Source: Bacteroidales bacterium (GTDB lineage Bacteria > Bacteroidota > Bacteroidia > Bacteroidales > JAOZQN01). From it: DNA of 44,140 bases. Made by a program: the position numbers and the translations under genes. The notes below the pieces were generated by a model. The model did not search any database. It saw nothing but the letters and a program-made list of their open reading frames with translations, and was not told where the DNA came from. The stretch is from the NCBI GenBank assembly GCA_029932195.1, contig JAOZQN010000001.1:10595-54734 (forward strand). Reading direction: 5' to 3'. Positions 1-44,140 of the stretch are shown here, piece by piece; positions within the stretch are counted from its first letter, which is position 1; every line of letters starts with the position of its first letter.

Positions 1-1
1 G

Positions 2-244
2 GAAATTCATGCTGGTTCAACAGCAGGAAGCACAGCAGAAGCCAAAATGGTAATTAAAAATAATGGCAATATAGGTATAGGCACTACAACCCCAGAAACA
101 AAACTTGTAATAAAAGACGGTAGCAGTATGTATGTTCATATAGGAGCAGATGTTCCGGGAATAGCAGGCGATGCACCAACTGTCGCGTTCTCTCGTTATA
201 CAGGGGTAAGCGGATACAACTCTCATTATTACTACCAGACATGA
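2..244 (+). CDS. 5'-truncated upstream part of a fibre-like protein (GNIGIGTTTP repeat); probably joined to 267..800 across a frameshift
   Basis: Frame open from base 2 (EIHAGSTAGSTAEAKMVIKNNGNIGIGTTTPETKL...) to TGA at 242-244. The same GNxGIxTTTP repeat recurs in the next ORF. Confidence 0.6.
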   Translation, partial: EIHAGSTAGSTAEAKMVIKNNGNIGIGTTTPETKLVIKDGSSMYVHIGADVPGIAGDAPTVAFSRYTGVSGYNSHYYYQT

Positions 245-266
245 TGCTTATACAGGTGGATACGGA

Positions 267-800
267 TTGGCTTTTAATCGAACCGTAGGAGAACACGATA
301 TTTTAGATTGGGACGGAACAGGAACACCAACAACAAGCATGTTTGTTGGGTATAACGGAAATGTGGGTATAAACACAACAACTCCAATATACACACTAGC
401 AGTAAACGGCTCAGCAGGAAAACCAGGTGGAGGTTACTGGACAAACTGGTCTGATAAACAATTAAAAGACATAAATGGAGACTACGAAAAAGGTTTAGAT
501 GAGATAGTTAAATTACACACAGTAAAATATAAATACAAAAAAGACAATACACTTGATTTGCCAAGCAACGAAGAATATGTAGGTTTTATAGCCCAAGAAG
601 TTCAAGCAATATTTCCCGAAGCTGTAAGTAAAAGCGAAAACGGGTATTTAGATTTGAATGTAAATTCAATTAATATTGCAATGGTAAACGCAATAAAAGA
701 GCTAAAAGAAGAAAATGATAATCTAAAAGAAGAGAACGAAACCTTAAAAACAGAGTTTGAAGACTTGAAAATAAGAATAGAAAATTTAGAAAATAAATAA
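267..800 (+). CDS. C-terminal part of a fibre-like protein with peptidase S74 (intramolecular chaperone) domain and terminal coiled coil
   Basis: GNVGINTTTP, WTNWSDKQLK (SDxxLK), GFIAQEVQAIFPEAV, NAIKELKEEN coiled coil. Its frame is open from 210, overlapping the upstream fragment. Confidence 0.8.
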   Translation: MAFNRTVGEHDILDWDGTGTPTTSMFVGYNGNVGINTTTPIYTLAVNGSAGKPGGGYWTNWSDKQLKDINGDYEKGLDEIVKLHTVKYKYKKDNTLDLPSNEEYVGFIAQEVQAIFPEAVSKSENGYLDLNVNSINIAMVNAIKELKEENDNLKEENETLKTEFEDLKIRIENLENK

Positions 801-804
801 TACC

Positions 805-837
805 AAACCAGACAGGTCTTAAAGACCTGTCTGGTTT
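805..837. terminator. Perfect palindrome between convergent genes (REP-like or bidirectional terminator)
   Basis: aaaccagacaggtctt-a-aagacctgtctggttt followed by Ts. Confidence 0.7.
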
Positions 838-861
838 TTATAAAGGGGGGGCTCTAAAAAC

Positions 862-1632
862 TCAATATTTATAAAAACAAGCAGTTATATTATCTTTGCT
901 TCCATTTGCATAAGCCGAATTTACAAGAACTTCTGCTAAATTGCTATTTTTATAATTTGCTTCAATAAGTTCTGTAAGTTCTTTTTTAGAAAGATAGTCA
1001 TGCACTCCGTCAGAAAAAGCGAATAAAATATCACCATGTTCAAGCATATAATGCCCTTCAACATCAATTTTTATTTGGCTAATTTTCTGCCCAATTGCCG
1101 AAGTCATAATATTTCTTTTCGGGTGATTCACAGCTTCTTGTTCCGTAATTTCACCTCGTTCAACCATTCGTTGAACAAGCGAATGGTCTTTTGTAAGCTG
1201 AGTTAATTTTCTTTTGGAGTAAATATAAACTCTACTGTCTCCCACATTCAAAGTATAAAATTTATTTTCTTTGATAAAGAAGCCAGTTATAGTAGTCCCA
1301 CAATTCTTATATTCAGGCTGTTTCGTTACCTTCTCCAAGACAAGAGAAGCTGATTCTCTTGTGTTTTTATGCAAAAAATCAGGAATATCTTTAAATCTAT
1401 TTGTTTCAGAAAATTTATTTTCAAAAAGTTCTGTTATTGTTTTGCTTGCAAAATCGCCATGCCCATGCCCCCCTACTCCATCGGCAACCAAAATCAAACG
1501 GTTTCCATTTTTATCTTCCGAAATATAAAAATCGTCCTCCTGATTTTTTTTACGTCCTTTTATAGAATATGAACCTGTTAAAGATACAGTTTCGATATTA
1601 CTATTTGCTTTTTTTATGATTTTTTTGAGCAT
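862..1632 (-). CDS. PP2C/PPM-family Ser/Thr protein phosphatase (PrpC/Stp1-like)
   Basis: GRKKNQEDD, VADGVGG, GTT, NVGDSRVY, LTKDHS, SDG, GSKDNIT. Start moved to ATG at 1632 because the upstream extension is AT-rich and non-homologous. Confidence 0.9.
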   Translation of the reverse strand: MLKKIIKKANSNIETVSLTGSYSIKGRKKNQEDDFYISEDKNGNRLILVADGVGGHGHGDFASKTITELFENKFSETNRFKDIPDFLHKNTRESASLVLEKVTKQPEYKNCGTTITGFFIKENKFYTLNVGDSRVYIYSKRKLTQLTKDHSLVQRMVERGEITEQEAVNHPKRNIMTSAIGQKISQIKIDVEGHYMLEHGDILFAFSDGVHDYLSKKELTELIEANYKNSNLAEVLVNSAYANGSKDNITACFYKY

Positions 1633-1770
1633 AATTTTCTTATTTGTAAAAAATTTAAACAAAAATAAAATAAAAAAATCATTTATACTATTTTTATTAT
1701 TAAAAATAAATTTTTTATGTTTAGAAATGATGATTTTAAATATTTGCAAAAACTCAGGAATTTGAGTTTT

Positions 1771-1842
1771 TAGCATTTTTCTGAAATTAAAGAACCCTCA
1801 TTAATTAATCAATGAGGGTTCTTTAATTTCAAAAAAATGCTA
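1771..1842 (-). terminator. Long hairpin downstream of the 2006-2903 gene pair
   Basis: tagcatttttctgaaattaaagaaccctcatt ... aatgagggttctttaatttcaaaaaaatgcta. Confidence 0.65.
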
Positions 1843-1845
1843 TAA

Positions 1846-1966
1846 GAGCACTCCTAAAAACTCAAAAATCAAGGCTTTCAAAATTCTTAAAGTTTGAGTT
1901 TACTCCTGTAAATGAGTATTTTACTAATTTTGTATAACGCAGAGTTTTGGTTTTTTAGGAATGCCC
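1846..1966. mobile_element. 121-bp MITE-like element, distant relative of the 142-bp MITE
   Basis: TIR GAGCACTCCTAAAAA / TTTTTAGGAATGCCC (13/15), ATAA on both flanks. Shares the core aaaatcaaggc...agtttact..tgtaaatgagtatttta...aacgc.gag. Confidence 0.7.
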
Positions 1967-2005
1967 ATAAGATAATTGGTTTTCGTAACCATTGATGCTT
2001 AGAAT

Positions 2006-2461
2006 CTATTCAACATCAACTGCTTCTACTGTATTTTTTTCTTCATCTGCTTTTTTGTCTTCTTCTGTTACTTCTTCTTTAAGTTCGTCGTCTGTTGGAA
2101 ACTTTGTTATCATTCTTTTTTCGTGTTTTGTTAATCTCCATACCTGTGGAACTGGCTTTTTTGAATTTGCATTAAAAGCAATAAAAGCGTATCTACGAGC
2201 AATATAGGATTTATTTACCGCCCTACGATATTCTCCTTTTTGATAGTGAGAACGTGCTTCTTTCTGAATAATATTGGCTTTATGCAAGCAACCAGTATAT
2301 ATTTCATTCTTCTTCACCTTAACTCCTGTTTCCAACATCACAATATTTGTTTTGTTGATAAACGCTTTTGTTTCTATTTTTGTTGGTTTATTATTTTGTG
2401 CAAATAATGTTGCAGAAAATAAAAATACAAAACTTAGTGTAAATACGAGTGTTTTTTTCAT
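2006..2461 (-). CDS. Secreted hypothetical protein
   Basis: Signal peptide MKKTLVFTLSFVFLFSATLFA-Q, helical body, acidic tail. Confidence 0.75.
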   Translation of the reverse strand: MKKTLVFTLSFVFLFSATLFAQNNKPTKIETKAFINKTNIVMLETGVKVKKNEIYTGCLHKANIIQKEARSHYQKGEYRRAVNKSYIARRYAFIAFNANSKKPVPQVWRLTKHEKRMITKFPTDDELKEEVTEEDKKADEEKNTVEAVDVE

Positions 2462-2492
2462 TGTTTCTAAATATTAATTTGTTAATAATAAA

Positions 2493-2903
2493 TTACTTAT
2501 TTCCTTTTTGTTTACCCTTTCTTTTAGGAATTAATCTATTTTCATTATACCATTTTCGTTGGTCATCATCAAGTAGTGCTTTTACGTCTTGGTGCATTTT
2601 GGCTGTTTTTGTTACTAAATTTAACTTCTTATCTGCACCTTTTTTCAGATTATCATTAATTGCTGTCATATCAGCAGGATAGGTTTTCATTAACTCATTA
2701 TGCTTTTTATTTAGCTCTTTAATTTCTTCTCTTAGTGGTTTAGCTTCTTTTTTGTGAGACTCTCTAATTTTCTGAATATCAGCTTTTTGTGTTTCTGTTA
2801 GGTTAGGAATTGGCTCTAATTTTTTACCGTTTTGAGCATCTACACTAATTGTTAAAAACATAAAACTTGCAATTAAAATACTTAAAATTCCAATTTTTTT
2901 CAT
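2493..2903 (-). CDS. Spy/CpxP-like (LTXXQ) periplasmic protein
   Basis: Signal peptide from ATG 2903 (MKKIGILSIL...), LTETQK and LDDDQR motifs around a long helical region. Confidence 0.75.
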   Translation of the reverse strand: MKKIGILSILIASFMFLTISVDAQNGKKLEPIPNLTETQKADIQKIRESHKKEAKPLREEIKELNKKHNELMKTYPADMTAINDNLKKGADKKLNLVTKTAKMHQDVKALLDDDQRKWYNENRLIPKRKGKQKGNK

Positions 2904-3101
2904 AATTTTGTGGTTTTTTGACAGGTAAAACTGTCGATGAATAATTAAAAAAATATTTTTGTAAATATACAAATTCTAACAAAATAAACGTAATAAAAAA
3001 ACATTTATTTTTTTCAATAGGTATAAACTGTGAGAATAATACATATTGATTAGATTTTGTGAAAAATATTTCACAAAAAAAATAAATCTTAATTAAAAAC
3101 A

Positions 3102-4217
3102 ATGAAATACTACATAGTTGCAGGTGAGGCATCTGGCGATTTGCATGGAGCAAGTTTGATGCATAGCATAAAAAAACATGATAAAAATGCTGATTTTCGT
3201 TTTTTTGGAGGCAATTTGATGCAAAAAGAAGGTGGAACGCTTGTAAAACATTTTAAATCAATGGCATTTATGGGTGTTTTTATAGTGATTGCAAATATTC
3301 GCACCATCAAAAAAAATATGAATTTTTGTAAAAATGATATTTTAAATTTTCAGCCAGATATGCTAATTCTCATAGATTTTCCTGGATTTAATTTGAGAAT
3401 AGCTGAATTTGCACACAATAATAATTTGAAGGTATATTATTATATTTCGCCAAAAATTTGGGCATGGAATAAAAAACGAGCTAAAAAAATCAAACTTTAT
3501 ATTGATAAATTATTTGTAATTTTTCCTTTCGAAATAGATTTTTATAAGAATCTTGATTATAAAGTTGAATATTTTGGCAATCCAACCGTTGATGTTGTAG
3601 AAAATGAATTGAAAAATAAAATTACTTTTAATGAATTTATAAAAAAACATGAATTAAATAACAAACCAATTATAGCACTTTTACCCGGAAGTAGAAAACA
3701 AGAAATAAAAAAACTGTTGCCAGTAATGCTTCCTTTAATAGATAAATATAAAGATTATCAATTTGTTATAGGAGGAGTATCTTCGCTAGACAAGGAACTT
3801 TACCAGAGTGTTTACAAAGATATGGACATTAAAATAATTTTTGACCAAACTTATAAATTATTACAACATTCTACTGCTGCCATTGTTACTTCTGGAACAG
3901 CAACTTTGGAAACTGCACTTTTTGATGTTCCACAAGTAGTTTGTTATAAAGCAGGAGCTGTAAGCTATTTTATTGCTATAAATTTTGTAGTAAACATAGA
4001 GTTTTTTTCATTAGTAAACATTATTATGAAAAAAGAAATTATAAAAGAACTTTTACAAAAAAAATTACCAGAACGTATTGATAATGAACTAAATAAAATT
4101 TTAAATAATAATGAATATCGTTCTAAAATGTTAGAAAATTATCAAAAATTAAAGAATACACTTGGCAAAAGTGGTTCGCCAGAAAGAACCGCTAAATTTA
4201 TTGTTTTTAGTCTTTAG
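3102..4217 (+). CDS. lpxB: Lipid-A-disaccharide synthase
   Basis: AGEASGDLHG, IDFPGFN, YYISPKIWAW, LLPGSRKQE, SGTATLE. Confidence 0.97.
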   Translation: MKYYIVAGEASGDLHGASLMHSIKKHDKNADFRFFGGNLMQKEGGTLVKHFKSMAFMGVFIVIANIRTIKKNMNFCKNDILNFQPDMLILIDFPGFNLRIAEFAHNNNLKVYYYISPKIWAWNKKRAKKIKLYIDKLFVIFPFEIDFYKNLDYKVEYFGNPTVDVVENELKNKITFNEFIKKHELNNKPIIALLPGSRKQEIKKLLPVMLPLIDKYKDYQFVIGGVSSLDKELYQSVYKDMDIKIIFDQTYKLLQHSTAAIVTSGTATLETALFDVPQVVCYKAGAVSYFIAINFVVNIEFFSLVNIIMKKEIIKELLQKKLPERIDNELNKILNNNEYRSKMLENYQKLKNTLGKSGSPERTAKFIVFSL

Positions 4218-4260
4218 CTTTTGGCTTTACGCAAAGCGTTGCAAATAAGTATAAAAAAAA

Positions 4261-4324
4261 CACGATAACACGACAACACGACAACACGATAACTCAAAAA
4301 CACAATAACACGATAACTCAAAAA
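4261..4324 (+). repeat. Eight tandem degenerate 8-mers (CACGAYAA / CTCAAAAA) abutting the metF start
   Basis: cacgataa cacgacaa cacgacaa cacgataa ctcaaaaa cacaataa cacgataa ctcaaaaa cc ATG. Confidence 0.85.
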
Positions 4325-4326
4325 CC

Positions 4327-5280
4327 ATGAAAATACCAGAAATATTAAATAATTCAAAAAAAACGCTCTTTTCTTTTGAACTTCTACCACCACTTAAAGG
4401 TGGAAGTATCAAAGATATATACGATGTAATTGATCCTTTAATGGAATTTAAGCCACCCTATATAAATGTAACTTATCATCAGCAAGAAATTGTTTTGAAA
4501 AAGCTAAAAAATGGGCTTTTGCAACAAAAAACTGTCAGAAAACGTCCTGGAACTGTGGCAATGGCAGCGGCTATAAAAAATAAATATAAGGTAGAACTTG
4601 TGCCGCATTTAATTTGTGGAGGATTTTCAAAAGAAGAAACCGAAAATGCTCTGATAGACCTTAATTTTCTGGGTATAAATAATATACTTGCTTTGCGGGG
4701 AGATATTCAAGCAGGGCAAAAAAGTTTTATGAAAGACGACGAAGGGCATAACCATGCTTTGGGACTTGTAAATCAGATTTCGGAACTTAATAAAGGTAAA
4801 TATTTGGACGACGAATTACACAACAAACAAGCAACAGATTTTAGTGTAGGAATAGCTGGTTACCCCGAAAAACACCCAGAAGCTCCAAACATGGAAATGG
4901 ATATTATTTACTTAAAGAAAAAAATTGAAGCAGGTGCAGAATTTATTGTAACACAGATGTTTTTTAACAATAAAAAATATTTTGATTTTGTAAAACTCTG
5001 CAGAGAAAATGATATAAATGTTCCAATTATTCCAGGTCTAAAACCAATTTCTACTGAAAGTCAGCTCAGTATTTTGCCACGAATTTTTAGTATAGATATT
5101 CCCAAAGAATTAACTCGTGAAATAATTAATTGCACAGACAAAAAACACATCAAAGAAGTTGGTATTGAATGGGCTATAAAACAATCCAAAGAACTAAAAA
5201 ACGCAGGAGTTCCTGTAATACATTACTACACAATGGGAAAATCTACTAATATTCAAAAAATCGCAGAACAGGTTTTTTAA
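4327..5280 (+). CDS. metF: Methylenetetrahydrofolate reductase
   Basis: FSFELLPP, PHLICGG, LALRGD, AGYPEKHPE, TQMFF, HYYTM. Confidence 0.96.
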   Translation: MKIPEILNNSKKTLFSFELLPPLKGGSIKDIYDVIDPLMEFKPPYINVTYHQQEIVLKKLKNGLLQQKTVRKRPGTVAMAAAIKNKYKVELVPHLICGGFSKEETENALIDLNFLGINNILALRGDIQAGQKSFMKDDEGHNHALGLVNQISELNKGKYLDDELHNKQATDFSVGIAGYPEKHPEAPNMEMDIIYLKKKIEAGAEFIVTQMFFNNKKYFDFVKLCRENDINVPIIPGLKPISTESQLSILPRIFSIDIPKELTREIINCTDKKHIKEVGIEWAIKQSKELKNAGVPVIHYYTMGKSTNIQKIAEQVF

Positions 5281-5365
5281 TAGTTTTTAGTGAGTTAGGA
5301 AAGAGGTTTTTAGGAGTTAGGAAAATTATTTTAAATATAATTATCATATAATAAAATTTAAAGCA

Positions 5366-5929
5366 ATGAAAATTAATAAATTAGTGGTTTTTCTATTATT
5401 TGTCATGTCGCTTTCTTTTTTTAATTGCAGTAACGAAAAAACAGTTGAATATGATAATGGTATTTATATTGGAGAAATGAAGGGTGATTTGAAAGAAGGA
5501 ATGGGATATTTCATATGGAATGATGGGGAGTATTATAAAGGTGAATGGGAAAATGATAACATAGAAGGGCAAGGAACTTATTCGTATGCAAATGGAGATA
5601 AATATATAGGTAAATTTAAAAATGACAAATTAAATGGATATGGAATTTACAGTTATAAAGATGGAGATAAATATGAAGGTGAATTTATAAATAATTTAAA
5701 AGAAGGTTATGGAAATTATTATTATTCAAATTGGGATATATATGAAGGTGAATGGGAAAAAGGTTTAAAAGAAGGAGATGGTATTTTCTTTTTTGCAAAT
5801 GGAGATAGGTATAATGGAAAATGGGGTAATGATAAACCTAATGGAAAGGGAACTTTCACTTATTCTGATGGAACAATAGAAAAAGGTACTTGGAAAAACG
5901 ATGAGTTAATAAAAGAAATGGATTATTAG
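5366..5929 (+). CDS. MORN-repeat lipoprotein
   Basis: Lipobox-like FFNC, tandem YxGxWxxxxxxGxGxYxYxxGD repeats. Confidence 0.9.
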   Translation: MKINKLVVFLLFVMSLSFFNCSNEKTVEYDNGIYIGEMKGDLKEGMGYFIWNDGEYYKGEWENDNIEGQGTYSYANGDKYIGKFKNDKLNGYGIYSYKDGDKYEGEFINNLKEGYGNYYYSNWDIYEGEWEKGLKEGDGIFFFANGDRYNGKWGNDKPNGKGTFTYSDGTIEKGTWKNDELIKEMDY

Positions 5930-5945
5930 AAATACAGCATTAAAA

Positions 5946-6554
5946 ATGAAAATAAAATCATCATTTTCAAAAAGCAGAGAGGAAATTGACGATGAGTATA
6001 AAATTATACTTTTGGCAAAACTGAATCCTGACAAATTTGAGATACTTTATAATAGGTATTACAAAGATATTTTTGCCTTTATATATACCCGAACCAGCAA
6101 CGAAAATTTAACCGCAGATATTTGTTCACAAGTTTTTTTGAAAGCAATGCTAAATATAAAAGCATATCAAAATAAAGGTGTTCCTTTTTCTGCGTGGCTG
6201 TATAGAATAGCTATAAATGAGGTTAATACATTTTTCAGAAAGACTAAAAGAATAAGAACCATTAATATTGACGATGCAGCAATTGGCTCTTTGGCAGATG
6301 ATATTGATTTGGAAAATAGGGAGGAAAAATATGATTATATCTTAAAGCAAATCAGTTCTTTGCCTGCAAAATCTATGCAATTGATAGAACTTCGCTTTTT
6401 TGAAAAACGCTCTTACGAAGAGATTGCCAAAATACTTAATATATCAGTTTCAAATGCAAAAGTAAAAGTGCATCGTATTATTAGTAAGTTAAAGAAAAAA
6501 GCACAAAATACAGCCGAAAATTTTGCATTTTTGGTAATATCATTTTTTGCATAA
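5946..6554 (+). CDS. ECF RNA polymerase sigma-70 factor
   Basis: Region 2 (DICSQVFLKA, FSAWLYRIAIN) and region 4 (SYEEIAKILNISVSNAKVKVHR). Confidence 0.93.
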   Translation: MKIKSSFSKSREEIDDEYKIILLAKLNPDKFEILYNRYYKDIFAFIYTRTSNENLTADICSQVFLKAMLNIKAYQNKGVPFSAWLYRIAINEVNTFFRKTKRIRTINIDDAAIGSLADDIDLENREEKYDYILKQISSLPAKSMQLIELRFFEKRSYEEIAKILNISVSNAKVKVHRIISKLKKKAQNTAENFAFLVISFFA

Positions 6555-6570
6555 ATAATACATGAAAACA

Positions 6571-6691
6571 GGTTGCATGTTGCATGTTCCGCAAAGCGAT
6601 TATTAATTGCGTTTCATAATTTTATTCTTTGCAAAAAGAAATTCTTTTTTCGCTTTGCGTAACTTGCAACCTGTAATCTGCAACCTGTAAC
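6571..6691. repeat. Inverted heptamer arrays with inner CGCAAAGCG / CGCTTTGCG
   Basis: ggttgcatgttgcatgttc-cgcaaagcg ... cgctttgcg-taacttgcaacctgtaatctgcaacctgtaac. Confidence 0.8.
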
Positions 6692-6704
6692 ACACTCAAA
6701 TAAA

Positions 6705-6983
6705 ATGGATAAATACAAATTCAATAGAAAAAGGAAAAAACTTTCTGATAAAGAAATTGAAAAACACAAAAACTTTAAAAAATTAAGGGCAAATTACGAC
6801 ATAGCCACAAAATTATATAAAATTAGATTAACAGATCGTAAAAACAAGCGTATCTTTCTGTGGGTTTTGATATTAGCACTAATTATTTACCTTATTTTTT
6901 CGTCTAGAGAAGCCACAAAAAACAAAGCACCAGAACAAGATAGTGTGAAAATTGAAAAGAGAATACAAGAAAATCCAAATTAA
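6705..6983 (+). CDS. Small single-pass membrane protein after the ECF sigma gene (possible anti-sigma)
   Basis: Basic N-terminus, one TM helix (IFLWVLILALIIYLIF). The anti-sigma role is inferred from position only. Confidence 0.6.
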   Translation: MDKYKFNRKRKKLSDKEIEKHKNFKKLRANYDIATKLYKIRLTDRKNKRIFLWVLILALIIYLIFSSREATKNKAPEQDSVKIEKRIQENPN

Positions 6984-6990
6984 TACGATT

Positions 6991-7025
6991 TAGTCAAGGC
7001 TTCACATAAAGTTAAGCCTTGACTA
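6991..7025. terminator. Hairpin between convergent genes
   Basis: tagtcaaggctt...aagccttgacta. Confidence 0.7.
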
Positions 7026-7059
7026 TTTAATTTCAAATAACAAAAAAAAATAATATTTT

Positions 7060-7464
7060 TTATTCTCCAAGTTGCATCTTAAGTGCTTCGTCCATAAAGT
7101 CTTTTTTATCCGAAAAAACTACCCATACTCCGTCTGTGTTTTCAAATACTCCATTGCCATTTTTGGAGGTAAATTCCATTGTTTCTGCATTTAATTTAAA
7201 TTTTTCCATATTTTTGAATTCAAATACTTCATCAAACATTTCTGGTGGGGGCAACATTCCTTCTATTTCTGAAAATTTTGCCGTATATACTCCTTCTTCT
7301 GATACTTCTACAAACATAGAATATGATTCATCATGTCCTCCCATTGTGTAATAACCAGCTATTTCAAATTTAGGACTTTTATTTTTAACATTACTGGAAG
7401 TGTTGCATGAATAAATTGTAATAACTGCAAATAGTAATAATAATACGATTGATTTCTTTTTCAT
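7060..7464 (-). CDS. Hypothetical lipoprotein
   Basis: MKKKSIVLLLLFAVITIYS-C lipobox. Confidence 0.75.
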   Translation of the reverse strand: MKKKSIVLLLLFAVITIYSCNTSSNVKNKSPKFEIAGYYTMGGHDESYSMFVEVSEEGVYTAKFSEIEGMLPPPEMFDEVFEFKNMEKFKLNAETMEFTSKNGNGVFENTDGVWVVFSDKKDFMDEALKMQLGE

Positions 7465-7542
7465 TTTATCTTTTATTGGTTAATAATTAAGTGTTTTTTT
7501 CTGCAAAGGTTTACATAAATATGAATCAATGCAGTTGTTAAA

Positions 7543-7550
7543 CAAAGATA
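7543..7550 (-). promoter_or_regulatory. Bacteroidota -7 promoter element (TATCTTTG)
   Basis: Matches TAnnTTTG about 80 bp upstream of 7464. Confidence 0.5.
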
Positions 7551-7666
7551 TAAAAAAAAAAGAAATAATCTAAATTTTATGCAAAGGAAAATAAATATGT
7601 TTTTTTTGTAACCTTTTTTATTTTTTGAGTTATGGTTTTAATTACTAACCCATAAATTTATTTAAG

Positions 7667-8344
7667 ATGAAAAATTTAAGCATTGTTTTAGTATTATTGG
7701 TATTTATTTTAACAAATACAGAGGCACAAAATTCGGAAGTTACTTCTACCGTAAATATCACAGTAACAGACATGCAGAACGTGCCAAGCGAAGGAGATAA
7801 ATTGTATTTTGTGAGCCAAACCACAAACGAAATTTTCACTTGCGTAACAGGAGAAGGTGGAAAATGTGTAATTGAATTGGCAAATGGACAAATTTTTAAC
7901 ATAAAAATAAAAACCTTTGACCAGGCACAAAATTACACCTCCGTAGAAATTGCAAATACCGATTATCACATGAATTTAGAGCTAACAATAAAGTATGAGT
8001 TGCCAAAAACTTACACATTAAACGATGTGAAATTTGCGATGGGTAGTTCTAATTTGGTAGCCAGTTCTTTTGCTTCATTAAATGAGCTTGCAGAGTTGAT
8101 GCTACTAAAAAAAGAACTCAAAATTGAACTCGCTGGGCATACGGATAATGTTGGAAATGATCAATCTAACTTACAACTTTCGCAAGCAAGAGCAAATTCG
8201 GTTAAAAATTACTTGGTGAAAAAAGGCGTGCCTTCTTCACAACTTATTGCAAAAGGCTATGGCGAAACATCTCCAATAGCCAGCAACGACACTCCCGAAG
8301 GTAAACAAAAAAATAGAAGAACAGAAGTGCATATTCTGGAATAA
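7667..8344 (+). CDS. OmpA-family peptidoglycan-binding protein
   Basis: Signal peptide, GHTDNVG, NLQLSQARANSV, GYGE, NRRTE. Confidence 0.93.
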   Translation: MKNLSIVLVLLVFILTNTEAQNSEVTSTVNITVTDMQNVPSEGDKLYFVSQTTNEIFTCVTGEGGKCVIELANGQIFNIKIKTFDQAQNYTSVEIANTDYHMNLELTIKYELPKTYTLNDVKFAMGSSNLVASSFASLNELAELMLLKKELKIELAGHTDNVGNDQSNLQLSQARANSVKNYLVKKGVPSSQLIAKGYGETSPIASNDTPEGKQKNRRTEVHILE

Positions 8345-8353
8345 AAATAAAAT

Positions 8354-8515
8354 GAGTGTGTAACATATTAGTGGTGTTACATGTTACATATAATCCGTAG
8401 AGACGTGATTTATCACGTCTTCATGTAGAGGTTTACGTATTTGCAGGGTAAGACGTGATTTATCAAGTCTCTACGAGATTTTTGATATGAACTCCCTCCA
8501 ATATGTTACATACTC
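8354..8515. mobile_element. 162-bp MITE-like element enclosing an inverted GTAG-REP doublet (8397-8474)
   Basis: TIR GAGTGTGTAACATATT / AATATGTTACATACTC, AAAT on both flanks. Inner gtagagacgtgatttatcacgtct...agacgtgatttatcaagtctctac. Confidence 0.75.
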
Positions 8516-8637
8516 AAATAAGATGTTTGCAGATTGTAAGTTCCGCAAAGTAAAATAGTAAGAACTTTTTCTGAAAAACAAGTTATGTTTTTTTATATTA
8601 TTCTTCGTCTATTAATATTCTTTATATTTTTATCATT

Positions 8638-8779
8638 GAGTCCACTCCGAGAAGTGTATTTTTGCCAAAATCAAGGCGAATACGGATTTTATAAACGAAG
8701 TTTACTTCTTGTAAATGAGTATTTTAAAATTTGTATCCAACGCCGAGTTTGGCAAAAATATGCTTTTTGGAGTGGACTC
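8638..8779. mobile_element. 142-bp MITE, copy 1
   Basis: TIR GAGTCCACTCC...GGAGTGGACTC, highly similar to 12019-12160 and 29147-29288. Flanks atcatt / attatt. Confidence 0.9.
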
Positions 8780-8853
8780 ATTATTGAAAAAAAACAAAAT
8801 TAATAATAATATTTGAAAAAATATACTTACCTTGCGGAATTAAATAATCTAAA

Positions 8854-11800
8854 TTGAAAAAAGTAATTATATATATAATATTAAGTGTTTTTATCACAGG
8901 AATTTATGCTCAAAAATATAACTTGAGTCAATTTTCTTTAGATAAAGGGCTTTCTCAATCTCAGGTATTTGCAAGCACGCAAGCTCCTGATGGTAGTATG
9001 TGGATTGGAACTCTTGGTGGTGCAATTACAATTTATAATGGAATGGAAACCAACTACATAACAACCGAAGAAGCATTGCCAGATTATAGTATTTGGAAAT
9101 TATTTACTGCAAATGATGGCAAAATTTGGATTGGAACTGCAAGTGGTATAGCATATTACGATGGTTATAAAATTATAAATTTTGACAATAAAGTTGAAAA
9201 CGTCAGAGATATTACAGAAGATGCTTATAATAATATTTGGTTTTCGTCCGACACTGCTATTTTTATTATAAAAAATGATAAGATAGAATTGGTAGAAACA
9301 TTTGCCTATTCAACGCCCGCTGTTTTTTGTGATTCTAAAAATAATATCTGGTATTTCTCTTCAGAAGGAGTAGATAAAATTACTGATAATAAGATAAATA
9401 CAGTTATAAAAAAAGAATATTTGCAAGGAACAATTATTTTTGAGGATAATTCTAATAATATGTGGTTTGGAACAGACGCTGGTTTATATTTTTATGATAA
9501 TAAAAATATAAAATGTTATACCGAAGAAGATGGACTGGCAAGCAATAGGATAGTTGATATAATACAAGACAACAAGTCAAATATTTGGGTTGCCACAGAA
9601 GAGAATGGATTAAGTATTTTTGATGGGCAAAACTTTTTAAATATATCTACAAGTGAAGGTCTTGGAATAGGTTATACCCCTGATTTATACCGAGATAAAC
9701 ATAATAATATTTGGATTGGAACAGATGGAGACGGTGCTTATATGTTTAAAAATTTTAGGTTTAAGCAATTGGATTTTGATACTATTGCAGCTAATAATTT
9801 TATAATGAGCATTTTGATTGAAGAGAATGGAGTAAAATGGTTTGGGACAGACGGTGCAGGAATTGTTGTAGAAAAAAATGGAAATTATGAGAGTTTATCT
9901 ACTGACAATGGGCTTGTTAGTAACTTTATTTATGATATTATTAAAGATAAAAAAGGAAATTATTGGTTTGCTTCTTACGAGGGATTAAGTAAATATGATG
10001 GTGCTAAATTCACAAACTATACAAATGCTACAAACAATTCATTTACAACAGATTATACCATGTCGTTGTTAGATGATGATATGTCTAATATTTGGGTGGG
10101 AACAAACGGCGGTGGGCTTTATAAAATCACTGATAATAAGGTAATTAACTACGATTATTCTAACTCTTTTGAGGCAAATACTGTTTGGGATATTTATCAA
10201 TCTAAAAAAGGTGATATTTATTTTGGAACGGATAATGGCTTAATCGTTTTTTCGGGAAAAGATACTATTCATTACACCGAAAAAGATGGTTTGAATGAGC
10301 TTGGAATTGGAACTATAATTGAAGACAATCAGGGAGTTATATGGCTTGGAACAGACAAAGGAATTAGTAGATTTGATGGCAAAAACTTTATAAATTACAC
10401 TAAAAAAGATGGCTTATCTTCGGATATTTGTTACTTTATACATTTTGATAAGAATAATTATATAATTTCAGGAACAGAAAAAGGAATTGATAAGATAAAA
10501 TTTGATAAGAAAGGACAATTAATATCATTAAAACATTACGGAAAAAATGATGGTTTTTTTGGAATAGAATGTAATTTGAATGCTGTTTCAGAAGATAAAA
10601 ATGGGATTTTATATATAGGAACAATAGATGGAGTAACTATTTATAATCCTATTTTAGAACAAGATACAATATTTGAAGCAATAACAAACATCACAAAAAT
10701 AAAACTATTTTACGAAGACATAGATTGGTTACAATATACAGATTCTATTTTGAGCTGGTCTCACTTGCCTTATAATTTAATATTACCATACAACAAAAAC
10801 AATCTAACTTTTGAATTTATTGGTATAGATTATAAAAATCCCGAAAAAGTGAGCTATAAATTTATGCTTCAGGGTTTTGACGATAATTGGATGCCTATAA
10901 CTGATGCCAGATATGCTACTTACTCAAATATTCCTCCAGGAAAATATACTTTTAAAGTTAAAGCTCTAACGAGTGAGGGTATTTGGAATGAAGAGAGTAG
11001 CAAATTCTATTTTGAGATAAGAAAACCGTTTTGGAAAACAATACTTTTTTATATTATAGTTGGAATTTCATTAATTCTTTCAATAGTTTCCATTATATAT
11101 TTTAGAACAAGGCGACTGCAAAAAGCAAAAATAGAACTTCAAAATAAAGTAATGGAACGCACAGCAGAAATTATGCAACAAAAAGAAGAGATTGAGGCTC
11201 AAAGAGATGAAATAGAAGCCCAGCGAGATGTTGTTACTGCTCATAGAAATGAAATAGAAGAGAAACGAAGAAAAACAACCGACAGTATTATTTATGCTAA
11301 AAGAATCCAAAAAGCATTATTTCCTCAAAATAAGTTATTTGAAGAAAATTTTTCTGAATATTTTATCTTTTTTAAACCCCGAGATATTGTTAGTGGCGAT
11401 TTTTATTGGATAAAAAAAGTAAACAATCATATACTTTTTGCTGTTGCAGATTGCACTGGACATGGAGTTCCAGGAGCTTTTATGAGCTTACTTGGTATTT
11501 CTTTTTTAAACGAAATTGTTATGCGTTCCGAAATAACACAAACAAGTGAAGTGCTTGAAGAACTGAGACGTAGAATTAAAAATACTCTCAAACAAGGCGA
11601 TAGTAGTAATTCAAAAGACGGAATTGATATGGCTTTGTGTTGTATTGATAAAGACACCAATATATTACAATATTCTGGTGCTAATAATCCTTTGTATGTT
11701 ATCAGTGCTGATAAAAAACTATCAGTTTATAAAGCAGATAGACAGCCCGTTGGGATTTATGTAAAAGAAAGGAACTTTAAACAAACTGATATTCAGCTAC

Positions 11801-12099
11801 AAAAAAATGACCTGATATATCTTTTTTCTGATGGAATAACAGACCAATTTGGTGGTGAACGAGATATGAAATTTATGACTAAAAGATTGAAAAAATTGCT
11901 TTTAGATAATTCGCATAAAAATATGAGTGAACAAAATAAAGTAATTGAAACAACTTTTGAAAACTGGAAAAAAGAGAACAACCAGCTTGATGATGTGCTT
12001 CTTATAGGAGCTAAAATTGAGTCCACTCCGAGAAGTGTATTTTTGCCAAAATCAAGGCGGATACAGATTTTAGAAACGGAATTTACTTGTTGTAAATGA
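8854..12099 (+). CDS. Membrane sensor phosphatase: periplasmic beta-propeller (Reg_prop) + Y_Y_Y + TM + coiled coil + SpoIIE/PP2C
   Basis: Repeated DxxxNIWxGTxxGL blades, YKFMLQGFD...YSNIPPGKYTF, TM, SIIYAKRIQ, PRDIVSGDFYW, ADCTGHGVPGA, DGID, SDGITDQFGG, DD. The last ~26 aa come from a MITE. Confidence 0.92.
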   Translation: MKKVIIYIILSVFITGIYAQKYNLSQFSLDKGLSQSQVFASTQAPDGSMWIGTLGGAITIYNGMETNYITTEEALPDYSIWKLFTANDGKIWIGTASGIAYYDGYKIINFDNKVENVRDITEDAYNNIWFSSDTAIFIIKNDKIELVETFAYSTPAVFCDSKNNIWYFSSEGVDKITDNKINTVIKKEYLQGTIIFEDNSNNMWFGTDAGLYFYDNKNIKCYTEEDGLASNRIVDIIQDNKSNIWVATEENGLSIFDGQNFLNISTSEGLGIGYTPDLYRDKHNNIWIGTDGDGAYMFKNFRFKQLDFDTIAANNFIMSILIEENGVKWFGTDGAGIVVEKNGNYESLSTDNGLVSNFIYDIIKDKKGNYWFASYEGLSKYDGAKFTNYTNATNNSFTTDYTMSLLDDDMSNIWVGTNGGGLYKITDNKVINYDYSNSFEANTVWDIYQSKKGDIYFGTDNGLIVFSGKDTIHYTEKDGLNELGIGTIIEDNQGVIWLGTDKGISRFDGKNFINYTKKDGLSSDICYFIHFDKNNYIISGTEKGIDKIKFDKKGQLISLKHYGKNDGFFGIECNLNAVSEDKNGILYIGTIDGVTIYNPILEQDTIFEAITNITKIKLFYEDIDWLQYTDSILSWSHLPYNLILPYNKNNLTFEFIGIDYKNPEKVSYKFMLQGFDDNWMPITDARYATYSNIPPGKYTFKVKALTSEGIWNEESSKFYFEIRKPFWKTILFYIIVGISLILSIVSIIYFRTRRLQKAKIELQNKVMERTAEIMQQKEEIEAQRDEIEAQRDVVTAHRNEIEEKRRKTTDSIIYAKRIQKALFPQNKLFEENFSEYFIFFKPRDIVSGDFYWIKKVNNHILFAVADCTGHGVPGAFMSLLGISFLNEIVMRSEITQTSEVLEELRRRIKNTLKQGDSSNSKDGIDMALCCIDKDTNILQYSGANNPLYVISADKKLSVYKADRQPVGIYVKERNFKQTDIQLQKNDLIYLFSDGITDQFGGERDMKFMTKRLKKLLLDNSHKNMSEQNKVIETTFENWKKENNQLDDVLLIGAKIESTPRSVFLPKSRRIQILETEFTCCK

Positions 12100-12160
12100 G
12101 TATTTTAAAATTTGTATCCAACGCCGAATTTGGCAAAAAGATGCTTTTCGGAGTGGACTC
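12019..12160. mobile_element. 142-bp MITE, copy 2, with perfect 6-bp target duplication AAAATT
   Basis: aaaatt at 12013-12018 and 12161-12166. Overlaps the 3' ends of both flanking genes. Confidence 0.92.
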
Positions 12161-13586
12161 AAAATTGAAAATAAATAAACTCTGTAAGATTCCAATTTCC
12201 AAGTCCAATAATTAATAAAATAATAATATAATATACCGAAAATCTTACAATAACATGTTTTTCAGAAATGTATTTTACAATATCAACCTTCCTCTCAATA
12301 AAATGAACAATCATTACTATTAAAATTAGCAAAGAATTGATTAATAATGTTTTATTGTCAAAATTAAGTTTTATATCAAAAGTAAACATGTTTTTTATAA
12401 GAGCCATTGCATAGCTAAAATTTTCTGCCCTAAAAAATATAAATGCAAATACCACAACCGAAAATGTTGTTAAAATTCGTAATCCTAAAATAGCTTTATT
12501 TTTTCTTGTAATTTTATATAAACTAGTCTGTTTTTTTACAATTTTTTTTAATACTTTTTCAAGTAAATAAATAAAACCATGTATTGTCCCCCAAATAATA
12601 AAAGTCCATTCGGCACCATGCCAAAAGCCACTGACAATAAAGGTAATAAAGATAATAATAACCCATTTAAAAAGTGAGACACGATTTCCGCCAAGCGAAA
12701 TATACACATAATCTCTAAACCAAGACGAAAGTGAAATATGCCAACGTTTCCAAAAATCATTGATTGAAGTAGCAAGATACGGCTGTTTAAAGTTTTTCAT
12801 TAACTTAATACCCAGCACATTTGCCGCTCCAATAGCAATATTAGTATAGCCCGCAAAATCGCAATATATTTGAAATGCAAAAAATACAGATGCAACTACA
12901 ATGCTTAACCCCTTGTAAGAGTTTGGGTTAGCAAAAACAATATTTACAATTCCCATCAAATTGTCTGCAATAACTACTTTCTGAAAAAAGCCCCAAAGCA
13001 TCAGTTTTAAGCCATAACTAATACGTTCAAAATCCAAAGATTGTTTCTTTTCTAACTGAGGTAAAAGCCTTTCAGCACGTTCAATTGGTCCGGCAACAAG
13101 TTGTGGAAAGAAGGAAACATACAAAGCAAATTTTGCAATATTTCTCTCTGGTTTTATTTTTCTTCGGAAAACATCAATCGTGTAACTCATTGTCTGAAAG
13201 GTATAAAACGAAATTCCAACAGGTAAAATTAATTTCAGATACGGAATCTTTTGATGAGTTCCCCAAATATTTAGTCCCCAGTTAATGTTTTTTATGAAAA
13301 AATCGGCATATTTAAAACTAAATAAAATTAATAAATTCACTAATATACTACTGATTAACAAAATATTACGAATATTTTTTTTCTTGCTTATATAAATATT
13401 TTTTGCAATAAAATAGTCGGTAAGGGTAGATATAATTATTAGAATAATAAATAAAGGATTCCACCACATATAGAATAAGTAGCTGGCAGTCAGCAGTAAA
13501 TATATTCTAAATTTGTGGGGCAAACAGAAATATAGTATTACTACAGTTGGGAAAAATATAAAAAAATCTAATGAATTAAAAATCAT
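12159..13586 (-). CDS. MBOAT-family O-acyltransferase (AlgI/DltB/PatA-like)
   Basis: LPVGISFYTFQ, FFPQLVAGPIER, QIYCDFAGY, FWKRWHISLS, GFWHGA, C-terminal FIYFQF. Confidence 0.95.
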   Translation of the reverse strand: MIFNSLDFFIFFPTVVILYFCLPHKFRIYLLLTASYLFYMWWNPLFIILIIISTLTDYFIAKNIYISKKKNIRNILLISSILVNLLILFSFKYADFFIKNINWGLNIWGTHQKIPYLKLILPVGISFYTFQTMSYTIDVFRRKIKPERNIAKFALYVSFFPQLVAGPIERAERLLPQLEKKQSLDFERISYGLKLMLWGFFQKVVIADNLMGIVNIVFANPNSYKGLSIVVASVFFAFQIYCDFAGYTNIAIGAANVLGIKLMKNFKQPYLATSINDFWKRWHISLSSWFRDYVYISLGGNRVSLFKWVIIIFITFIVSGFWHGAEWTFIIWGTIHGFIYLLEKVLKKIVKKQTSLYKITRKNKAILGLRILTTFSVVVFAFIFFRAENFSYAMALIKNMFTFDIKLNFDNKTLLINSLLILIVMIVHFIERKVDIVKYISEKHVIVRFSVYYIIILLIIGLGNWNLTEFIYFQF

Positions 13587-13665
13587 AAATCAACATAAGT
13601 TATTTTTTACAATTATAGTAAAAATAAAATTTTTCACCAATTTTTATTTTAGATTTATGAGATAA

Positions 13666-13836
13666 AAATTTGGGCGTTTTTCATATTAACCAAAAATAGT
13701 TTACACTTTTTTTATTTGTTTATAAAACCAAAAACACAATAACAATATAAATATCAATTCATTAGCGTAGGGTTTAAAACCCTACGCTAATGAAAAAACA
13801 GAAAGTGTAAAGTAGATATGAAAAACGCCAAAATTT
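13666..13836. mobile_element. ~170-bp MITE-like element with central GTAG palindrome
   Basis: TIR aaatttgggcgtttttcatat / atatgaaaaacgccaaaattt (20/21). Core ttcattagcgtagggttt-a-aaaccctacgctaatgaa at 13758-13794. Inverted partial copy at 43951-44085. Confidence 0.8.
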
Positions 13837-14052
13837 GTTAGCAAGTCTGGATAATAAATTTCGAACAGAGCATTCTCTTTTAATAAAATCCTGATTAATC
13901 AATTTATATTGGAGATAAATTCCTTTCTGTAAAACATATCCATTACTATAATAATCAAATGATTACAAAAACTGTATCTAAAATGTAATGCCTTAATTCC
14001 CTTTGTATCTTTATTGTAATAGATAAAAATTGTTATTGTTTTTTTATAGTTA

Positions 14053-14060
14053 TATATTTG
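14053..14060 (+). promoter_or_regulatory. -7 promoter element (TATATTTG)
   Basis: TAnnTTTG about 50 bp upstream of 14112. Confidence 0.5.
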
Positions 14061-14111
14061 AAAATATTATTATTATTCCCTAAAATTATTAATCAAAAAA
14101 CAAATTAAACA

Positions 14112-16553
14112 ATGAAAAATTTTATCACATTATTCTTATCATTAGTATTAGTTGCAAGTATTTCATTTGCACAAAAAACAGACATTTTGAATGAAGGTTT
14201 TGAAGGAGGAACTATTCCTGCTGGCTGGACACAAATAATAGAAGAAGGAAGTGGAGCAGAAGATTACTGGGAAGTTCAAACAGGTGGCTGGTCGGGAGGA
14301 TATTATCCTGCAACAGCACATACAGGAACTTATAATATCTGTTTTGGTGGATTTCCAAATCCTTCAATAACTAAAATTGTAACGCCTGCGTTGGATTTAT
14401 CAAATGGAGGAACACTAAATTTCTGGTGGGCTTCGCACACAGTAAATGGTGTAGGAGATATAGATTTACTAACTGTTTATTACAAAGATGGTTTTATGGG
14501 AGACTGGGTTGAACTGGCTTCCTACCCCGATGGTGCAGACGATTGGACAGAAGCAACTTTTAGTCTTCCTTCTTCAAGCGAAATTTATATTGCCTTTGAA
14601 GGTTCTTACGATGGAGGAACTTATCCTGTTGTAGATGATGTTCATGTATTTACGTCCGATACCGATTTAGGTATTGATAATGTGCAACCAGTTCTTGCTT
14701 TCGGAACAGAAACAAATCCAACAGTAATGGTTCATAATTATGGTTTGATTGATGCAAGTTCTTACGACGTAAATCTCACAATAGCAGGAACTGCTTATGA
14801 TGAGACTGTTACAGATGGTGCAACAATTACTCCTGGCGAAGAAATGATTATTGAATTTCCCGTTTGGACACTTCCTGCCGAAGGAGATTATGAAATTACT
14901 GCTACCGTTACTATTGCAGGAGATGCTGTTACTGAAAATAATACCATGACAACAAATTGTATAGTTGATCAAACTCCAATTGGTAATCCTCTCGGATATT
15001 TTGATATAAATGATGTAGAAGGAAATGATATGAACTATATACATCCTGAAACAGATGGAGATAATATATATGTTGTAGAGTGGCCAACAAGTAATTTTGC
15101 AAAATTTACTATGTCAGGAAGCCCTTCTGGAGAATTTACAATTGGCGATTTTGATGGAGATGATTTAACCTACGATGGACAATATTTTTATACAGGTGCT
15201 TGGGATGGAGGCGATGGTTACTCCACAATACAAAAATTAGACCTTGCAAACCAAACTGTTATTAACACTTTTACCTCCACTGTTTCTGTTAATTCACTTT
15301 CATATAATAACAACGCAAACACTTTTTGGGGAGGTGCTTATAGTTCGGTCTTTCAGGAATTTGATGCCGATGGTATATACACAGGAAATCAGTTTGTAGC
15401 TGAAAATAATGTTTCAGGCACGGCTATTGATATGTTTACAGACCCTGAAAATCCAAAAATATGGTTTTTTACTATGGAAGCTGGAGCTATTGTAGAAAAA
15501 CTTATTGAATATGACTTAAATACAGGAACAGCAACAGGAACAGAAATTCTTGTAAATGAAACAAACTTTCCTGGAATTGTTCATGTAGATGGAAACTCCA
15601 CAGATTTAGCTGGAGGTTTAGCTTGTTATGTTAATGAACAAAATCAAGTAATTTTACTCGTAGGTCTCCAAAAACATGCCGAAGGTTTTTATTGTGGAAG
15701 AATAATGTCTGTTTATCTTGGAGATGCTGCTACAAGTTATCCTGTAACTCTAACAGTTGTGGACGAACAGTCTGCACCAATTCAATATGCAGATGTTCAA
15801 GTTGGCTCTGCAAAAGTTACTGGAACTACAGATGAAAACGGACAAGTAACTTTTAATCTTATTGAGAATTATTATGAATATGCTATTTCAAAAGACTGTT
15901 ATCTAAATTCTTATGGCGACTTTACTGTATCGGGAGCAACTCCTACTATTGATGATATTATTTTAAATTCGGTTGATGCTCCTTCTTTTACAAACGGAGT
16001 TGTGCAAACAAACGGGCAAACAATTGAACTCTCATTTAACAACGAAATGGATTTGAACGGAGCAACTGCTCCCGCAGGTTTTACCGTAGATGGAGAATAT
16101 TATGATTATGTTGTTACTGATATTGAACTTAAAAGTGGAAATAATAATATAGTTGTTCTTACAATTGATGAGATGATACAAGATGGAGAAATTGTAACTT
16201 TCAGCTATGTAGCAGGAAATATCCAGTCTGTTTGTGAAATTTCGCTTGATAATATTACAGATGAGACTCTTACAAACAATTCTACTATTCTTATCTCTGT
16301 AAACGAACTTAGTGGTAATGAGTTTAATATTTATCCTAATCCTTCAAATGGAATTTTTATTATTGAAAATAGTTTAAAAAATGAAACTTTGGAAATTGAA
16401 ATTACAAATTTAACAGGAAAAACAATCTATAATTCAGAAGTTAAAAACATTATAAATTCAGAAATTGATTTATCAAACCAAGCTAAAGGTGTTTATTTTA
16501 TCAATATAAAAACCGAAAATGGTATTTTTACAGATAAATTGATAGTTCAATAA
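14112..16553 (+). CDS. T9SS type-A cargo surface protein (MAM/cleaved-adhesin-like, CARDB-like, propeller-like, Ig-like, SwmB-like repeat, CTD)
   Basis: Signal peptide, LNEGFEGGTIPAGW...DDV, GDAVTENN, APSFTNGVVQTNGQTIELSFN, CTD IYPNPSNG...GVYFINI...KLIVQ. Internal domain names are tentative. Confidence 0.85.
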   Translation: MKNFITLFLSLVLVASISFAQKTDILNEGFEGGTIPAGWTQIIEEGSGAEDYWEVQTGGWSGGYYPATAHTGTYNICFGGFPNPSITKIVTPALDLSNGGTLNFWWASHTVNGVGDIDLLTVYYKDGFMGDWVELASYPDGADDWTEATFSLPSSSEIYIAFEGSYDGGTYPVVDDVHVFTSDTDLGIDNVQPVLAFGTETNPTVMVHNYGLIDASSYDVNLTIAGTAYDETVTDGATITPGEEMIIEFPVWTLPAEGDYEITATVTIAGDAVTENNTMTTNCIVDQTPIGNPLGYFDINDVEGNDMNYIHPETDGDNIYVVEWPTSNFAKFTMSGSPSGEFTIGDFDGDDLTYDGQYFYTGAWDGGDGYSTIQKLDLANQTVINTFTSTVSVNSLSYNNNANTFWGGAYSSVFQEFDADGIYTGNQFVAENNVSGTAIDMFTDPENPKIWFFTMEAGAIVEKLIEYDLNTGTATGTEILVNETNFPGIVHVDGNSTDLAGGLACYVNEQNQVILLVGLQKHAEGFYCGRIMSVYLGDAATSYPVTLTVVDEQSAPIQYADVQVGSAKVTGTTDENGQVTFNLIENYYEYAISKDCYLNSYGDFTVSGATPTIDDIILNSVDAPSFTNGVVQTNGQTIELSFNNEMDLNGATAPAGFTVDGEYYDYVVTDIELKSGNNNIVVLTIDEMIQDGEIVTFSYVAGNIQSVCEISLDNITDETLTNNSTILISVNELSGNEFNIYPNPSNGIFIIENSLKNETLEIEITNLTGKTIYNSEVKNIINSEIDLSNQAKGVYFINIKTENGIFTDKLIVQ

Positions 16554-16649
16554 GATAATTTTTCAATGAATAATTAATAATGAACAATGAATAATTTTGT
16601 AGACGCTTGACAAATAATATCATACAAAATTATCATTTTACACCAAAGT

Positions 16650-16797
16650 GAATTAGATTATCGTTTTTTTTGCCTCAGTCAGGTGTTTTTCACCTGACTG
16701 CATTTACACACATTTATTTGTGAGTCTGCGTGCAGGTGAAAAACACCTACACGAGGCAAATATGAATTTGATTAAAAAAAATCCGAAAACCTAATTC
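16650..16797. mobile_element. MITE-like element with inner inverted hairpin doublet
   Basis: TIR gaattagattatcg / cgaaaacctaattc. Inner ttgcctcagtcaggtgtttttcacctgactg...gcaggtgaaaaaacacctacacgaggcaa. Confidence 0.6.
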
Positions 16798-16813
16798 TCA
16801 GGAAAAGCAAATA

Positions 16814-16850
16814 AAAAAGGTTACGAAATAATTTATTTCGTAACCTTTTT
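16814..16850. terminator. Bidirectional intrinsic terminator
   Basis: aaaaaggttacgaaataa-t-ttatttcgtaaccttttt between convergent genes. Confidence 0.85.
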
Positions 16851-16960
16851 ATTTTTACACCATTAAAGTCAAATAAACAATAAAAATATAATATTCTGAT
16901 TATAAGGATATAATTATTAATTATTCATTGTTCATTGTTCATTATTAATTAAAATAATTA

Positions 16961-18289
16961 TTATAAGTTAGCAACAAAATCAGCTATAACACCTTCTAAA
17001 TTAGGAGTTCCAATTTCTTGAAGGTCGTAATAAACTCTTGTATTTGGTTTTTTGATGTTTACAATTCTGTTTAAGTCCATTGGAGTTCCAATAATAACAG
17101 AGTCGCAATCAACAGCATTGATAGTAGTTTCAAGGTCTTTAATTTGCTCGTCACCATATCCCATTGCTGGAAGAAGTGTTCCAATATTTGGATAAATTTT
17201 GAAAGTTTCTGCAAGTTTACCAACTGCATATTCTCTTGGGTCAACAAGTTCTGATGCACCATATTTTTGAGCGGCAATAATACCAGCACCAAGTTTCATT
17301 TCACCGTGAGTAAGTGTTGGTCCATCTTCTACAACAAGAACACGTTTTCCTTTAATTAGCTCAGGATTATCAACTTTTACAGGAGAAGCAGCATCAACAA
17401 CGATAGCTGTTGGATTAGATTCTTGGATATTTTTTCTAACAGTTAAAATATCTTCTGGATTAGCTGTTACAACTTTATTAATAACTACTACGTCAGCAAT
17501 TCTTAGCATAGTTTCGCCAGGATAATAGCTTAGTTCGTGTCCAGGTCTGTGTGGATCAACTACTGTTACTGTTAGGTCTGGTTTGTAGAATGGAAAATCG
17601 TTGTTTCCACCGTCCCAAAGGATAATATCGCAACCATCTGGGTCGTTTTCAGCAGCTCTTACGATTGCTTCATAATCAACACCAGCATAAATTACATTTC
17701 CTCTAACTACGTGAGGCTCATATTCTTCCATTTCTTCAATTGTGCATTTGTGAAGTTTAAGATCTTCTACTGTTGCAAATCGTTGAACTTTTTGTGCTAC
17801 AAGGTCGCCATAAGGCATTGGATGTCTGATAGCTACTACTTTTAAGCCCTTAGCCATAAGTAGTTCAATAATTTTACGAGAAGTTTGACTTTTACCACAA
17901 CCTGTTCTTACAGCTCCCACTGCAATTACTGGTTTTGTGCTTTTAATCATAGTGTCGTCTGTTCCCAGCATTGCAAAATTGCAACCTTCTGCGTTTACAA
18001 GTGCAGCTTTGTTCATAACTACGTTGTAAGGAACGTCGCTGTAAGAGAACGTGCAAGTATCAACTTTTAGTTCTTTGATTAATCTTGGTAAATCTTCTTC
18101 TGCGAAAATAGGTATTCCTTCTGGATAAAGGTCTCCTGCAAGTTCTGCTGGATATTTTCTCCCGTCGATGTCTGGAATTTGTGCAGCAGTAAATGCTACT
18201 ACGTTATACTCTGCATTACCTCTATAAAAGGTATTAAAATTGTGAAAATCTCTACCGGCTGCTCCGATAATAATTACATTCTTTGCCAT
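16961..18289 (-). CDS. COG2403 P-loop NTPase of the cyclic 2,3-diphosphoglycerate synthetase-like family; probable arginine synthetase (ArcE) type
   Basis: GAAGRDFHNFN, AFTAAQIPDI, RTGCGKSQTS, RHPMPYG, EEYEPH, WDGGNNDFPF, EDGPTLTHG, LPAMGY. Start set at ATG 18289 (MAKNVIII). Confidence 0.85.
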   Translation of the reverse strand: MAKNVIIIGAAGRDFHNFNTFYRGNAEYNVVAFTAAQIPDIDGRKYPAELAGDLYPEGIPIFAEEDLPRLIKELKVDTCTFSYSDVPYNVVMNKAALVNAEGCNFAMLGTDDTMIKSTKPVIAVGAVRTGCGKSQTSRKIIELLMAKGLKVVAIRHPMPYGDLVAQKVQRFATVEDLKLHKCTIEEMEEYEPHVVRGNVIYAGVDYEAIVRAAENDPDGCDIILWDGGNNDFPFYKPDLTVTVVDPHRPGHELSYYPGETMLRIADVVVINKVVTANPEDILTVRKNIQESNPTAIVVDAASPVKVDNPELIKGKRVLVVEDGPTLTHGEMKLGAGIIAAQKYGASELVDPREYAVGKLAETFKIYPNIGTLLPAMGYGDEQIKDLETTINAVDCDSVIIGTPMDLNRIVNIKKPNTRVYYDLQEIGTPNLEGVIADFVANL

Positions 18290-18408
18290 AATAATTAAAA
18301 AATTGTTAAAAATTAAACATAAATAATGTTTAATGTTAGAATCAAAAAACAAGAATACCTTATTCAATCATTTTTTAATAATCATTATCCATTTAAAAAA
18401 TTTCAGTG

Positions 18409-18416
18409 CAAAGGTA
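18409..18416 (-). promoter_or_regulatory. -7 promoter element (TACCTTTG)
   Basis: Consensus match upstream of 18289. Confidence 0.6.
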
Positions 18417-18479
18417 ATTTTTTTTAAAGAAATAAAAATTTTAAGCGAAATAAAAATAGAAACAATCAATAATTTAAAA

Positions 18480-20678
18480 TTACTGTATCAAATGATTCTT
18501 GCTATCAGCTTTTGCTTTCTCAATTAGTTCTTGGATTTTGTTGTTGCGAATTGTCCATTTTATTAGTTCGTAAACAACATCTTTTATGTTTTTCACATTT
18601 CCTACAATTTCTGGCAAAGTTAAATCTAATTCATAATCTAAAAAACGTTCAAGATTAGAATATTTTGGATATGCCGCAATAATTGCTTTTTCAAGTTGTT
18701 TTTTGTCTTTGCCATTCAATTTTAAAACTTTATTTTCTAATTGTGAGCTATATTTTTCTTCTTCCAGAAAATTTGTTTTTATGTCCGTAACACCATTCAA
18801 AAGTTCGGTTACAATTACGTCTTTGTAGCTTTTATCACATTGTTTTTCTCTTATGCCTTTTTCTTTTCTTCTCATTAATTCGGAATATTCAAAAAAATGA
18901 GGTTCTTTTTGGTTTTTGCATTCATTGCAAATACACGGCACAAGTTTTTCGTAATTTAGTTTTTTATAAGGGCTCAAAAGTTTGTCAAATTCGTTATTTA
19001 TTATGCCCAATAATTCTTTTTTCCTACTTCCGTATATGCGAATAAGAAATTTATTGCTTTTGTCGTAAGTTTCTTTTATTTCTGCCTGTGTGTTTTCAAA
19101 TTCTATGTTTACACCTCTGCTCCAAACAAGTTTTTGGTTTTGTATTCGGCGATGTAGGGCAACAATAATGCGTGGCATAATTCCACGAGGCATGTATTTG
19201 TCGAACTCGTAGGCAAATTGCAAAATTCCAATTTTATTTTCGTGATGCCATGCTTTGTATGGTTGCTCGGCGGGTAAATGTGCCGGAACAACATATTTTT
19301 TTGTGTTGTCAATTTCATACATCAAACCAAAGCGGTGCATTAAATGACTCAGGTTATCAATTTCTGCAAACATTTTGTCGCTATACCAAATTTCTTTAAT
19401 CTGTGTTTCGGAAAGTCTACCTTTGTTCTCTTTTACAATCTTATGATTCAGCACTTCGTAAACAGTATTAACAAGCCAATTGGAATTTAGATAAATACGA
19501 TTTTTGAGTATTTTATCGTCATAATAATGCGTAAAAACACCTATCCTGTTAAAATAATCGCTCAAATAATCAAGTTTTTTAGTGTCTGTTTTGTTTTTTT
19601 TGCAAATTTTAAAATAATGGTCGTAGCTAATAAATTTATCTTTCAGATTAAATAAATCTTTACGGATATTTACCCAAGAAGCAGGCAAAGGATTGCCAAT
19701 ACCAGGCAGTTCGGGGAGCAAATATTTTAGTTTATTTTGTAGTTTAACAATTCTATTGCTATCATTTTTTAAATCAACAGTAACAAAATCGGTGATTAAA
19801 TTTCCAAAACGACCTTTTAGACCGTTCTTATCAATTTGTGGCACATGCTCATGCTTTTTATTGATAACAATTAACAATTTACTATCCTCACCAGCAAGCT
19901 GTTCTATTGTATTTAACCAATATGCAAAATCGGTTCTCTCTTCACGAGTGTCGTCTATAAGCACATAAAAAGATTTTTTGCTAAAAAAGATTTGATGTGT
20001 TCCATGATACAATTTTTGCCCACCAAAATCCCACAAATTGGCATACATAGTTTGTTTGCCTCGCAAATGGTGCATGACTTCAAAATCCCATTTTGTAACC
20101 TCAATACCAAGAGTTGTGTCTTTGTCTTTTGGTAATTCTGCTGTTTTATCTTTTATTTTTACGGCAAAACTTGTTTTTCCAGCTCCTCCTTCTCCTATAA
20201 TAAGCAACTTAGTTTCAAATAGATACTCAACATTTCCAATTATTAGTTGTTCCAGATAATTTTTTACGGCATTACGCCCTTTTTCTAATATTTCAAAGGG
20301 TGGATTCTTCATAGGATTGTTTGTCAAAACATCGTCCCAGTTTTCTATATTTTTCAAGTTATTGAAAACATTATACGGTAATTCTGAAATATTATTATCA
20401 CTTAAATCGAGACCTCTCAGTCTTTTTAAATCTTTTAAAAATGAAATATCTGAAATTTCATTATCCCTTAAATAAAGACTTGTCAAGCTTTTTAACTCTT
20501 TTAAAAACTCAATAATCCTACCTAAGTCTTTAATTTTACAATTATATAAACTTAATTTGCTTACCTCATTTTTTTCGTTAAAAATATAATTTCTTGTATT
20601 CCATTCAATCTTGTCATTCCGTTCAAGTTCAACACCTAATTTTTGCTCTATTTGTTTTATAATTTGTAAGTTAGTCAT
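18480..20678 (-). CDS. Roco protein: short LRR - Roc GTPase - COR - Cys4 motif - C-terminal EAD1-like domain
   Basis: LxxLxLxxNxI repeats, GEGGAGKTS, TTLGI, WDFGGQ, YWL, PCICNEC...CDKS. Last 80 aa (LNGKDKKQLEKAIIAAYP...VYELIKW...IQELI) fit the EAD1 pattern. Confidence 0.88.
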   Translation of the reverse strand: MTNLQIIKQIEQKLGVELERNDKIEWNTRNYIFNEKNEVSKLSLYNCKIKDLGRIIEFLKELKSLTSLYLRDNEISDISFLKDLKRLRGLDLSDNNISELPYNVFNNLKNIENWDDVLTNNPMKNPPFEILEKGRNAVKNYLEQLIIGNVEYLFETKLLIIGEGGAGKTSFAVKIKDKTAELPKDKDTTLGIEVTKWDFEVMHHLRGKQTMYANLWDFGGQKLYHGTHQIFFSKKSFYVLIDDTREERTDFAYWLNTIEQLAGEDSKLLIVINKKHEHVPQIDKNGLKGRFGNLITDFVTVDLKNDSNRIVKLQNKLKYLLPELPGIGNPLPASWVNIRKDLFNLKDKFISYDHYFKICKKNKTDTKKLDYLSDYFNRIGVFTHYYDDKILKNRIYLNSNWLVNTVYEVLNHKIVKENKGRLSETQIKEIWYSDKMFAEIDNLSHLMHRFGLMYEIDNTKKYVVPAHLPAEQPYKAWHHENKIGILQFAYEFDKYMPRGIMPRIIVALHRRIQNQKLVWSRGVNIEFENTQAEIKETYDKSNKFLIRIYGSRKKELLGIINNEFDKLLSPYKKLNYEKLVPCICNECKNQKEPHFFEYSELMRRKEKGIREKQCDKSYKDVIVTELLNGVTDIKTNFLEEEKYSSQLENKVLKLNGKDKKQLEKAIIAAYPKYSNLERFLDYELDLTLPEIVGNVKNIKDVVYELIKWTIRNNKIQELIEKAKADSKNHLIQ

Positions 20679-20817
20679 AAGTAAGTGCTTAAATTTAAGT
20701 GTTTAGTTTTTAATTAGCTTTCGCCTGATAATAAATATGTTATAAAATTAATGAGTGTCGTTTTTGTAATTTTAATCTTCCTATTAAAAGTAACAATAAT
20801 CTTTCTCACAAAGCAAA

Positions 20818-20970
20818 AATAAGCCCAAAGAACTGAAAGGCAATAATCAGTGCATCGCACTGGGAGAATAAACAAAAATAGTAGTCAAGCATTGTGAGGC
20901 TTAATCCAAAATTTCGCTAAATCACAGAACTACGTCCTATATTATTATGTTTCAGGTCTTTGGGCTTATT
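20818..20970. mobile_element. ~150-bp MITE-like element upstream of the Roco gene
   Basis: TIR aataagcccaaagaactgaaa / tttcaggtctttgggcttatt. Confidence 0.7.
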
Positions 20971-21085
20971 ATGGTTTTACTTTGGGATCTAATTATAAGG
21001 TGCTTTTTTTTTCTAAGTTAAGTAGTCTCAAAAGTTTCTTTTATGTAATTTCTCGTGTAAAGCGTGGACGATTTACGCATTGTAT

Positions 21086-21118
21086 AACTTTGCCAAAGTT
21101 TAAAACTTTGGCAAAGTT
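21086..21118. repeat. REP-like palindrome or terminator after ribBA
   Basis: aactttgccaaagttt-a-aaactttggcaaagtt; relative at 27482-27512. Confidence 0.75.
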
Positions 21119-21167
21119 TGTTACTCGACAATATAAACTTGAAGCAACACTAGGTCGTAAAATGGAA

Positions 21168-22394
21168 TTAAATTTTATCGTAGTTATATTTTTTCAAATT
21201 GTGTCCCATTTTTACCTTTTTAGTTTTCATATAAAAAGCATTGTGTATATTGGGCTTAATCTCTATTGGTGCAATTTCTGTAACTTCCAGACCATAGCCT
21301 TGTAGTCCTATTTTTTTAACAGGATTATTTGTTAATAATTTCATTTTCTGCACACCAACACTTCTAAGTATTTGAGCACCAACCCCATAATCTCGCTCGT
21401 CATCTTCAAAACCAAGTTTATGATTTGCCTCCACAGTGTCGTATCCTTCCTCTTGAAGTTTGTATGCTTTAATTTTATTTGACAAACCAATCCCTCTACC
21501 TTCCTGATTCATATAAATAACTACGCCTTTTCCTGCTCTATCAATTTGTCGCATAGCTTCGTGAAGTTGGTCTCCGCAGTCGCAACGCTTTGAACCAAAA
21601 ATATCACCAGTAACACAAGACGAATGAACTCTCACAAGTATTGACTCATTTTCATTCCATTCACCTTTTATTAGTGCAACATGCTCTAAACCATTTGATT
21701 TCTGTAAAAAAGGTATCAAATTAAAATCACCAAAATCGGTTGGCATTTTTACTTCTACGCCTTTTTTTATTAGACTTTCGGTTTCCAGACGATATTTTAT
21801 CAAATCTTTGATAGAAATTATTTTCAAATCAAATTTTTCTGCTACTTTGTATAGGTCTGGAAGGCGAGCCATTGTGCCGTCGTCGTTCATTATTTCCACC
21901 AAAGTTCCTCCGGCTTTTAGTCCTGCCATAACAGCCAAATCCACAGCCGCCTCTGTATGACCAGCTCTACGAATAACTCCTTGTTTTTGTGCTTTTAGCG
22001 GAAAAATATGACCAGGACGTGCTAAATCGTCTGCTTTAGTTACCTCATCTACAAGAGAATTGATAGTTTTGGCACGGTCGTATGTAGAAATTCCTGTTGT
22101 GCAACCTTGCCCAATTAAATCTACCGAAACGGTAAATGGAGTTTCGTGTAAAGCAGTATTTTTACCTACCATTAGCTCTAAATCAAGCTGTTTGCATCGG
22201 TCTTCTGGAATTGCCAAACAGACTAGCCCCCTACCCTCTTTTATCATAAAATTAACAATTTCGGGAGTAACAAGCTCTGCCGCAGCAATAAAATCGCCTT
22301 CATTTTCTCTGTCTTCGTCATCAACAACAATAATTATTTTACCGTTTTTGATGTCTTCAATTGCTTCTGGTATTGTGTTTAATTTATTTTTCAT
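21168..22394 (-). CDS. ribBA: Bifunctional DHBP synthase / GTP cyclohydrolase II
   Basis: [57 protein letters not shown]. Confidence 0.97.
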
Positions 22395-22526
22395 TCAACT
22401 CAAGGTAATAATTATTTTAAAACTGATTATCATCTGATAAACAGCATTTTAACAAAACTAAATGTGGAAATTATTTTATCAAATCCTAATTTTTATAATA
22501 AAAATGTAAAAGTAGTTTTTTTTTTG

Positions 22527-22534
22527 TATATTTG
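22527..22534 (+). promoter_or_regulatory. -7 promoter element (TATATTTG)
   Basis: 30 bp upstream of the Uma2 start. Confidence 0.55.
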
Positions 22535-22564
22535 TATTTTATACGAAGTTAAATTTACAAAAAC

Positions 22565-23137
22565 ATGGCACAACCACATAAAAAGAAAGAATTACTAACA
22601 TTAAATGAATATCTTGAATTAGAAGAAACATCTGAAATAAAACACGAATTTTATTATGGCGAAATATTTTCTATGGCAGGAACTACACGTGTTCACAACG
22701 AAATTGAAGGAAATATAACTTTTAAGTTAAAAAAAGAATTGAAAAATATTAAAAAAGAACATTTTATATACTCCGAGTCAGTAAAAATAGAAATAACTAA
22801 AAATTATCATTACGCATATCCCGATGTTGTTGTTAGTTGTAGCGAAAAAGAGGACGACCCACTCTCAATAAAACATCCTATTTTAATTGTAGAAGTTTTA
22901 TCCGACAGCACTCGTGAATATGATATGAATAAAAAATTTGAATTTTATAAACAAATTCCAAGCTTGAAACATTATTTACTTATTGAACAAAATCAATATT
23001 TTATAAATTCTTATACAAAACAAAATGATTTTTGGTATCATAAATCTTATTCTAAAAAAGAAGACTTGGTAGAACTTTTGCATTTAGATATAAAAGTATC
23101 AGTAAAAGATATTTACGACAATGTTCAATTTGTTTGA
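22565..23137 (+). CDS. Uma2 (DUF820) family PD-(D/E)XK endonuclease-like protein
   Basis: KHEFYYGEIFSMAG..H, YPDVVV, P..IVEVLSDST..YD..KK..Y. Confidence 0.93.
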   Translation: MAQPHKKKELLTLNEYLELEETSEIKHEFYYGEIFSMAGTTRVHNEIEGNITFKLKKELKNIKKEHFIYSESVKIEITKNYHYAYPDVVVSCSEKEDDPLSIKHPILIVEVLSDSTREYDMNKKFEFYKQIPSLKHYLLIEQNQYFINSYTKQNDFWYHKSYSKKEDLVELLHLDIKVSVKDIYDNVQFV

Positions 23138-23159
23138 TTTGAGTGTGTAGCATAATGGA

Positions 23160-23226
23160 GGCTTTTGGTAGTTAGCTTTTGGCTTCGCAAAGCGATAAAA
23201 AATAAGCATATAGCCAAAAGCCAATA
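23160..23226. repeat. Inverted heptamer arrays with CGCAAAGCG (23186-23194)
   Basis: gcttttggtagttagcttttggctt-cgcaaagcg ... tagccaaaagccaata. Confidence 0.75.
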
Positions 23227-23232
23227 CCCCCT

Positions 23233-24456
23233 TTACACACTCGTTTGATTTCGTTTTGTTGGTTGCCAAATTCCTGATTTTACGCCTTTTGCCCACCTGA
23301 AAAAGCCTATAAATAAAGCAATATTCATGCTATAAAAATGAGTTATAAATCGTAAAATAGAAATGTGAATATTTATTTTTTTCAATAAAATATCCAAAAA
23401 AGGTAAGCTAAAAGAAAGTATTAAGCCCACAAACGAAAGTTGATATAAAATCTTATCTAATAAAAATATATTACTAATTAAAATTGTAACAATAAAAAAT
23501 GGAATTATCCAACGTAAAACTTTATGTGATAAAAAACTAAAAGAAACACCAAATTTACTTATATATCTTTTTGATTTTTTTTCAAAAGGATTTAATCCTA
23601 TAATTCCGAGTAATAATTTTTTAAATTTACTAAGATTTTGAAAATTGCCAGTTGCAATTCTTATTTTTCGTCTAAATTCGTCTTGCAAATTATTGGAAAC
23701 ATCTTCAAAAACAAGTGATCTTAAGTTATTTATAGCTCGATAACCTTTTTGCAGAACTTTCATATTTATATAAAAATCATCTACCAGAAAATTAGCAGGA
23801 ACAGGCTTGTAAAGCTCTCTTTTTATAGAATAACAACCTCCAAAAGGTCCCATCATAGTTCCCCAAATATTACTTTCAGCGTTTTTAATTCCAACTTCTC
23901 TCGAAATATATGCACTCTCCTGAACCGAAATTCCATCTTTAACCAACCCCTTGTTAATCATGTGAGTATCAACAAGTCCTATCTTTTCGTCTTTAAAATA
24001 TTTCACCATTTCAAAAACCGTATTTTCGTGAAAAAATACATTTGCATCGCTCAAAACAATAACACTACCTTTTGATTTATCAAAAATTTGATTAATAACA
24101 CCTGGCTTGCCCTGTCGTTTAGTGAACGGATAAAATTTTATGTTCGGATATTTTTTTGCGTAGGCACTAACAATTTCATTACTTCTATCGGAAGAATTAT
24201 CAGAGCCAATCAAAATCTCAATCTTCTCGGGAGGATAGTTTGATTTTAAAATAGTATCTATTTTTTCTGCAATAACCTCTTCTTCGTTAAATATTGACAT
24301 TAAAATAGATACAACAGGAAGTTCGTCGTTTCTACTAAAAAAAACAGCATTGCTATTTTTCTTATTTAATATTTTTAATATAATTGGATAAAAAATATAG
24401 GAGTGAAAAATAACCAATACTGATATCCAGAATAAAATTTGTAAAGTTATTTCCAT
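23233..24456 (-). CDS. GT2 family membrane glycosyltransferase (IcaA/PgaC-like)
   Basis: N-terminal TM, SIFNEE, GSDNSSD, GK, SDAN, VDDF, RKIRI, C-terminal TMs. Confidence 0.92.
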   Translation of the reverse strand: MEITLQILFWISVLVIFHSYIFYPIILKILNKKNSNAVFFSRNDELPVVSILMSIFNEEEVIAEKIDTILKSNYPPEKIEILIGSDNSSDRSNEIVSAYAKKYPNIKFYPFTKRQGKPGVINQIFDKSKGSVIVLSDANVFFHENTVFEMVKYFKDEKIGLVDTHMINKGLVKDGISVQESAYISREVGIKNAESNIWGTMMGPFGGCYSIKRELYKPVPANFLVDDFYINMKVLQKGYRAINNLRSLVFEDVSNNLQDEFRRKIRIATGNFQNLSKFKKLLLGIIGLNPFEKKSKRYISKFGVSFSFLSHKVLRWIIPFFIVTILISNIFLLDKILYQLSFVGLILSFSLPFLDILLKKINIHISILRFITHFYSMNIALFIGFFRWAKGVKSGIWQPTKRNQTSV

Positions 24457-24587
24457 ATATTTATATTTTTAAAGTCAATATTTTGTATTATTATCTTATT
24501 TTTTTCATTTTAAGATATTCAAAAACTTTTTTTTGTAATATATTTATATTATACTTTGGCATAATAATTCTTTTTAACTTTAGTCTG

Positions 24588-24595
24588 CAAATTTA
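24588..24595 (-). promoter_or_regulatory. -7 promoter element (TAAATTTG)
   Basis: Consensus match upstream of 24456. Confidence 0.45.
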
Positions 24596-24709
24596 CTATT
24601 TTTTTTAAAATTCCTACTTATTTATTAATTTATATTTTTATTCGTTAAAATAATGACAATTAAAAAAGCCAAACAGAAATATTTGACTTTTTAATTGTAA
24701 TTTTTGTAA

Positions 24710-24738
24710 TAGAGACGTGCCACATGGCACGTCTCTAC
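24710..24738. repeat. GTAG-family REP palindrome just after the DUF4465 gene stop
   Basis: Minus strand GTAGAGACGTGCCA-T-GTGGCACGTCTCTA; same GTAGAGACGTG start as 8397. Confidence 0.8.
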
Positions 24739-24747
24739 GGTAGATTT

Positions 24748-25716
24748 TTAATATTTTATTATTTTTTCAGAAACAACAACATTTTTTGAATTTATTTTTA
24801 AAATATAAATACCTGAATTAAAATTGGTTAAATCTATAATTTCGTTTTCTGAACAATTGTTTTTTTGATAAACAATTTTCCCAGAAATATCTGTTAAAGA
24901 AATTTGCCCCTCTCCCACTCTATTTATATTGATAAAATCTGTAGTTGGATTTGGATATATTTTTATCTCATTTTTAACATTTTCTGATACAGAAGTTATT
25001 GTCTCAAAAATTAAGTTATCAAAACAAAAATAAGTAGGATTTGTTATTCCAGAATCATTATATTTTGTAGAAGCAAATGTAAATGTCAAATTATCAATAG
25101 TTCCAAGAGGTGTTAAATCTACTTGTTGCCAATCATCAATAATAATTCCTTCTATTCCTGTGTAGTCTGCCAACAAAAATTCTACCTCTCCTGTTGAAAC
25201 ATCTCCATTTTTTCCTTCAATAATTAATTTAAAAAAGTCATCATTATCTGTTGTAAAAGCCTCGCTAAAAGTATCTCCATTTAAGATAGTTAGAGCTGCA
25301 TAAGTAGAATTTGTTACCCAAATTTCCGACACATTCACAGGGTTTTCAAAAGAACAGCTTGCCGTTCCTGTCGTCCAAAAACCTGATTGCAAGCCTCCTC
25401 CATAAGCAGGATAAACTATTCCAAAATTATCTCCACTAAATGCTTCTCCTGCATAAGTGCTGTATTGATTTTCGTAGCTATTGGTAGTTTGATCTGTTAA
25501 ATTTGAATAAGAGAAACCGTCCCACGAAAAATAATCTGAATTATAGTTATTCACAAAATTAACATACTCACTACCAAAACCTCCCGACTCATCAGAACCA
25601 TTCCAATAACCTTCGTCTGGCATTGTAAATTGTTCAAAATTAAATACTTGCTGCGAAAAAGCAACCATTGGCACTAACATTATAGATACCAATACAATTC
25701 TCATAAAATTTTTCAT
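24748..25716 (-). CDS. DUF4465 (BtuJ-like) domain protein with T9SS C-terminal domain; putative secreted cobalamin-binding protein
   Basis: Sec signal, YWNGSD, F.NNY...WDGFSYSN, VTNSTYA, FLLADY, W..VDL..LG, P.YFCFDN, CTD IYPNPTT...GIYILKI. Lies downstream of a B12 riboswitch. Confidence 0.85.
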   Translation of the reverse strand: MKNFMRIVLVSIMLVPMVAFSQQVFNFEQFTMPDEGYWNGSDESGGFGSEYVNFVNNYNSDYFSWDGFSYSNLTDQTTNSYENQYSTYAGEAFSGDNFGIVYPAYGGGLQSGFWTTGTASCSFENPVNVSEIWVTNSTYAALTILNGDTFSEAFTTDNDDFFKLIIEGKNGDVSTGEVEFLLADYTGIEGIIIDDWQQVDLTPLGTIDNLTFTFASTKYNDSGITNPTYFCFDNLIFETITSVSENVKNEIKIYPNPTTDFININRVGEGQISLTDISGKIVYQKNNCSENEIIDLTNFNSGIYILKINSKNVVVSEKIIKY

Positions 25717-25899
25717 CGTTAAAAAATTTAAAAGTTAATAAATAAAATTGTAAAGTATCAATATGATTAAATTGGTGAGATGTTGAGGGTGATTTATTAA
25801 AGAGTTGGTTATTTGCTTTATTTGATGAGTTGTTGTGTGAAACTCTAAAAAATAACTATTTTCAAATAAACCAATAAACAAATATACGAATAAACCATT

Positions 25900-26150
25900 C
25901 CCAAGCTATAACTCCCGACAGCTTAAAGATATTGAACCACAAAACAGTAGGTTTTCTGACTTATTCCATATTTTAAAAGCCTTCCCATCTTCCAAAATGA
26001 TAAATTAAGAATGAAGTATGTTAAATTTAATTAATCATTCAACATTAAAAATCAACCATTATAAAAAGCAGTGGCACAGATATTTAAAACGTAGAAAATT
26101 ACAGCAGCGGGGACTGTCTAGGATTTTCACCCAGTTCCCTTCCTGTTTTG
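25900..26150 (-). ncRNA. Cobalamin riboswitch
   Basis: Minus strand AGGGAA-CTGGGTGAAAATCCTAG-ACAGTCCCCGCTGCTGTAA...GCCACTG...GGGAAGG...AAGTCAGAAAACCT. P1 AAAACAG/CTGTTTT (26149-26143 / 25947-25941). Downstream AAGCTGTCGGGAGTTATAGCTT hairpin. Confidence 0.92.
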
Positions 26151-26156
26151 ATGTCG

Positions 26157-26164
26157 CAAAAGTA
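26157..26164 (-). promoter_or_regulatory. -7 promoter element (TACTTTTG) for the riboswitch transcript
   Basis: Immediately upstream of P1. Confidence 0.7.
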
Positions 26165-26204
26165 AAATATTTTTTAAATATTAACGCAAAACAGTTTTTT
26201 TTTT

Positions 26205-26212
26205 TACTTTTG
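26205..26212 (+). promoter_or_regulatory. -7 promoter element (TACTTTTG) for the cysD-led gene run
   Basis: Back-to-back with the riboswitch promoter. Confidence 0.55.
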
Positions 26213-26344
26213 TAGGAATTTTATTTAGGAAGGAGGAGTTAGGAAGGAAGAGGGAGAAAATTAGGAAGGAGGAAAAAATTAGAAGAACGAAAGTTAGTTT
26301 TTTCTAAAAAATCACCTTCTCCAACCTCCAAACCTCCTTCCTAA

Positions 26345-26504
26345 TACCAAACCGCAATCAAAATAGTGTTTTAGAAAAAGAATTGTTTTTTGTTTATTTG
26401 ATTTATCAAAATTCTTGCATAGCCGTAGCTATGAAACATTTTTTTAAAGAAAAATAAACAAAAAAGAAACGTTTTATATTCATTATTTTGATAACGGTTT
26501 GGTA
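26345..26504. mobile_element. 160-bp MITE with TAA target duplication, inserted in a heptamer array
   Basis: TIR TACCAAACCGCAATCAAAATA / TATTTTGATAACGGTTTGGTA (19/21). TAA at 26342-26344 and 26505-26507. Central catagc-cgta-gctatg. Confidence 0.8.
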
Positions 26505-26566
26505 TAAGAACCTCAAACCTCCCTCCTAACTCACTCACACATAAAACGAATAAACCAATATAAAAT

Positions 26567-27469
26567 ATGAAATACGAATTAAATCATTTACGAGAATTAG
26601 AATCGGAGTCAATATTTATAATGCGAGAGGTTGCGGCACAATTTGAGCGTCCTGCACTGCTTTTTTCGGGCGGAAAGGACTCAATTGTAATGTTTCATCT
26701 TGCTTTAAAAGCCTTTTATCCAGCAACTGTGCCATTTCCATTAGTGCATATTGATACAGGACACAACTTTGGCGAAGCTCTACAATTTAGAGACGACCTT
26801 GTTGCAGAACACGGTGTTCAACTGGTAGTTGGCTCGGTGCAAAAAACTATTGACGACGGTAAAGTGCAAGAAGAAACAGGTTATAATGCAAGCCGTAATA
26901 TGTTGCAGACAACCACTCTACTTGATACAATTGAAGAGGGAAAATTTGATGCAGCACTTGGCGGAGGTCGTCGAGATGAAGAGAAAGCCAGAGCAAAAGA
27001 ACGTTTTTTCTCTCACAGAGACGAGTTTGGACAATGGGACCCAAAAAATCAGCGACCAGAACTTTGGAATATTTTTAACGGTAAAAAACGTATGGGCGAA
27101 CATTTTCGTGTGTTCCCACTAAGCAACTGGACAGAGCTTGACGTTTGGCAATATATTTACATGGAACAAATCAAAATTCCTTCTATCTACTTCACACACA
27201 AGCGAGAAGTTTTTAATAGAGACGGACTTTTGCTTTCCACAGCTCCATTTATGAAACTAAAACCAAACGAAACGGCACAAGTTCTTGATGTTAGATGCCG
27301 AACTATTGGCGATATTACAAATACAGGTCTAACTATTTCAAAAGCGAATAATTTAGAAGATATTATTGAGGAAATTGCTGCAACCCGCACAACAGAACGT
27401 GGTGGCAGATTTGACGACAAACGCTCTGAAACAGCAATGGAAGATCGTAAAAAAGAAGGATATTTTTAA
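26567..27469 (+). CDS. cysD: Sulfate adenylyltransferase subunit 2
   Basis: LESESIFIMREV, FSGGKDS, GGRRDEEKARAKER, WDPKNQRPELW, MEDRKKEGYF. Confidence 0.97.
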   Translation: MKYELNHLRELESESIFIMREVAAQFERPALLFSGGKDSIVMFHLALKAFYPATVPFPLVHIDTGHNFGEALQFRDDLVAEHGVQLVVGSVQKTIDDGKVQEETGYNASRNMLQTTTLLDTIEEGKFDAALGGGRRDEEKARAKERFFSHRDEFGQWDPKNQRPELWNIFNGKKRMGEHFRVFPLSNWTELDVWQYIYMEQIKIPSIYFTHKREVFNRDGLLLSTAPFMKLKPNETAQVLDVRCRTIGDITNTGLTISKANNLEDIIEEIAATRTTERGGRFDDKRSETAMEDRKKEGYF

Positions 27470-27481
27470 TCTAAATTTTCA

Positions 27482-27512
27482 ACTTTGACAAAGTTTCGAG
27501 CTTTGTCAAAGT
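27482..27512. repeat. REP-like palindrome
   Basis: actttgacaaagtttcgagctttgtcaaagt. Confidence 0.7.
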
Positions 27513-27534
27513 AAAACTTCAAAACTTAAACAAA

Positions 27535-28404
27535 ATGACAACTCAAAATTTTACAGAAAAAAAGGCTTTTGCCATTTCTGGCTGGCCAATTATTTTAATA
27601 ATGATAATTTTTATGTCGATTTCGGCATTTATTTTTTTGTTCCCTTATAATAATATAGAGACATTAACTTTGTTAGCACCAATTAATTTTTTTGTATTCA
27701 TACTGACTGTTGGAGGATTATTTATTATTAATCCTAACCAAGCAAAGTTATTTTTATTTTTTGGGCATTATGCAGGAACAGTAAGAAAACATGGTTTACA
27801 ATGGACTATTCCAATTTTTAGCAAACGAACTATTTCTCTGAAATTAAGGAACTTTGAGTCGCAAAAGCTAAAAATAAATGACAACGAAGGAAATCCCGTA
27901 GAAGTAGCAGCAATAATTGTTTGGCGAGTTTTTGATACTGCCCAAGCCTCGTTTGAAGTCCAAGATTTTAATCATTTTGTAAAAGTTCAGAGTGAGTCAG
28001 CTATCCGAAATTTGATTATGCAATATTCCTACGACGACTACAAAAATGAAGAACGGTCTTTAATCAAAAATACGCAAGAAGTTTCGGAAAAATTAAAAGA
28101 GGAAACCCAAGAACGACTTACAATTGCTGGAATAGAAATAATAGAAACAAAAATAAGTCATTTGGCATATTCGCCAGAAATTGCCGCAGCAATGCTCCGA
28201 CGACAACAAGCAAAAGCAGTAGTTGCAGCAAGAACAGAAATTGTATATGGTGCAGTAGAAATGGTTGATATTGCTCTTAAAATGATAAATGAGAAAAAAC
28301 TTGTAGAGTTAGATGAAATTACAAAATCTAAAATGGTATCTAATCTATTAGTCGTTTTGTGTAGCGAACAAAATACTCAACCTACTCTGGAAACAACTTT
28401 TTAA
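27535..28404 (+). CDS. SPFH/band 7 domain membrane protein
   Basis: Two TMs, LFFGHYAGTV, KINDNEGNPVEVAAIIVW, HLAYSPEIAAAMLRRQQA. Confidence 0.93.
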   Translation: MTTQNFTEKKAFAISGWPIILIMIIFMSISAFIFLFPYNNIETLTLLAPINFFVFILTVGGLFIINPNQAKLFLFFGHYAGTVRKHGLQWTIPIFSKRTISLKLRNFESQKLKINDNEGNPVEVAAIIVWRVFDTAQASFEVQDFNHFVKVQSESAIRNLIMQYSYDDYKNEERSLIKNTQEVSEKLKEETQERLTIAGIEIIETKISHLAYSPEIAAAMLRRQQAKAVVAARTEIVYGAVEMVDIALKMINEKKLVELDEITKSKMVSNLLVVLCSEQNTQPTLETTF

Positions 28405-28479
28405 ATTTTGAAGTTGAGAATTTTTGAAAGATAGAACTTCAAAAATTCCTAACTTCAAAAATTCAAAACTTAATTAAAT

Positions 28480-29118
28480 ATGAAAAATGAGTTTTATTTT
28501 CAAATATTGGTTTCGGAAGAGCAAAAAAAATATGCACAAGAACTTGTAGATTATTCGCTTAAAAATCATCCTATCAGCAATATTTGGGATAGCAAAAAGA
28601 AAGACCAAACAGCAAAACTGCGATTTACGGGAACACTTGGAGAAATTATTTTTGCTGATACTTATAAATTGAAACGTCCAACTCGCTCGTTTGGTGCTAT
28701 TGATGGACAAGACTTTGGTAAAGATTTTGAAATAAAATTCAAAGACCGAACAATGAATTTTGACCTCAAAACAATGCACAGAAAATCTAACAAATTTTAT
28801 CAAAATTATGTTCTAAATATTCCTGCTCGCAACATAAAAAGAGTAGATAGTATTACTGATTTTTATTTTTGTATAAGTCTGCATGAGTCTGATAATAAAA
28901 CTATTGCATCATTTTTAGGCTATATTCCAAAACATGTTATTTTAAAAAATAAAATTGGAATTTTATACAAAAAAGGAACAATAAGAACTCGTGCCGATAA
29001 AACAAATTTTGAGTTTTTTGAAGATACCTACGAAGTGTTTTTTAAAAATATTACAACTCCTTTTACAAGTCCAAGAATTAGAAAATTTGTGGATTTTAAA
29101 ATTTTGAAATTAAAATAA
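28480..29118 (+). CDS. Hypothetical protein, probable PD-(D/E)XK restriction-endonuclease-like fold
   Basis: GTLGE helix, DFGKDF, FDLKT give E...D...DxK spacing; basic protein. Confidence 0.6.
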   Translation: MKNEFYFQILVSEEQKKYAQELVDYSLKNHPISNIWDSKKKDQTAKLRFTGTLGEIIFADTYKLKRPTRSFGAIDGQDFGKDFEIKFKDRTMNFDLKTMHRKSNKFYQNYVLNIPARNIKRVDSITDFYFCISLHESDNKTIASFLGYIPKHVILKNKIGILYKKGTIRTRADKTNFEFFEDTYEVFFKNITTPFTSPRIRKFVDFKILKLK

Positions 29119-29146
29119 TAGACTTATCTTTCAACAAGCAACCAAT

Positions 29147-29288
29147 GAGTCCACTCCGAGAAGTGTATTTTTGCCAAAATCAAGGCGGATATGAATTTCA
29201 CAAACGGAGTTTACTTACTGTAAATGAGTATTTTAAAATTTGTATCCAACGCAGAGTTTGGCAAAAAGATGCTTTTCGGAGTGGACTC
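29147..29288. mobile_element. 142-bp MITE, copy 3
   Basis: Same TIR and length as the other copies; flanks accaat / accaac. Confidence 0.9.
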
Positions 29289-29370
29289 ACCAACAGTTTT
29301 TTTGGTAAATCTATTTATGATAACACAAATTAAAAACGAACAACTAAACACTTAAAACTAAATACTTTCT

Positions 29371-30180
29371 ATGCTTACGAACTACGAACTTGCCGTTTCC
29401 AACATAAGAATGGAGCTTAAAAATTATATAACAAAAAGCAATTTAAAATCGCTTGTGCTTGGGATTTCTGGCGGAATAGATAGTGCCCTGTGTGCAGCTC
29501 TCGCAAAACCTGTTTGCGACGAATTAAATATTCCCATAATTGGCAGAAGCATAACCATTTCCACCAATAAGGCAGACGAAATTAGTCGTGCAAAAAATGT
29601 AGGAGAATCCTATCTTACAGATTTTAGAGATACTAACCTAACTTCAACTTACGACATGATGCAATTATCTGTTGTAGAAGATGTTGCAACGGCAAATAAA
29701 GACGAAAAGAGCTTTAAGATTCGTATGGGAAATATAAAAGCACGGATAAGAATGATTTATCTTTATGAATTGGCTTCTAAAAATAAAGGAATGGTTTTAT
29801 CCACAGATAATTACACCGAATATTTGCTCGGTTTTTGGACTCTTCATGGAGATGTTGGTGATTATGGAATGATACAAAATTTATGGAAAACAGAGGTTTA
29901 TGAAATGTCTCGTTTTCTTGCAAAAAACAATCCTGATAAAAAACAAGCAAAAGCACTTTTAGACTGCGTAACTGCTGTTCCCACAGATGGCCTGGGAATA
30001 ACAAACAGCGATTTAGACCAAATTCAAGCAGACAGCTACGAGGAAGTTGACCAAATCTTAATTGATTTTATCCTAAATAAAAGTAAAAAATTTGAAAACC
30101 ACCCAGTTATACAGAGAAATAAAGCATCTAATTTTAAAAGAATAAATCCTTATAATATGCCACGAAATAATATTGTTTAA
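29371..30180 (+). CDS. nadE: NH3-dependent NAD+ synthetase
   Basis: GISGGIDSA, GNIKARIRM, STDNYTE..GFWTLHGD, KTEVY. Confidence 0.93.
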   Translation: MLTNYELAVSNIRMELKNYITKSNLKSLVLGISGGIDSALCAALAKPVCDELNIPIIGRSITISTNKADEISRAKNVGESYLTDFRDTNLTSTYDMMQLSVVEDVATANKDEKSFKIRMGNIKARIRMIYLYELASKNKGMVLSTDNYTEYLLGFWTLHGDVGDYGMIQNLWKTEVYEMSRFLAKNNPDKKQAKALLDCVTAVPTDGLGITNSDLDQIQADSYEEVDQILIDFILNKSKKFENHPVIQRNKASNFKRINPYNMPRNNIV

Positions 30181-30248
30181 AAAATACACAAATCAACACT
30201 CCGAAAAGCATATTTAAACAAACAGTAAATCTACTATTAACTAATTTT

Positions 30249-30869
30249 ATGAGTCAATTAATAAGAATACACCCAGAAACACCTTCGCCAAAACATATAC
30301 AAAAAATTGTAGATATTTTGCGGAACGGAGGCGTTATAATTTATCCAACCGACTCGGTTTACGGAATTGGTTGTGATATAAACAACAAAAAAGCTGTTGA
30401 ACGAGTAGCTCAAATTAAGGGCGAAAAAGTAAAAAAATCTAATTTCTCGTTTATTTTTAGCGAAATTAGTGAAACTGCCGAGTATATTAAACCAATAAAT
30501 CGGAATTTATTTAAAATAATGAATAAAAACTTGCCTGGTCCGTTCACTTTTATTTTGCCTGCAAGTAAGAAAATTCCTAAAATTTTAGAAAAATCACGGA
30601 AAAATTTAGGAGTGAGAATTCCTGATAATAATATTGTTAGAGATATAGTTAGAGAACTTGGAAATCCAATTATCACAACTTCTGTTCACGACGATGATGA
30701 AATTATAGAATATACAACCGATGCCGAACTAATCTATGAAAAATACGAAAATCAGGTAGATATTGTGATTGATGGAGGAATTGGAAACAACGAAGCCTCA
30801 ACAATAGTAGATTGTAGCGACGGTGAACCAGAAATTACAAGACAAGGAATTAGAGAACTAAGATATTAA
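30249..30869 (+). CDS. Sua5/YciO/YrdC family threonylcarbamoyl-AMP synthase-like protein
   Basis: YPTDSVYGIGC, LPGPFTFIL, GVRIP, PIITTS, STIVD. RIHPETP start is typical of the YciO clade. Confidence 0.93.
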   Translation: MSQLIRIHPETPSPKHIQKIVDILRNGGVIIYPTDSVYGIGCDINNKKAVERVAQIKGEKVKKSNFSFIFSEISETAEYIKPINRNLFKIMNKNLPGPFTFILPASKKIPKILEKSRKNLGVRIPDNNIVRDIVRELGNPIITTSVHDDDEIIEYTTDAELIYEKYENQVDIVIDGGIGNNEASTIVDCSDGEPEITRQGIRELRY

Positions 30870-30874
30870 AAAAA

Positions 30875-30960
30875 TTAGCTGTTGGCTGTTGTCTTTTGGC
30901 ACGCAAAGCGATAAGTCTAAAAACCAATAAGCCAACATCTAAAAGCCAATAACCAACAGC
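30875..30960. repeat. Inverted heptamer arrays with CGCAAAGCG (30902-30910)
   Basis: ttagctgttggctgttgtcttttggca-cgcaaagcg ... aagccaacatctaaaagccaataaccaacagc. Confidence 0.75.
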
Positions 30961-30978
30961 AAAAAACACATAATAAAA

Positions 30979-32028
30979 ATGAAAAAAACGCTCGTAATAA
31001 TATTTCTAATAACCTTTGTTTTAAATAGTTATTCACAAATAGGAGGCACGGCAACCTATAAATTTTTAGACTTACCAACATCTGCAAGAGTTTCGGCACT
31101 TGGCGGAAATAATATTTCTATTGCCGACGACGACTTAAATCTCGTTTACAACAATCCTGCTTTATTGGATAGTTCTATGGCTAATACTCTTACAATGAGT
31201 TATGTAAATTACTTTGCAGATATAAATTGGGGATATGCTTCTTATGCTTTCAAAACAAAAAAACTTGGCACAATTGCCGCAGGAATGCACTATGTAGATT
31301 ACGGAAAATTTACAGGAGCAGATGAGTTTGGAAATAAAAACGGAGATTTTTATGCTTCCGAATATGCACTAAATATCTTTTGGGCGTATCAAATAGATTC
31401 GTTCTGGACAGCGGGAGTAAATTTTAAGCCAATACTTTCTGTATTAGAAAGTTACAACTCTTTTGGGCTTGCTTTTGATTTTGGTATAAATTATAATCGC
31501 CCAGAAAAAGGTTTTTCTGCGGCATTTGTTATTAAAAATCTTGGCTCGCAAATAAAACCCTATTATGGAAAAAACTACGAACCTCTACCTTTTGATTTAC
31601 AAGTCGGTATGACTAAAAAATTGGCTCATGCACCATTTCGCTTTTCACTTTTAGCACAGCACCTTCAAAAACCAAACTTAAATTATACAATTCCTGAAAA
31701 TGAAAACATTGTGCAGTTTGATAGCCAGACAGCCACAAAAGAAAATATTGCTCTAAAATATTCTGATATGGCAATGCGACACCTTATAATAGGATTGGAA
31801 TTTATGCCCGCAAAAGCCTTCACCGCAAATATTGGATACAATCACCAAAGAAGGCAAGAACTACGATTGACAAATAAAGCTGGTTTTTCAGGTTTTTCTT
31901 ATGGTATCGGAATTAATCTAAAAAAATTCTATATCGGATACGGAAGAGCAAATTATCATCTTGCAGGTGCTTCAAATAATTTTTCTGTGAGAATAAATTT
32001 TAACGAGTTTTATAATAAAAAAAATTAG
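30979..32028 (+). CDS. porQ: Type IX secretion system outer-membrane protein PorQ
   Basis: QIGG..Y.FL.LP.SAR..ALGG, NPALL, KKLAHAPFRFS, H.IIG.E, GYNHQRRQEL. Confidence 0.88.
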   Translation: MKKTLVIIFLITFVLNSYSQIGGTATYKFLDLPTSARVSALGGNNISIADDDLNLVYNNPALLDSSMANTLTMSYVNYFADINWGYASYAFKTKKLGTIAAGMHYVDYGKFTGADEFGNKNGDFYASEYALNIFWAYQIDSFWTAGVNFKPILSVLESYNSFGLAFDFGINYNRPEKGFSAAFVIKNLGSQIKPYYGKNYEPLPFDLQVGMTKKLAHAPFRFSLLAQHLQKPNLNYTIPENENIVQFDSQTATKENIALKYSDMAMRHLIIGLEFMPAKAFTANIGYNHQRRQELRLTNKAGFSGFSYGIGINLKKFYIGYGRANYHLAGASNNFSVRINFNEFYNKKN

Positions 32029-32093
32029 ACAGACTAACTTTTAATGAATTGAAATTTTATAATAAAAACTAATTTTAAAACTTGAAAAATAAA

Positions 32094-34742
32094 ATGACCG
32101 ACGAACAAATTTTAAAGAAATTAGAAAAACAATTAAATATTAAATTTGAAAAAGTTAATAAGATAAATCTTTTTGATAAAAAACCATGTTTTGAAATTAA
32201 TAATGGTAATATTACAGGTCTTCTTATCAGAAATGTAATTATTGAAGATTTAAGTTTGATAAGTAAATTGGTTAATTTAGAAGAACTTTATTTGTCAGAT
32301 AATCAAATAAAAAACATTTCAGATTTAAAAATTTTAAAAAATATTTCAGAACTTGATTTGTCAAATAATCAAATAAAAGATATTTCTATTTTACAAAAAT
32401 TGGAAAAAATTACATTACTTGATTTGTCAAATAATCAAATAAAAGATATTTCTTTTTTAGAAAATTTAAAAAAGATCGAAGTTCTTTTTTTATCAGATAA
32501 TCAAATAAAAGATATTTCGGTTTTGCAAAATTTGAAAAATCTTATGGTATTTTATTTGTCAGATAATCAAATAAAAAACATTTCAGATTTAAAAATTTTA
32601 AAAAATATTTCAGAACTTGATTTGTCAAATAATCAAATAAAAGATATTTCTTTTTTACAAAATTTAAAAAACATTAAACTTCTTGATTTATATAGTAATC
32701 AAATAAAAGATATATCAGTATTAAAAAATTTATTAAAAAAAGAAAATTCTTTTGATAAAGATTTTTTTGATTTTAATTTTAATTTAAAAAACAATCCCTT
32801 AAAAACGCCTCCTAAAGAACTTGCTGAACTTGGCAGAGATGCTATAAACGAATATTTTGAACATATAGAACTTGGTTACACCGTTTTGAAAGAGGCAAAA
32901 TTAATAATAATTGGCGAAGCTGGTGCTGGCAAAACTACTTTTGCCAAAAAACTTATAAACGCTAATGCCAAAATGCCAGAACAAAACGAAACTACACTCG
33001 GCATAGATGTTTATAATTGGCAATTTGAAACAAATTTGAATAATACAGAAAGTCCAAAATTCAATGCTAAATTGTGGGACTTCGGTGGGCAAGATATTTA
33101 TCATGGCACGCATCAGTTCTTTTTTAGTCAAAAATCGCTTTACATTTTAATTTCTGATGCTCGAGACCAAAGAACAGATTTTAATTATTGGCTAAATACG
33201 GTGGAACAATTAACGGGAGAGAATAGTATTCTTCTGGTTTTGTTTAACAAAAGAGAAGGACGAAATTGGAAATTAGAAGATGAATACGGATTAAATAGAC
33301 GTTTTGAAGGAATGATAAAAAAAGTTATTTCAATAGATTTATCAAATATAGATGAAATACCGCATTTGCAACAGCAAATACAAAAAGAAATAACAAATTT
33401 GCCACAAATAGATTATCGCTTACCAACAACTTGGGTAAATATTCGCAAAGAACTTAGCAAGCTGACAGACAGATATATTAGCTACGAAAAATTTAGAGAT
33501 ATTTGTAATCAAAATAATATAACAAATCCCAAAGTTATAGAAATTATTAGCAAATTATTTACAAATATAGGCGTTTTTACTCATTTTATAGAAGAAGAAA
33601 CAAATTTGCAAGATATAATATTTCTTGATTCTAATTGGCTTACAAAAACAGTTTATTCATTGTTAGACAATCAGATAGTAATAGAAAATAAAGGAAAAAT
33701 TACACGCACAGAAGTAAATCAAATATTAAAAACAGAAGAATTATATTTTGATGTAGATAAATTTATAGAACTATTAAAAAAATTTAGTTTAATATATAAA
33801 ATAAATGGTAGTCAAAATTATATTGTTCCATACCATTTGAAAGCCGGGCAGCCTTACAAAAAATGGAAATATATAGATGACAAAAATGTTTATATTTTTC
33901 GTTATTTATTTGATAATTATATGCCAAAAGGAATTATGGTAAAACTTATTGTTGCTTTGCATCAATATATTTACGACCACGAACTTGTGTGGGCAAGAGG
34001 TGTAAATATCTCTAATTCAGTGAATAAACCCGATACTTTTGCGGAAATTATAGAAACTTATGGACGAGAAAATCGTTTTGATATAAGAATTTATGGTAAA
34101 AATCAAAAAGACCTTTTGCAAATAATAATTTATCATTTCGATAAAATATTAAAACCATTCACAAAACTAACTCACGAAAAAGAAGTGCCATGCAATTGTG
34201 AGACTTGCATTACAAGTGATAATCCACATTTTTTTAAATATAAGTCTTTGTTAAAACGAAAAGAAAAAGGAAAAACTACAATTGAATGTGATAAAAGTTT
34301 TGAAGATACTAATATAAAAGAATTGCTTGAAGGAATTGATTTTTCGGAACTGCGAAGTTTATTAATAAATAAAAAATTTGAGGAATTTAAACAACAAATA
34401 TCTCAACGCTTTTCCGATATTTCGTATCAAATACATAAAAAGACTGTTTCGGAAAGTTTTTTTCATAGCAATTTTCATACTATTTTAGCAGAGAATGGTT
34501 TAAAACCAATTTCAGAAGAAAGCACAAACGACGGCAGAATAGATTTACACCTTTCTATTGATAAAACAAAATATTTGTTTGAACTAAAATTAAAAGAAAG
34601 CAAAGATGACGGTATGAAACAAATTCATGAAAAAAAATATTATAACAAATTTTTGGGACAGTTCGATAAAATAATCTTAATAGCTATTAGTTTTAGCACA
34701 AAAACACGAAATATAGATAAAATAGAATATGAAATTTTATAA
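32094..34742 (+). CDS. Roco protein: LRR array - Roc GTPase - COR - Cys4 motif - C-terminal PD-(D/E)XK nuclease (PDDEXK_9-like)
   Basis: Seven regular 22-aa LRRs, GEAGAGKTT, WDFGGQ, PCNCETC...CDKS, then SESFFH...EE...GRIDL...YLFELK...QIHEKKYY. Start set at ATG 32094 by alignment with the paralog. Confidence 0.9.
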   Translation: MTDEQILKKLEKQLNIKFEKVNKINLFDKKPCFEINNGNITGLLIRNVIIEDLSLISKLVNLEELYLSDNQIKNISDLKILKNISELDLSNNQIKDISILQKLEKITLLDLSNNQIKDISFLENLKKIEVLFLSDNQIKDISVLQNLKNLMVFYLSDNQIKNISDLKILKNISELDLSNNQIKDISFLQNLKNIKLLDLYSNQIKDISVLKNLLKKENSFDKDFFDFNFNLKNNPLKTPPKELAELGRDAINEYFEHIELGYTVLKEAKLIIIGEAGAGKTTFAKKLINANAKMPEQNETTLGIDVYNWQFETNLNNTESPKFNAKLWDFGGQDIYHGTHQFFFSQKSLYILISDARDQRTDFNYWLNTVEQLTGENSILLVLFNKREGRNWKLEDEYGLNRRFEGMIKKVISIDLSNIDEIPHLQQQIQKEITNLPQIDYRLPTTWVNIRKELSKLTDRYISYEKFRDICNQNNITNPKVIEIISKLFTNIGVFTHFIEEETNLQDIIFLDSNWLTKTVYSLLDNQIVIENKGKITRTEVNQILKTEELYFDVDKFIELLKKFSLIYKINGSQNYIVPYHLKAGQPYKKWKYIDDKNVYIFRYLFDNYMPKGIMVKLIVALHQYIYDHELVWARGVNISNSVNKPDTFAEIIETYGRENRFDIRIYGKNQKDLLQIIIYHFDKILKPFTKLTHEKEVPCNCETCITSDNPHFFKYKSLLKRKEKGKTTIECDKSFEDTNIKELLEGIDFSELRSLLINKKFEEFKQQISQRFSDISYQIHKKTVSESFFHSNFHTILAENGLKPISEESTNDGRIDLHLSIDKTKYLFELKLKESKDDGMKQIHEKKYYNKFLGQFDKIILIAISFSTKTRNIDKIEYEIL
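32287..32651 (+). repeat. Exact 101-bp direct repeat within the LRR array (32287-32387 = 32551-32651)
   Basis: Offset 264 bp = 4 x 66-bp LRR units. Confidence 0.85.
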
Positions 34743-34843
34743 TATTTCAATGTTTTATTTTATGATTGACAAAACACTTGCCAACGTGCTTTTCTACACT
34801 TGACAACGTAAATCTTTTAAATATTTTATTAAAAATAAAAAAC

Positions 34844-37081
34844 ATGAAAAAATTTCTGAAAACAACATTAGTAATTGTAATCCTTGCTGCAATATCTGTA
34901 GGTGGATATTATATTTATAAAACATTTTTCCAAAGTAAAGGAAGCATGGACGCATTTGCTGCAGTGCCAGAAGATGCAATTTTTATTGTGGAAACCACCG
35001 ATTTAATGAAGGCGTGGACAGATATTAGCGAAAGTGATTTATGGAAATATTTAATGCAAACTTCTTATTTTGCAGATGTAAATACGGATATTGAAGGTAT
35101 AGATAAATATCTTAAATCCAACAAAATAGCAAGTGCTTTGATGCACAATCGTAAACTCATAATGTCGGCACACATGATTTCGGCTGTTGGCTGGGATTTT
35201 CTTTTCACAATAGACCTGAAAGATGCAGCAGGAACAGTTGGTTCTTTGGAGGCTGCAATGGGTTTTATTGATGGCTACACTGTTGATAAAAAACAATATA
35301 AGGCAAAATATGACAAAAAAGATTTTGAGATTATCCAGCTCACAAATGAGGAGGATAAAGACGATATAATATTCTTGTCATTTGTTGATAATGTGATACT
35401 TGTGAGTTTTAATGGAGTAATTATAGAACGAGCAATTAATCAACGAAATGATAATCATTGGGATAAAAATGTTAAATTTCAGGAAGTTATGTCGGAGCTT
35501 GGTCCACGAAAATTATTTAAAATTTATTTTAACTTTTCACTTTTAGATAGTTTTTCAAAAAGTTTTCTTACCGAAGAGGACGAAACCATGAAAATGATGT
35601 CAAAATCGCTATCTTTTGCAATATTTGACCTCAATTTAAAAGGCACAAAATTAAATTTTGAAGGACTTGCAAATATTGACAGTGTAGCCTCTTATGTTAA
35701 AGCACTTGGCAGTGTAGAGCCAGGAAAAATTCGTGCTTATGAAATTCTATCAGACCAAACAGCGGCTTACGTATCAATTTGTTTTTCCAGTTTTAACGTA
35801 TTCCATAATAAGCTGTTAGACCAATACAGGAGTGATAGCCCCGAAGACGTGGAGGAAATTGAAGGCTATATTTCTAAAATGAACAAATTGTTAAATATTG
35901 ATATTGATAAAGATTTATTTGGTTGGATTGGACAAGAAATTGCCTTGTTCAAAATAAGACCAATGTCGTCGGAATCTCGTGAGGAAGACGTAGTTATTGC
36001 CATAAATGCTACTGATATTGACAATGCAAAAGCTGGTTTAGACCACATCACACGTCAAGTGCGTCGCAGAACGGGAGTAAAATTTGACGAAATTGATTAT
36101 AAAAATTTCCAAATAAATCATCTTGCAGAAAAAGGACTTATCAACATTATTCTTGGCAAATTAATGAAAGATATTGACAAACCGTATTTTACTTATATTG
36201 AGGATTATGTGATTTTTAGCAATTCGCTCGGAACAATTATGCAAGTTATTGATGATTATATTGCTGGAAAAACTTTATCGCATAACAAAGAATTTCAAAG
36301 TTTTGTAGATAATTTTAATCCAAAAGCAAATATTTCTGTTTTTATACAAATGCCAAAAATGTATACGACACTATATTATTATACACCAGAAAAAAAACGT
36401 GCTGCATTTGACGAAAATAAAGAAATGATTTTGAGTTTTGCACGAATTGGTTTTCAGCTTACAAGCGATGGTAAAATGTTCAAAACCAGATTACTTGCCG
36501 AATACGACGAAAATGCTCTTGTAGATGACGAAGTAAGTAAACTTTTGAAGGATACAGATAAAGATTTATTTAACGAAGAGCTTGATTCTATGAGTTTTAA
36601 AGCAGCAATTCCAATTGGATATTTAGAAACAGACGGGAAATATAAAGAATATTTTGACGAAGACAGCACAGAAGTAAAACTTGAAGGTTCTATTGTAGAT
36701 AATCAGATAAATGGCTTATGGAGAACTTTTTATAAAAATGGAAATCTTCGTAGTTCTGTAAATTACAAAGACGGCAAAGTGGAAGGAATAGCTTATTTTT
36801 ATTACAACGATAAAGTAAATTCTAAAAAAGCAGAAGTTACTTACGAAAACGACCAAATAATTGACTTTTATTTAGAGTTTTATGATAATGGTGCTCAAAA
36901 ATCAAAAATTGAATATGAAAATGGAGAAATGCACGGAGACGCAGAATTTTATTACCGAACAGGCAGACTAAAAATCGCAGGAAAATATAAAAAAGGTAAA
37001 AAAGATGGCAAATGGAAATATCATAACGAGGCAGGTGAAGTGATAAAAAAAGAAAAATATAATAAAGGTGAGTTGAAATAA
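34844..37081 (+). CDS. DUF3352-like membrane-anchored protein with C-terminal MORN-variant repeats
   Basis: N-terminal TM, AVPEDA, WIGQEIA, KPYFTYIEDYVIFSNS, then GxWxxYxxNG repeats. Start moved to ATG 34844. Confidence 0.75.
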   Translation: MKKFLKTTLVIVILAAISVGGYYIYKTFFQSKGSMDAFAAVPEDAIFIVETTDLMKAWTDISESDLWKYLMQTSYFADVNTDIEGIDKYLKSNKIASALMHNRKLIMSAHMISAVGWDFLFTIDLKDAAGTVGSLEAAMGFIDGYTVDKKQYKAKYDKKDFEIIQLTNEEDKDDIIFLSFVDNVILVSFNGVIIERAINQRNDNHWDKNVKFQEVMSELGPRKLFKIYFNFSLLDSFSKSFLTEEDETMKMMSKSLSFAIFDLNLKGTKLNFEGLANIDSVASYVKALGSVEPGKIRAYEILSDQTAAYVSICFSSFNVFHNKLLDQYRSDSPEDVEEIEGYISKMNKLLNIDIDKDLFGWIGQEIALFKIRPMSSESREEDVVIAINATDIDNAKAGLDHITRQVRRRTGVKFDEIDYKNFQINHLAEKGLINIILGKLMKDIDKPYFTYIEDYVIFSNSLGTIMQVIDDYIAGKTLSHNKEFQSFVDNFNPKANISVFIQMPKMYTTLYYYTPEKKRAAFDENKEMILSFARIGFQLTSDGKMFKTRLLAEYDENALVDDEVSKLLKDTDKDLFNEELDSMSFKAAIPIGYLETDGKYKEYFDEDSTEVKLEGSIVDNQINGLWRTFYKNGNLRSSVNYKDGKVEGIAYFYYNDKVNSKKAEVTYENDQIIDFYLEFYDNGAQKSKIEYENGEMHGDAEFYYRTGRLKIAGKYKKGKKDGKWKYHNEAGEVIKKEKYNKGELK

Positions 37082-37141
37082 TTTACGATTTAAAATTTAC
37101 GAATTACGATTGGTTTACACCAAAGTAAAAAATAAACTAAA

Positions 37142-39709
37142 ATGGAATTTATATCAGGAGCAAAATATATTAGAGCAGATTTTCATTTACACACAAAATC
37201 AGATACTGAATTTAATTATAAAAGTGAAGAAAATGATTTTGTAAAAAACTATGTTCAAAAATTAATAGAGGAAAATATTCAACTTGCGGTTATTACAAAT
37301 CACAATAAATTTGATTTAAAACAATACGATGGCTTAAGAAAAAAAGCAAAGAAAAAAGGCATTTTTCTTTTACCTGGAATTGAATTAAATATAAACGAAG
37401 GAAAAACAGGTTTACATACACTGATTGTGTTTGACAATAAAAAGTGGTTAGTTGGCAACGAGGATTTTATAAATGATTTTATTACAAAAACAGCTCCAAC
37501 AGATAATCATGATTTTAAATATAAAAACGGACTTTCTCAACATAGTTTAATTCAAACTATTGAACTTCTAAATACATTTAAAAAAAAATATTTTATTGTA
37601 TTAGCACATGTTTCGTCTGATAATGGATTATTAAAAGAAGTGAATGGGAAAAAAATTGAACAGCTTGGAAAAGATCCTATTTTCAGGAAAAATGTTCTTG
37701 GATTTCAGGCAGTTAAAAATGGAGATTTTGATAATTTAAAACTATGGCTTAAAAAAAAGCTTCCTGCTTTTGTTGAAGGTTCTGACCCTAAAAGTATTGA
37801 ACAAATAGGAAAAGGAAAGAAATGCTACCTAAAATTAAGCGATTTGAATTTTGATGCTGTTAAATTTGCTTTGCAATATCACGAGAGTAGAGTTGTCCGA
37901 GAAATTCCAAAACAACAAAACGCTTATATTAAATCGGTTGAGTATGTTGGAGGCAAACTTGATGGTAAAATAATCCACCTAAGTCCATCAATGAATAATA
38001 TTATTGGGATACGAGGAAGTGGAAAATCATCAATTTTGGAAACTATACGGTATGCTTTGAATATTAACTTAGATAAGAAAATTACTGCAGACGAGAATTA
38101 TAAAAATTCAATTATAAATAAAACTCTTGGAGGAGGTGGCAAAATTTTACTTAAAATACAAAATAATAATAATATTTATAATATTGAAAAAGGAACAACT
38201 GGAATAGCAAGATGCATTGAAAAACCCGACTTAAATATAAAATCATTAATAAAAAGTTTTTATTTTGGACAAAAAGACTTATCAAGAATAGGTGAGACAA
38301 AACAAAGTAATAAAGAATTTATATATCGTATAATTGGGAAAATTGATAATGATCAAAAACTAAAATCTGATGAGATTTCAAATAAAATAAGAGCGTTATT
38401 ATCAAAAATTATTCAAATTGAAAAAAAGATAGAAATAATACCAGATATAAAAACTCAAATTGCTGATTTAAAACAAGATATTGAAAATATAGAAAAATTT
38501 GGACTTAAAGAAAAATTAGAAAAAGAAATAAATTTTAGTCAAGATATAAATAAAATAAAATATATAAAAAAAGAAATTAAAATAACAATTAATAATTTTG
38601 AAGAGTTCTTAGATAATCAAAATGAAGATTATAATTATTTAAAAGCCTATAAATCAAAAGAAAATAAACCTTTTTTTAACGAAATTTTCACAATACTTGA
38701 TAATATTTCTATTATTCAAAATTCATTTAAAGAAAAAAAGTTAGAAATAGAAAATAAATTTTCAAAAGTAGAAAGTATAGAAAATAAATTATTGGAATTA
38801 ATCGAAAAACTAAACGAGGTATTTGCAAAAAGTCAAAGAGAAAGTAGTATTTCTGCAGAAGATATTAAAAATTATCAAGAATTTCAGACTAAATTGTCTA
38901 ATAAAAAACTTCTCCTAACAGAATTGGAAAAACTAATTCCTAAAAAAAAGTTATTAAGAAAAGAATTAAAGACAAAACTAAACGAGGTTAAAGAAAGCTG
39001 GCAAGAAGAATTTAATATTATAAAATCAAAAATAGATACAGTAAATTCAAAACAAAAAAAACTAAAAATAATTATTAAATTTAAACAAAATAAAAGAGCA
39101 ATAGAAGATTTTATTTTTAATTTTTCACATAATATAAGGAGAGAAAATATAAAAATGTTGATAAAAAACAATAATGATTTAATTGATTTATTTGAAAAAT
39201 TTGAAAATAAATCTGATTTAAAAATCAATCAAATTGATGATATAAAAAATCAATTTTATAAAAACTTACCTAATTTCCTTACTTTCCGAGTTCCAGATAC
39301 TTTTGAAATAGAATACAATAGAAAACCTTTAAAAAATCATTCTCTTGGGCAACGAGCATCTGCATTAATTGTTTTTTTATTTTCGTTACGTAACAACGAT
39401 TTAATTTTAATTGACCAACCAGAAGATGACTTAGACAGTCAAACTGTTTATAATGAAGTAATTACATTAATTAAAAACATGAAAAGCTCAACACAATTTA
39501 TTTTTGCGACACACAACCCTAATATTCCTGTATTGGGCGATTGTGAGCAAGTTTTAGCTTGCGATTATGACAATAAAAACGAAAAAATTAATATTAATTC
39601 AGGTGGTATTGATAAAAAAATAATACAACAAAAAATTATAAATATCATGGAAGGTGGTGAACAAGCTTTTGATGAACGAAAAAATAAATACACACAATGG
39701 AATCATTAG
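37142..39709 (+). CDS. PHP phosphoesterase + SMC/ABC-type coiled-coil ATPase (TrlF/Ppl-like)
   Basis: DFHLHT, ITNHN, PGIE, AH, GSDPK; Walker A GIRGSGKS, signature SLGQR, Walker B IDQPEDDLD, ATHN. Confidence 0.88.
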   Translation: MEFISGAKYIRADFHLHTKSDTEFNYKSEENDFVKNYVQKLIEENIQLAVITNHNKFDLKQYDGLRKKAKKKGIFLLPGIELNINEGKTGLHTLIVFDNKKWLVGNEDFINDFITKTAPTDNHDFKYKNGLSQHSLIQTIELLNTFKKKYFIVLAHVSSDNGLLKEVNGKKIEQLGKDPIFRKNVLGFQAVKNGDFDNLKLWLKKKLPAFVEGSDPKSIEQIGKGKKCYLKLSDLNFDAVKFALQYHESRVVREIPKQQNAYIKSVEYVGGKLDGKIIHLSPSMNNIIGIRGSGKSSILETIRYALNINLDKKITADENYKNSIINKTLGGGGKILLKIQNNNNIYNIEKGTTGIARCIEKPDLNIKSLIKSFYFGQKDLSRIGETKQSNKEFIYRIIGKIDNDQKLKSDEISNKIRALLSKIIQIEKKIEIIPDIKTQIADLKQDIENIEKFGLKEKLEKEINFSQDINKIKYIKKEIKITINNFEEFLDNQNEDYNYLKAYKSKENKPFFNEIFTILDNISIIQNSFKEKKLEIENKFSKVESIENKLLELIEKLNEVFAKSQRESSISAEDIKNYQEFQTKLSNKKLLLTELEKLIPKKKLLRKELKTKLNEVKESWQEEFNIIKSKIDTVNSKQKKLKIIIKFKQNKRAIEDFIFNFSHNIRRENIKMLIKNNNDLIDLFEKFENKSDLKINQIDDIKNQFYKNLPNFLTFRVPDTFEIEYNRKPLKNHSLGQRASALIVFLFSLRNNDLILIDQPEDDLDSQTVYNEVITLIKNMKSSTQFIFATHNPNIPVLGDCEQVLACDYDNKNEKININSGGIDKKIIQQKIINIMEGGEQAFDERKNKYTQWNH

Positions 39710-40929
39710 AATTATTAGAAATAATACAAAAAGGTGAAAATAGTTATGTTCAATTTAAAAGAAGAGTAAAAGATGCTCATTCTATTTCTCAAGAAATGTC
39801 GGCATTTGCAAATTACAAAGGAGGAACAATTATTATTGGAGTGGAGGATAAAACAGGAGAATTAAATGGTTTGACTTTTGCCGAAATAAATGAAAATAAT
39901 AAAACTCTGTCAAATGCGGCAAGTGATAATGTAAAACCAAGTTTATTTATTCATACAGAACAAGTTACAATAAATAATCATACACTTATTGTTGCAAAAA
40001 TACCAGAAGGAATAAATAAACCTTACAAAGACAAAAAAGGAGCTATTTGGTTAAAAAATGGCTCAGACAAAAGACGAGTTACTTCTAATGAGGAACTTGC
40101 AAGATTATTACAAGACAGTAAAAATATTTATGCCGATGAGCAAATAATTATAAATTCTTCTATAAATGATATAGACTATCATAATGTAAAATATTTTATT
40201 TTACAATCTAACCGAAATGATTTTGAAGATATTATAAATAAAATTGAAACTGAAATAACTCCATACAGTTTAAAAAAACACGAACTTGACAATTTTTTAG
40301 AACGAATAAAATTTAATCAACCAATTGTAAAATTGCTTAATAATTTACGAATTTTAGCAAATAATGAATTTACTTTAGCCGGTTTATTATTATTTTCGGA
40401 TAAAACACAATACTATCGTCCTATGTTTACCATAGATTGTGTTACTTTTCCTGAAAATACAACATCTGTAAATACATATTCCGATACAGAAAATCTCACT
40501 GGAAATTATTATGATATTTTTGAAGCAACAATGAATTTTGTAAAAAGAAACCTCAAAAAAATCCCTTCAAATAAAGGTTTTAATAGTAATGCAAAAACTG
40601 AAATTCCCCTTGAAGTATTTGAAGAACTTATTATTAATGCCCTTATTCATCGAAATTATTTTATCAATTCAACAATTAAAATTTTCATATTTCCAAATAG
40701 AATAGAAATAATAAGTCCAGGAGTTTTGCCAAATTCTTTAACTATAGAAAATATTTTAAGTGGCATTGCAATACAAAGAAATCCTAATTTACATTCATTA
40801 GCAAAATATATACTACCATACAAAGGATATGGAAGTGGTATTAAAAGAGCTATAAATTTATATCCCGAGATTGAATTTGAAAATAATTTATCAAAAGAAC
40901 AATTTGTTGCAACAATAAAGCGAAGATAA
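39697..40929 (+). CDS. Schlafen/AlbA_2 domain + HATPase_c_4 protein
   Basis: GENSYVQFK, SAFANYKGGTIIIGVED, ELIINALIHRNY, IEIISPG.LP, RNP, GSGI. Overlaps the upstream gene by 13 bp. Confidence 0.88.
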   Translation: MESLELLEIIQKGENSYVQFKRRVKDAHSISQEMSAFANYKGGTIIIGVEDKTGELNGLTFAEINENNKTLSNAASDNVKPSLFIHTEQVTINNHTLIVAKIPEGINKPYKDKKGAIWLKNGSDKRRVTSNEELARLLQDSKNIYADEQIIINSSINDIDYHNVKYFILQSNRNDFEDIINKIETEITPYSLKKHELDNFLERIKFNQPIVKLLNNLRILANNEFTLAGLLLFSDKTQYYRPMFTIDCVTFPENTTSVNTYSDTENLTGNYYDIFEATMNFVKRNLKKIPSNKGFNSNAKTEIPLEVFEELIINALIHRNYFINSTIKIFIFPNRIEIISPGVLPNSLTIENILSGIAIQRNPNLHSLAKYILPYKGYGSGIKRAINLYPEIEFENNLSKEQFVATIKRR

Positions 40930-41014
40930 AATAAACATCTTGTTACTTATTCAAAACTTTACTTAATATAAATATTCATTTTACTCTTAATCAAATACTT
41001 AAACCCAAATTTTT

Positions 41015-43894
41015 ATGAATTACAAATCAAATTTTATTACACTATTAATTGTATTTATTAGTGTAATTTCGTTGAATGCTCAAAAATATGTAAATTTTGA
41101 GAGCTATAAGTTAGATAACGGTCTGACTGTTATTTTGAGTGAAGACCACAGTCGCCAAAAAGTTTTTGGAGTGGTGGCAGTTAAAGCAGGAGGAAAAGAT
41201 GATCCAGCAGATGCTACTGGAATGGCTCATTATCAAGAGCATATACTTTTTAAGGGAACAGAAGAACTTGGCACAACAGACTGGGAGGCAGAAAAAGTGC
41301 ATATAGATAAAATTTTTGAACTCTACGACAAACTTGGCAAAACTACCGACGAAATAGAGCGTAAAGAAATTCAAGATGAGATAAATAAAGAATCATTGGA
41401 GGCAAATAAATATGCTATTCCAAATGAATTGAGCAATGTAATAAAGGATATGGGTGGCACAATGCTAAATGCAGGAACTGGAACAGACCAAACAGTTTTT
41501 TATAATGCCTTTCCTCCCAACGAGATAGAGCGTTGGTTGGAGCTTTATAGCCACCGATTTATAAATCCCGTTTTTAGAGGATTTCAAGCAGAATTAGAGG
41601 TTGTTTATGAAGAAAAAAATCTTTATGATGACATGTTTCAGACCAAAATGCTTGATGCTTTTAATTCTAATTTTTATAAAAATCACCCTTATGGACAACA
41701 AACCATAATTGGAACAGCCGAAGACCTTAAAAATCCGTCGCTTACAAAAATGCGTGATTTTTTTAATACTTGGTATGTGGCTAATAATATGGCACTTATA
41801 ATAGTTGGCGATTTTGATATTGAAAAAATAAAACCAATTATTGCCGAAAAATTTGGAAAACTAAAATCGGGTGAAATCCCTGAGCGTAAGGTTTATGAAG
41901 AAAAACCTTTTGAAGGACGTGAATTTTTTGAGCAAAAATTAAGCCCAATAAAACTTGCAATTCTCGGATTTAGAACCGTTCCTGCAGGGCACCCCGACGA
42001 ACTTGCATTAAACATAGCAAATGAAATTCTATCAAACGGCAATCAAACAGGTTTATTAGACGAGTTATCTCTTGATAATGAACTACTTGCTGCATTTTCT
42101 TTTTCTATGACACAAAACGACCATGGCTCTACAATATTTTTTGTTATTCCAAAACTTGTTGGGCAAAAATTGGAAACAGCCGAAAATCTGGTTATCAATA
42201 AAATTGAGATGCTAAAAAAAGGCGAATTTTCTGATGAGATTTTTGAAGCTATAAAACAAAATTCTTACAAAAATTTTCTTCTTGGTCTTGAAGATTTAGA
42301 AATAAAAGCTCTTACTTTTTCGTATATTTTTTCCAGAGGGCAAAAAATTAATGATTATTTGAGTAAACCAGAAAAAATACAACAACTTACAAAACAGGAT
42401 ATTATAGACGTAGCAAATAAATATTATGGAGATAATTATCTTGCTTTTTATTCAAAAATGGGATTTCCTAAAACCGAAAAAATTGACAAGCCTGGATATG
42501 AGCCATTAATTACAAATACGAATAAAAAATCGGCTTTTACCAAACGATTTGATAAAATGAAAGTGGAAAAAGCAAATGTTAAATATGTTGATTTTAAGAA
42601 AGATATAACAGAGACTAATCTTGCAAATGGAAATAAACTATATCTGACAAAAAACCCGATTAACGATATTTTTACTTTTGATATAAAAATAGGAATTGGC
42701 AACGCCAAAGAACCAATGCTGGAATATGCCTCACAACTAATGAATTACAGCGGAACGGAGGATAAAGATATTAAAAAACTGAAGGTAGAATTTAGTAAAC
42801 TTGGCACAAGTTATTATATTTTAAGTGGTGATAACTATCTAACAATCAGCCTTACAGGAATTGATAAGAACTTTGAAAAATCTGTTATTTTATTAAATGA
42901 ATTGCTTACAAAACCAAAATTAGACCCCGAAAAACTTGATATTATTACAGAAGGACTGAAGACCGAACGAAAAATGGAAAAATCAGAACCAGCAAGTGTT
43001 GCTGATGCACTTTTTGAATATATGAAATATAAAGAAAAATCTAAATATCTTGATAGACTTAAATTCAAAGAAATCAAAAAATTAGATACAGACGAACTTG
43101 TTAAAACTTTTCAGAATTCATTAGAATACGAAACAAAATTTCATTATGTTGGCACAAAAGATAATAAATCAATCCAAAATATTATTGATAAAAACTTGAC
43201 TTTTACAAGTAAATCAAAAAAATCTGAATCGCCAGTTATTCTTGATATTCAACAATATACAGAGAACACAATTATCTTTGTAAACAAGCCAAAAGCATTG
43301 CAATCTAAGGTTTATTTTATGATAAATGGAGTTGAATATAAAAAAGAACAACTTCCTGAAATTGAGGCTTTTAATCAGTATTTTGGAGGTGGATTTTCAG
43401 GACTTGTTTTGCAAGAAATAAGAGAATACAGGTCAATGGCTTATAGTGCAGCTGCTTGGTATGTTGCTCCTAAAAAAGAAGGTGCTTCTTCAATTTTCTA
43501 CGGATATGTTGGCACTCAGGCAGATAAAACTTTAAATGCTATTGATATTTTTCACGGATTAGTGAGAGAGATGCCAGAAAAACCCGAACGAATGGATATG
43601 ATAAGGCAATATTTAGAGCAATCTGCCCTCACATCAAGTCCTTCTTTTAGAGGATCTTCTGCAAGTATATCTCGCTGGCAAACAGCTGGTTACACACAAG
43701 ACCCAAGAATTGAAAAAGTGGAAAAATACGAAAGTATGACTTTTGAAAATATTACTAATTTCTATTCAAATAACATAAAAGAAAAACCAATGGTTATCGC
43801 AATTGTTGGCGACGAAAAACGTATTGATATGAAAGAATTAGAAAAATATGGAAAAGTTATTGTTGTAAAAGAGAAAAAATTATTTAAGGACTAA
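41015..43894 (+). CDS. M16 (insulinase/pitrilysin) family zinc peptidase
   Basis: Signal peptide, LDNGL, TGMAHYQEHILFKGT (HxxEH), NAGT, HPY, WY.ANNM, QEIREYRSMAYS. Confidence 0.95.
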   Translation: MNYKSNFITLLIVFISVISLNAQKYVNFESYKLDNGLTVILSEDHSRQKVFGVVAVKAGGKDDPADATGMAHYQEHILFKGTEELGTTDWEAEKVHIDKIFELYDKLGKTTDEIERKEIQDEINKESLEANKYAIPNELSNVIKDMGGTMLNAGTGTDQTVFYNAFPPNEIERWLELYSHRFINPVFRGFQAELEVVYEEKNLYDDMFQTKMLDAFNSNFYKNHPYGQQTIIGTAEDLKNPSLTKMRDFFNTWYVANNMALIIVGDFDIEKIKPIIAEKFGKLKSGEIPERKVYEEKPFEGREFFEQKLSPIKLAILGFRTVPAGHPDELALNIANEILSNGNQTGLLDELSLDNELLAAFSFSMTQNDHGSTIFFVIPKLVGQKLETAENLVINKIEMLKKGEFSDEIFEAIKQNSYKNFLLGLEDLEIKALTFSYIFSRGQKINDYLSKPEKIQQLTKQDIIDVANKYYGDNYLAFYSKMGFPKTEKIDKPGYEPLITNTNKKSAFTKRFDKMKVEKANVKYVDFKKDITETNLANGNKLYLTKNPINDIFTFDIKIGIGNAKEPMLEYASQLMNYSGTEDKDIKKLKVEFSKLGTSYYILSGDNYLTISLTGIDKNFEKSVILLNELLTKPKLDPEKLDIITEGLKTERKMEKSEPASVADALFEYMKYKEKSKYLDRLKFKEIKKLDTDELVKTFQNSLEYETKFHYVGTKDNKSIQNIIDKNLTFTSKSKKSESPVILDIQQYTENTIIFVNKPKALQSKVYFMINGVEYKKEQLPEIEAFNQYFGGGFSGLVLQEIREYRSMAYSAAAWYVAPKKEGASSIFYGYVGTQADKTLNAIDIFHGLVREMPEKPERMDMIRQYLEQSALTSSPSFRGSSASISRWQTAGYTQDPRIEKVEKYESMTFENITNFYSNNIKEKPMVIAIVGDEKRIDMKELEKYGKVIVVKEKKLFKD

Positions 43895-43913
43895 GAATAA
43901 GTGAAAAATTAAG

Positions 43914-43953
43914 AATGAAAGATGAAAAACGCTCCCGTTTTTCATCTTTCATT
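43914..43953 (+). terminator. Hairpin after the M16 peptidase gene
   Basis: aatgaaagatgaaaaacg-ctcc-cgtttttcatctttcatt. Confidence 0.75.
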
Positions 43954-44085
43954 TTGGCATTTTTCATATCTACTTTACACTTTCTAAATTTCAATTCATT
44001 AGCGTAGGGTTTAAAACCCTACGCTAATGAATTGAAATTTAGGTTATTATTATATTTTTGAATTTATAAACAAATAAAAAAAGTG
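43951..44085. mobile_element. Inverted, truncated copy of the 13666-13836 element
   Basis: ttttggcatttttcatatctactttacactttct, then the same GTAG palindrome (perfect 43984-44042), then tttataaacaaataaaaaaagtg. Second TIR absent. Confidence 0.75.
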
Positions 44086-44140
44086 GGCTCATCACAATTA
44101 TTTACGCACCAAATTTAATTTCATGTTTTACAACAGCAAA

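Follow-up and report, generated by a model that had tools for sequence, protein, structure and literature searches.

Two LRR-Roc-COR genes with switched C-terminal modules in a Bacteroidales genome, likely members of a predicted conflict-system family

Based on our analysis of a 44,140-nucleotide stretch of a Bacteroidales genome (the window), we consider it likely that its two Roco genes, P0001 and P0002, belong to the LRR-Roc-COR ("AP-GTPase") conflict-system family: cytoplasmic single-chain receptors that would combine sensing, a switch and a suicidal or growth-arresting response driven by the C-terminal tail (Table 1). To our knowledge, the biological role of LRR-Roco proteins in bacteria is still only predicted, and the role in defence that we propose for P0001 and P0002, phage defence included, is likewise a presumed one. 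The class, its modularity and its expansion into paralogues are already in print as a computational prediction, so the sequence finding itself is ordinary: in the accessible part of their article, Kaur et al. (eLife 2021;10:e70394) describe an LRR-AP-GTPase-COR class whose tails comprise at least 24 domains and whose paralogues are numerous within a genome, and predict it, by computation only, to comprise counter-invader systems. What the present work adds is a Roc-COR-EAD1-CHAT gene lying beside a gasdermin gene in the same genome.

Table 1. Features of the two Roco genes (positions in the window).
Feature	Position	Strand	Residues	Basis or remark
P0001, LRR-Roc-COR-A-COR-B-EAD1	18480..20678	-	732 aa	Pfam; CtRoco structure match
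P0001 LRR region, 3 repeat units and C-terminal cap	20304..20567	-	~38-125	Pfam LRR_4; repeat pattern
P0001 Roc GTPase domain	19854..20210	-	157-275	Pfam E 5.1e-22
P0001 COR-A and COR-B	18792..19685	-	332-467; 485-629	Pfam E 3e-31; 1.1e-34
P0001 EAD1 adaptor domain	18498..18722	-	653-727	Pfam E 8.7e-11
P0002, LRR-Roc-COR-A-COR-B-PDDEXK_9	32094..34742	+	882 aa	Pfam; alternative TTG start at 32082
P0002 LRR array, one degenerate unit followed by 7 canonical 22-aa units	32205..32732	+		LRR_4 E 4.6e-27
P0002 Roc domain	32898..33251	+	269-386	Pfam
P0002 COR-A and COR-B	33423..34334	+	444-580; 598-747	Pfam
P0002 PDDEXK_9 nuclease-type module	34449..34718	+	786-875	Pfam E 6e-16

In both proteins Roc, COR-A and COR-B stand in tandem, each scoring over its Pfam cut-off, which makes P0001 and P0002 Roco proteins. 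By BLASTP they share 274 of 630 positions (43%, E 1e-170), and the alignment stops exactly at ELLNGV630 in P0001 and ELLEGI748 in P0002 (window positions 18789 and 34337); past this ELLxG junction, nothing in the two tails aligns. The N-terminal caps form a separate HSP (36% identity over 129 aa, E 8e-12). LRRs are recognised in P0001 by an LRR_4 match with an E-value of 1.1e-10, and a loose LxxLxLxxNxI pattern counts 3 units in P0001 and 7 in P0002; Tandem Repeats Finder reports a 66-nt period repeated 1.9 times at 20383-20507 (P0001) and 6.8 times at 32285-32732 (P0002). These results bear out a preliminary description of the window, in which the two genes were said to align from the N-terminal cap through COR to ELLxG, to switch abruptly to EAD1 in one and PD-(D/E)XK in the other, and to differ in LRR number by about 3 versus 7. 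The LRR array of P0002 is itself repetitive: a three-repeat block of 203 nt reappears, 87% identical, four repeat units (264 nt) further downstream. A 794-aa database protein equals P0002 outside the array, and its array is 88 residues, again four repeat units, shorter. None of the contig pieces listed for four runs kept as Logan contigs spans the array, and joints are likewise absent among them; the difference between 882 and 794 aa may be a true allelic difference in LRR number or an assembly collapse.

The two tails differ in kind. The PDDEXK_9 match of P0002 scores 58.8 bits (cut-off 25.5; Pfam HMM), and the candidate catalytic residues D817 (in GRID) and E830/K832 (in FELK) occupy positions that are invariant in all nine aligned Roco-PDDEXK_9 tails. 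P0002 thus appears to carry its own PD-(D/E)XK nuclease-type effector, with a presumed nuclease activity. The EAD1 match of P0001 (42.6 bits, cut-off 24.2; Pfam HMM) sits at the protein terminus without enzymatic motifs and is modelled as all helix (mean pLDDT 68.6). Since EAD1 is described, in the accessible part of Kaur et al. 2020, as a homotypic, non-enzymatic coupling adaptor, P0001 is by prediction a sensor and switch with an adaptor tail and without an enzymatic effector of its own. The exchangeable effector of the preliminary description therefore holds for P0002, whose module is of effector type, and has to be replaced by an adaptor, as that publication defines it, for P0001. A Death-fold relationship of EAD1 was considered and set aside: no Foldseek match in the PDB is better than E 5.5, and the death-domain row stands at E 8.6 with a probability of 0.07.

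P0001 and P0002 are part of a larger repertoire. The genome contains eight COR-A matches, all of them in uninterrupted open frames of 740-1002 aa. Their tails fall into at least four types: EAD1 in four proteins (in one followed by CHAT), PDDEXK_9 in two, and a 185-aa module and a 2-TM module in one each. The N-terminal side varies too, from no LRRs in the C301 protein to seven LRR_4 stretches in the C736 protein. In the C780-type paralogues, the predicted model of the 185-aa tail (pLDDT 76) resembles OkrAI, BamHI, BstYI and BglII at VIA-align Z-scores of 7.0-7.6, values below 8 being middling; CdiA-CT, McrC and NucC come next after these four, and the best Foldseek match is YaeQ (E 2.7e-3). 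The module may be nuclease-like. Among 40 relatives of the same order, COR-A is present in 8, with 1-10 copies each. We tabulated the tails of 37 ORFs from these relatives: 8 end in PDDEXK_9, 9 in a 185-190-aa module (8 aligned plus one tandem twin), 2 in TIR (with 1 further weak match), 2 in EAD11, and 1 each in EAD7, an ABC/AAA_21 ATPase and an MCU-like membrane domain; 6, including the weak TIR, carry 130-260 aa without a Pfam match at 1e-5, 2 are almost tail-less and 5 are fragments.

Tails have been swapped between closely related Roc-COR cores. On a tree of the core (42 rows, with 3 fragments left out), P0001 and the C736 Roco-EAD1 protein form a group with a support of 100, whose sister is a PDDEXK_9 protein of a congeneric genome; all three nest in a 17-row clade (support 99) that consists mostly of PDDEXK_9 proteins. 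EAD1 tails are found again in a second, distant clade, and one sister pair carries a TIR tail versus an MCU-like tail. In total, the tree implies 17 changes of tail type for 15 states among 40 labelled rows. A protein of a Bacteroidales MAG is 70% identical to P0001 over residues 120-641, yet its tail is a 2-TM module; the genes adjoining it encode AAA-ATPase_like+PDDEXK_9 and AAA_15/21+HNH. The preliminary description had supposed a scattered set of Roco genes in which both ends vary and the GTPase core stays constant. Collecting the COR genes with their tails and LRRs (eight in this genome, 8 of the 40 relatives positive, from no LRRs to seven stretches) upholds that view. The opposite picture, of only two architectures that are fixed and syntenic, does not describe these genomes, because of the repertoire itself, the additional tails in relatives and the tail differences between close cores.

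We propose the following mechanism for these proteins. The fast-changing N-terminal LRR array would recognise a ligand derived from an invader or from stress, upon which the Roc-COR nucleotide switch would change state, and the module past the ELLxG junction would execute or relay a suicidal or growth-arresting response. In P0002, the fused PD-(D/E)XK nuclease-type module would itself be the effector. P0001 would most likely recruit an EAD1-bearing, caspase-like CHAT protease through EAD1-EAD1 contact, the candidates being the C736 EAD1-CHAT protein and the C301 Roc-COR-EAD1-CHAT protein. The genome has five EAD1 copies, four on Roco proteins and one at the N-terminus of a CHAT protease. The C736 EAD1-CHAT gene, which runs off the end of its contig, begins 61 nt past the stop codon of a Roco-EAD1 gene; the EAD1 of P0001 is 48% identical to that of this C736 Roco protein and 33% identical to that of the C736 EAD1-CHAT protein. 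The predicted complex between the EAD1 domains of P0001 and the C736 CHAT protein scores 0.15 against a mark of 0.32, from alignments of 5 rows, a value that speaks neither for nor against the contact. Behind the C301 Roc-COR-EAD1-CHAT gene, a gasdermin homologue starts 14 nt later and matches the Runella gasdermin 7n51 with an E-value of 3.7e-19. One of the two EAD1-CHAT proteases, that of C301, is itself an LRR-less Roc-COR protein. In the accessible part of the report on Runella (bioRxiv 10.1101/2021.06.07.447441), a "Roc-COR-CHAT" protease cleaves and activates gasdermin. Because the C301 gene adjoins a gasdermin gene, as in the tested Runella system, P0001 probably feeds a CHAT-gasdermin death pathway. 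Besides P0001, the C736 and C904 proteins are LRR-Roc-COR-EAD1 proteins without an effector, three in all. It is conceivable, if somewhat doubtful, that these three sensors, with G4-altered Roc domains that have lost their guanine specificity, converge through homotypic EAD1 contacts on the two EAD1-CHAT proteases, which in turn would cleave the single gasdermin.

The Roc domain, the presumed switch in this scheme, is a Ras-like GTPase and not a STAND NTPase. In P0001 the P-loop reads GEGGAGKT (162-169), switch I TTLGI (188-192) and the G3 region DFGGQ (217-221); P0002 has GEAGAGKT (274-281) and DFGGQ (329-333). The NACHT match is below threshold (16.9 bits, cut-off 26.7) and covers residues 270-293 alone, at the P-loop, and the nSTAND matches are also sub-threshold and restricted to a short stretch there. 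The NLR-like label of the preliminary description accordingly survives as an analogy in tripartite logic and not as a STAND NTPase. The G4 motif reads NKKH (273-276) in P0001 and NKRE (385-388) in P0002 versus the consensus NKxD and the NKID of the solved Chlorobium Roco; neither protein has the guanine-reading N/TKxD of Ras-like GTPases. With motif columns taken from a fast alignment of 45 full-length proteins (MAFFT --retree 2), the G4 Asp is missing from all 17 rows of the clade that includes P0001 and P0002, and present in all 11 of the clade formed by G019_C2 and ten 185-aa-module proteins. Without this Asp, guanine specificity, and hence a classical GTPase switch, is not assured for P0001 and P0002. 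Roc in this clade could then have ceased to be a guanine-nucleotide switch, serving as a static scaffold or binding another nucleotide in proteins that may still be immune sensors. We regard this as rather unlikely: the P-loop GxxxxGKT, with its Gly, Lys and Thr, the switch I Thr and the DxxGQ of G3 (DFGGQ) are invariant in all eight paralogues of the genome, which argues for selected nucleotide binding and hydrolysis.

The gene neighbourhoods bear on two further readings. P0001 lies between ribBA and a 468-aa ORF (16961-18367, minus strand) that has no family match and no EAD1 and reads as a putative housekeeping enzyme; no effector, protease or EAD1-effector gene is found among the genes adjacent to P0001. 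Housekeeping genes rather than recognisable defence islands also surround several EAD-tailed relatives, no PADLOC model, including Avs and NACHT, matches P0001 or P0002, and in the literature we found neither an experimental defence phenotype nor any experiment in which an LRR-Roco protein protects against phage. All this would suit housekeeping or developmental signalling GTPases, acting for instance in motility, the envelope or group behaviour, with tails that are ordinary output domains and no part in invader defence. We judge this quite improbable, as the tails, which closely related cores have exchanged, are the usual kit of conflict systems (PD-(D/E)XK, TIR, CHAT, membrane modules and EAD adaptors) and occur on proteins as patchily distributed as noted above for the same-order relatives. 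The surroundings of P0002 and of close relatives also speak against it, with Ppl-like, AAA_15/21+HNH and AAA-ATPase_like+PDDEXK_9 genes beside them. A Ppl-like PHP-ATPase gene lies 2.4 kb downstream of P0002 (PADLOC Ppl, E 2.2e-37). The immediate flanks of P0002, like those of P0001, weigh against our preferred reading: it is preceded by a 349-aa ORF without a family match, a predicted outer-membrane protein with a signal-peptide-like start, and followed by a DUF3352 protein. A gasdermin and caspase-like protease pair is absent next to either window gene and present on C301.

The same architecture and death effectors could also answer a different trigger, in self/non-self or kin conflict (allorecognition, or control of mobile elements or cheaters) and not in antiviral defence. 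In the accessible part of their article, Kaur et al. 2020 connect NTP-dependent systems of this type with a multicellular way of life in bacteria, and both the many paralogues of the genome and the LRR number, which may differ between near-identical alleles of 882 and 794 aa, would fit. No sequence feature separates kin conflict from antiviral sensing; the defence-type gene near P0002 and others beside the L064 relative weigh against kin conflict, and we hold it to be improbable. In the congeneric genome G001 the contigs end at both Roco loci, which leaves synteny at P0001 unreadable. The G001 contig with the DUF3352 homologue opens with the final 49 codons of an ORF that does not resemble a PDDEXK_9 tail, and no ORF of at least 30 aa starts within 275 nt of the homologue of the upstream neighbour of P0002, which hints that the P0002 locus differs in G001.

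If our preferred reading, of conflict-system receptors, is correct, one genome offers a compact set for its study: the sensor-nuclease P0002, the effector-less P0001, two EAD1-CHAT proteases and one gasdermin. Should this set work, it would give the first functional evidence for Roco-based immunity, test the principle of coupling through EADs, and serve as a naturally occurring model for the control of an output domain by Roc-COR. If true, the network of Roco sensors and helpers would amount to an inflammasome-like cascade in bacteria, running from sensor through death-type adaptor and caspase-like protease to gasdermin, with a Ras-like GTPase in place of a STAND ATPase as its basis.

LRR-Roco proteins are bacterial relatives of human LRRK2 and DAPK1, and the Roco protein of Chlorobium tepidum (CtRoco) is a bacterial model for LRRK2. 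CtRoco (PDB 6hlu, 8r4b, 3dpu) matches the N-terminal cap, LRRs, Roc and COR of P0001. Chain 6hlu_A is the closest solved structure to P0001 (E 4.9e-77, residues 59-630), and the match stops at residue 630. In the portions of the literature accessible to us, CtRoco appears as a GTPase model, and studies of its biological role were not found there. The AP-GTPase systems of Kaur et al. 2021, as set out in the accessible part of that article, have in common with our proteins the variable N-terminal LRRs, the AP-GTPase and COR core and the variable C-terminal effector or EAD, and of the features of the class, variable LRRs, variable tails after COR, multiple paralogues and a patchy distribution recur here. 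Haliscomenobacter has 11 paralogues with different tails there, against eight in the present genome; the accessible text names GT4, TIR, DRHyd, caspase, trypsin, FGS and EADs, and the PDDEXK_9, 185-aa and 2-TM tails of the present genome may already be among the 24 or more domains of that class.

The Runella zeae gasdermin system of Johnson et al., so far as the accessible part of their report describes it, has its counterpart in the same genome as P0001, in the Roc-COR-EAD1-CHAT gene and gasdermin homologue of C301. P0001 shares EAD1 with the C301 protease; it differs from the Runella system in possessing LRRs and lacking CHAT. Only the shared adaptor connects P0001 with the CHAT-gasdermin pair, the window genes not adjoining gasdermin or protease. 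In overall layout, P0001 and P0002 are like the STAND/NLR receptors (Avs, bNACHT, and animal and plant NLRs) in joining a repeat sensor, an NTPase switch and an exchangeable effector or adaptor. Unlike in those receptors, the predicted NTPase is a Ras-like Roc with COR and not a STAND ATPase, and the resemblance is therefore best regarded as analogy and not homology.

The two Roco genes of the window, each encoding a Roc GTPase with COR-A and COR-B, are real and were read correctly in the preliminary description, and they make a good example of a modular LRR-Roco class that is already known in print, as a prediction: the relevant passages of Kaur et al. 2021 (eLife 2021;10:e70394) predict the class and describe genomes with several paralogues that differ in effector (Haliscomenobacter has 11). 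Our literature searches turned up no experiment that tests an LRR-Roco protein for defence. Both open reading frames lie where they had been placed, and the tails of their products P0001 and P0002, described earlier as EAD1-like and PD-(D/E)XK nuclease, match Pfam EAD1 and PDDEXK_9 above the curated cut-offs. In BLASTP the two proteins are 43% identical across 630 aligned columns (E 1e-170), with their N-terminal caps forming a separate alignment; the main alignment stops at ELLNGV630 / ELLEGI748, that is, at window 18789 / 34337, exactly the break proposed, and no alignable sequence was found beyond this junction. The suggested difference in LRR number (about 3 and 7) also holds: a loose LRR pattern gives 3 units in P0001 and 7 in P0002, and Tandem Repeats Finder reports a 66-nt period repeated 1.9 and 6.8 times in the respective genes.

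Roco proteins and neighbouring features (plain coordinates refer to the window; L numbers are fetched loci)
Feature	Position	Strand	Length (aa)	Content
P0001	18480-20678	(-)	732	LRR, Roc, COR-A, COR-B, EAD1 (Pfam, all above curated cut-offs)
P0001 G4 motif	19851-19862			NKKH, N273-H276
P0002	32094-34742	(+)	882	LRR, Roc, COR-A, COR-B, PDDEXK_9 (Pfam, all above curated cut-offs)
P0002 G4 motif	33246-33257			NKRE, N385-E388
C96 Roco			809	LRR-Roc-COR-PDDEXK_9
C736 Roco			943	LRR-Roc-COR-EAD1
C904 Roco			855	LRR-Roc-COR-EAD1
C301 Roco	L018:301-3060		920	Roc-COR-EAD1-CHAT, without LRR
C301 gasdermin	L018:3075-3872		266	gasdermin homologue
C301 further genes	L018:3882-10886
C780 Roco			943	LRR-Roc-COR, 185-aa tail without Pfam match
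C780 tail	L014:6027-6593		185
C917 Roco			824	LRR-Roc-COR, tail with two hydrophobic helices
Bacteroidales MAG Roco	L064:3-1937
Ppl-like gene	37142-39709			PHP + ABC-type ATPase; match to PADLOC model Ppl (E 2.2e-37) confined to the N-terminal 310 residues
Schlafen gene	39697-40929			Schlafen/AlbA_2 + HATPase_c_4; 13-nt overlap with Ppl-like gene
Uma2-family gene	22565-23137			putative restriction endonuclease; PADLOC candidate PDC-S03, E 4.1e-26
Peptidase_S74 ORF	267-800		177	endosialidase chaperone domain

Rather than two fixed, syntenic architectures, we found tails swapped among close cores, as the proposal of exchangeable tails had anticipated. COR-A occurs in 8 of 40 other same-order genomes (1 to 10 copies each), and the congeneric genome has 6 copies. 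The open reading frames at all 37 COR-A matches of these relatives carry PDDEXK_9 (8), a 185-190-aa module of the C780 type (9: a tandem twin, and 8 whose alignments to C780 show 59-74% identity), TIR (2, with a further weak match), EAD11 (2), EAD7 (1), an ABC/AAA_21-type ATPase (1), an MCU-like membrane domain (1), 130-260 aa with no Pfam match at 1e-5 (6, the weak TIR one included), almost no tail (2) or fragments (5). In a quick tree of the Roc-COR core, built by maximum likelihood (LG+G4, 42 rows, three fragments left out), P0001 pairs with the C736 Roco-EAD1 protein (support 100, 79% identical), and this pair has as its sister a PDDEXK_9 protein from the congeneric genome; all three lie in a clade of 17 rows (support 99) in which most of the other members are PDDEXK_9 proteins. 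EAD1 is found again in C301 and C904, which belong to a distant clade; in another genome, TIR and MCU-like tails sit on close sister proteins; and across the 40 labelled rows the tail changes state 17 times for 15 states. Because the tree has several long branches, only its close pairs are reliable. The closest relative of P0001 in another species, a Bacteroidales MAG protein that was the sole close match in a species-collection search, is 70% identical to P0001 residues 120-641 and has as its tail a two-helix membrane module resembling the C917 one. Taking this protein together with the close pairs of the tree, the sequences indicate that tails are exchanged at one junction among close Roco cores. 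Downstream of the MAG Roco gene are AAA-ATPase_like+PDDEXK_9, AAA_15/21 ATPase and HNH genes.

The window belongs to contig C618 of a 6.73-Mb assembly (944 contigs, 97.6% complete), which holds 8 COR-A copies, every one in an uninterrupted frame; with T9SS sorting domains on several window proteins and its one close species-collection match in a Bacteroidales MAG, the assembly is Bacteroidota-like. Among the same-order relatives, G016 (L035, L042) has tandem Roco duplicates with identical cores (C301a/b, C664a/b), and in G039 (L049, L043) the second Roco copy of the pair C170a/b is without the nuclease tail and the Roco frame of C13 is broken by TGA. The eight paralogues of the window's genome do not vary in the P-loop, the switch I Thr or DxxGQ. 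At G4, P0001 (NKKH) and P0002 (NKRE) differ from CtRoco, the Chlorobium Roco of solved structure, which has NKID. The guanine-reading Asp of this motif is kept in 0 of 17 rows of the P0001/P0002 clade. Other clades have NKxD, and where the C780-type proteins group with G019_C2, a relative's protein, all 11 rows retain the Asp; given its absence, the nucleotide specificity of the P0001/P0002 clade may differ.

P0002 is self-contained, with its putative effector, a nuclease-type tail, in its own chain. The PD-(D/E)XK signature D817, E830 and K832 is invariant in all nine aligned Roco-PDDEXK_9 tails. A database search with the P0002 tail returned 26 proteins, none with a functional name: 23 are Roco-PDDEXK_9 (58-100% identical in the tail), and the other three are AAA-ATPase_like+PDDEXK_9 proteins (32-37% identity). 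The C780-type tail, conserved in 8 relatives and the commonest tail of one (7 copies), belongs to no Pfam family; in structural comparison its predicted model (pLDDT 76) scores best with restriction enzymes of the BamHI type, at a middling Z of 7.0-7.6, and with other PD-(D/E)XK nucleases, and its invariant residues are E38/D39, E71/D73/K75 and E88.

The LRR array of P0002 differs from that of a database protein, P0007 (794 aa), which equals P0002 outside the array and is shorter within it by 88 residues (four repeat units). This difference of 882 and 794 aa reflects either an LRR copy-number allele or assembly collapse, and Logan contigs did not decide between the two. Within the array (window 32205-32732), a three-repeat block of 203 nt has a second copy, 87% identical, 264 nt downstream. 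Four public runs (X1-X4, two studies), labelled hydrothermal vent metagenome, contain 81-96% of the sampled words of window 31900-33300.

The P0002 gene lies 2.4 kb upstream of the Ppl-like and Schlafen/AlbA_2 genes, both of which are conserved in the congeneric genome (72% DNA identity). G+C, about 0.30 in the rest of the window, falls to 0.24 at window 32001-34000 and 0.23 at 38001-40000, and these stretches cover the P0002 and Ppl-like genes. The flanks of P0001 are apparent housekeeping genes, and two EAD11-tailed relatives also have housekeeping genes on their flanks; of the neighbours of the EAD7-tailed relative, one is a further Roco gene and the other encodes an EAD11-domain protein. 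Elsewhere in the window are a Uma2-family gene and, isolated among cellular genes, an open reading frame with Peptidase_S74, a domain typical of phage tail fibre ends.

P0001 has no effector of its own and, among its window neighbours, no adjoining partner gene. By tblastn the assembly has two CHAT genes and a single gasdermin, with no EAD1 beyond five copies; the fifth is N-terminal in a CHAT protease on C736 whose gene starts 61 nt past the stop codon of the Roco-EAD1 gene there. The two CHAT proteins carry SGHG / NAC and SMHS / TAC, which we take to be the His and Cys motifs of caspase-like proteases. On C301, the Roc-COR-EAD1-CHAT gene is followed 14 nt on by the gasdermin homologue (E 3.7e-19 to Runella gasdermin 7n51), then by genes for a coiled-coil protein, a MoxR-type AAA+ ATPase, a vWA protein, a 110-aa ORF and two LRR proteins. 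As described in the EAD1 passages of Kaur et al. 2020, EAD1 is a small, non-enzymatic, helical domain with one copy on a core component and another on an effector, often the next gene, and it is proposed to couple the two by homotypic contact. On that account EAD1 is an adaptor, and the preliminary view of this tail as an exchangeable effector was not borne out. In Runella, according to the relevant part of Johnson et al. (bioRxiv 10.1101/2021.06.07.447441), an adjacent protease, labelled Roc-COR-CHAT, cleaves gasdermin, and this cleavage is needed for toxicity and membrane damage. Since P0001 is without an effector and its genome encodes EAD1-CHAT proteins and the C301 gasdermin, we propose, with the Runella cleavage in mind, that P0001 would relay through EAD1 to CHAT and then to gasdermin. 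The value of the finding lies in such a testable sensor-adaptor-protease-gasdermin set in this genome, not in novelty of kind. The C301 genes form a large conflict-system locus similar to the Runella gasdermin system, which has been tested.

Follow-up and report, generated by a model that had tools for sequence, protein, structure and literature searches.

A Bacteroidales Roco protein with a C-terminal EAD1 domain and a candidate EAD1-CHAT protease partner encoded elsewhere in the genome

The gene at 18480-20678 of the window, i.e., of the whole 44,140-nucleotide stretch of Bacteroidales DNA analyzed here, encodes a Roco protein that ends in an effector-associated domain 1 (EAD1), and it is plausible, with a probability of about one half, that this protein recruits in trans an EAD1-CHAT protease encoded on another contig, which is its likeliest partner. 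The EAD1-CHAT protein is the sole free EAD1-tagged effector in the assembly. With respect to domain identity and class it is close to certain that the gene is intact and specifies a sensor-switch protein belonging to the AP-GTPase (Roco) class, and its EAD1 fills the C-terminal slot where paralogs carry an effector. The features of the window are as follows:

18480..20678, minus strand: whole gene, encoding the LRR-Roc-COR-A-COR-B-EAD1 protein of 732 aa with the stop codon included (ORF list, translation, Pfam)
20259..20678, minus strand: N-terminal cap motif and short LRR array (aa 1-140; Pfam LRR_4/LRR_8 at aa 63-112)
19854..20210, minus strand: Roc GTPase domain (aa 157-275; Pfam Roc, 5.1e-22)
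19278..19685, minus strand: COR-A domain (aa 332-467; Pfam PF16095, 3e-31)
18792..19226, minus strand: COR-B domain (aa 485-629; Pfam PF25497, 1.1e-34)
18498..18722, minus strand: EAD1 adaptor domain (aa 653-727; Pfam PF19955, E 8.7e-11, 42.6 bits)
32082..34742, plus strand: second Roco paralog, LRR-Roc-COR-A-COR-B with a PD-(D/E)XK nuclease (PDDEXK_9) replacing EAD1 (phmmer, Pfam)

The span 18480-18722, in which the earlier note had seen an EAD1 adaptor, is the 3' end of the single minus-strand ORF 18480-20678. The assignment of the C-terminal ~80 residues to EAD1 holds, as the PF19955 match of 42.6 bits exceeds the curated cut-off of 24.2 bits used with hmmscan, and the LRR, Roc, COR-A, and COR-B matches exceed their Pfam cut-offs as well. 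When PF19955 was run against all six frames of the assembly, the same domain scored 47 bits, and neither EAD11 nor the other EAD models of Pfam match the protein at E up to 1. Its description as a Roco protein is also sound, Roc, COR-A, and COR-B all being matched and Roc being followed directly by COR, the arrangement by which Roco proteins are recognized. A poorly conserved linker (aa 630-652) precedes EAD1. When the motifs of the eight paralogs were aligned, the Roc P-loop (G1, GEGGAGKT) and G3 (DFGGQ) were found intact in the window protein, as was the switch-I Thr. G4 reads NKKH and lacks the Asp of NKxD, which three paralogs retain, and guanine-nucleotide switching is therefore not assured. 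No family of PADLOC-DB v2 matched the window protein at E up to 1.

No partner was found in the window. That it holds no second EAD1 gene, as previously noted, was confirmed by both the PF19955 scan and a broader profile, and the six-frame scan gave a single match on the window's contig. The gene is flanked by ribBA upstream and by a conserved housekeeping-type gene of 440-odd aa downstream; its neighbors carry no EAD1, and an adjacent second copy in the same operon is absent. The downstream ORF (16961-18367) was considered as a hidden effector partner and rejected, as it has no EAD1 and is 76-88% conserved in relatives; its only match is a sub-threshold one to cobW. When synteny was compared for signs of an insertion, a same-genus contig stopped 216 nt short of the ortholog of this downstream gene, and in another genome (G019) the upstream neighbor was a different gene and not ribBA. 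The ternary VMAP/iSTAND/GAP setting named in the earlier note does not apply, the gene belonging to the separate AP-GTPase (Roco) class. Of the 37 ORFs in the window that reach 100 aa, 21 were scanned with Pfam, covering 7060-43894 except for a few overlapping ORFs, and no MoxR AAA+, vWA, VMAP/iSTAND, or GAP1 genes were found among them. The second Roco gene of the window, at 32082-34742, had been overlooked by the earlier note.

In the genome as a whole EAD1 occurs five times above the cut-off in six-frame scanning, four times on Roco proteins and once at the N-terminus of a CHAT protein. A profile built from 34 EAD1 sequences, run with filters off against six-frame ORFs of at least 50 aa, revealed no sixth domain (next best E 0.67). 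The presence of other EAD1 proteins in the genome, which had been named as the test of the original proposal, is thus borne out by four further domains, one of them on the free EAD1-CHAT protein, and the same EAD is found both on a core NTPase (four Roco-EAD1) and on a separate effector (one EAD1-CHAT). The eight Roco paralogs, identified by phmmer over the genome ORFs and by Pfam, have swapped C-termini, with EAD1 in three, EAD1 plus CHAT in one, PDDEXK_9 in two, TM helices in one, and an unknown tail in one. On contig C736 the free EAD1-CHAT gene lies 60 nt after the nearest Roco-EAD1 paralog, which is 67% identical overall to the window protein; this paralog does have an adjacent second EAD copy. 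The CHAT protein carries the motifs HFSGHG and NACYS, which hold the His and Cys of a caspase-like protease, and is matched by Pfam CHAT (1.5e-11) and by the PADLOC model "chat" (3.9e-12). On contig C301 a Roc-COR-EAD1-CHAT fusion is directly followed by a bacterial gasdermin (PADLOC bGSDM, 7.7e-52), and beside this Roco paralog there are also genes for an AAA protein and for a weak VWA_CoxE match; a further Roco-EAD1 paralog is found on contig C904. The Roco proteins of C736 and C301 matched no PADLOC model at E up to 0.001. In total the assembly contains one gasdermin and two CHAT domains. As it consists of 944 contigs, and as the EAD1-CHAT gene is itself cut by the end of C736, further EAD1 partners may be unseen.

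The window protein and its C736 paralog are 85% identical in Roc, 82% in COR-A, 74% in COR-B, 53% in EAD1, and 40% in the LRR region. Among 34 EAD1 sequences placed in a tree, that of the C736 Roco protein is sister to that of the window protein (support 99/89); the window tail is hence a copy, since diverged, of one that is encoded next to EAD1-CHAT. The EAD1 of the CHAT protein is 35% identical to the window EAD1 and 29% to that of its own Roco neighbor, and it falls outside the window/C736 pair. It was considered as the closest relative of the window tail, and neither the tree nor the identities single it out; because it is diverged and lies outside the pair, sequence provides no specificity signal. 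Adjacent EADs tend to be mutual closest relatives (Kaur et al., 2020), a tendency that neither the identities nor the 34-sequence tree reveal here for the EAD1 domains of the C736 Roco and CHAT proteins.

It is conceivable, if unlikely, that the window gene is a recent duplicate in the process of being lost, or a regulatory decoy, in which case the C736 gene would have given rise to a copy with a short LRR array that was parted from its neighboring effector on relocation and now either has no output or titrates EAD1 partners. The LRR array is far shorter than that of the C736 paralog (about three repeats against many more), G4 is degenerate, and there is no effector neighbor between ribBA and the housekeeping-type gene. 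In addition, the same-genus genome G001 (99% complete) encodes Roco paralogs and no EAD1, and its best match to the window protein is 56% identical over aa 57-634, has a different tail, and is not an ortholog, from which it follows that the gene is young and dispensable at the genus level. On the other hand the 732-codon frame is open and free of internal stops, and the N-terminal cap, P-loop, switch-I Thr, and DFGGQ are all intact. A 5' truncation was ruled out, since the 489-nt upstream spacer, when searched, contained no LRR remnants and the C736 paralog has the same N-terminal cap. The G4 variants NKKH, NKKE, and NKRE are common to the nuclease-bearing paralogs, and NKKH was read at the equivalent position in the translation of a 70%-identical relative from a Bacteroidales MAG (L027), which indicates that NKKH is a trait of the clade and not a sign of decay. 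Furthermore, the EAD1 scores well above the Pfam cut-off, and the published LRR+AP-GTPase+COR+EAD1 genes also mostly lack an adjacent EAD1 gene (Kaur et al., 2021).

In trans, the EAD1-CHAT protease would be recruited as follows. The LRRs of the window protein would bind an invader-derived or stress ligand, and Roc-COR would rearrange with nucleotide or oligomerize, so that the EAD1 tails cluster. The clustered tails would then recruit the EAD1-CHAT protease through EAD1-EAD1 contacts, and proximity at the tails would activate it. The target of the protease might be the single gasdermin of the genome, which would lead to membrane pores and abortive cell death. This last step is a weaker inference; gasdermin is proposed because its gene immediately follows that of the cis-fused Roc-COR-EAD1-CHAT on C301, and as the end-point of the pathway of the window protein it can be put forward only tentatively.

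The finding that four of the five EAD1 domains of the assembly are located on Roco proteins suits pairing between Roco proteins equally well. EAD1 could serve to join Roco proteins together, and the window protein would then be an extra sensor that co-assembles with the C301 fusion, or with another Roco-EAD1 protein, and uses the protease of that protein in cis, similar to sensor/helper NLR pairs. COR is a dimerization module (Gotthardt et al., 2008, cited by Kaur et al., 2020), the C301 fusion has both EAD1 and CHAT and adjoins the only gasdermin gene of the assembly, and the nearest relative of the window EAD1 in the tree belongs to another Roco protein. We nevertheless consider such an arrangement rather unlikely. 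The window/C736 and C301/C904 pairs of EAD1 are separate in the tree, and the window EAD1 is only 24-27% identical to that of C301. A free EAD1-CHAT protein exists for which EAD1 is the sole recognizable docking module, and in the published model EADs form the bridge from a core component to the effectors (Kaur et al., 2020). Recruitment of the free protease in trans remains the preferred reading.

EAD1 is widespread, with 4141 representatives recovered by exhaustive profile searching (E 0.001 or better); that a word-indexed search with the tail (aa 630-732) returned the query alone among 375 candidates reflects a limit of sensitivity, not rarity. The domain is found together with CHAT, trypsin, TIR, NYN, phosphoesterase, and SAVED effectors, and 14 of 25 scanned EAD1 proteins combine it with an effector, an NTPase, or a repeat core. 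Among the best 120 listed homologs of the window protein, EAD1 is found in only two, both from this genome, and EAD11 in seven. A 70%-identical relative from another genome has a TM tail, and a 57%-identical relative has EAD11.

An AlphaFold2 (AF2) model of a 93-residue tail piece is a small helical bundle (mean pLDDT 79.1) with predicted helices at residues 17-30, 34-45, 49-52, 59-72, and 76-86, i.e., five helices, one of them short, compared to the six of the Death-fold bundle. When the model was compared to 48,161 chains with VIA-align, the best match was the ARC CARD (4uz0_B; Z 6.6, rmsd 3.8, 74 residues aligned), CARD, Death, DED, and Pyrin entries made up 41 of the best 50 rows, all with Z below 8, and the bacterial death-like domain 8ss1_A aligned with Z 6.0 and rmsd 2.9 over 73 residues; for helical bundles a Z under about 13 may reflect a common arrangement. 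Foldseek found nothing in the PDB at E 0.001 or better (best E 4.0). The 34-sequence EAD1 profile gave no credible match to PDB sequences, the best being a designed repeat protein (E 0.031), and no Death-fold chain at E up to 10. Pfam gave no Death, CARD, or DED match for the window protein. The nearest structural neighbors of the modeled tail thus appear to be CARD and Death domains, with modest matches (Z 6.6 or less). Death-fold domains often form homo-filaments. It could be argued from this that the tail works without any EAD1 partner, as an autoinhibitory lid on Roc-COR, a self-polymerizing filament, or a dock for a non-EAD1 protein, and the existence of up to seven tandem EAD1 copies per protein, as exemplified by the tandem copies of protein P0003, suggests that EAD1-EAD1 self-association can be a purpose of its own. 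A role of this kind is very unlikely, as EAD1 lacks enzymatic features and is spread over many effector types, which fits an adaptor, and as a matching EAD1-effector is present in the same genome. The Death-like fold previously ascribed to the tail may be an overstatement: the AF2 model resembles CARD and Death domains, but at modest Z and with no significant Foldseek match, and Kaur et al. (2021) grant EAD1 only "structural parallels", bDLD1-3 being their Death-superfamily homologs.

Comparative genomics has already brought both the architecture and the idea into print. AP-GTPase (Roc-COR) conflict systems were described by Kaur, Iyer, Burroughs and Aravind (Kaur et al., 2021; eLife 10:e70394, PMC8195603), whose LRR-AP-GTPase-COR class occurs as several paralogs in a genome and ends in a variable C-terminus "or different EADs". 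Figure 6-source data 1 of that paper lists LRR+AP-GTPase+COR+EAD1, mostly without an adjacent EAD1 gene, so the link between Roco receptors and EADs claimed in the earlier note is real and was already in print. EAD1 itself was defined as effector-associated domain 1 by Kaur et al. (2020; eLife 9:e52696, PMC7159879), where EADs are proposed to be adaptors that couple homotypically, additional copies being encoded at other sites of the genome; homotypic pairing, which had been taken as established, is thus a published proposal from genome context and not an experimental finding. Only these two papers were relevant among the matches listed for EAD1 or effector-associated domain, and among those listed for bacterial Roco proteins in phage defense there was no experimental study of a Roco-EAD protein.

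It is tempting to speculate that the genome encodes an inflammasome-like network built on Roco GTPases, not on STAND/NLR ATPases, in which the window, C736, and C904 sensors, each with its own LRR array, share EAD1 and converge in trans on a small pool of EAD1-tagged CHAT proteases that open the single gasdermin, although we regard such a network as doubtful. Within it, the effector-less window gene would be a sensor of its own that feeds into an executioner common to all. No experimental demonstration in bacteria of a wiring from many sensors through one protease to gasdermin was found in the literature searched. If recruitment in trans is true, the gene set (an orphan Roco-EAD1, an adjacent Roco-EAD1/EAD1-CHAT pair, a cis-fused Roc-COR-EAD1-CHAT, and a gasdermin) would be a compact and direct test of EADs as homotypic adaptors, and of whether bacterial Roco GTPases feed a shared caspase-gasdermin death module, as animal NLRs do.

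Compared to known systems, the window protein resembles the Chlorobium tepidum Roco/LRRK2 family in the order LRR-Roc-COR and in its intact G1 and G3, and differs in having no kinase, a G4 of NKKH, and a C-terminal adaptor. Like CARD-like and metazoan Death-fold adaptors, the tail is a small helical putative adaptor between a sensor NTPase and a protease, but it has no relationship to them at the sequence level and has five predicted helices, not six. CARD-like domains have been described in bacterial gasdermin defense (Wein et al., 2023, preprint, PMC10312443), in a text whose available part does not mention EADs or Roc. With the EAD1 of Kaur et al. (2020) the tail shares its small size, all-helical and non-catalytic nature, and a second copy on a caspase-like effector; here, however, the effector copy lies outside the operon of the window gene, and the core is a Roco protein, not a vWA-MoxR ternary or GAP1 system. 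The gasdermin-cleaving protease of Runella zeae has been named "Roc-COR-CHAT" (Johnson et al., 2021, preprint, 10.1101/2021.06.07.447441). The C301 paralog resembles that system, with Roc-COR-(EAD1)-CHAT followed by bGSDM, a likeness that provides the EAD1/CHAT network of the genome with a likely executioner; the window gene itself carries no CHAT and has no gasdermin neighbor. With the AP-GTPase conflict systems the window gene shares LRRs, a Roc+COR core, a variable tail, and multiple paralogs. It differs in carrying EAD1 on a Bacteroidota-type Roco, since among 60 of the 67 places in the published source data every row with EAD1 is from cyanobacteria, and those from Bacteroidetes carry EAD11 (Kaur et al., 2021), and this lineage, together with a concrete candidate partner, is what is new here.

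The segment at 18480-18722 is the 3' end of a single minus-strand ORF (18480-20678), which by the ORF list and translation encodes 732 amino acids in an uninterrupted frame. The following domains were assigned to its product by Pfam:

aa 63-112: leucine-rich repeats (LRR_4/LRR_8)
aa 157-275: Roc (5.1e-22)
aa 332-467: COR-A (3e-31)
aa 485-629: COR-B (1.1e-34)
aa 653-727, window 18498-18722, minus strand: EAD1 (PF19955; E 8.7e-11, 42.6 bits)

The last match is above the curated cut-off (24.2 bits) and maps to 18498-18722, and the earlier note was therefore correct in reading an EAD1 pattern at 18480-18722. No other EAD model matched the protein in Pfam at E up to 1, no PADLOC model matched it, and the GTPase and internalin-LRR matches in NCBIfam were all sub-threshold. 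At about aa 281-284 (window 19830-19860 region) Roc has its guanine-specificity motif, G4, which is NKKH, not NKxD, in this protein and in the Roco paralog on contig C736 of the same assembly. G4 is NKKE or NKRE in both nuclease-tailed paralogs and NKxD is kept in three others; the nucleotide specificity of this sub-clade may differ.

Three genes in the window are relevant to the surroundings:

21168-22394, same strand, upstream across a 489-nt spacer: ribBA
16961-18367, downstream after 112 nt: conserved gene of about 440 codons
32082-34742, plus strand: second Roco paralog, LRR-Roc-COR-A-COR-B with PDDEXK_9 (phmmer, Pfam; PDDEXK_9 6e-16)

The downstream gene, without a Pfam domain above threshold, was rejected as an effector because four related genomes encode it with 76-88% identity, i.e., it is of a conserved housekeeping type. 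Pfam scans of 21 of the 37 window ORFs of at least 100 aa, spanning 7060-43894 except for a few overlapping ORFs, found no EAD1, MoxR, vWA, VMAP or protease gene in the flanks. The gene is the sole EAD1 carrier in the window, as the earlier note said, and it stands outside any ternary system of the VMAP/iSTAND/GAP type, the setting that the note had invoked. In the second Roco gene, which was overlooked in that note, a PD-(D/E)XK nuclease occupies the exact place of EAD1; a near-twin is found on contig C96 (locus L009, 3019-5451). A few kb from the second Roco gene lies a defence-type gene pair on the plus strand, encoding a PHP-domain and SMC/AAA_21-type ATPase protein (37142-39709; PADLOC "Ppl", 2.2e-37), which overlaps the start of a gene for a Schlafen AlbA_2 and HATPase_c_4 protein (39697-40929). 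A putative Uma2-family endonuclease (22565-23137, plus strand; Pfam 4.8e-27; PADLOC candidate system PDC-S03, 4.1e-26) lies on the far side of ribBA. The 489-nt spacer opens, just past the stop codon of ribBA, with a near-perfect inverted repeat (about 21086-21119) whose two arms of about 15 nt resemble those of a terminator hairpin.

The assembly (6.73 Mb, 944 contigs, 97.6% complete) contains five PF19955 matches above cut-off:

window gene: LRR-Roc-COR-EAD1
C904: LRR-Roc-COR-EAD1
C736: LRR-Roc-COR-EAD1
C736, 60 nt past the Roco gene: EAD1-CHAT (EAD1 1e-11, CHAT 1.5e-11)
C301: Roc-COR-EAD1-CHAT fusion

No others were found with a 34-sequence EAD1 profile run with all filters off against 31,032 six-frame ORFs (next best E 0.67). 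With four further EAD1 domains the genome does hold other EAD1 proteins to which the window gene could signal in trans, as had been proposed. The C736 EAD1-CHAT protein has an N-terminal EAD1 followed by a CHAT caspase-like protease with HFSGHG and NACYS motifs; its gene is interrupted by the contig end, and it is exactly the one free EAD1-tagged effector within the assembled sequence. That the tail acts without an EAD1 partner is very unlikely. As four of the five EAD1 domains sit on Roco proteins, EAD1 might instead mediate Roco-Roco assembly, which we regard as unlikely. Two metagenomic proteins from the profile search (P0003, P0004) carry 6-7 tandem EAD1 domains, with otherwise only weak EAD7 matches in Pfam, and may serve as hubs for adaptors or as decoys.

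Among all sequences searched, the window protein is closest to the C736 Roco (67% identical overall). Identity is 85% in Roc, 82% in COR-A, 74% in COR-B and 53% in EAD1, and falls to 23% in the linker before EAD1 and 40% in the N-cap and LRR. The two tails are sisters (99/89) in a maximum-likelihood tree built on 34 EAD1 sequences, in which the CHAT, C904 and C301 tails each group with metagenomic sequences instead. The EAD1 of the C736 CHAT protein shares 35% identity with the window tail and 29% with that of the neighboring Roco. Tree and identities together point to descent of the window tail from one adjoining an EAD1-CHAT, with no finer signal of specificity. The LRR array is much shorter than in the C736 paralog, but the protein is whole, because the two share an N-terminal cap motif and no LRR remnants were found upstream of the gene. 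The youth of the gene, the short LRR and the lack of an ortholog in the sister genome would fit a decaying or decoy duplicate; this is unlikely, however, with frame and motifs intact.

A phmmer search with the Roc-COR part found eight Roco paralogs in the genome, with tails of EAD1 (three), EAD1 and CHAT (one), PDDEXK_9 (two), transmembrane helices (one) or unassigned (one). Two of these paralogs are L011 (C917, 362-2857) and L010 (C780, 6027-8888); in one of them a Lys-rich linker occurs with a hydrophobic, TM-like C-terminal tail, and the other carries a tail of about 180 aa without a Pfam match. Beyond this genome, matches to the window protein break off near aa 630-650, where COR-B ends, and the C736 paralog alone is matched across the tail. 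A same-genus genome gave eight matches to the Roco query and no EAD1; EAD1 occurred in one of five related genomes scanned, there on a ParA-like ATPase. The nearest relative among species representatives, in a Bacteroidales MAG (L027, JAOZRY010000235.1 3-1937; 70% identical over Roc-COR), has a tail of transmembrane helices. Three ORFs follow it in region 2105-5736; read by eye, they would encode an ATPase with a PD-(D/E)XK-like part (2105-3637), an ATPase of AAA type (3693-4871) and an HNH-like protein (4858-5736), and on this reading the context may be defence-island-like. A 57%-identical protein has EAD11 in place of EAD1. Among the best 120 of 1286 homologs at E 1e-30 or better, EAD1 was found in two, both from this genome, EAD11 in seven, EAD7 and EAD8 in one each, and by hand count TIR in 24 and PDDEXK_9 in six. 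In this family the switch core is conserved, and the ends that sense and that give the output change fast.

For the C-terminal 93 residues, AF2 with a 34-sequence alignment gave a model of five helices (mean pLDDT 79.1). Foldseek against the PDB gave no match at E 0.001 or better, with CARD and Death domains scattered among the weak rows, and the EAD1 profile found no relation to Death folds among PDB sequences. Against 48,161 representative chains VIA-align placed the ARC CARD first (Z 6.6, rmsd 3.8, 74 aligned), although any Z below 8 (in helical bundles, below about 13) can mean a common arrangement. By title, 41 of the 50 rows shown were CARD, Death, DED or Pyrin domains; the rows include a death-like domain of the bacterium Azospirillum (8ss1_A; Z 6.0, rmsd 2.9, 73 aligned). 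For the Death-like character claimed for EAD1, the predicted topology gives real but not conclusive support, and Foldseek and the sequence profile do not bear it out. In the text available, Kaur et al. treat bDLD1-3 as Death-superfamily homologs and grant helical EADs only "structural parallels".

The second EAD1-CHAT protein of the assembly is fused in cis and adjoins a gasdermin (locus L007, contig C301, 301-7142):

within 301-7142: Roc-COR-EAD1-CHAT fusion, 920 aa
3075-3875: bacterial gasdermin, 266 aa, directly after the fusion (PADLOC bGSDM 7.7e-52)
past the gasdermin, ahead of 4913: 348-aa gene of unknown kind
4913-5932: AAA_5/MoxR-like ATPase
5913-7142: protein with a weak VWA_CoxE match, followed by LRR proteins

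The assembly has only this gasdermin and only two CHAT domains, and the locus may be a gasdermin system joined to a MoxR-vWA pair. Relatives of the fusion in other Bacteroidota have EAD11 between COR and a CHAT-like part.

The window gene, intact and with no local partner, is a sensor-switch of the AP-GTPase (Roco) class with an adaptor as output. The LRRs would bind a ligand and nucleotide would drive rearrangement of Roc-COR, with the caveat of NKKH in G4, and the EAD1 tails would then cluster. Clustered EAD1 would recruit EAD1-CHAT in trans and activate the protease by proximity, the fragmented genome being a caveat; more tentatively, the protease might cleave the gasdermin.

The core idea of EAD adaptors on Rocos is in print. 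In the portions available, Kaur et al. (2021; PMC8195603) describe a class with N-terminal LRRs, AP-GTPase and COR, many paralogs per genome, and a variable C-terminal position taken by at least 24 domains (e.g., TIR, DRHyd, caspase, trypsin, FGS, "or different EADs"). In 60 of its 67 places, LRR+AP-GTPase+COR+EAD1 genes are mostly printed with neighbors that lack an EAD1 gene, and Bacteroidetes rows show COR+EAD11 and COR+EAD11+CASPASE. Homotypic coupling by EADs, called established in the earlier note, is in the available text of Kaur et al. (2020; PMC7159879) a proposal from architecture and context, not an experimental result. The feature thus belongs to a kind already described computationally; it is new that EAD1 itself occurs on a Roco of Bacteroidota type and that particular proteins can be named as candidate partners, and the significance of the feature would rise if a wiring of many sensors to one protease and on to gasdermin were demonstrated. 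In the part available of a preprint by Johnson et al. (10.1101/2021.06.07.447441), protease genes adjoin 43 of 50 bacterial gasdermins, CHAT being commonest, and the Runella gasdermin-cleaving protease is labelled "Roc-COR-CHAT", which resembles the C301 fusion and its adjoining gasdermin.
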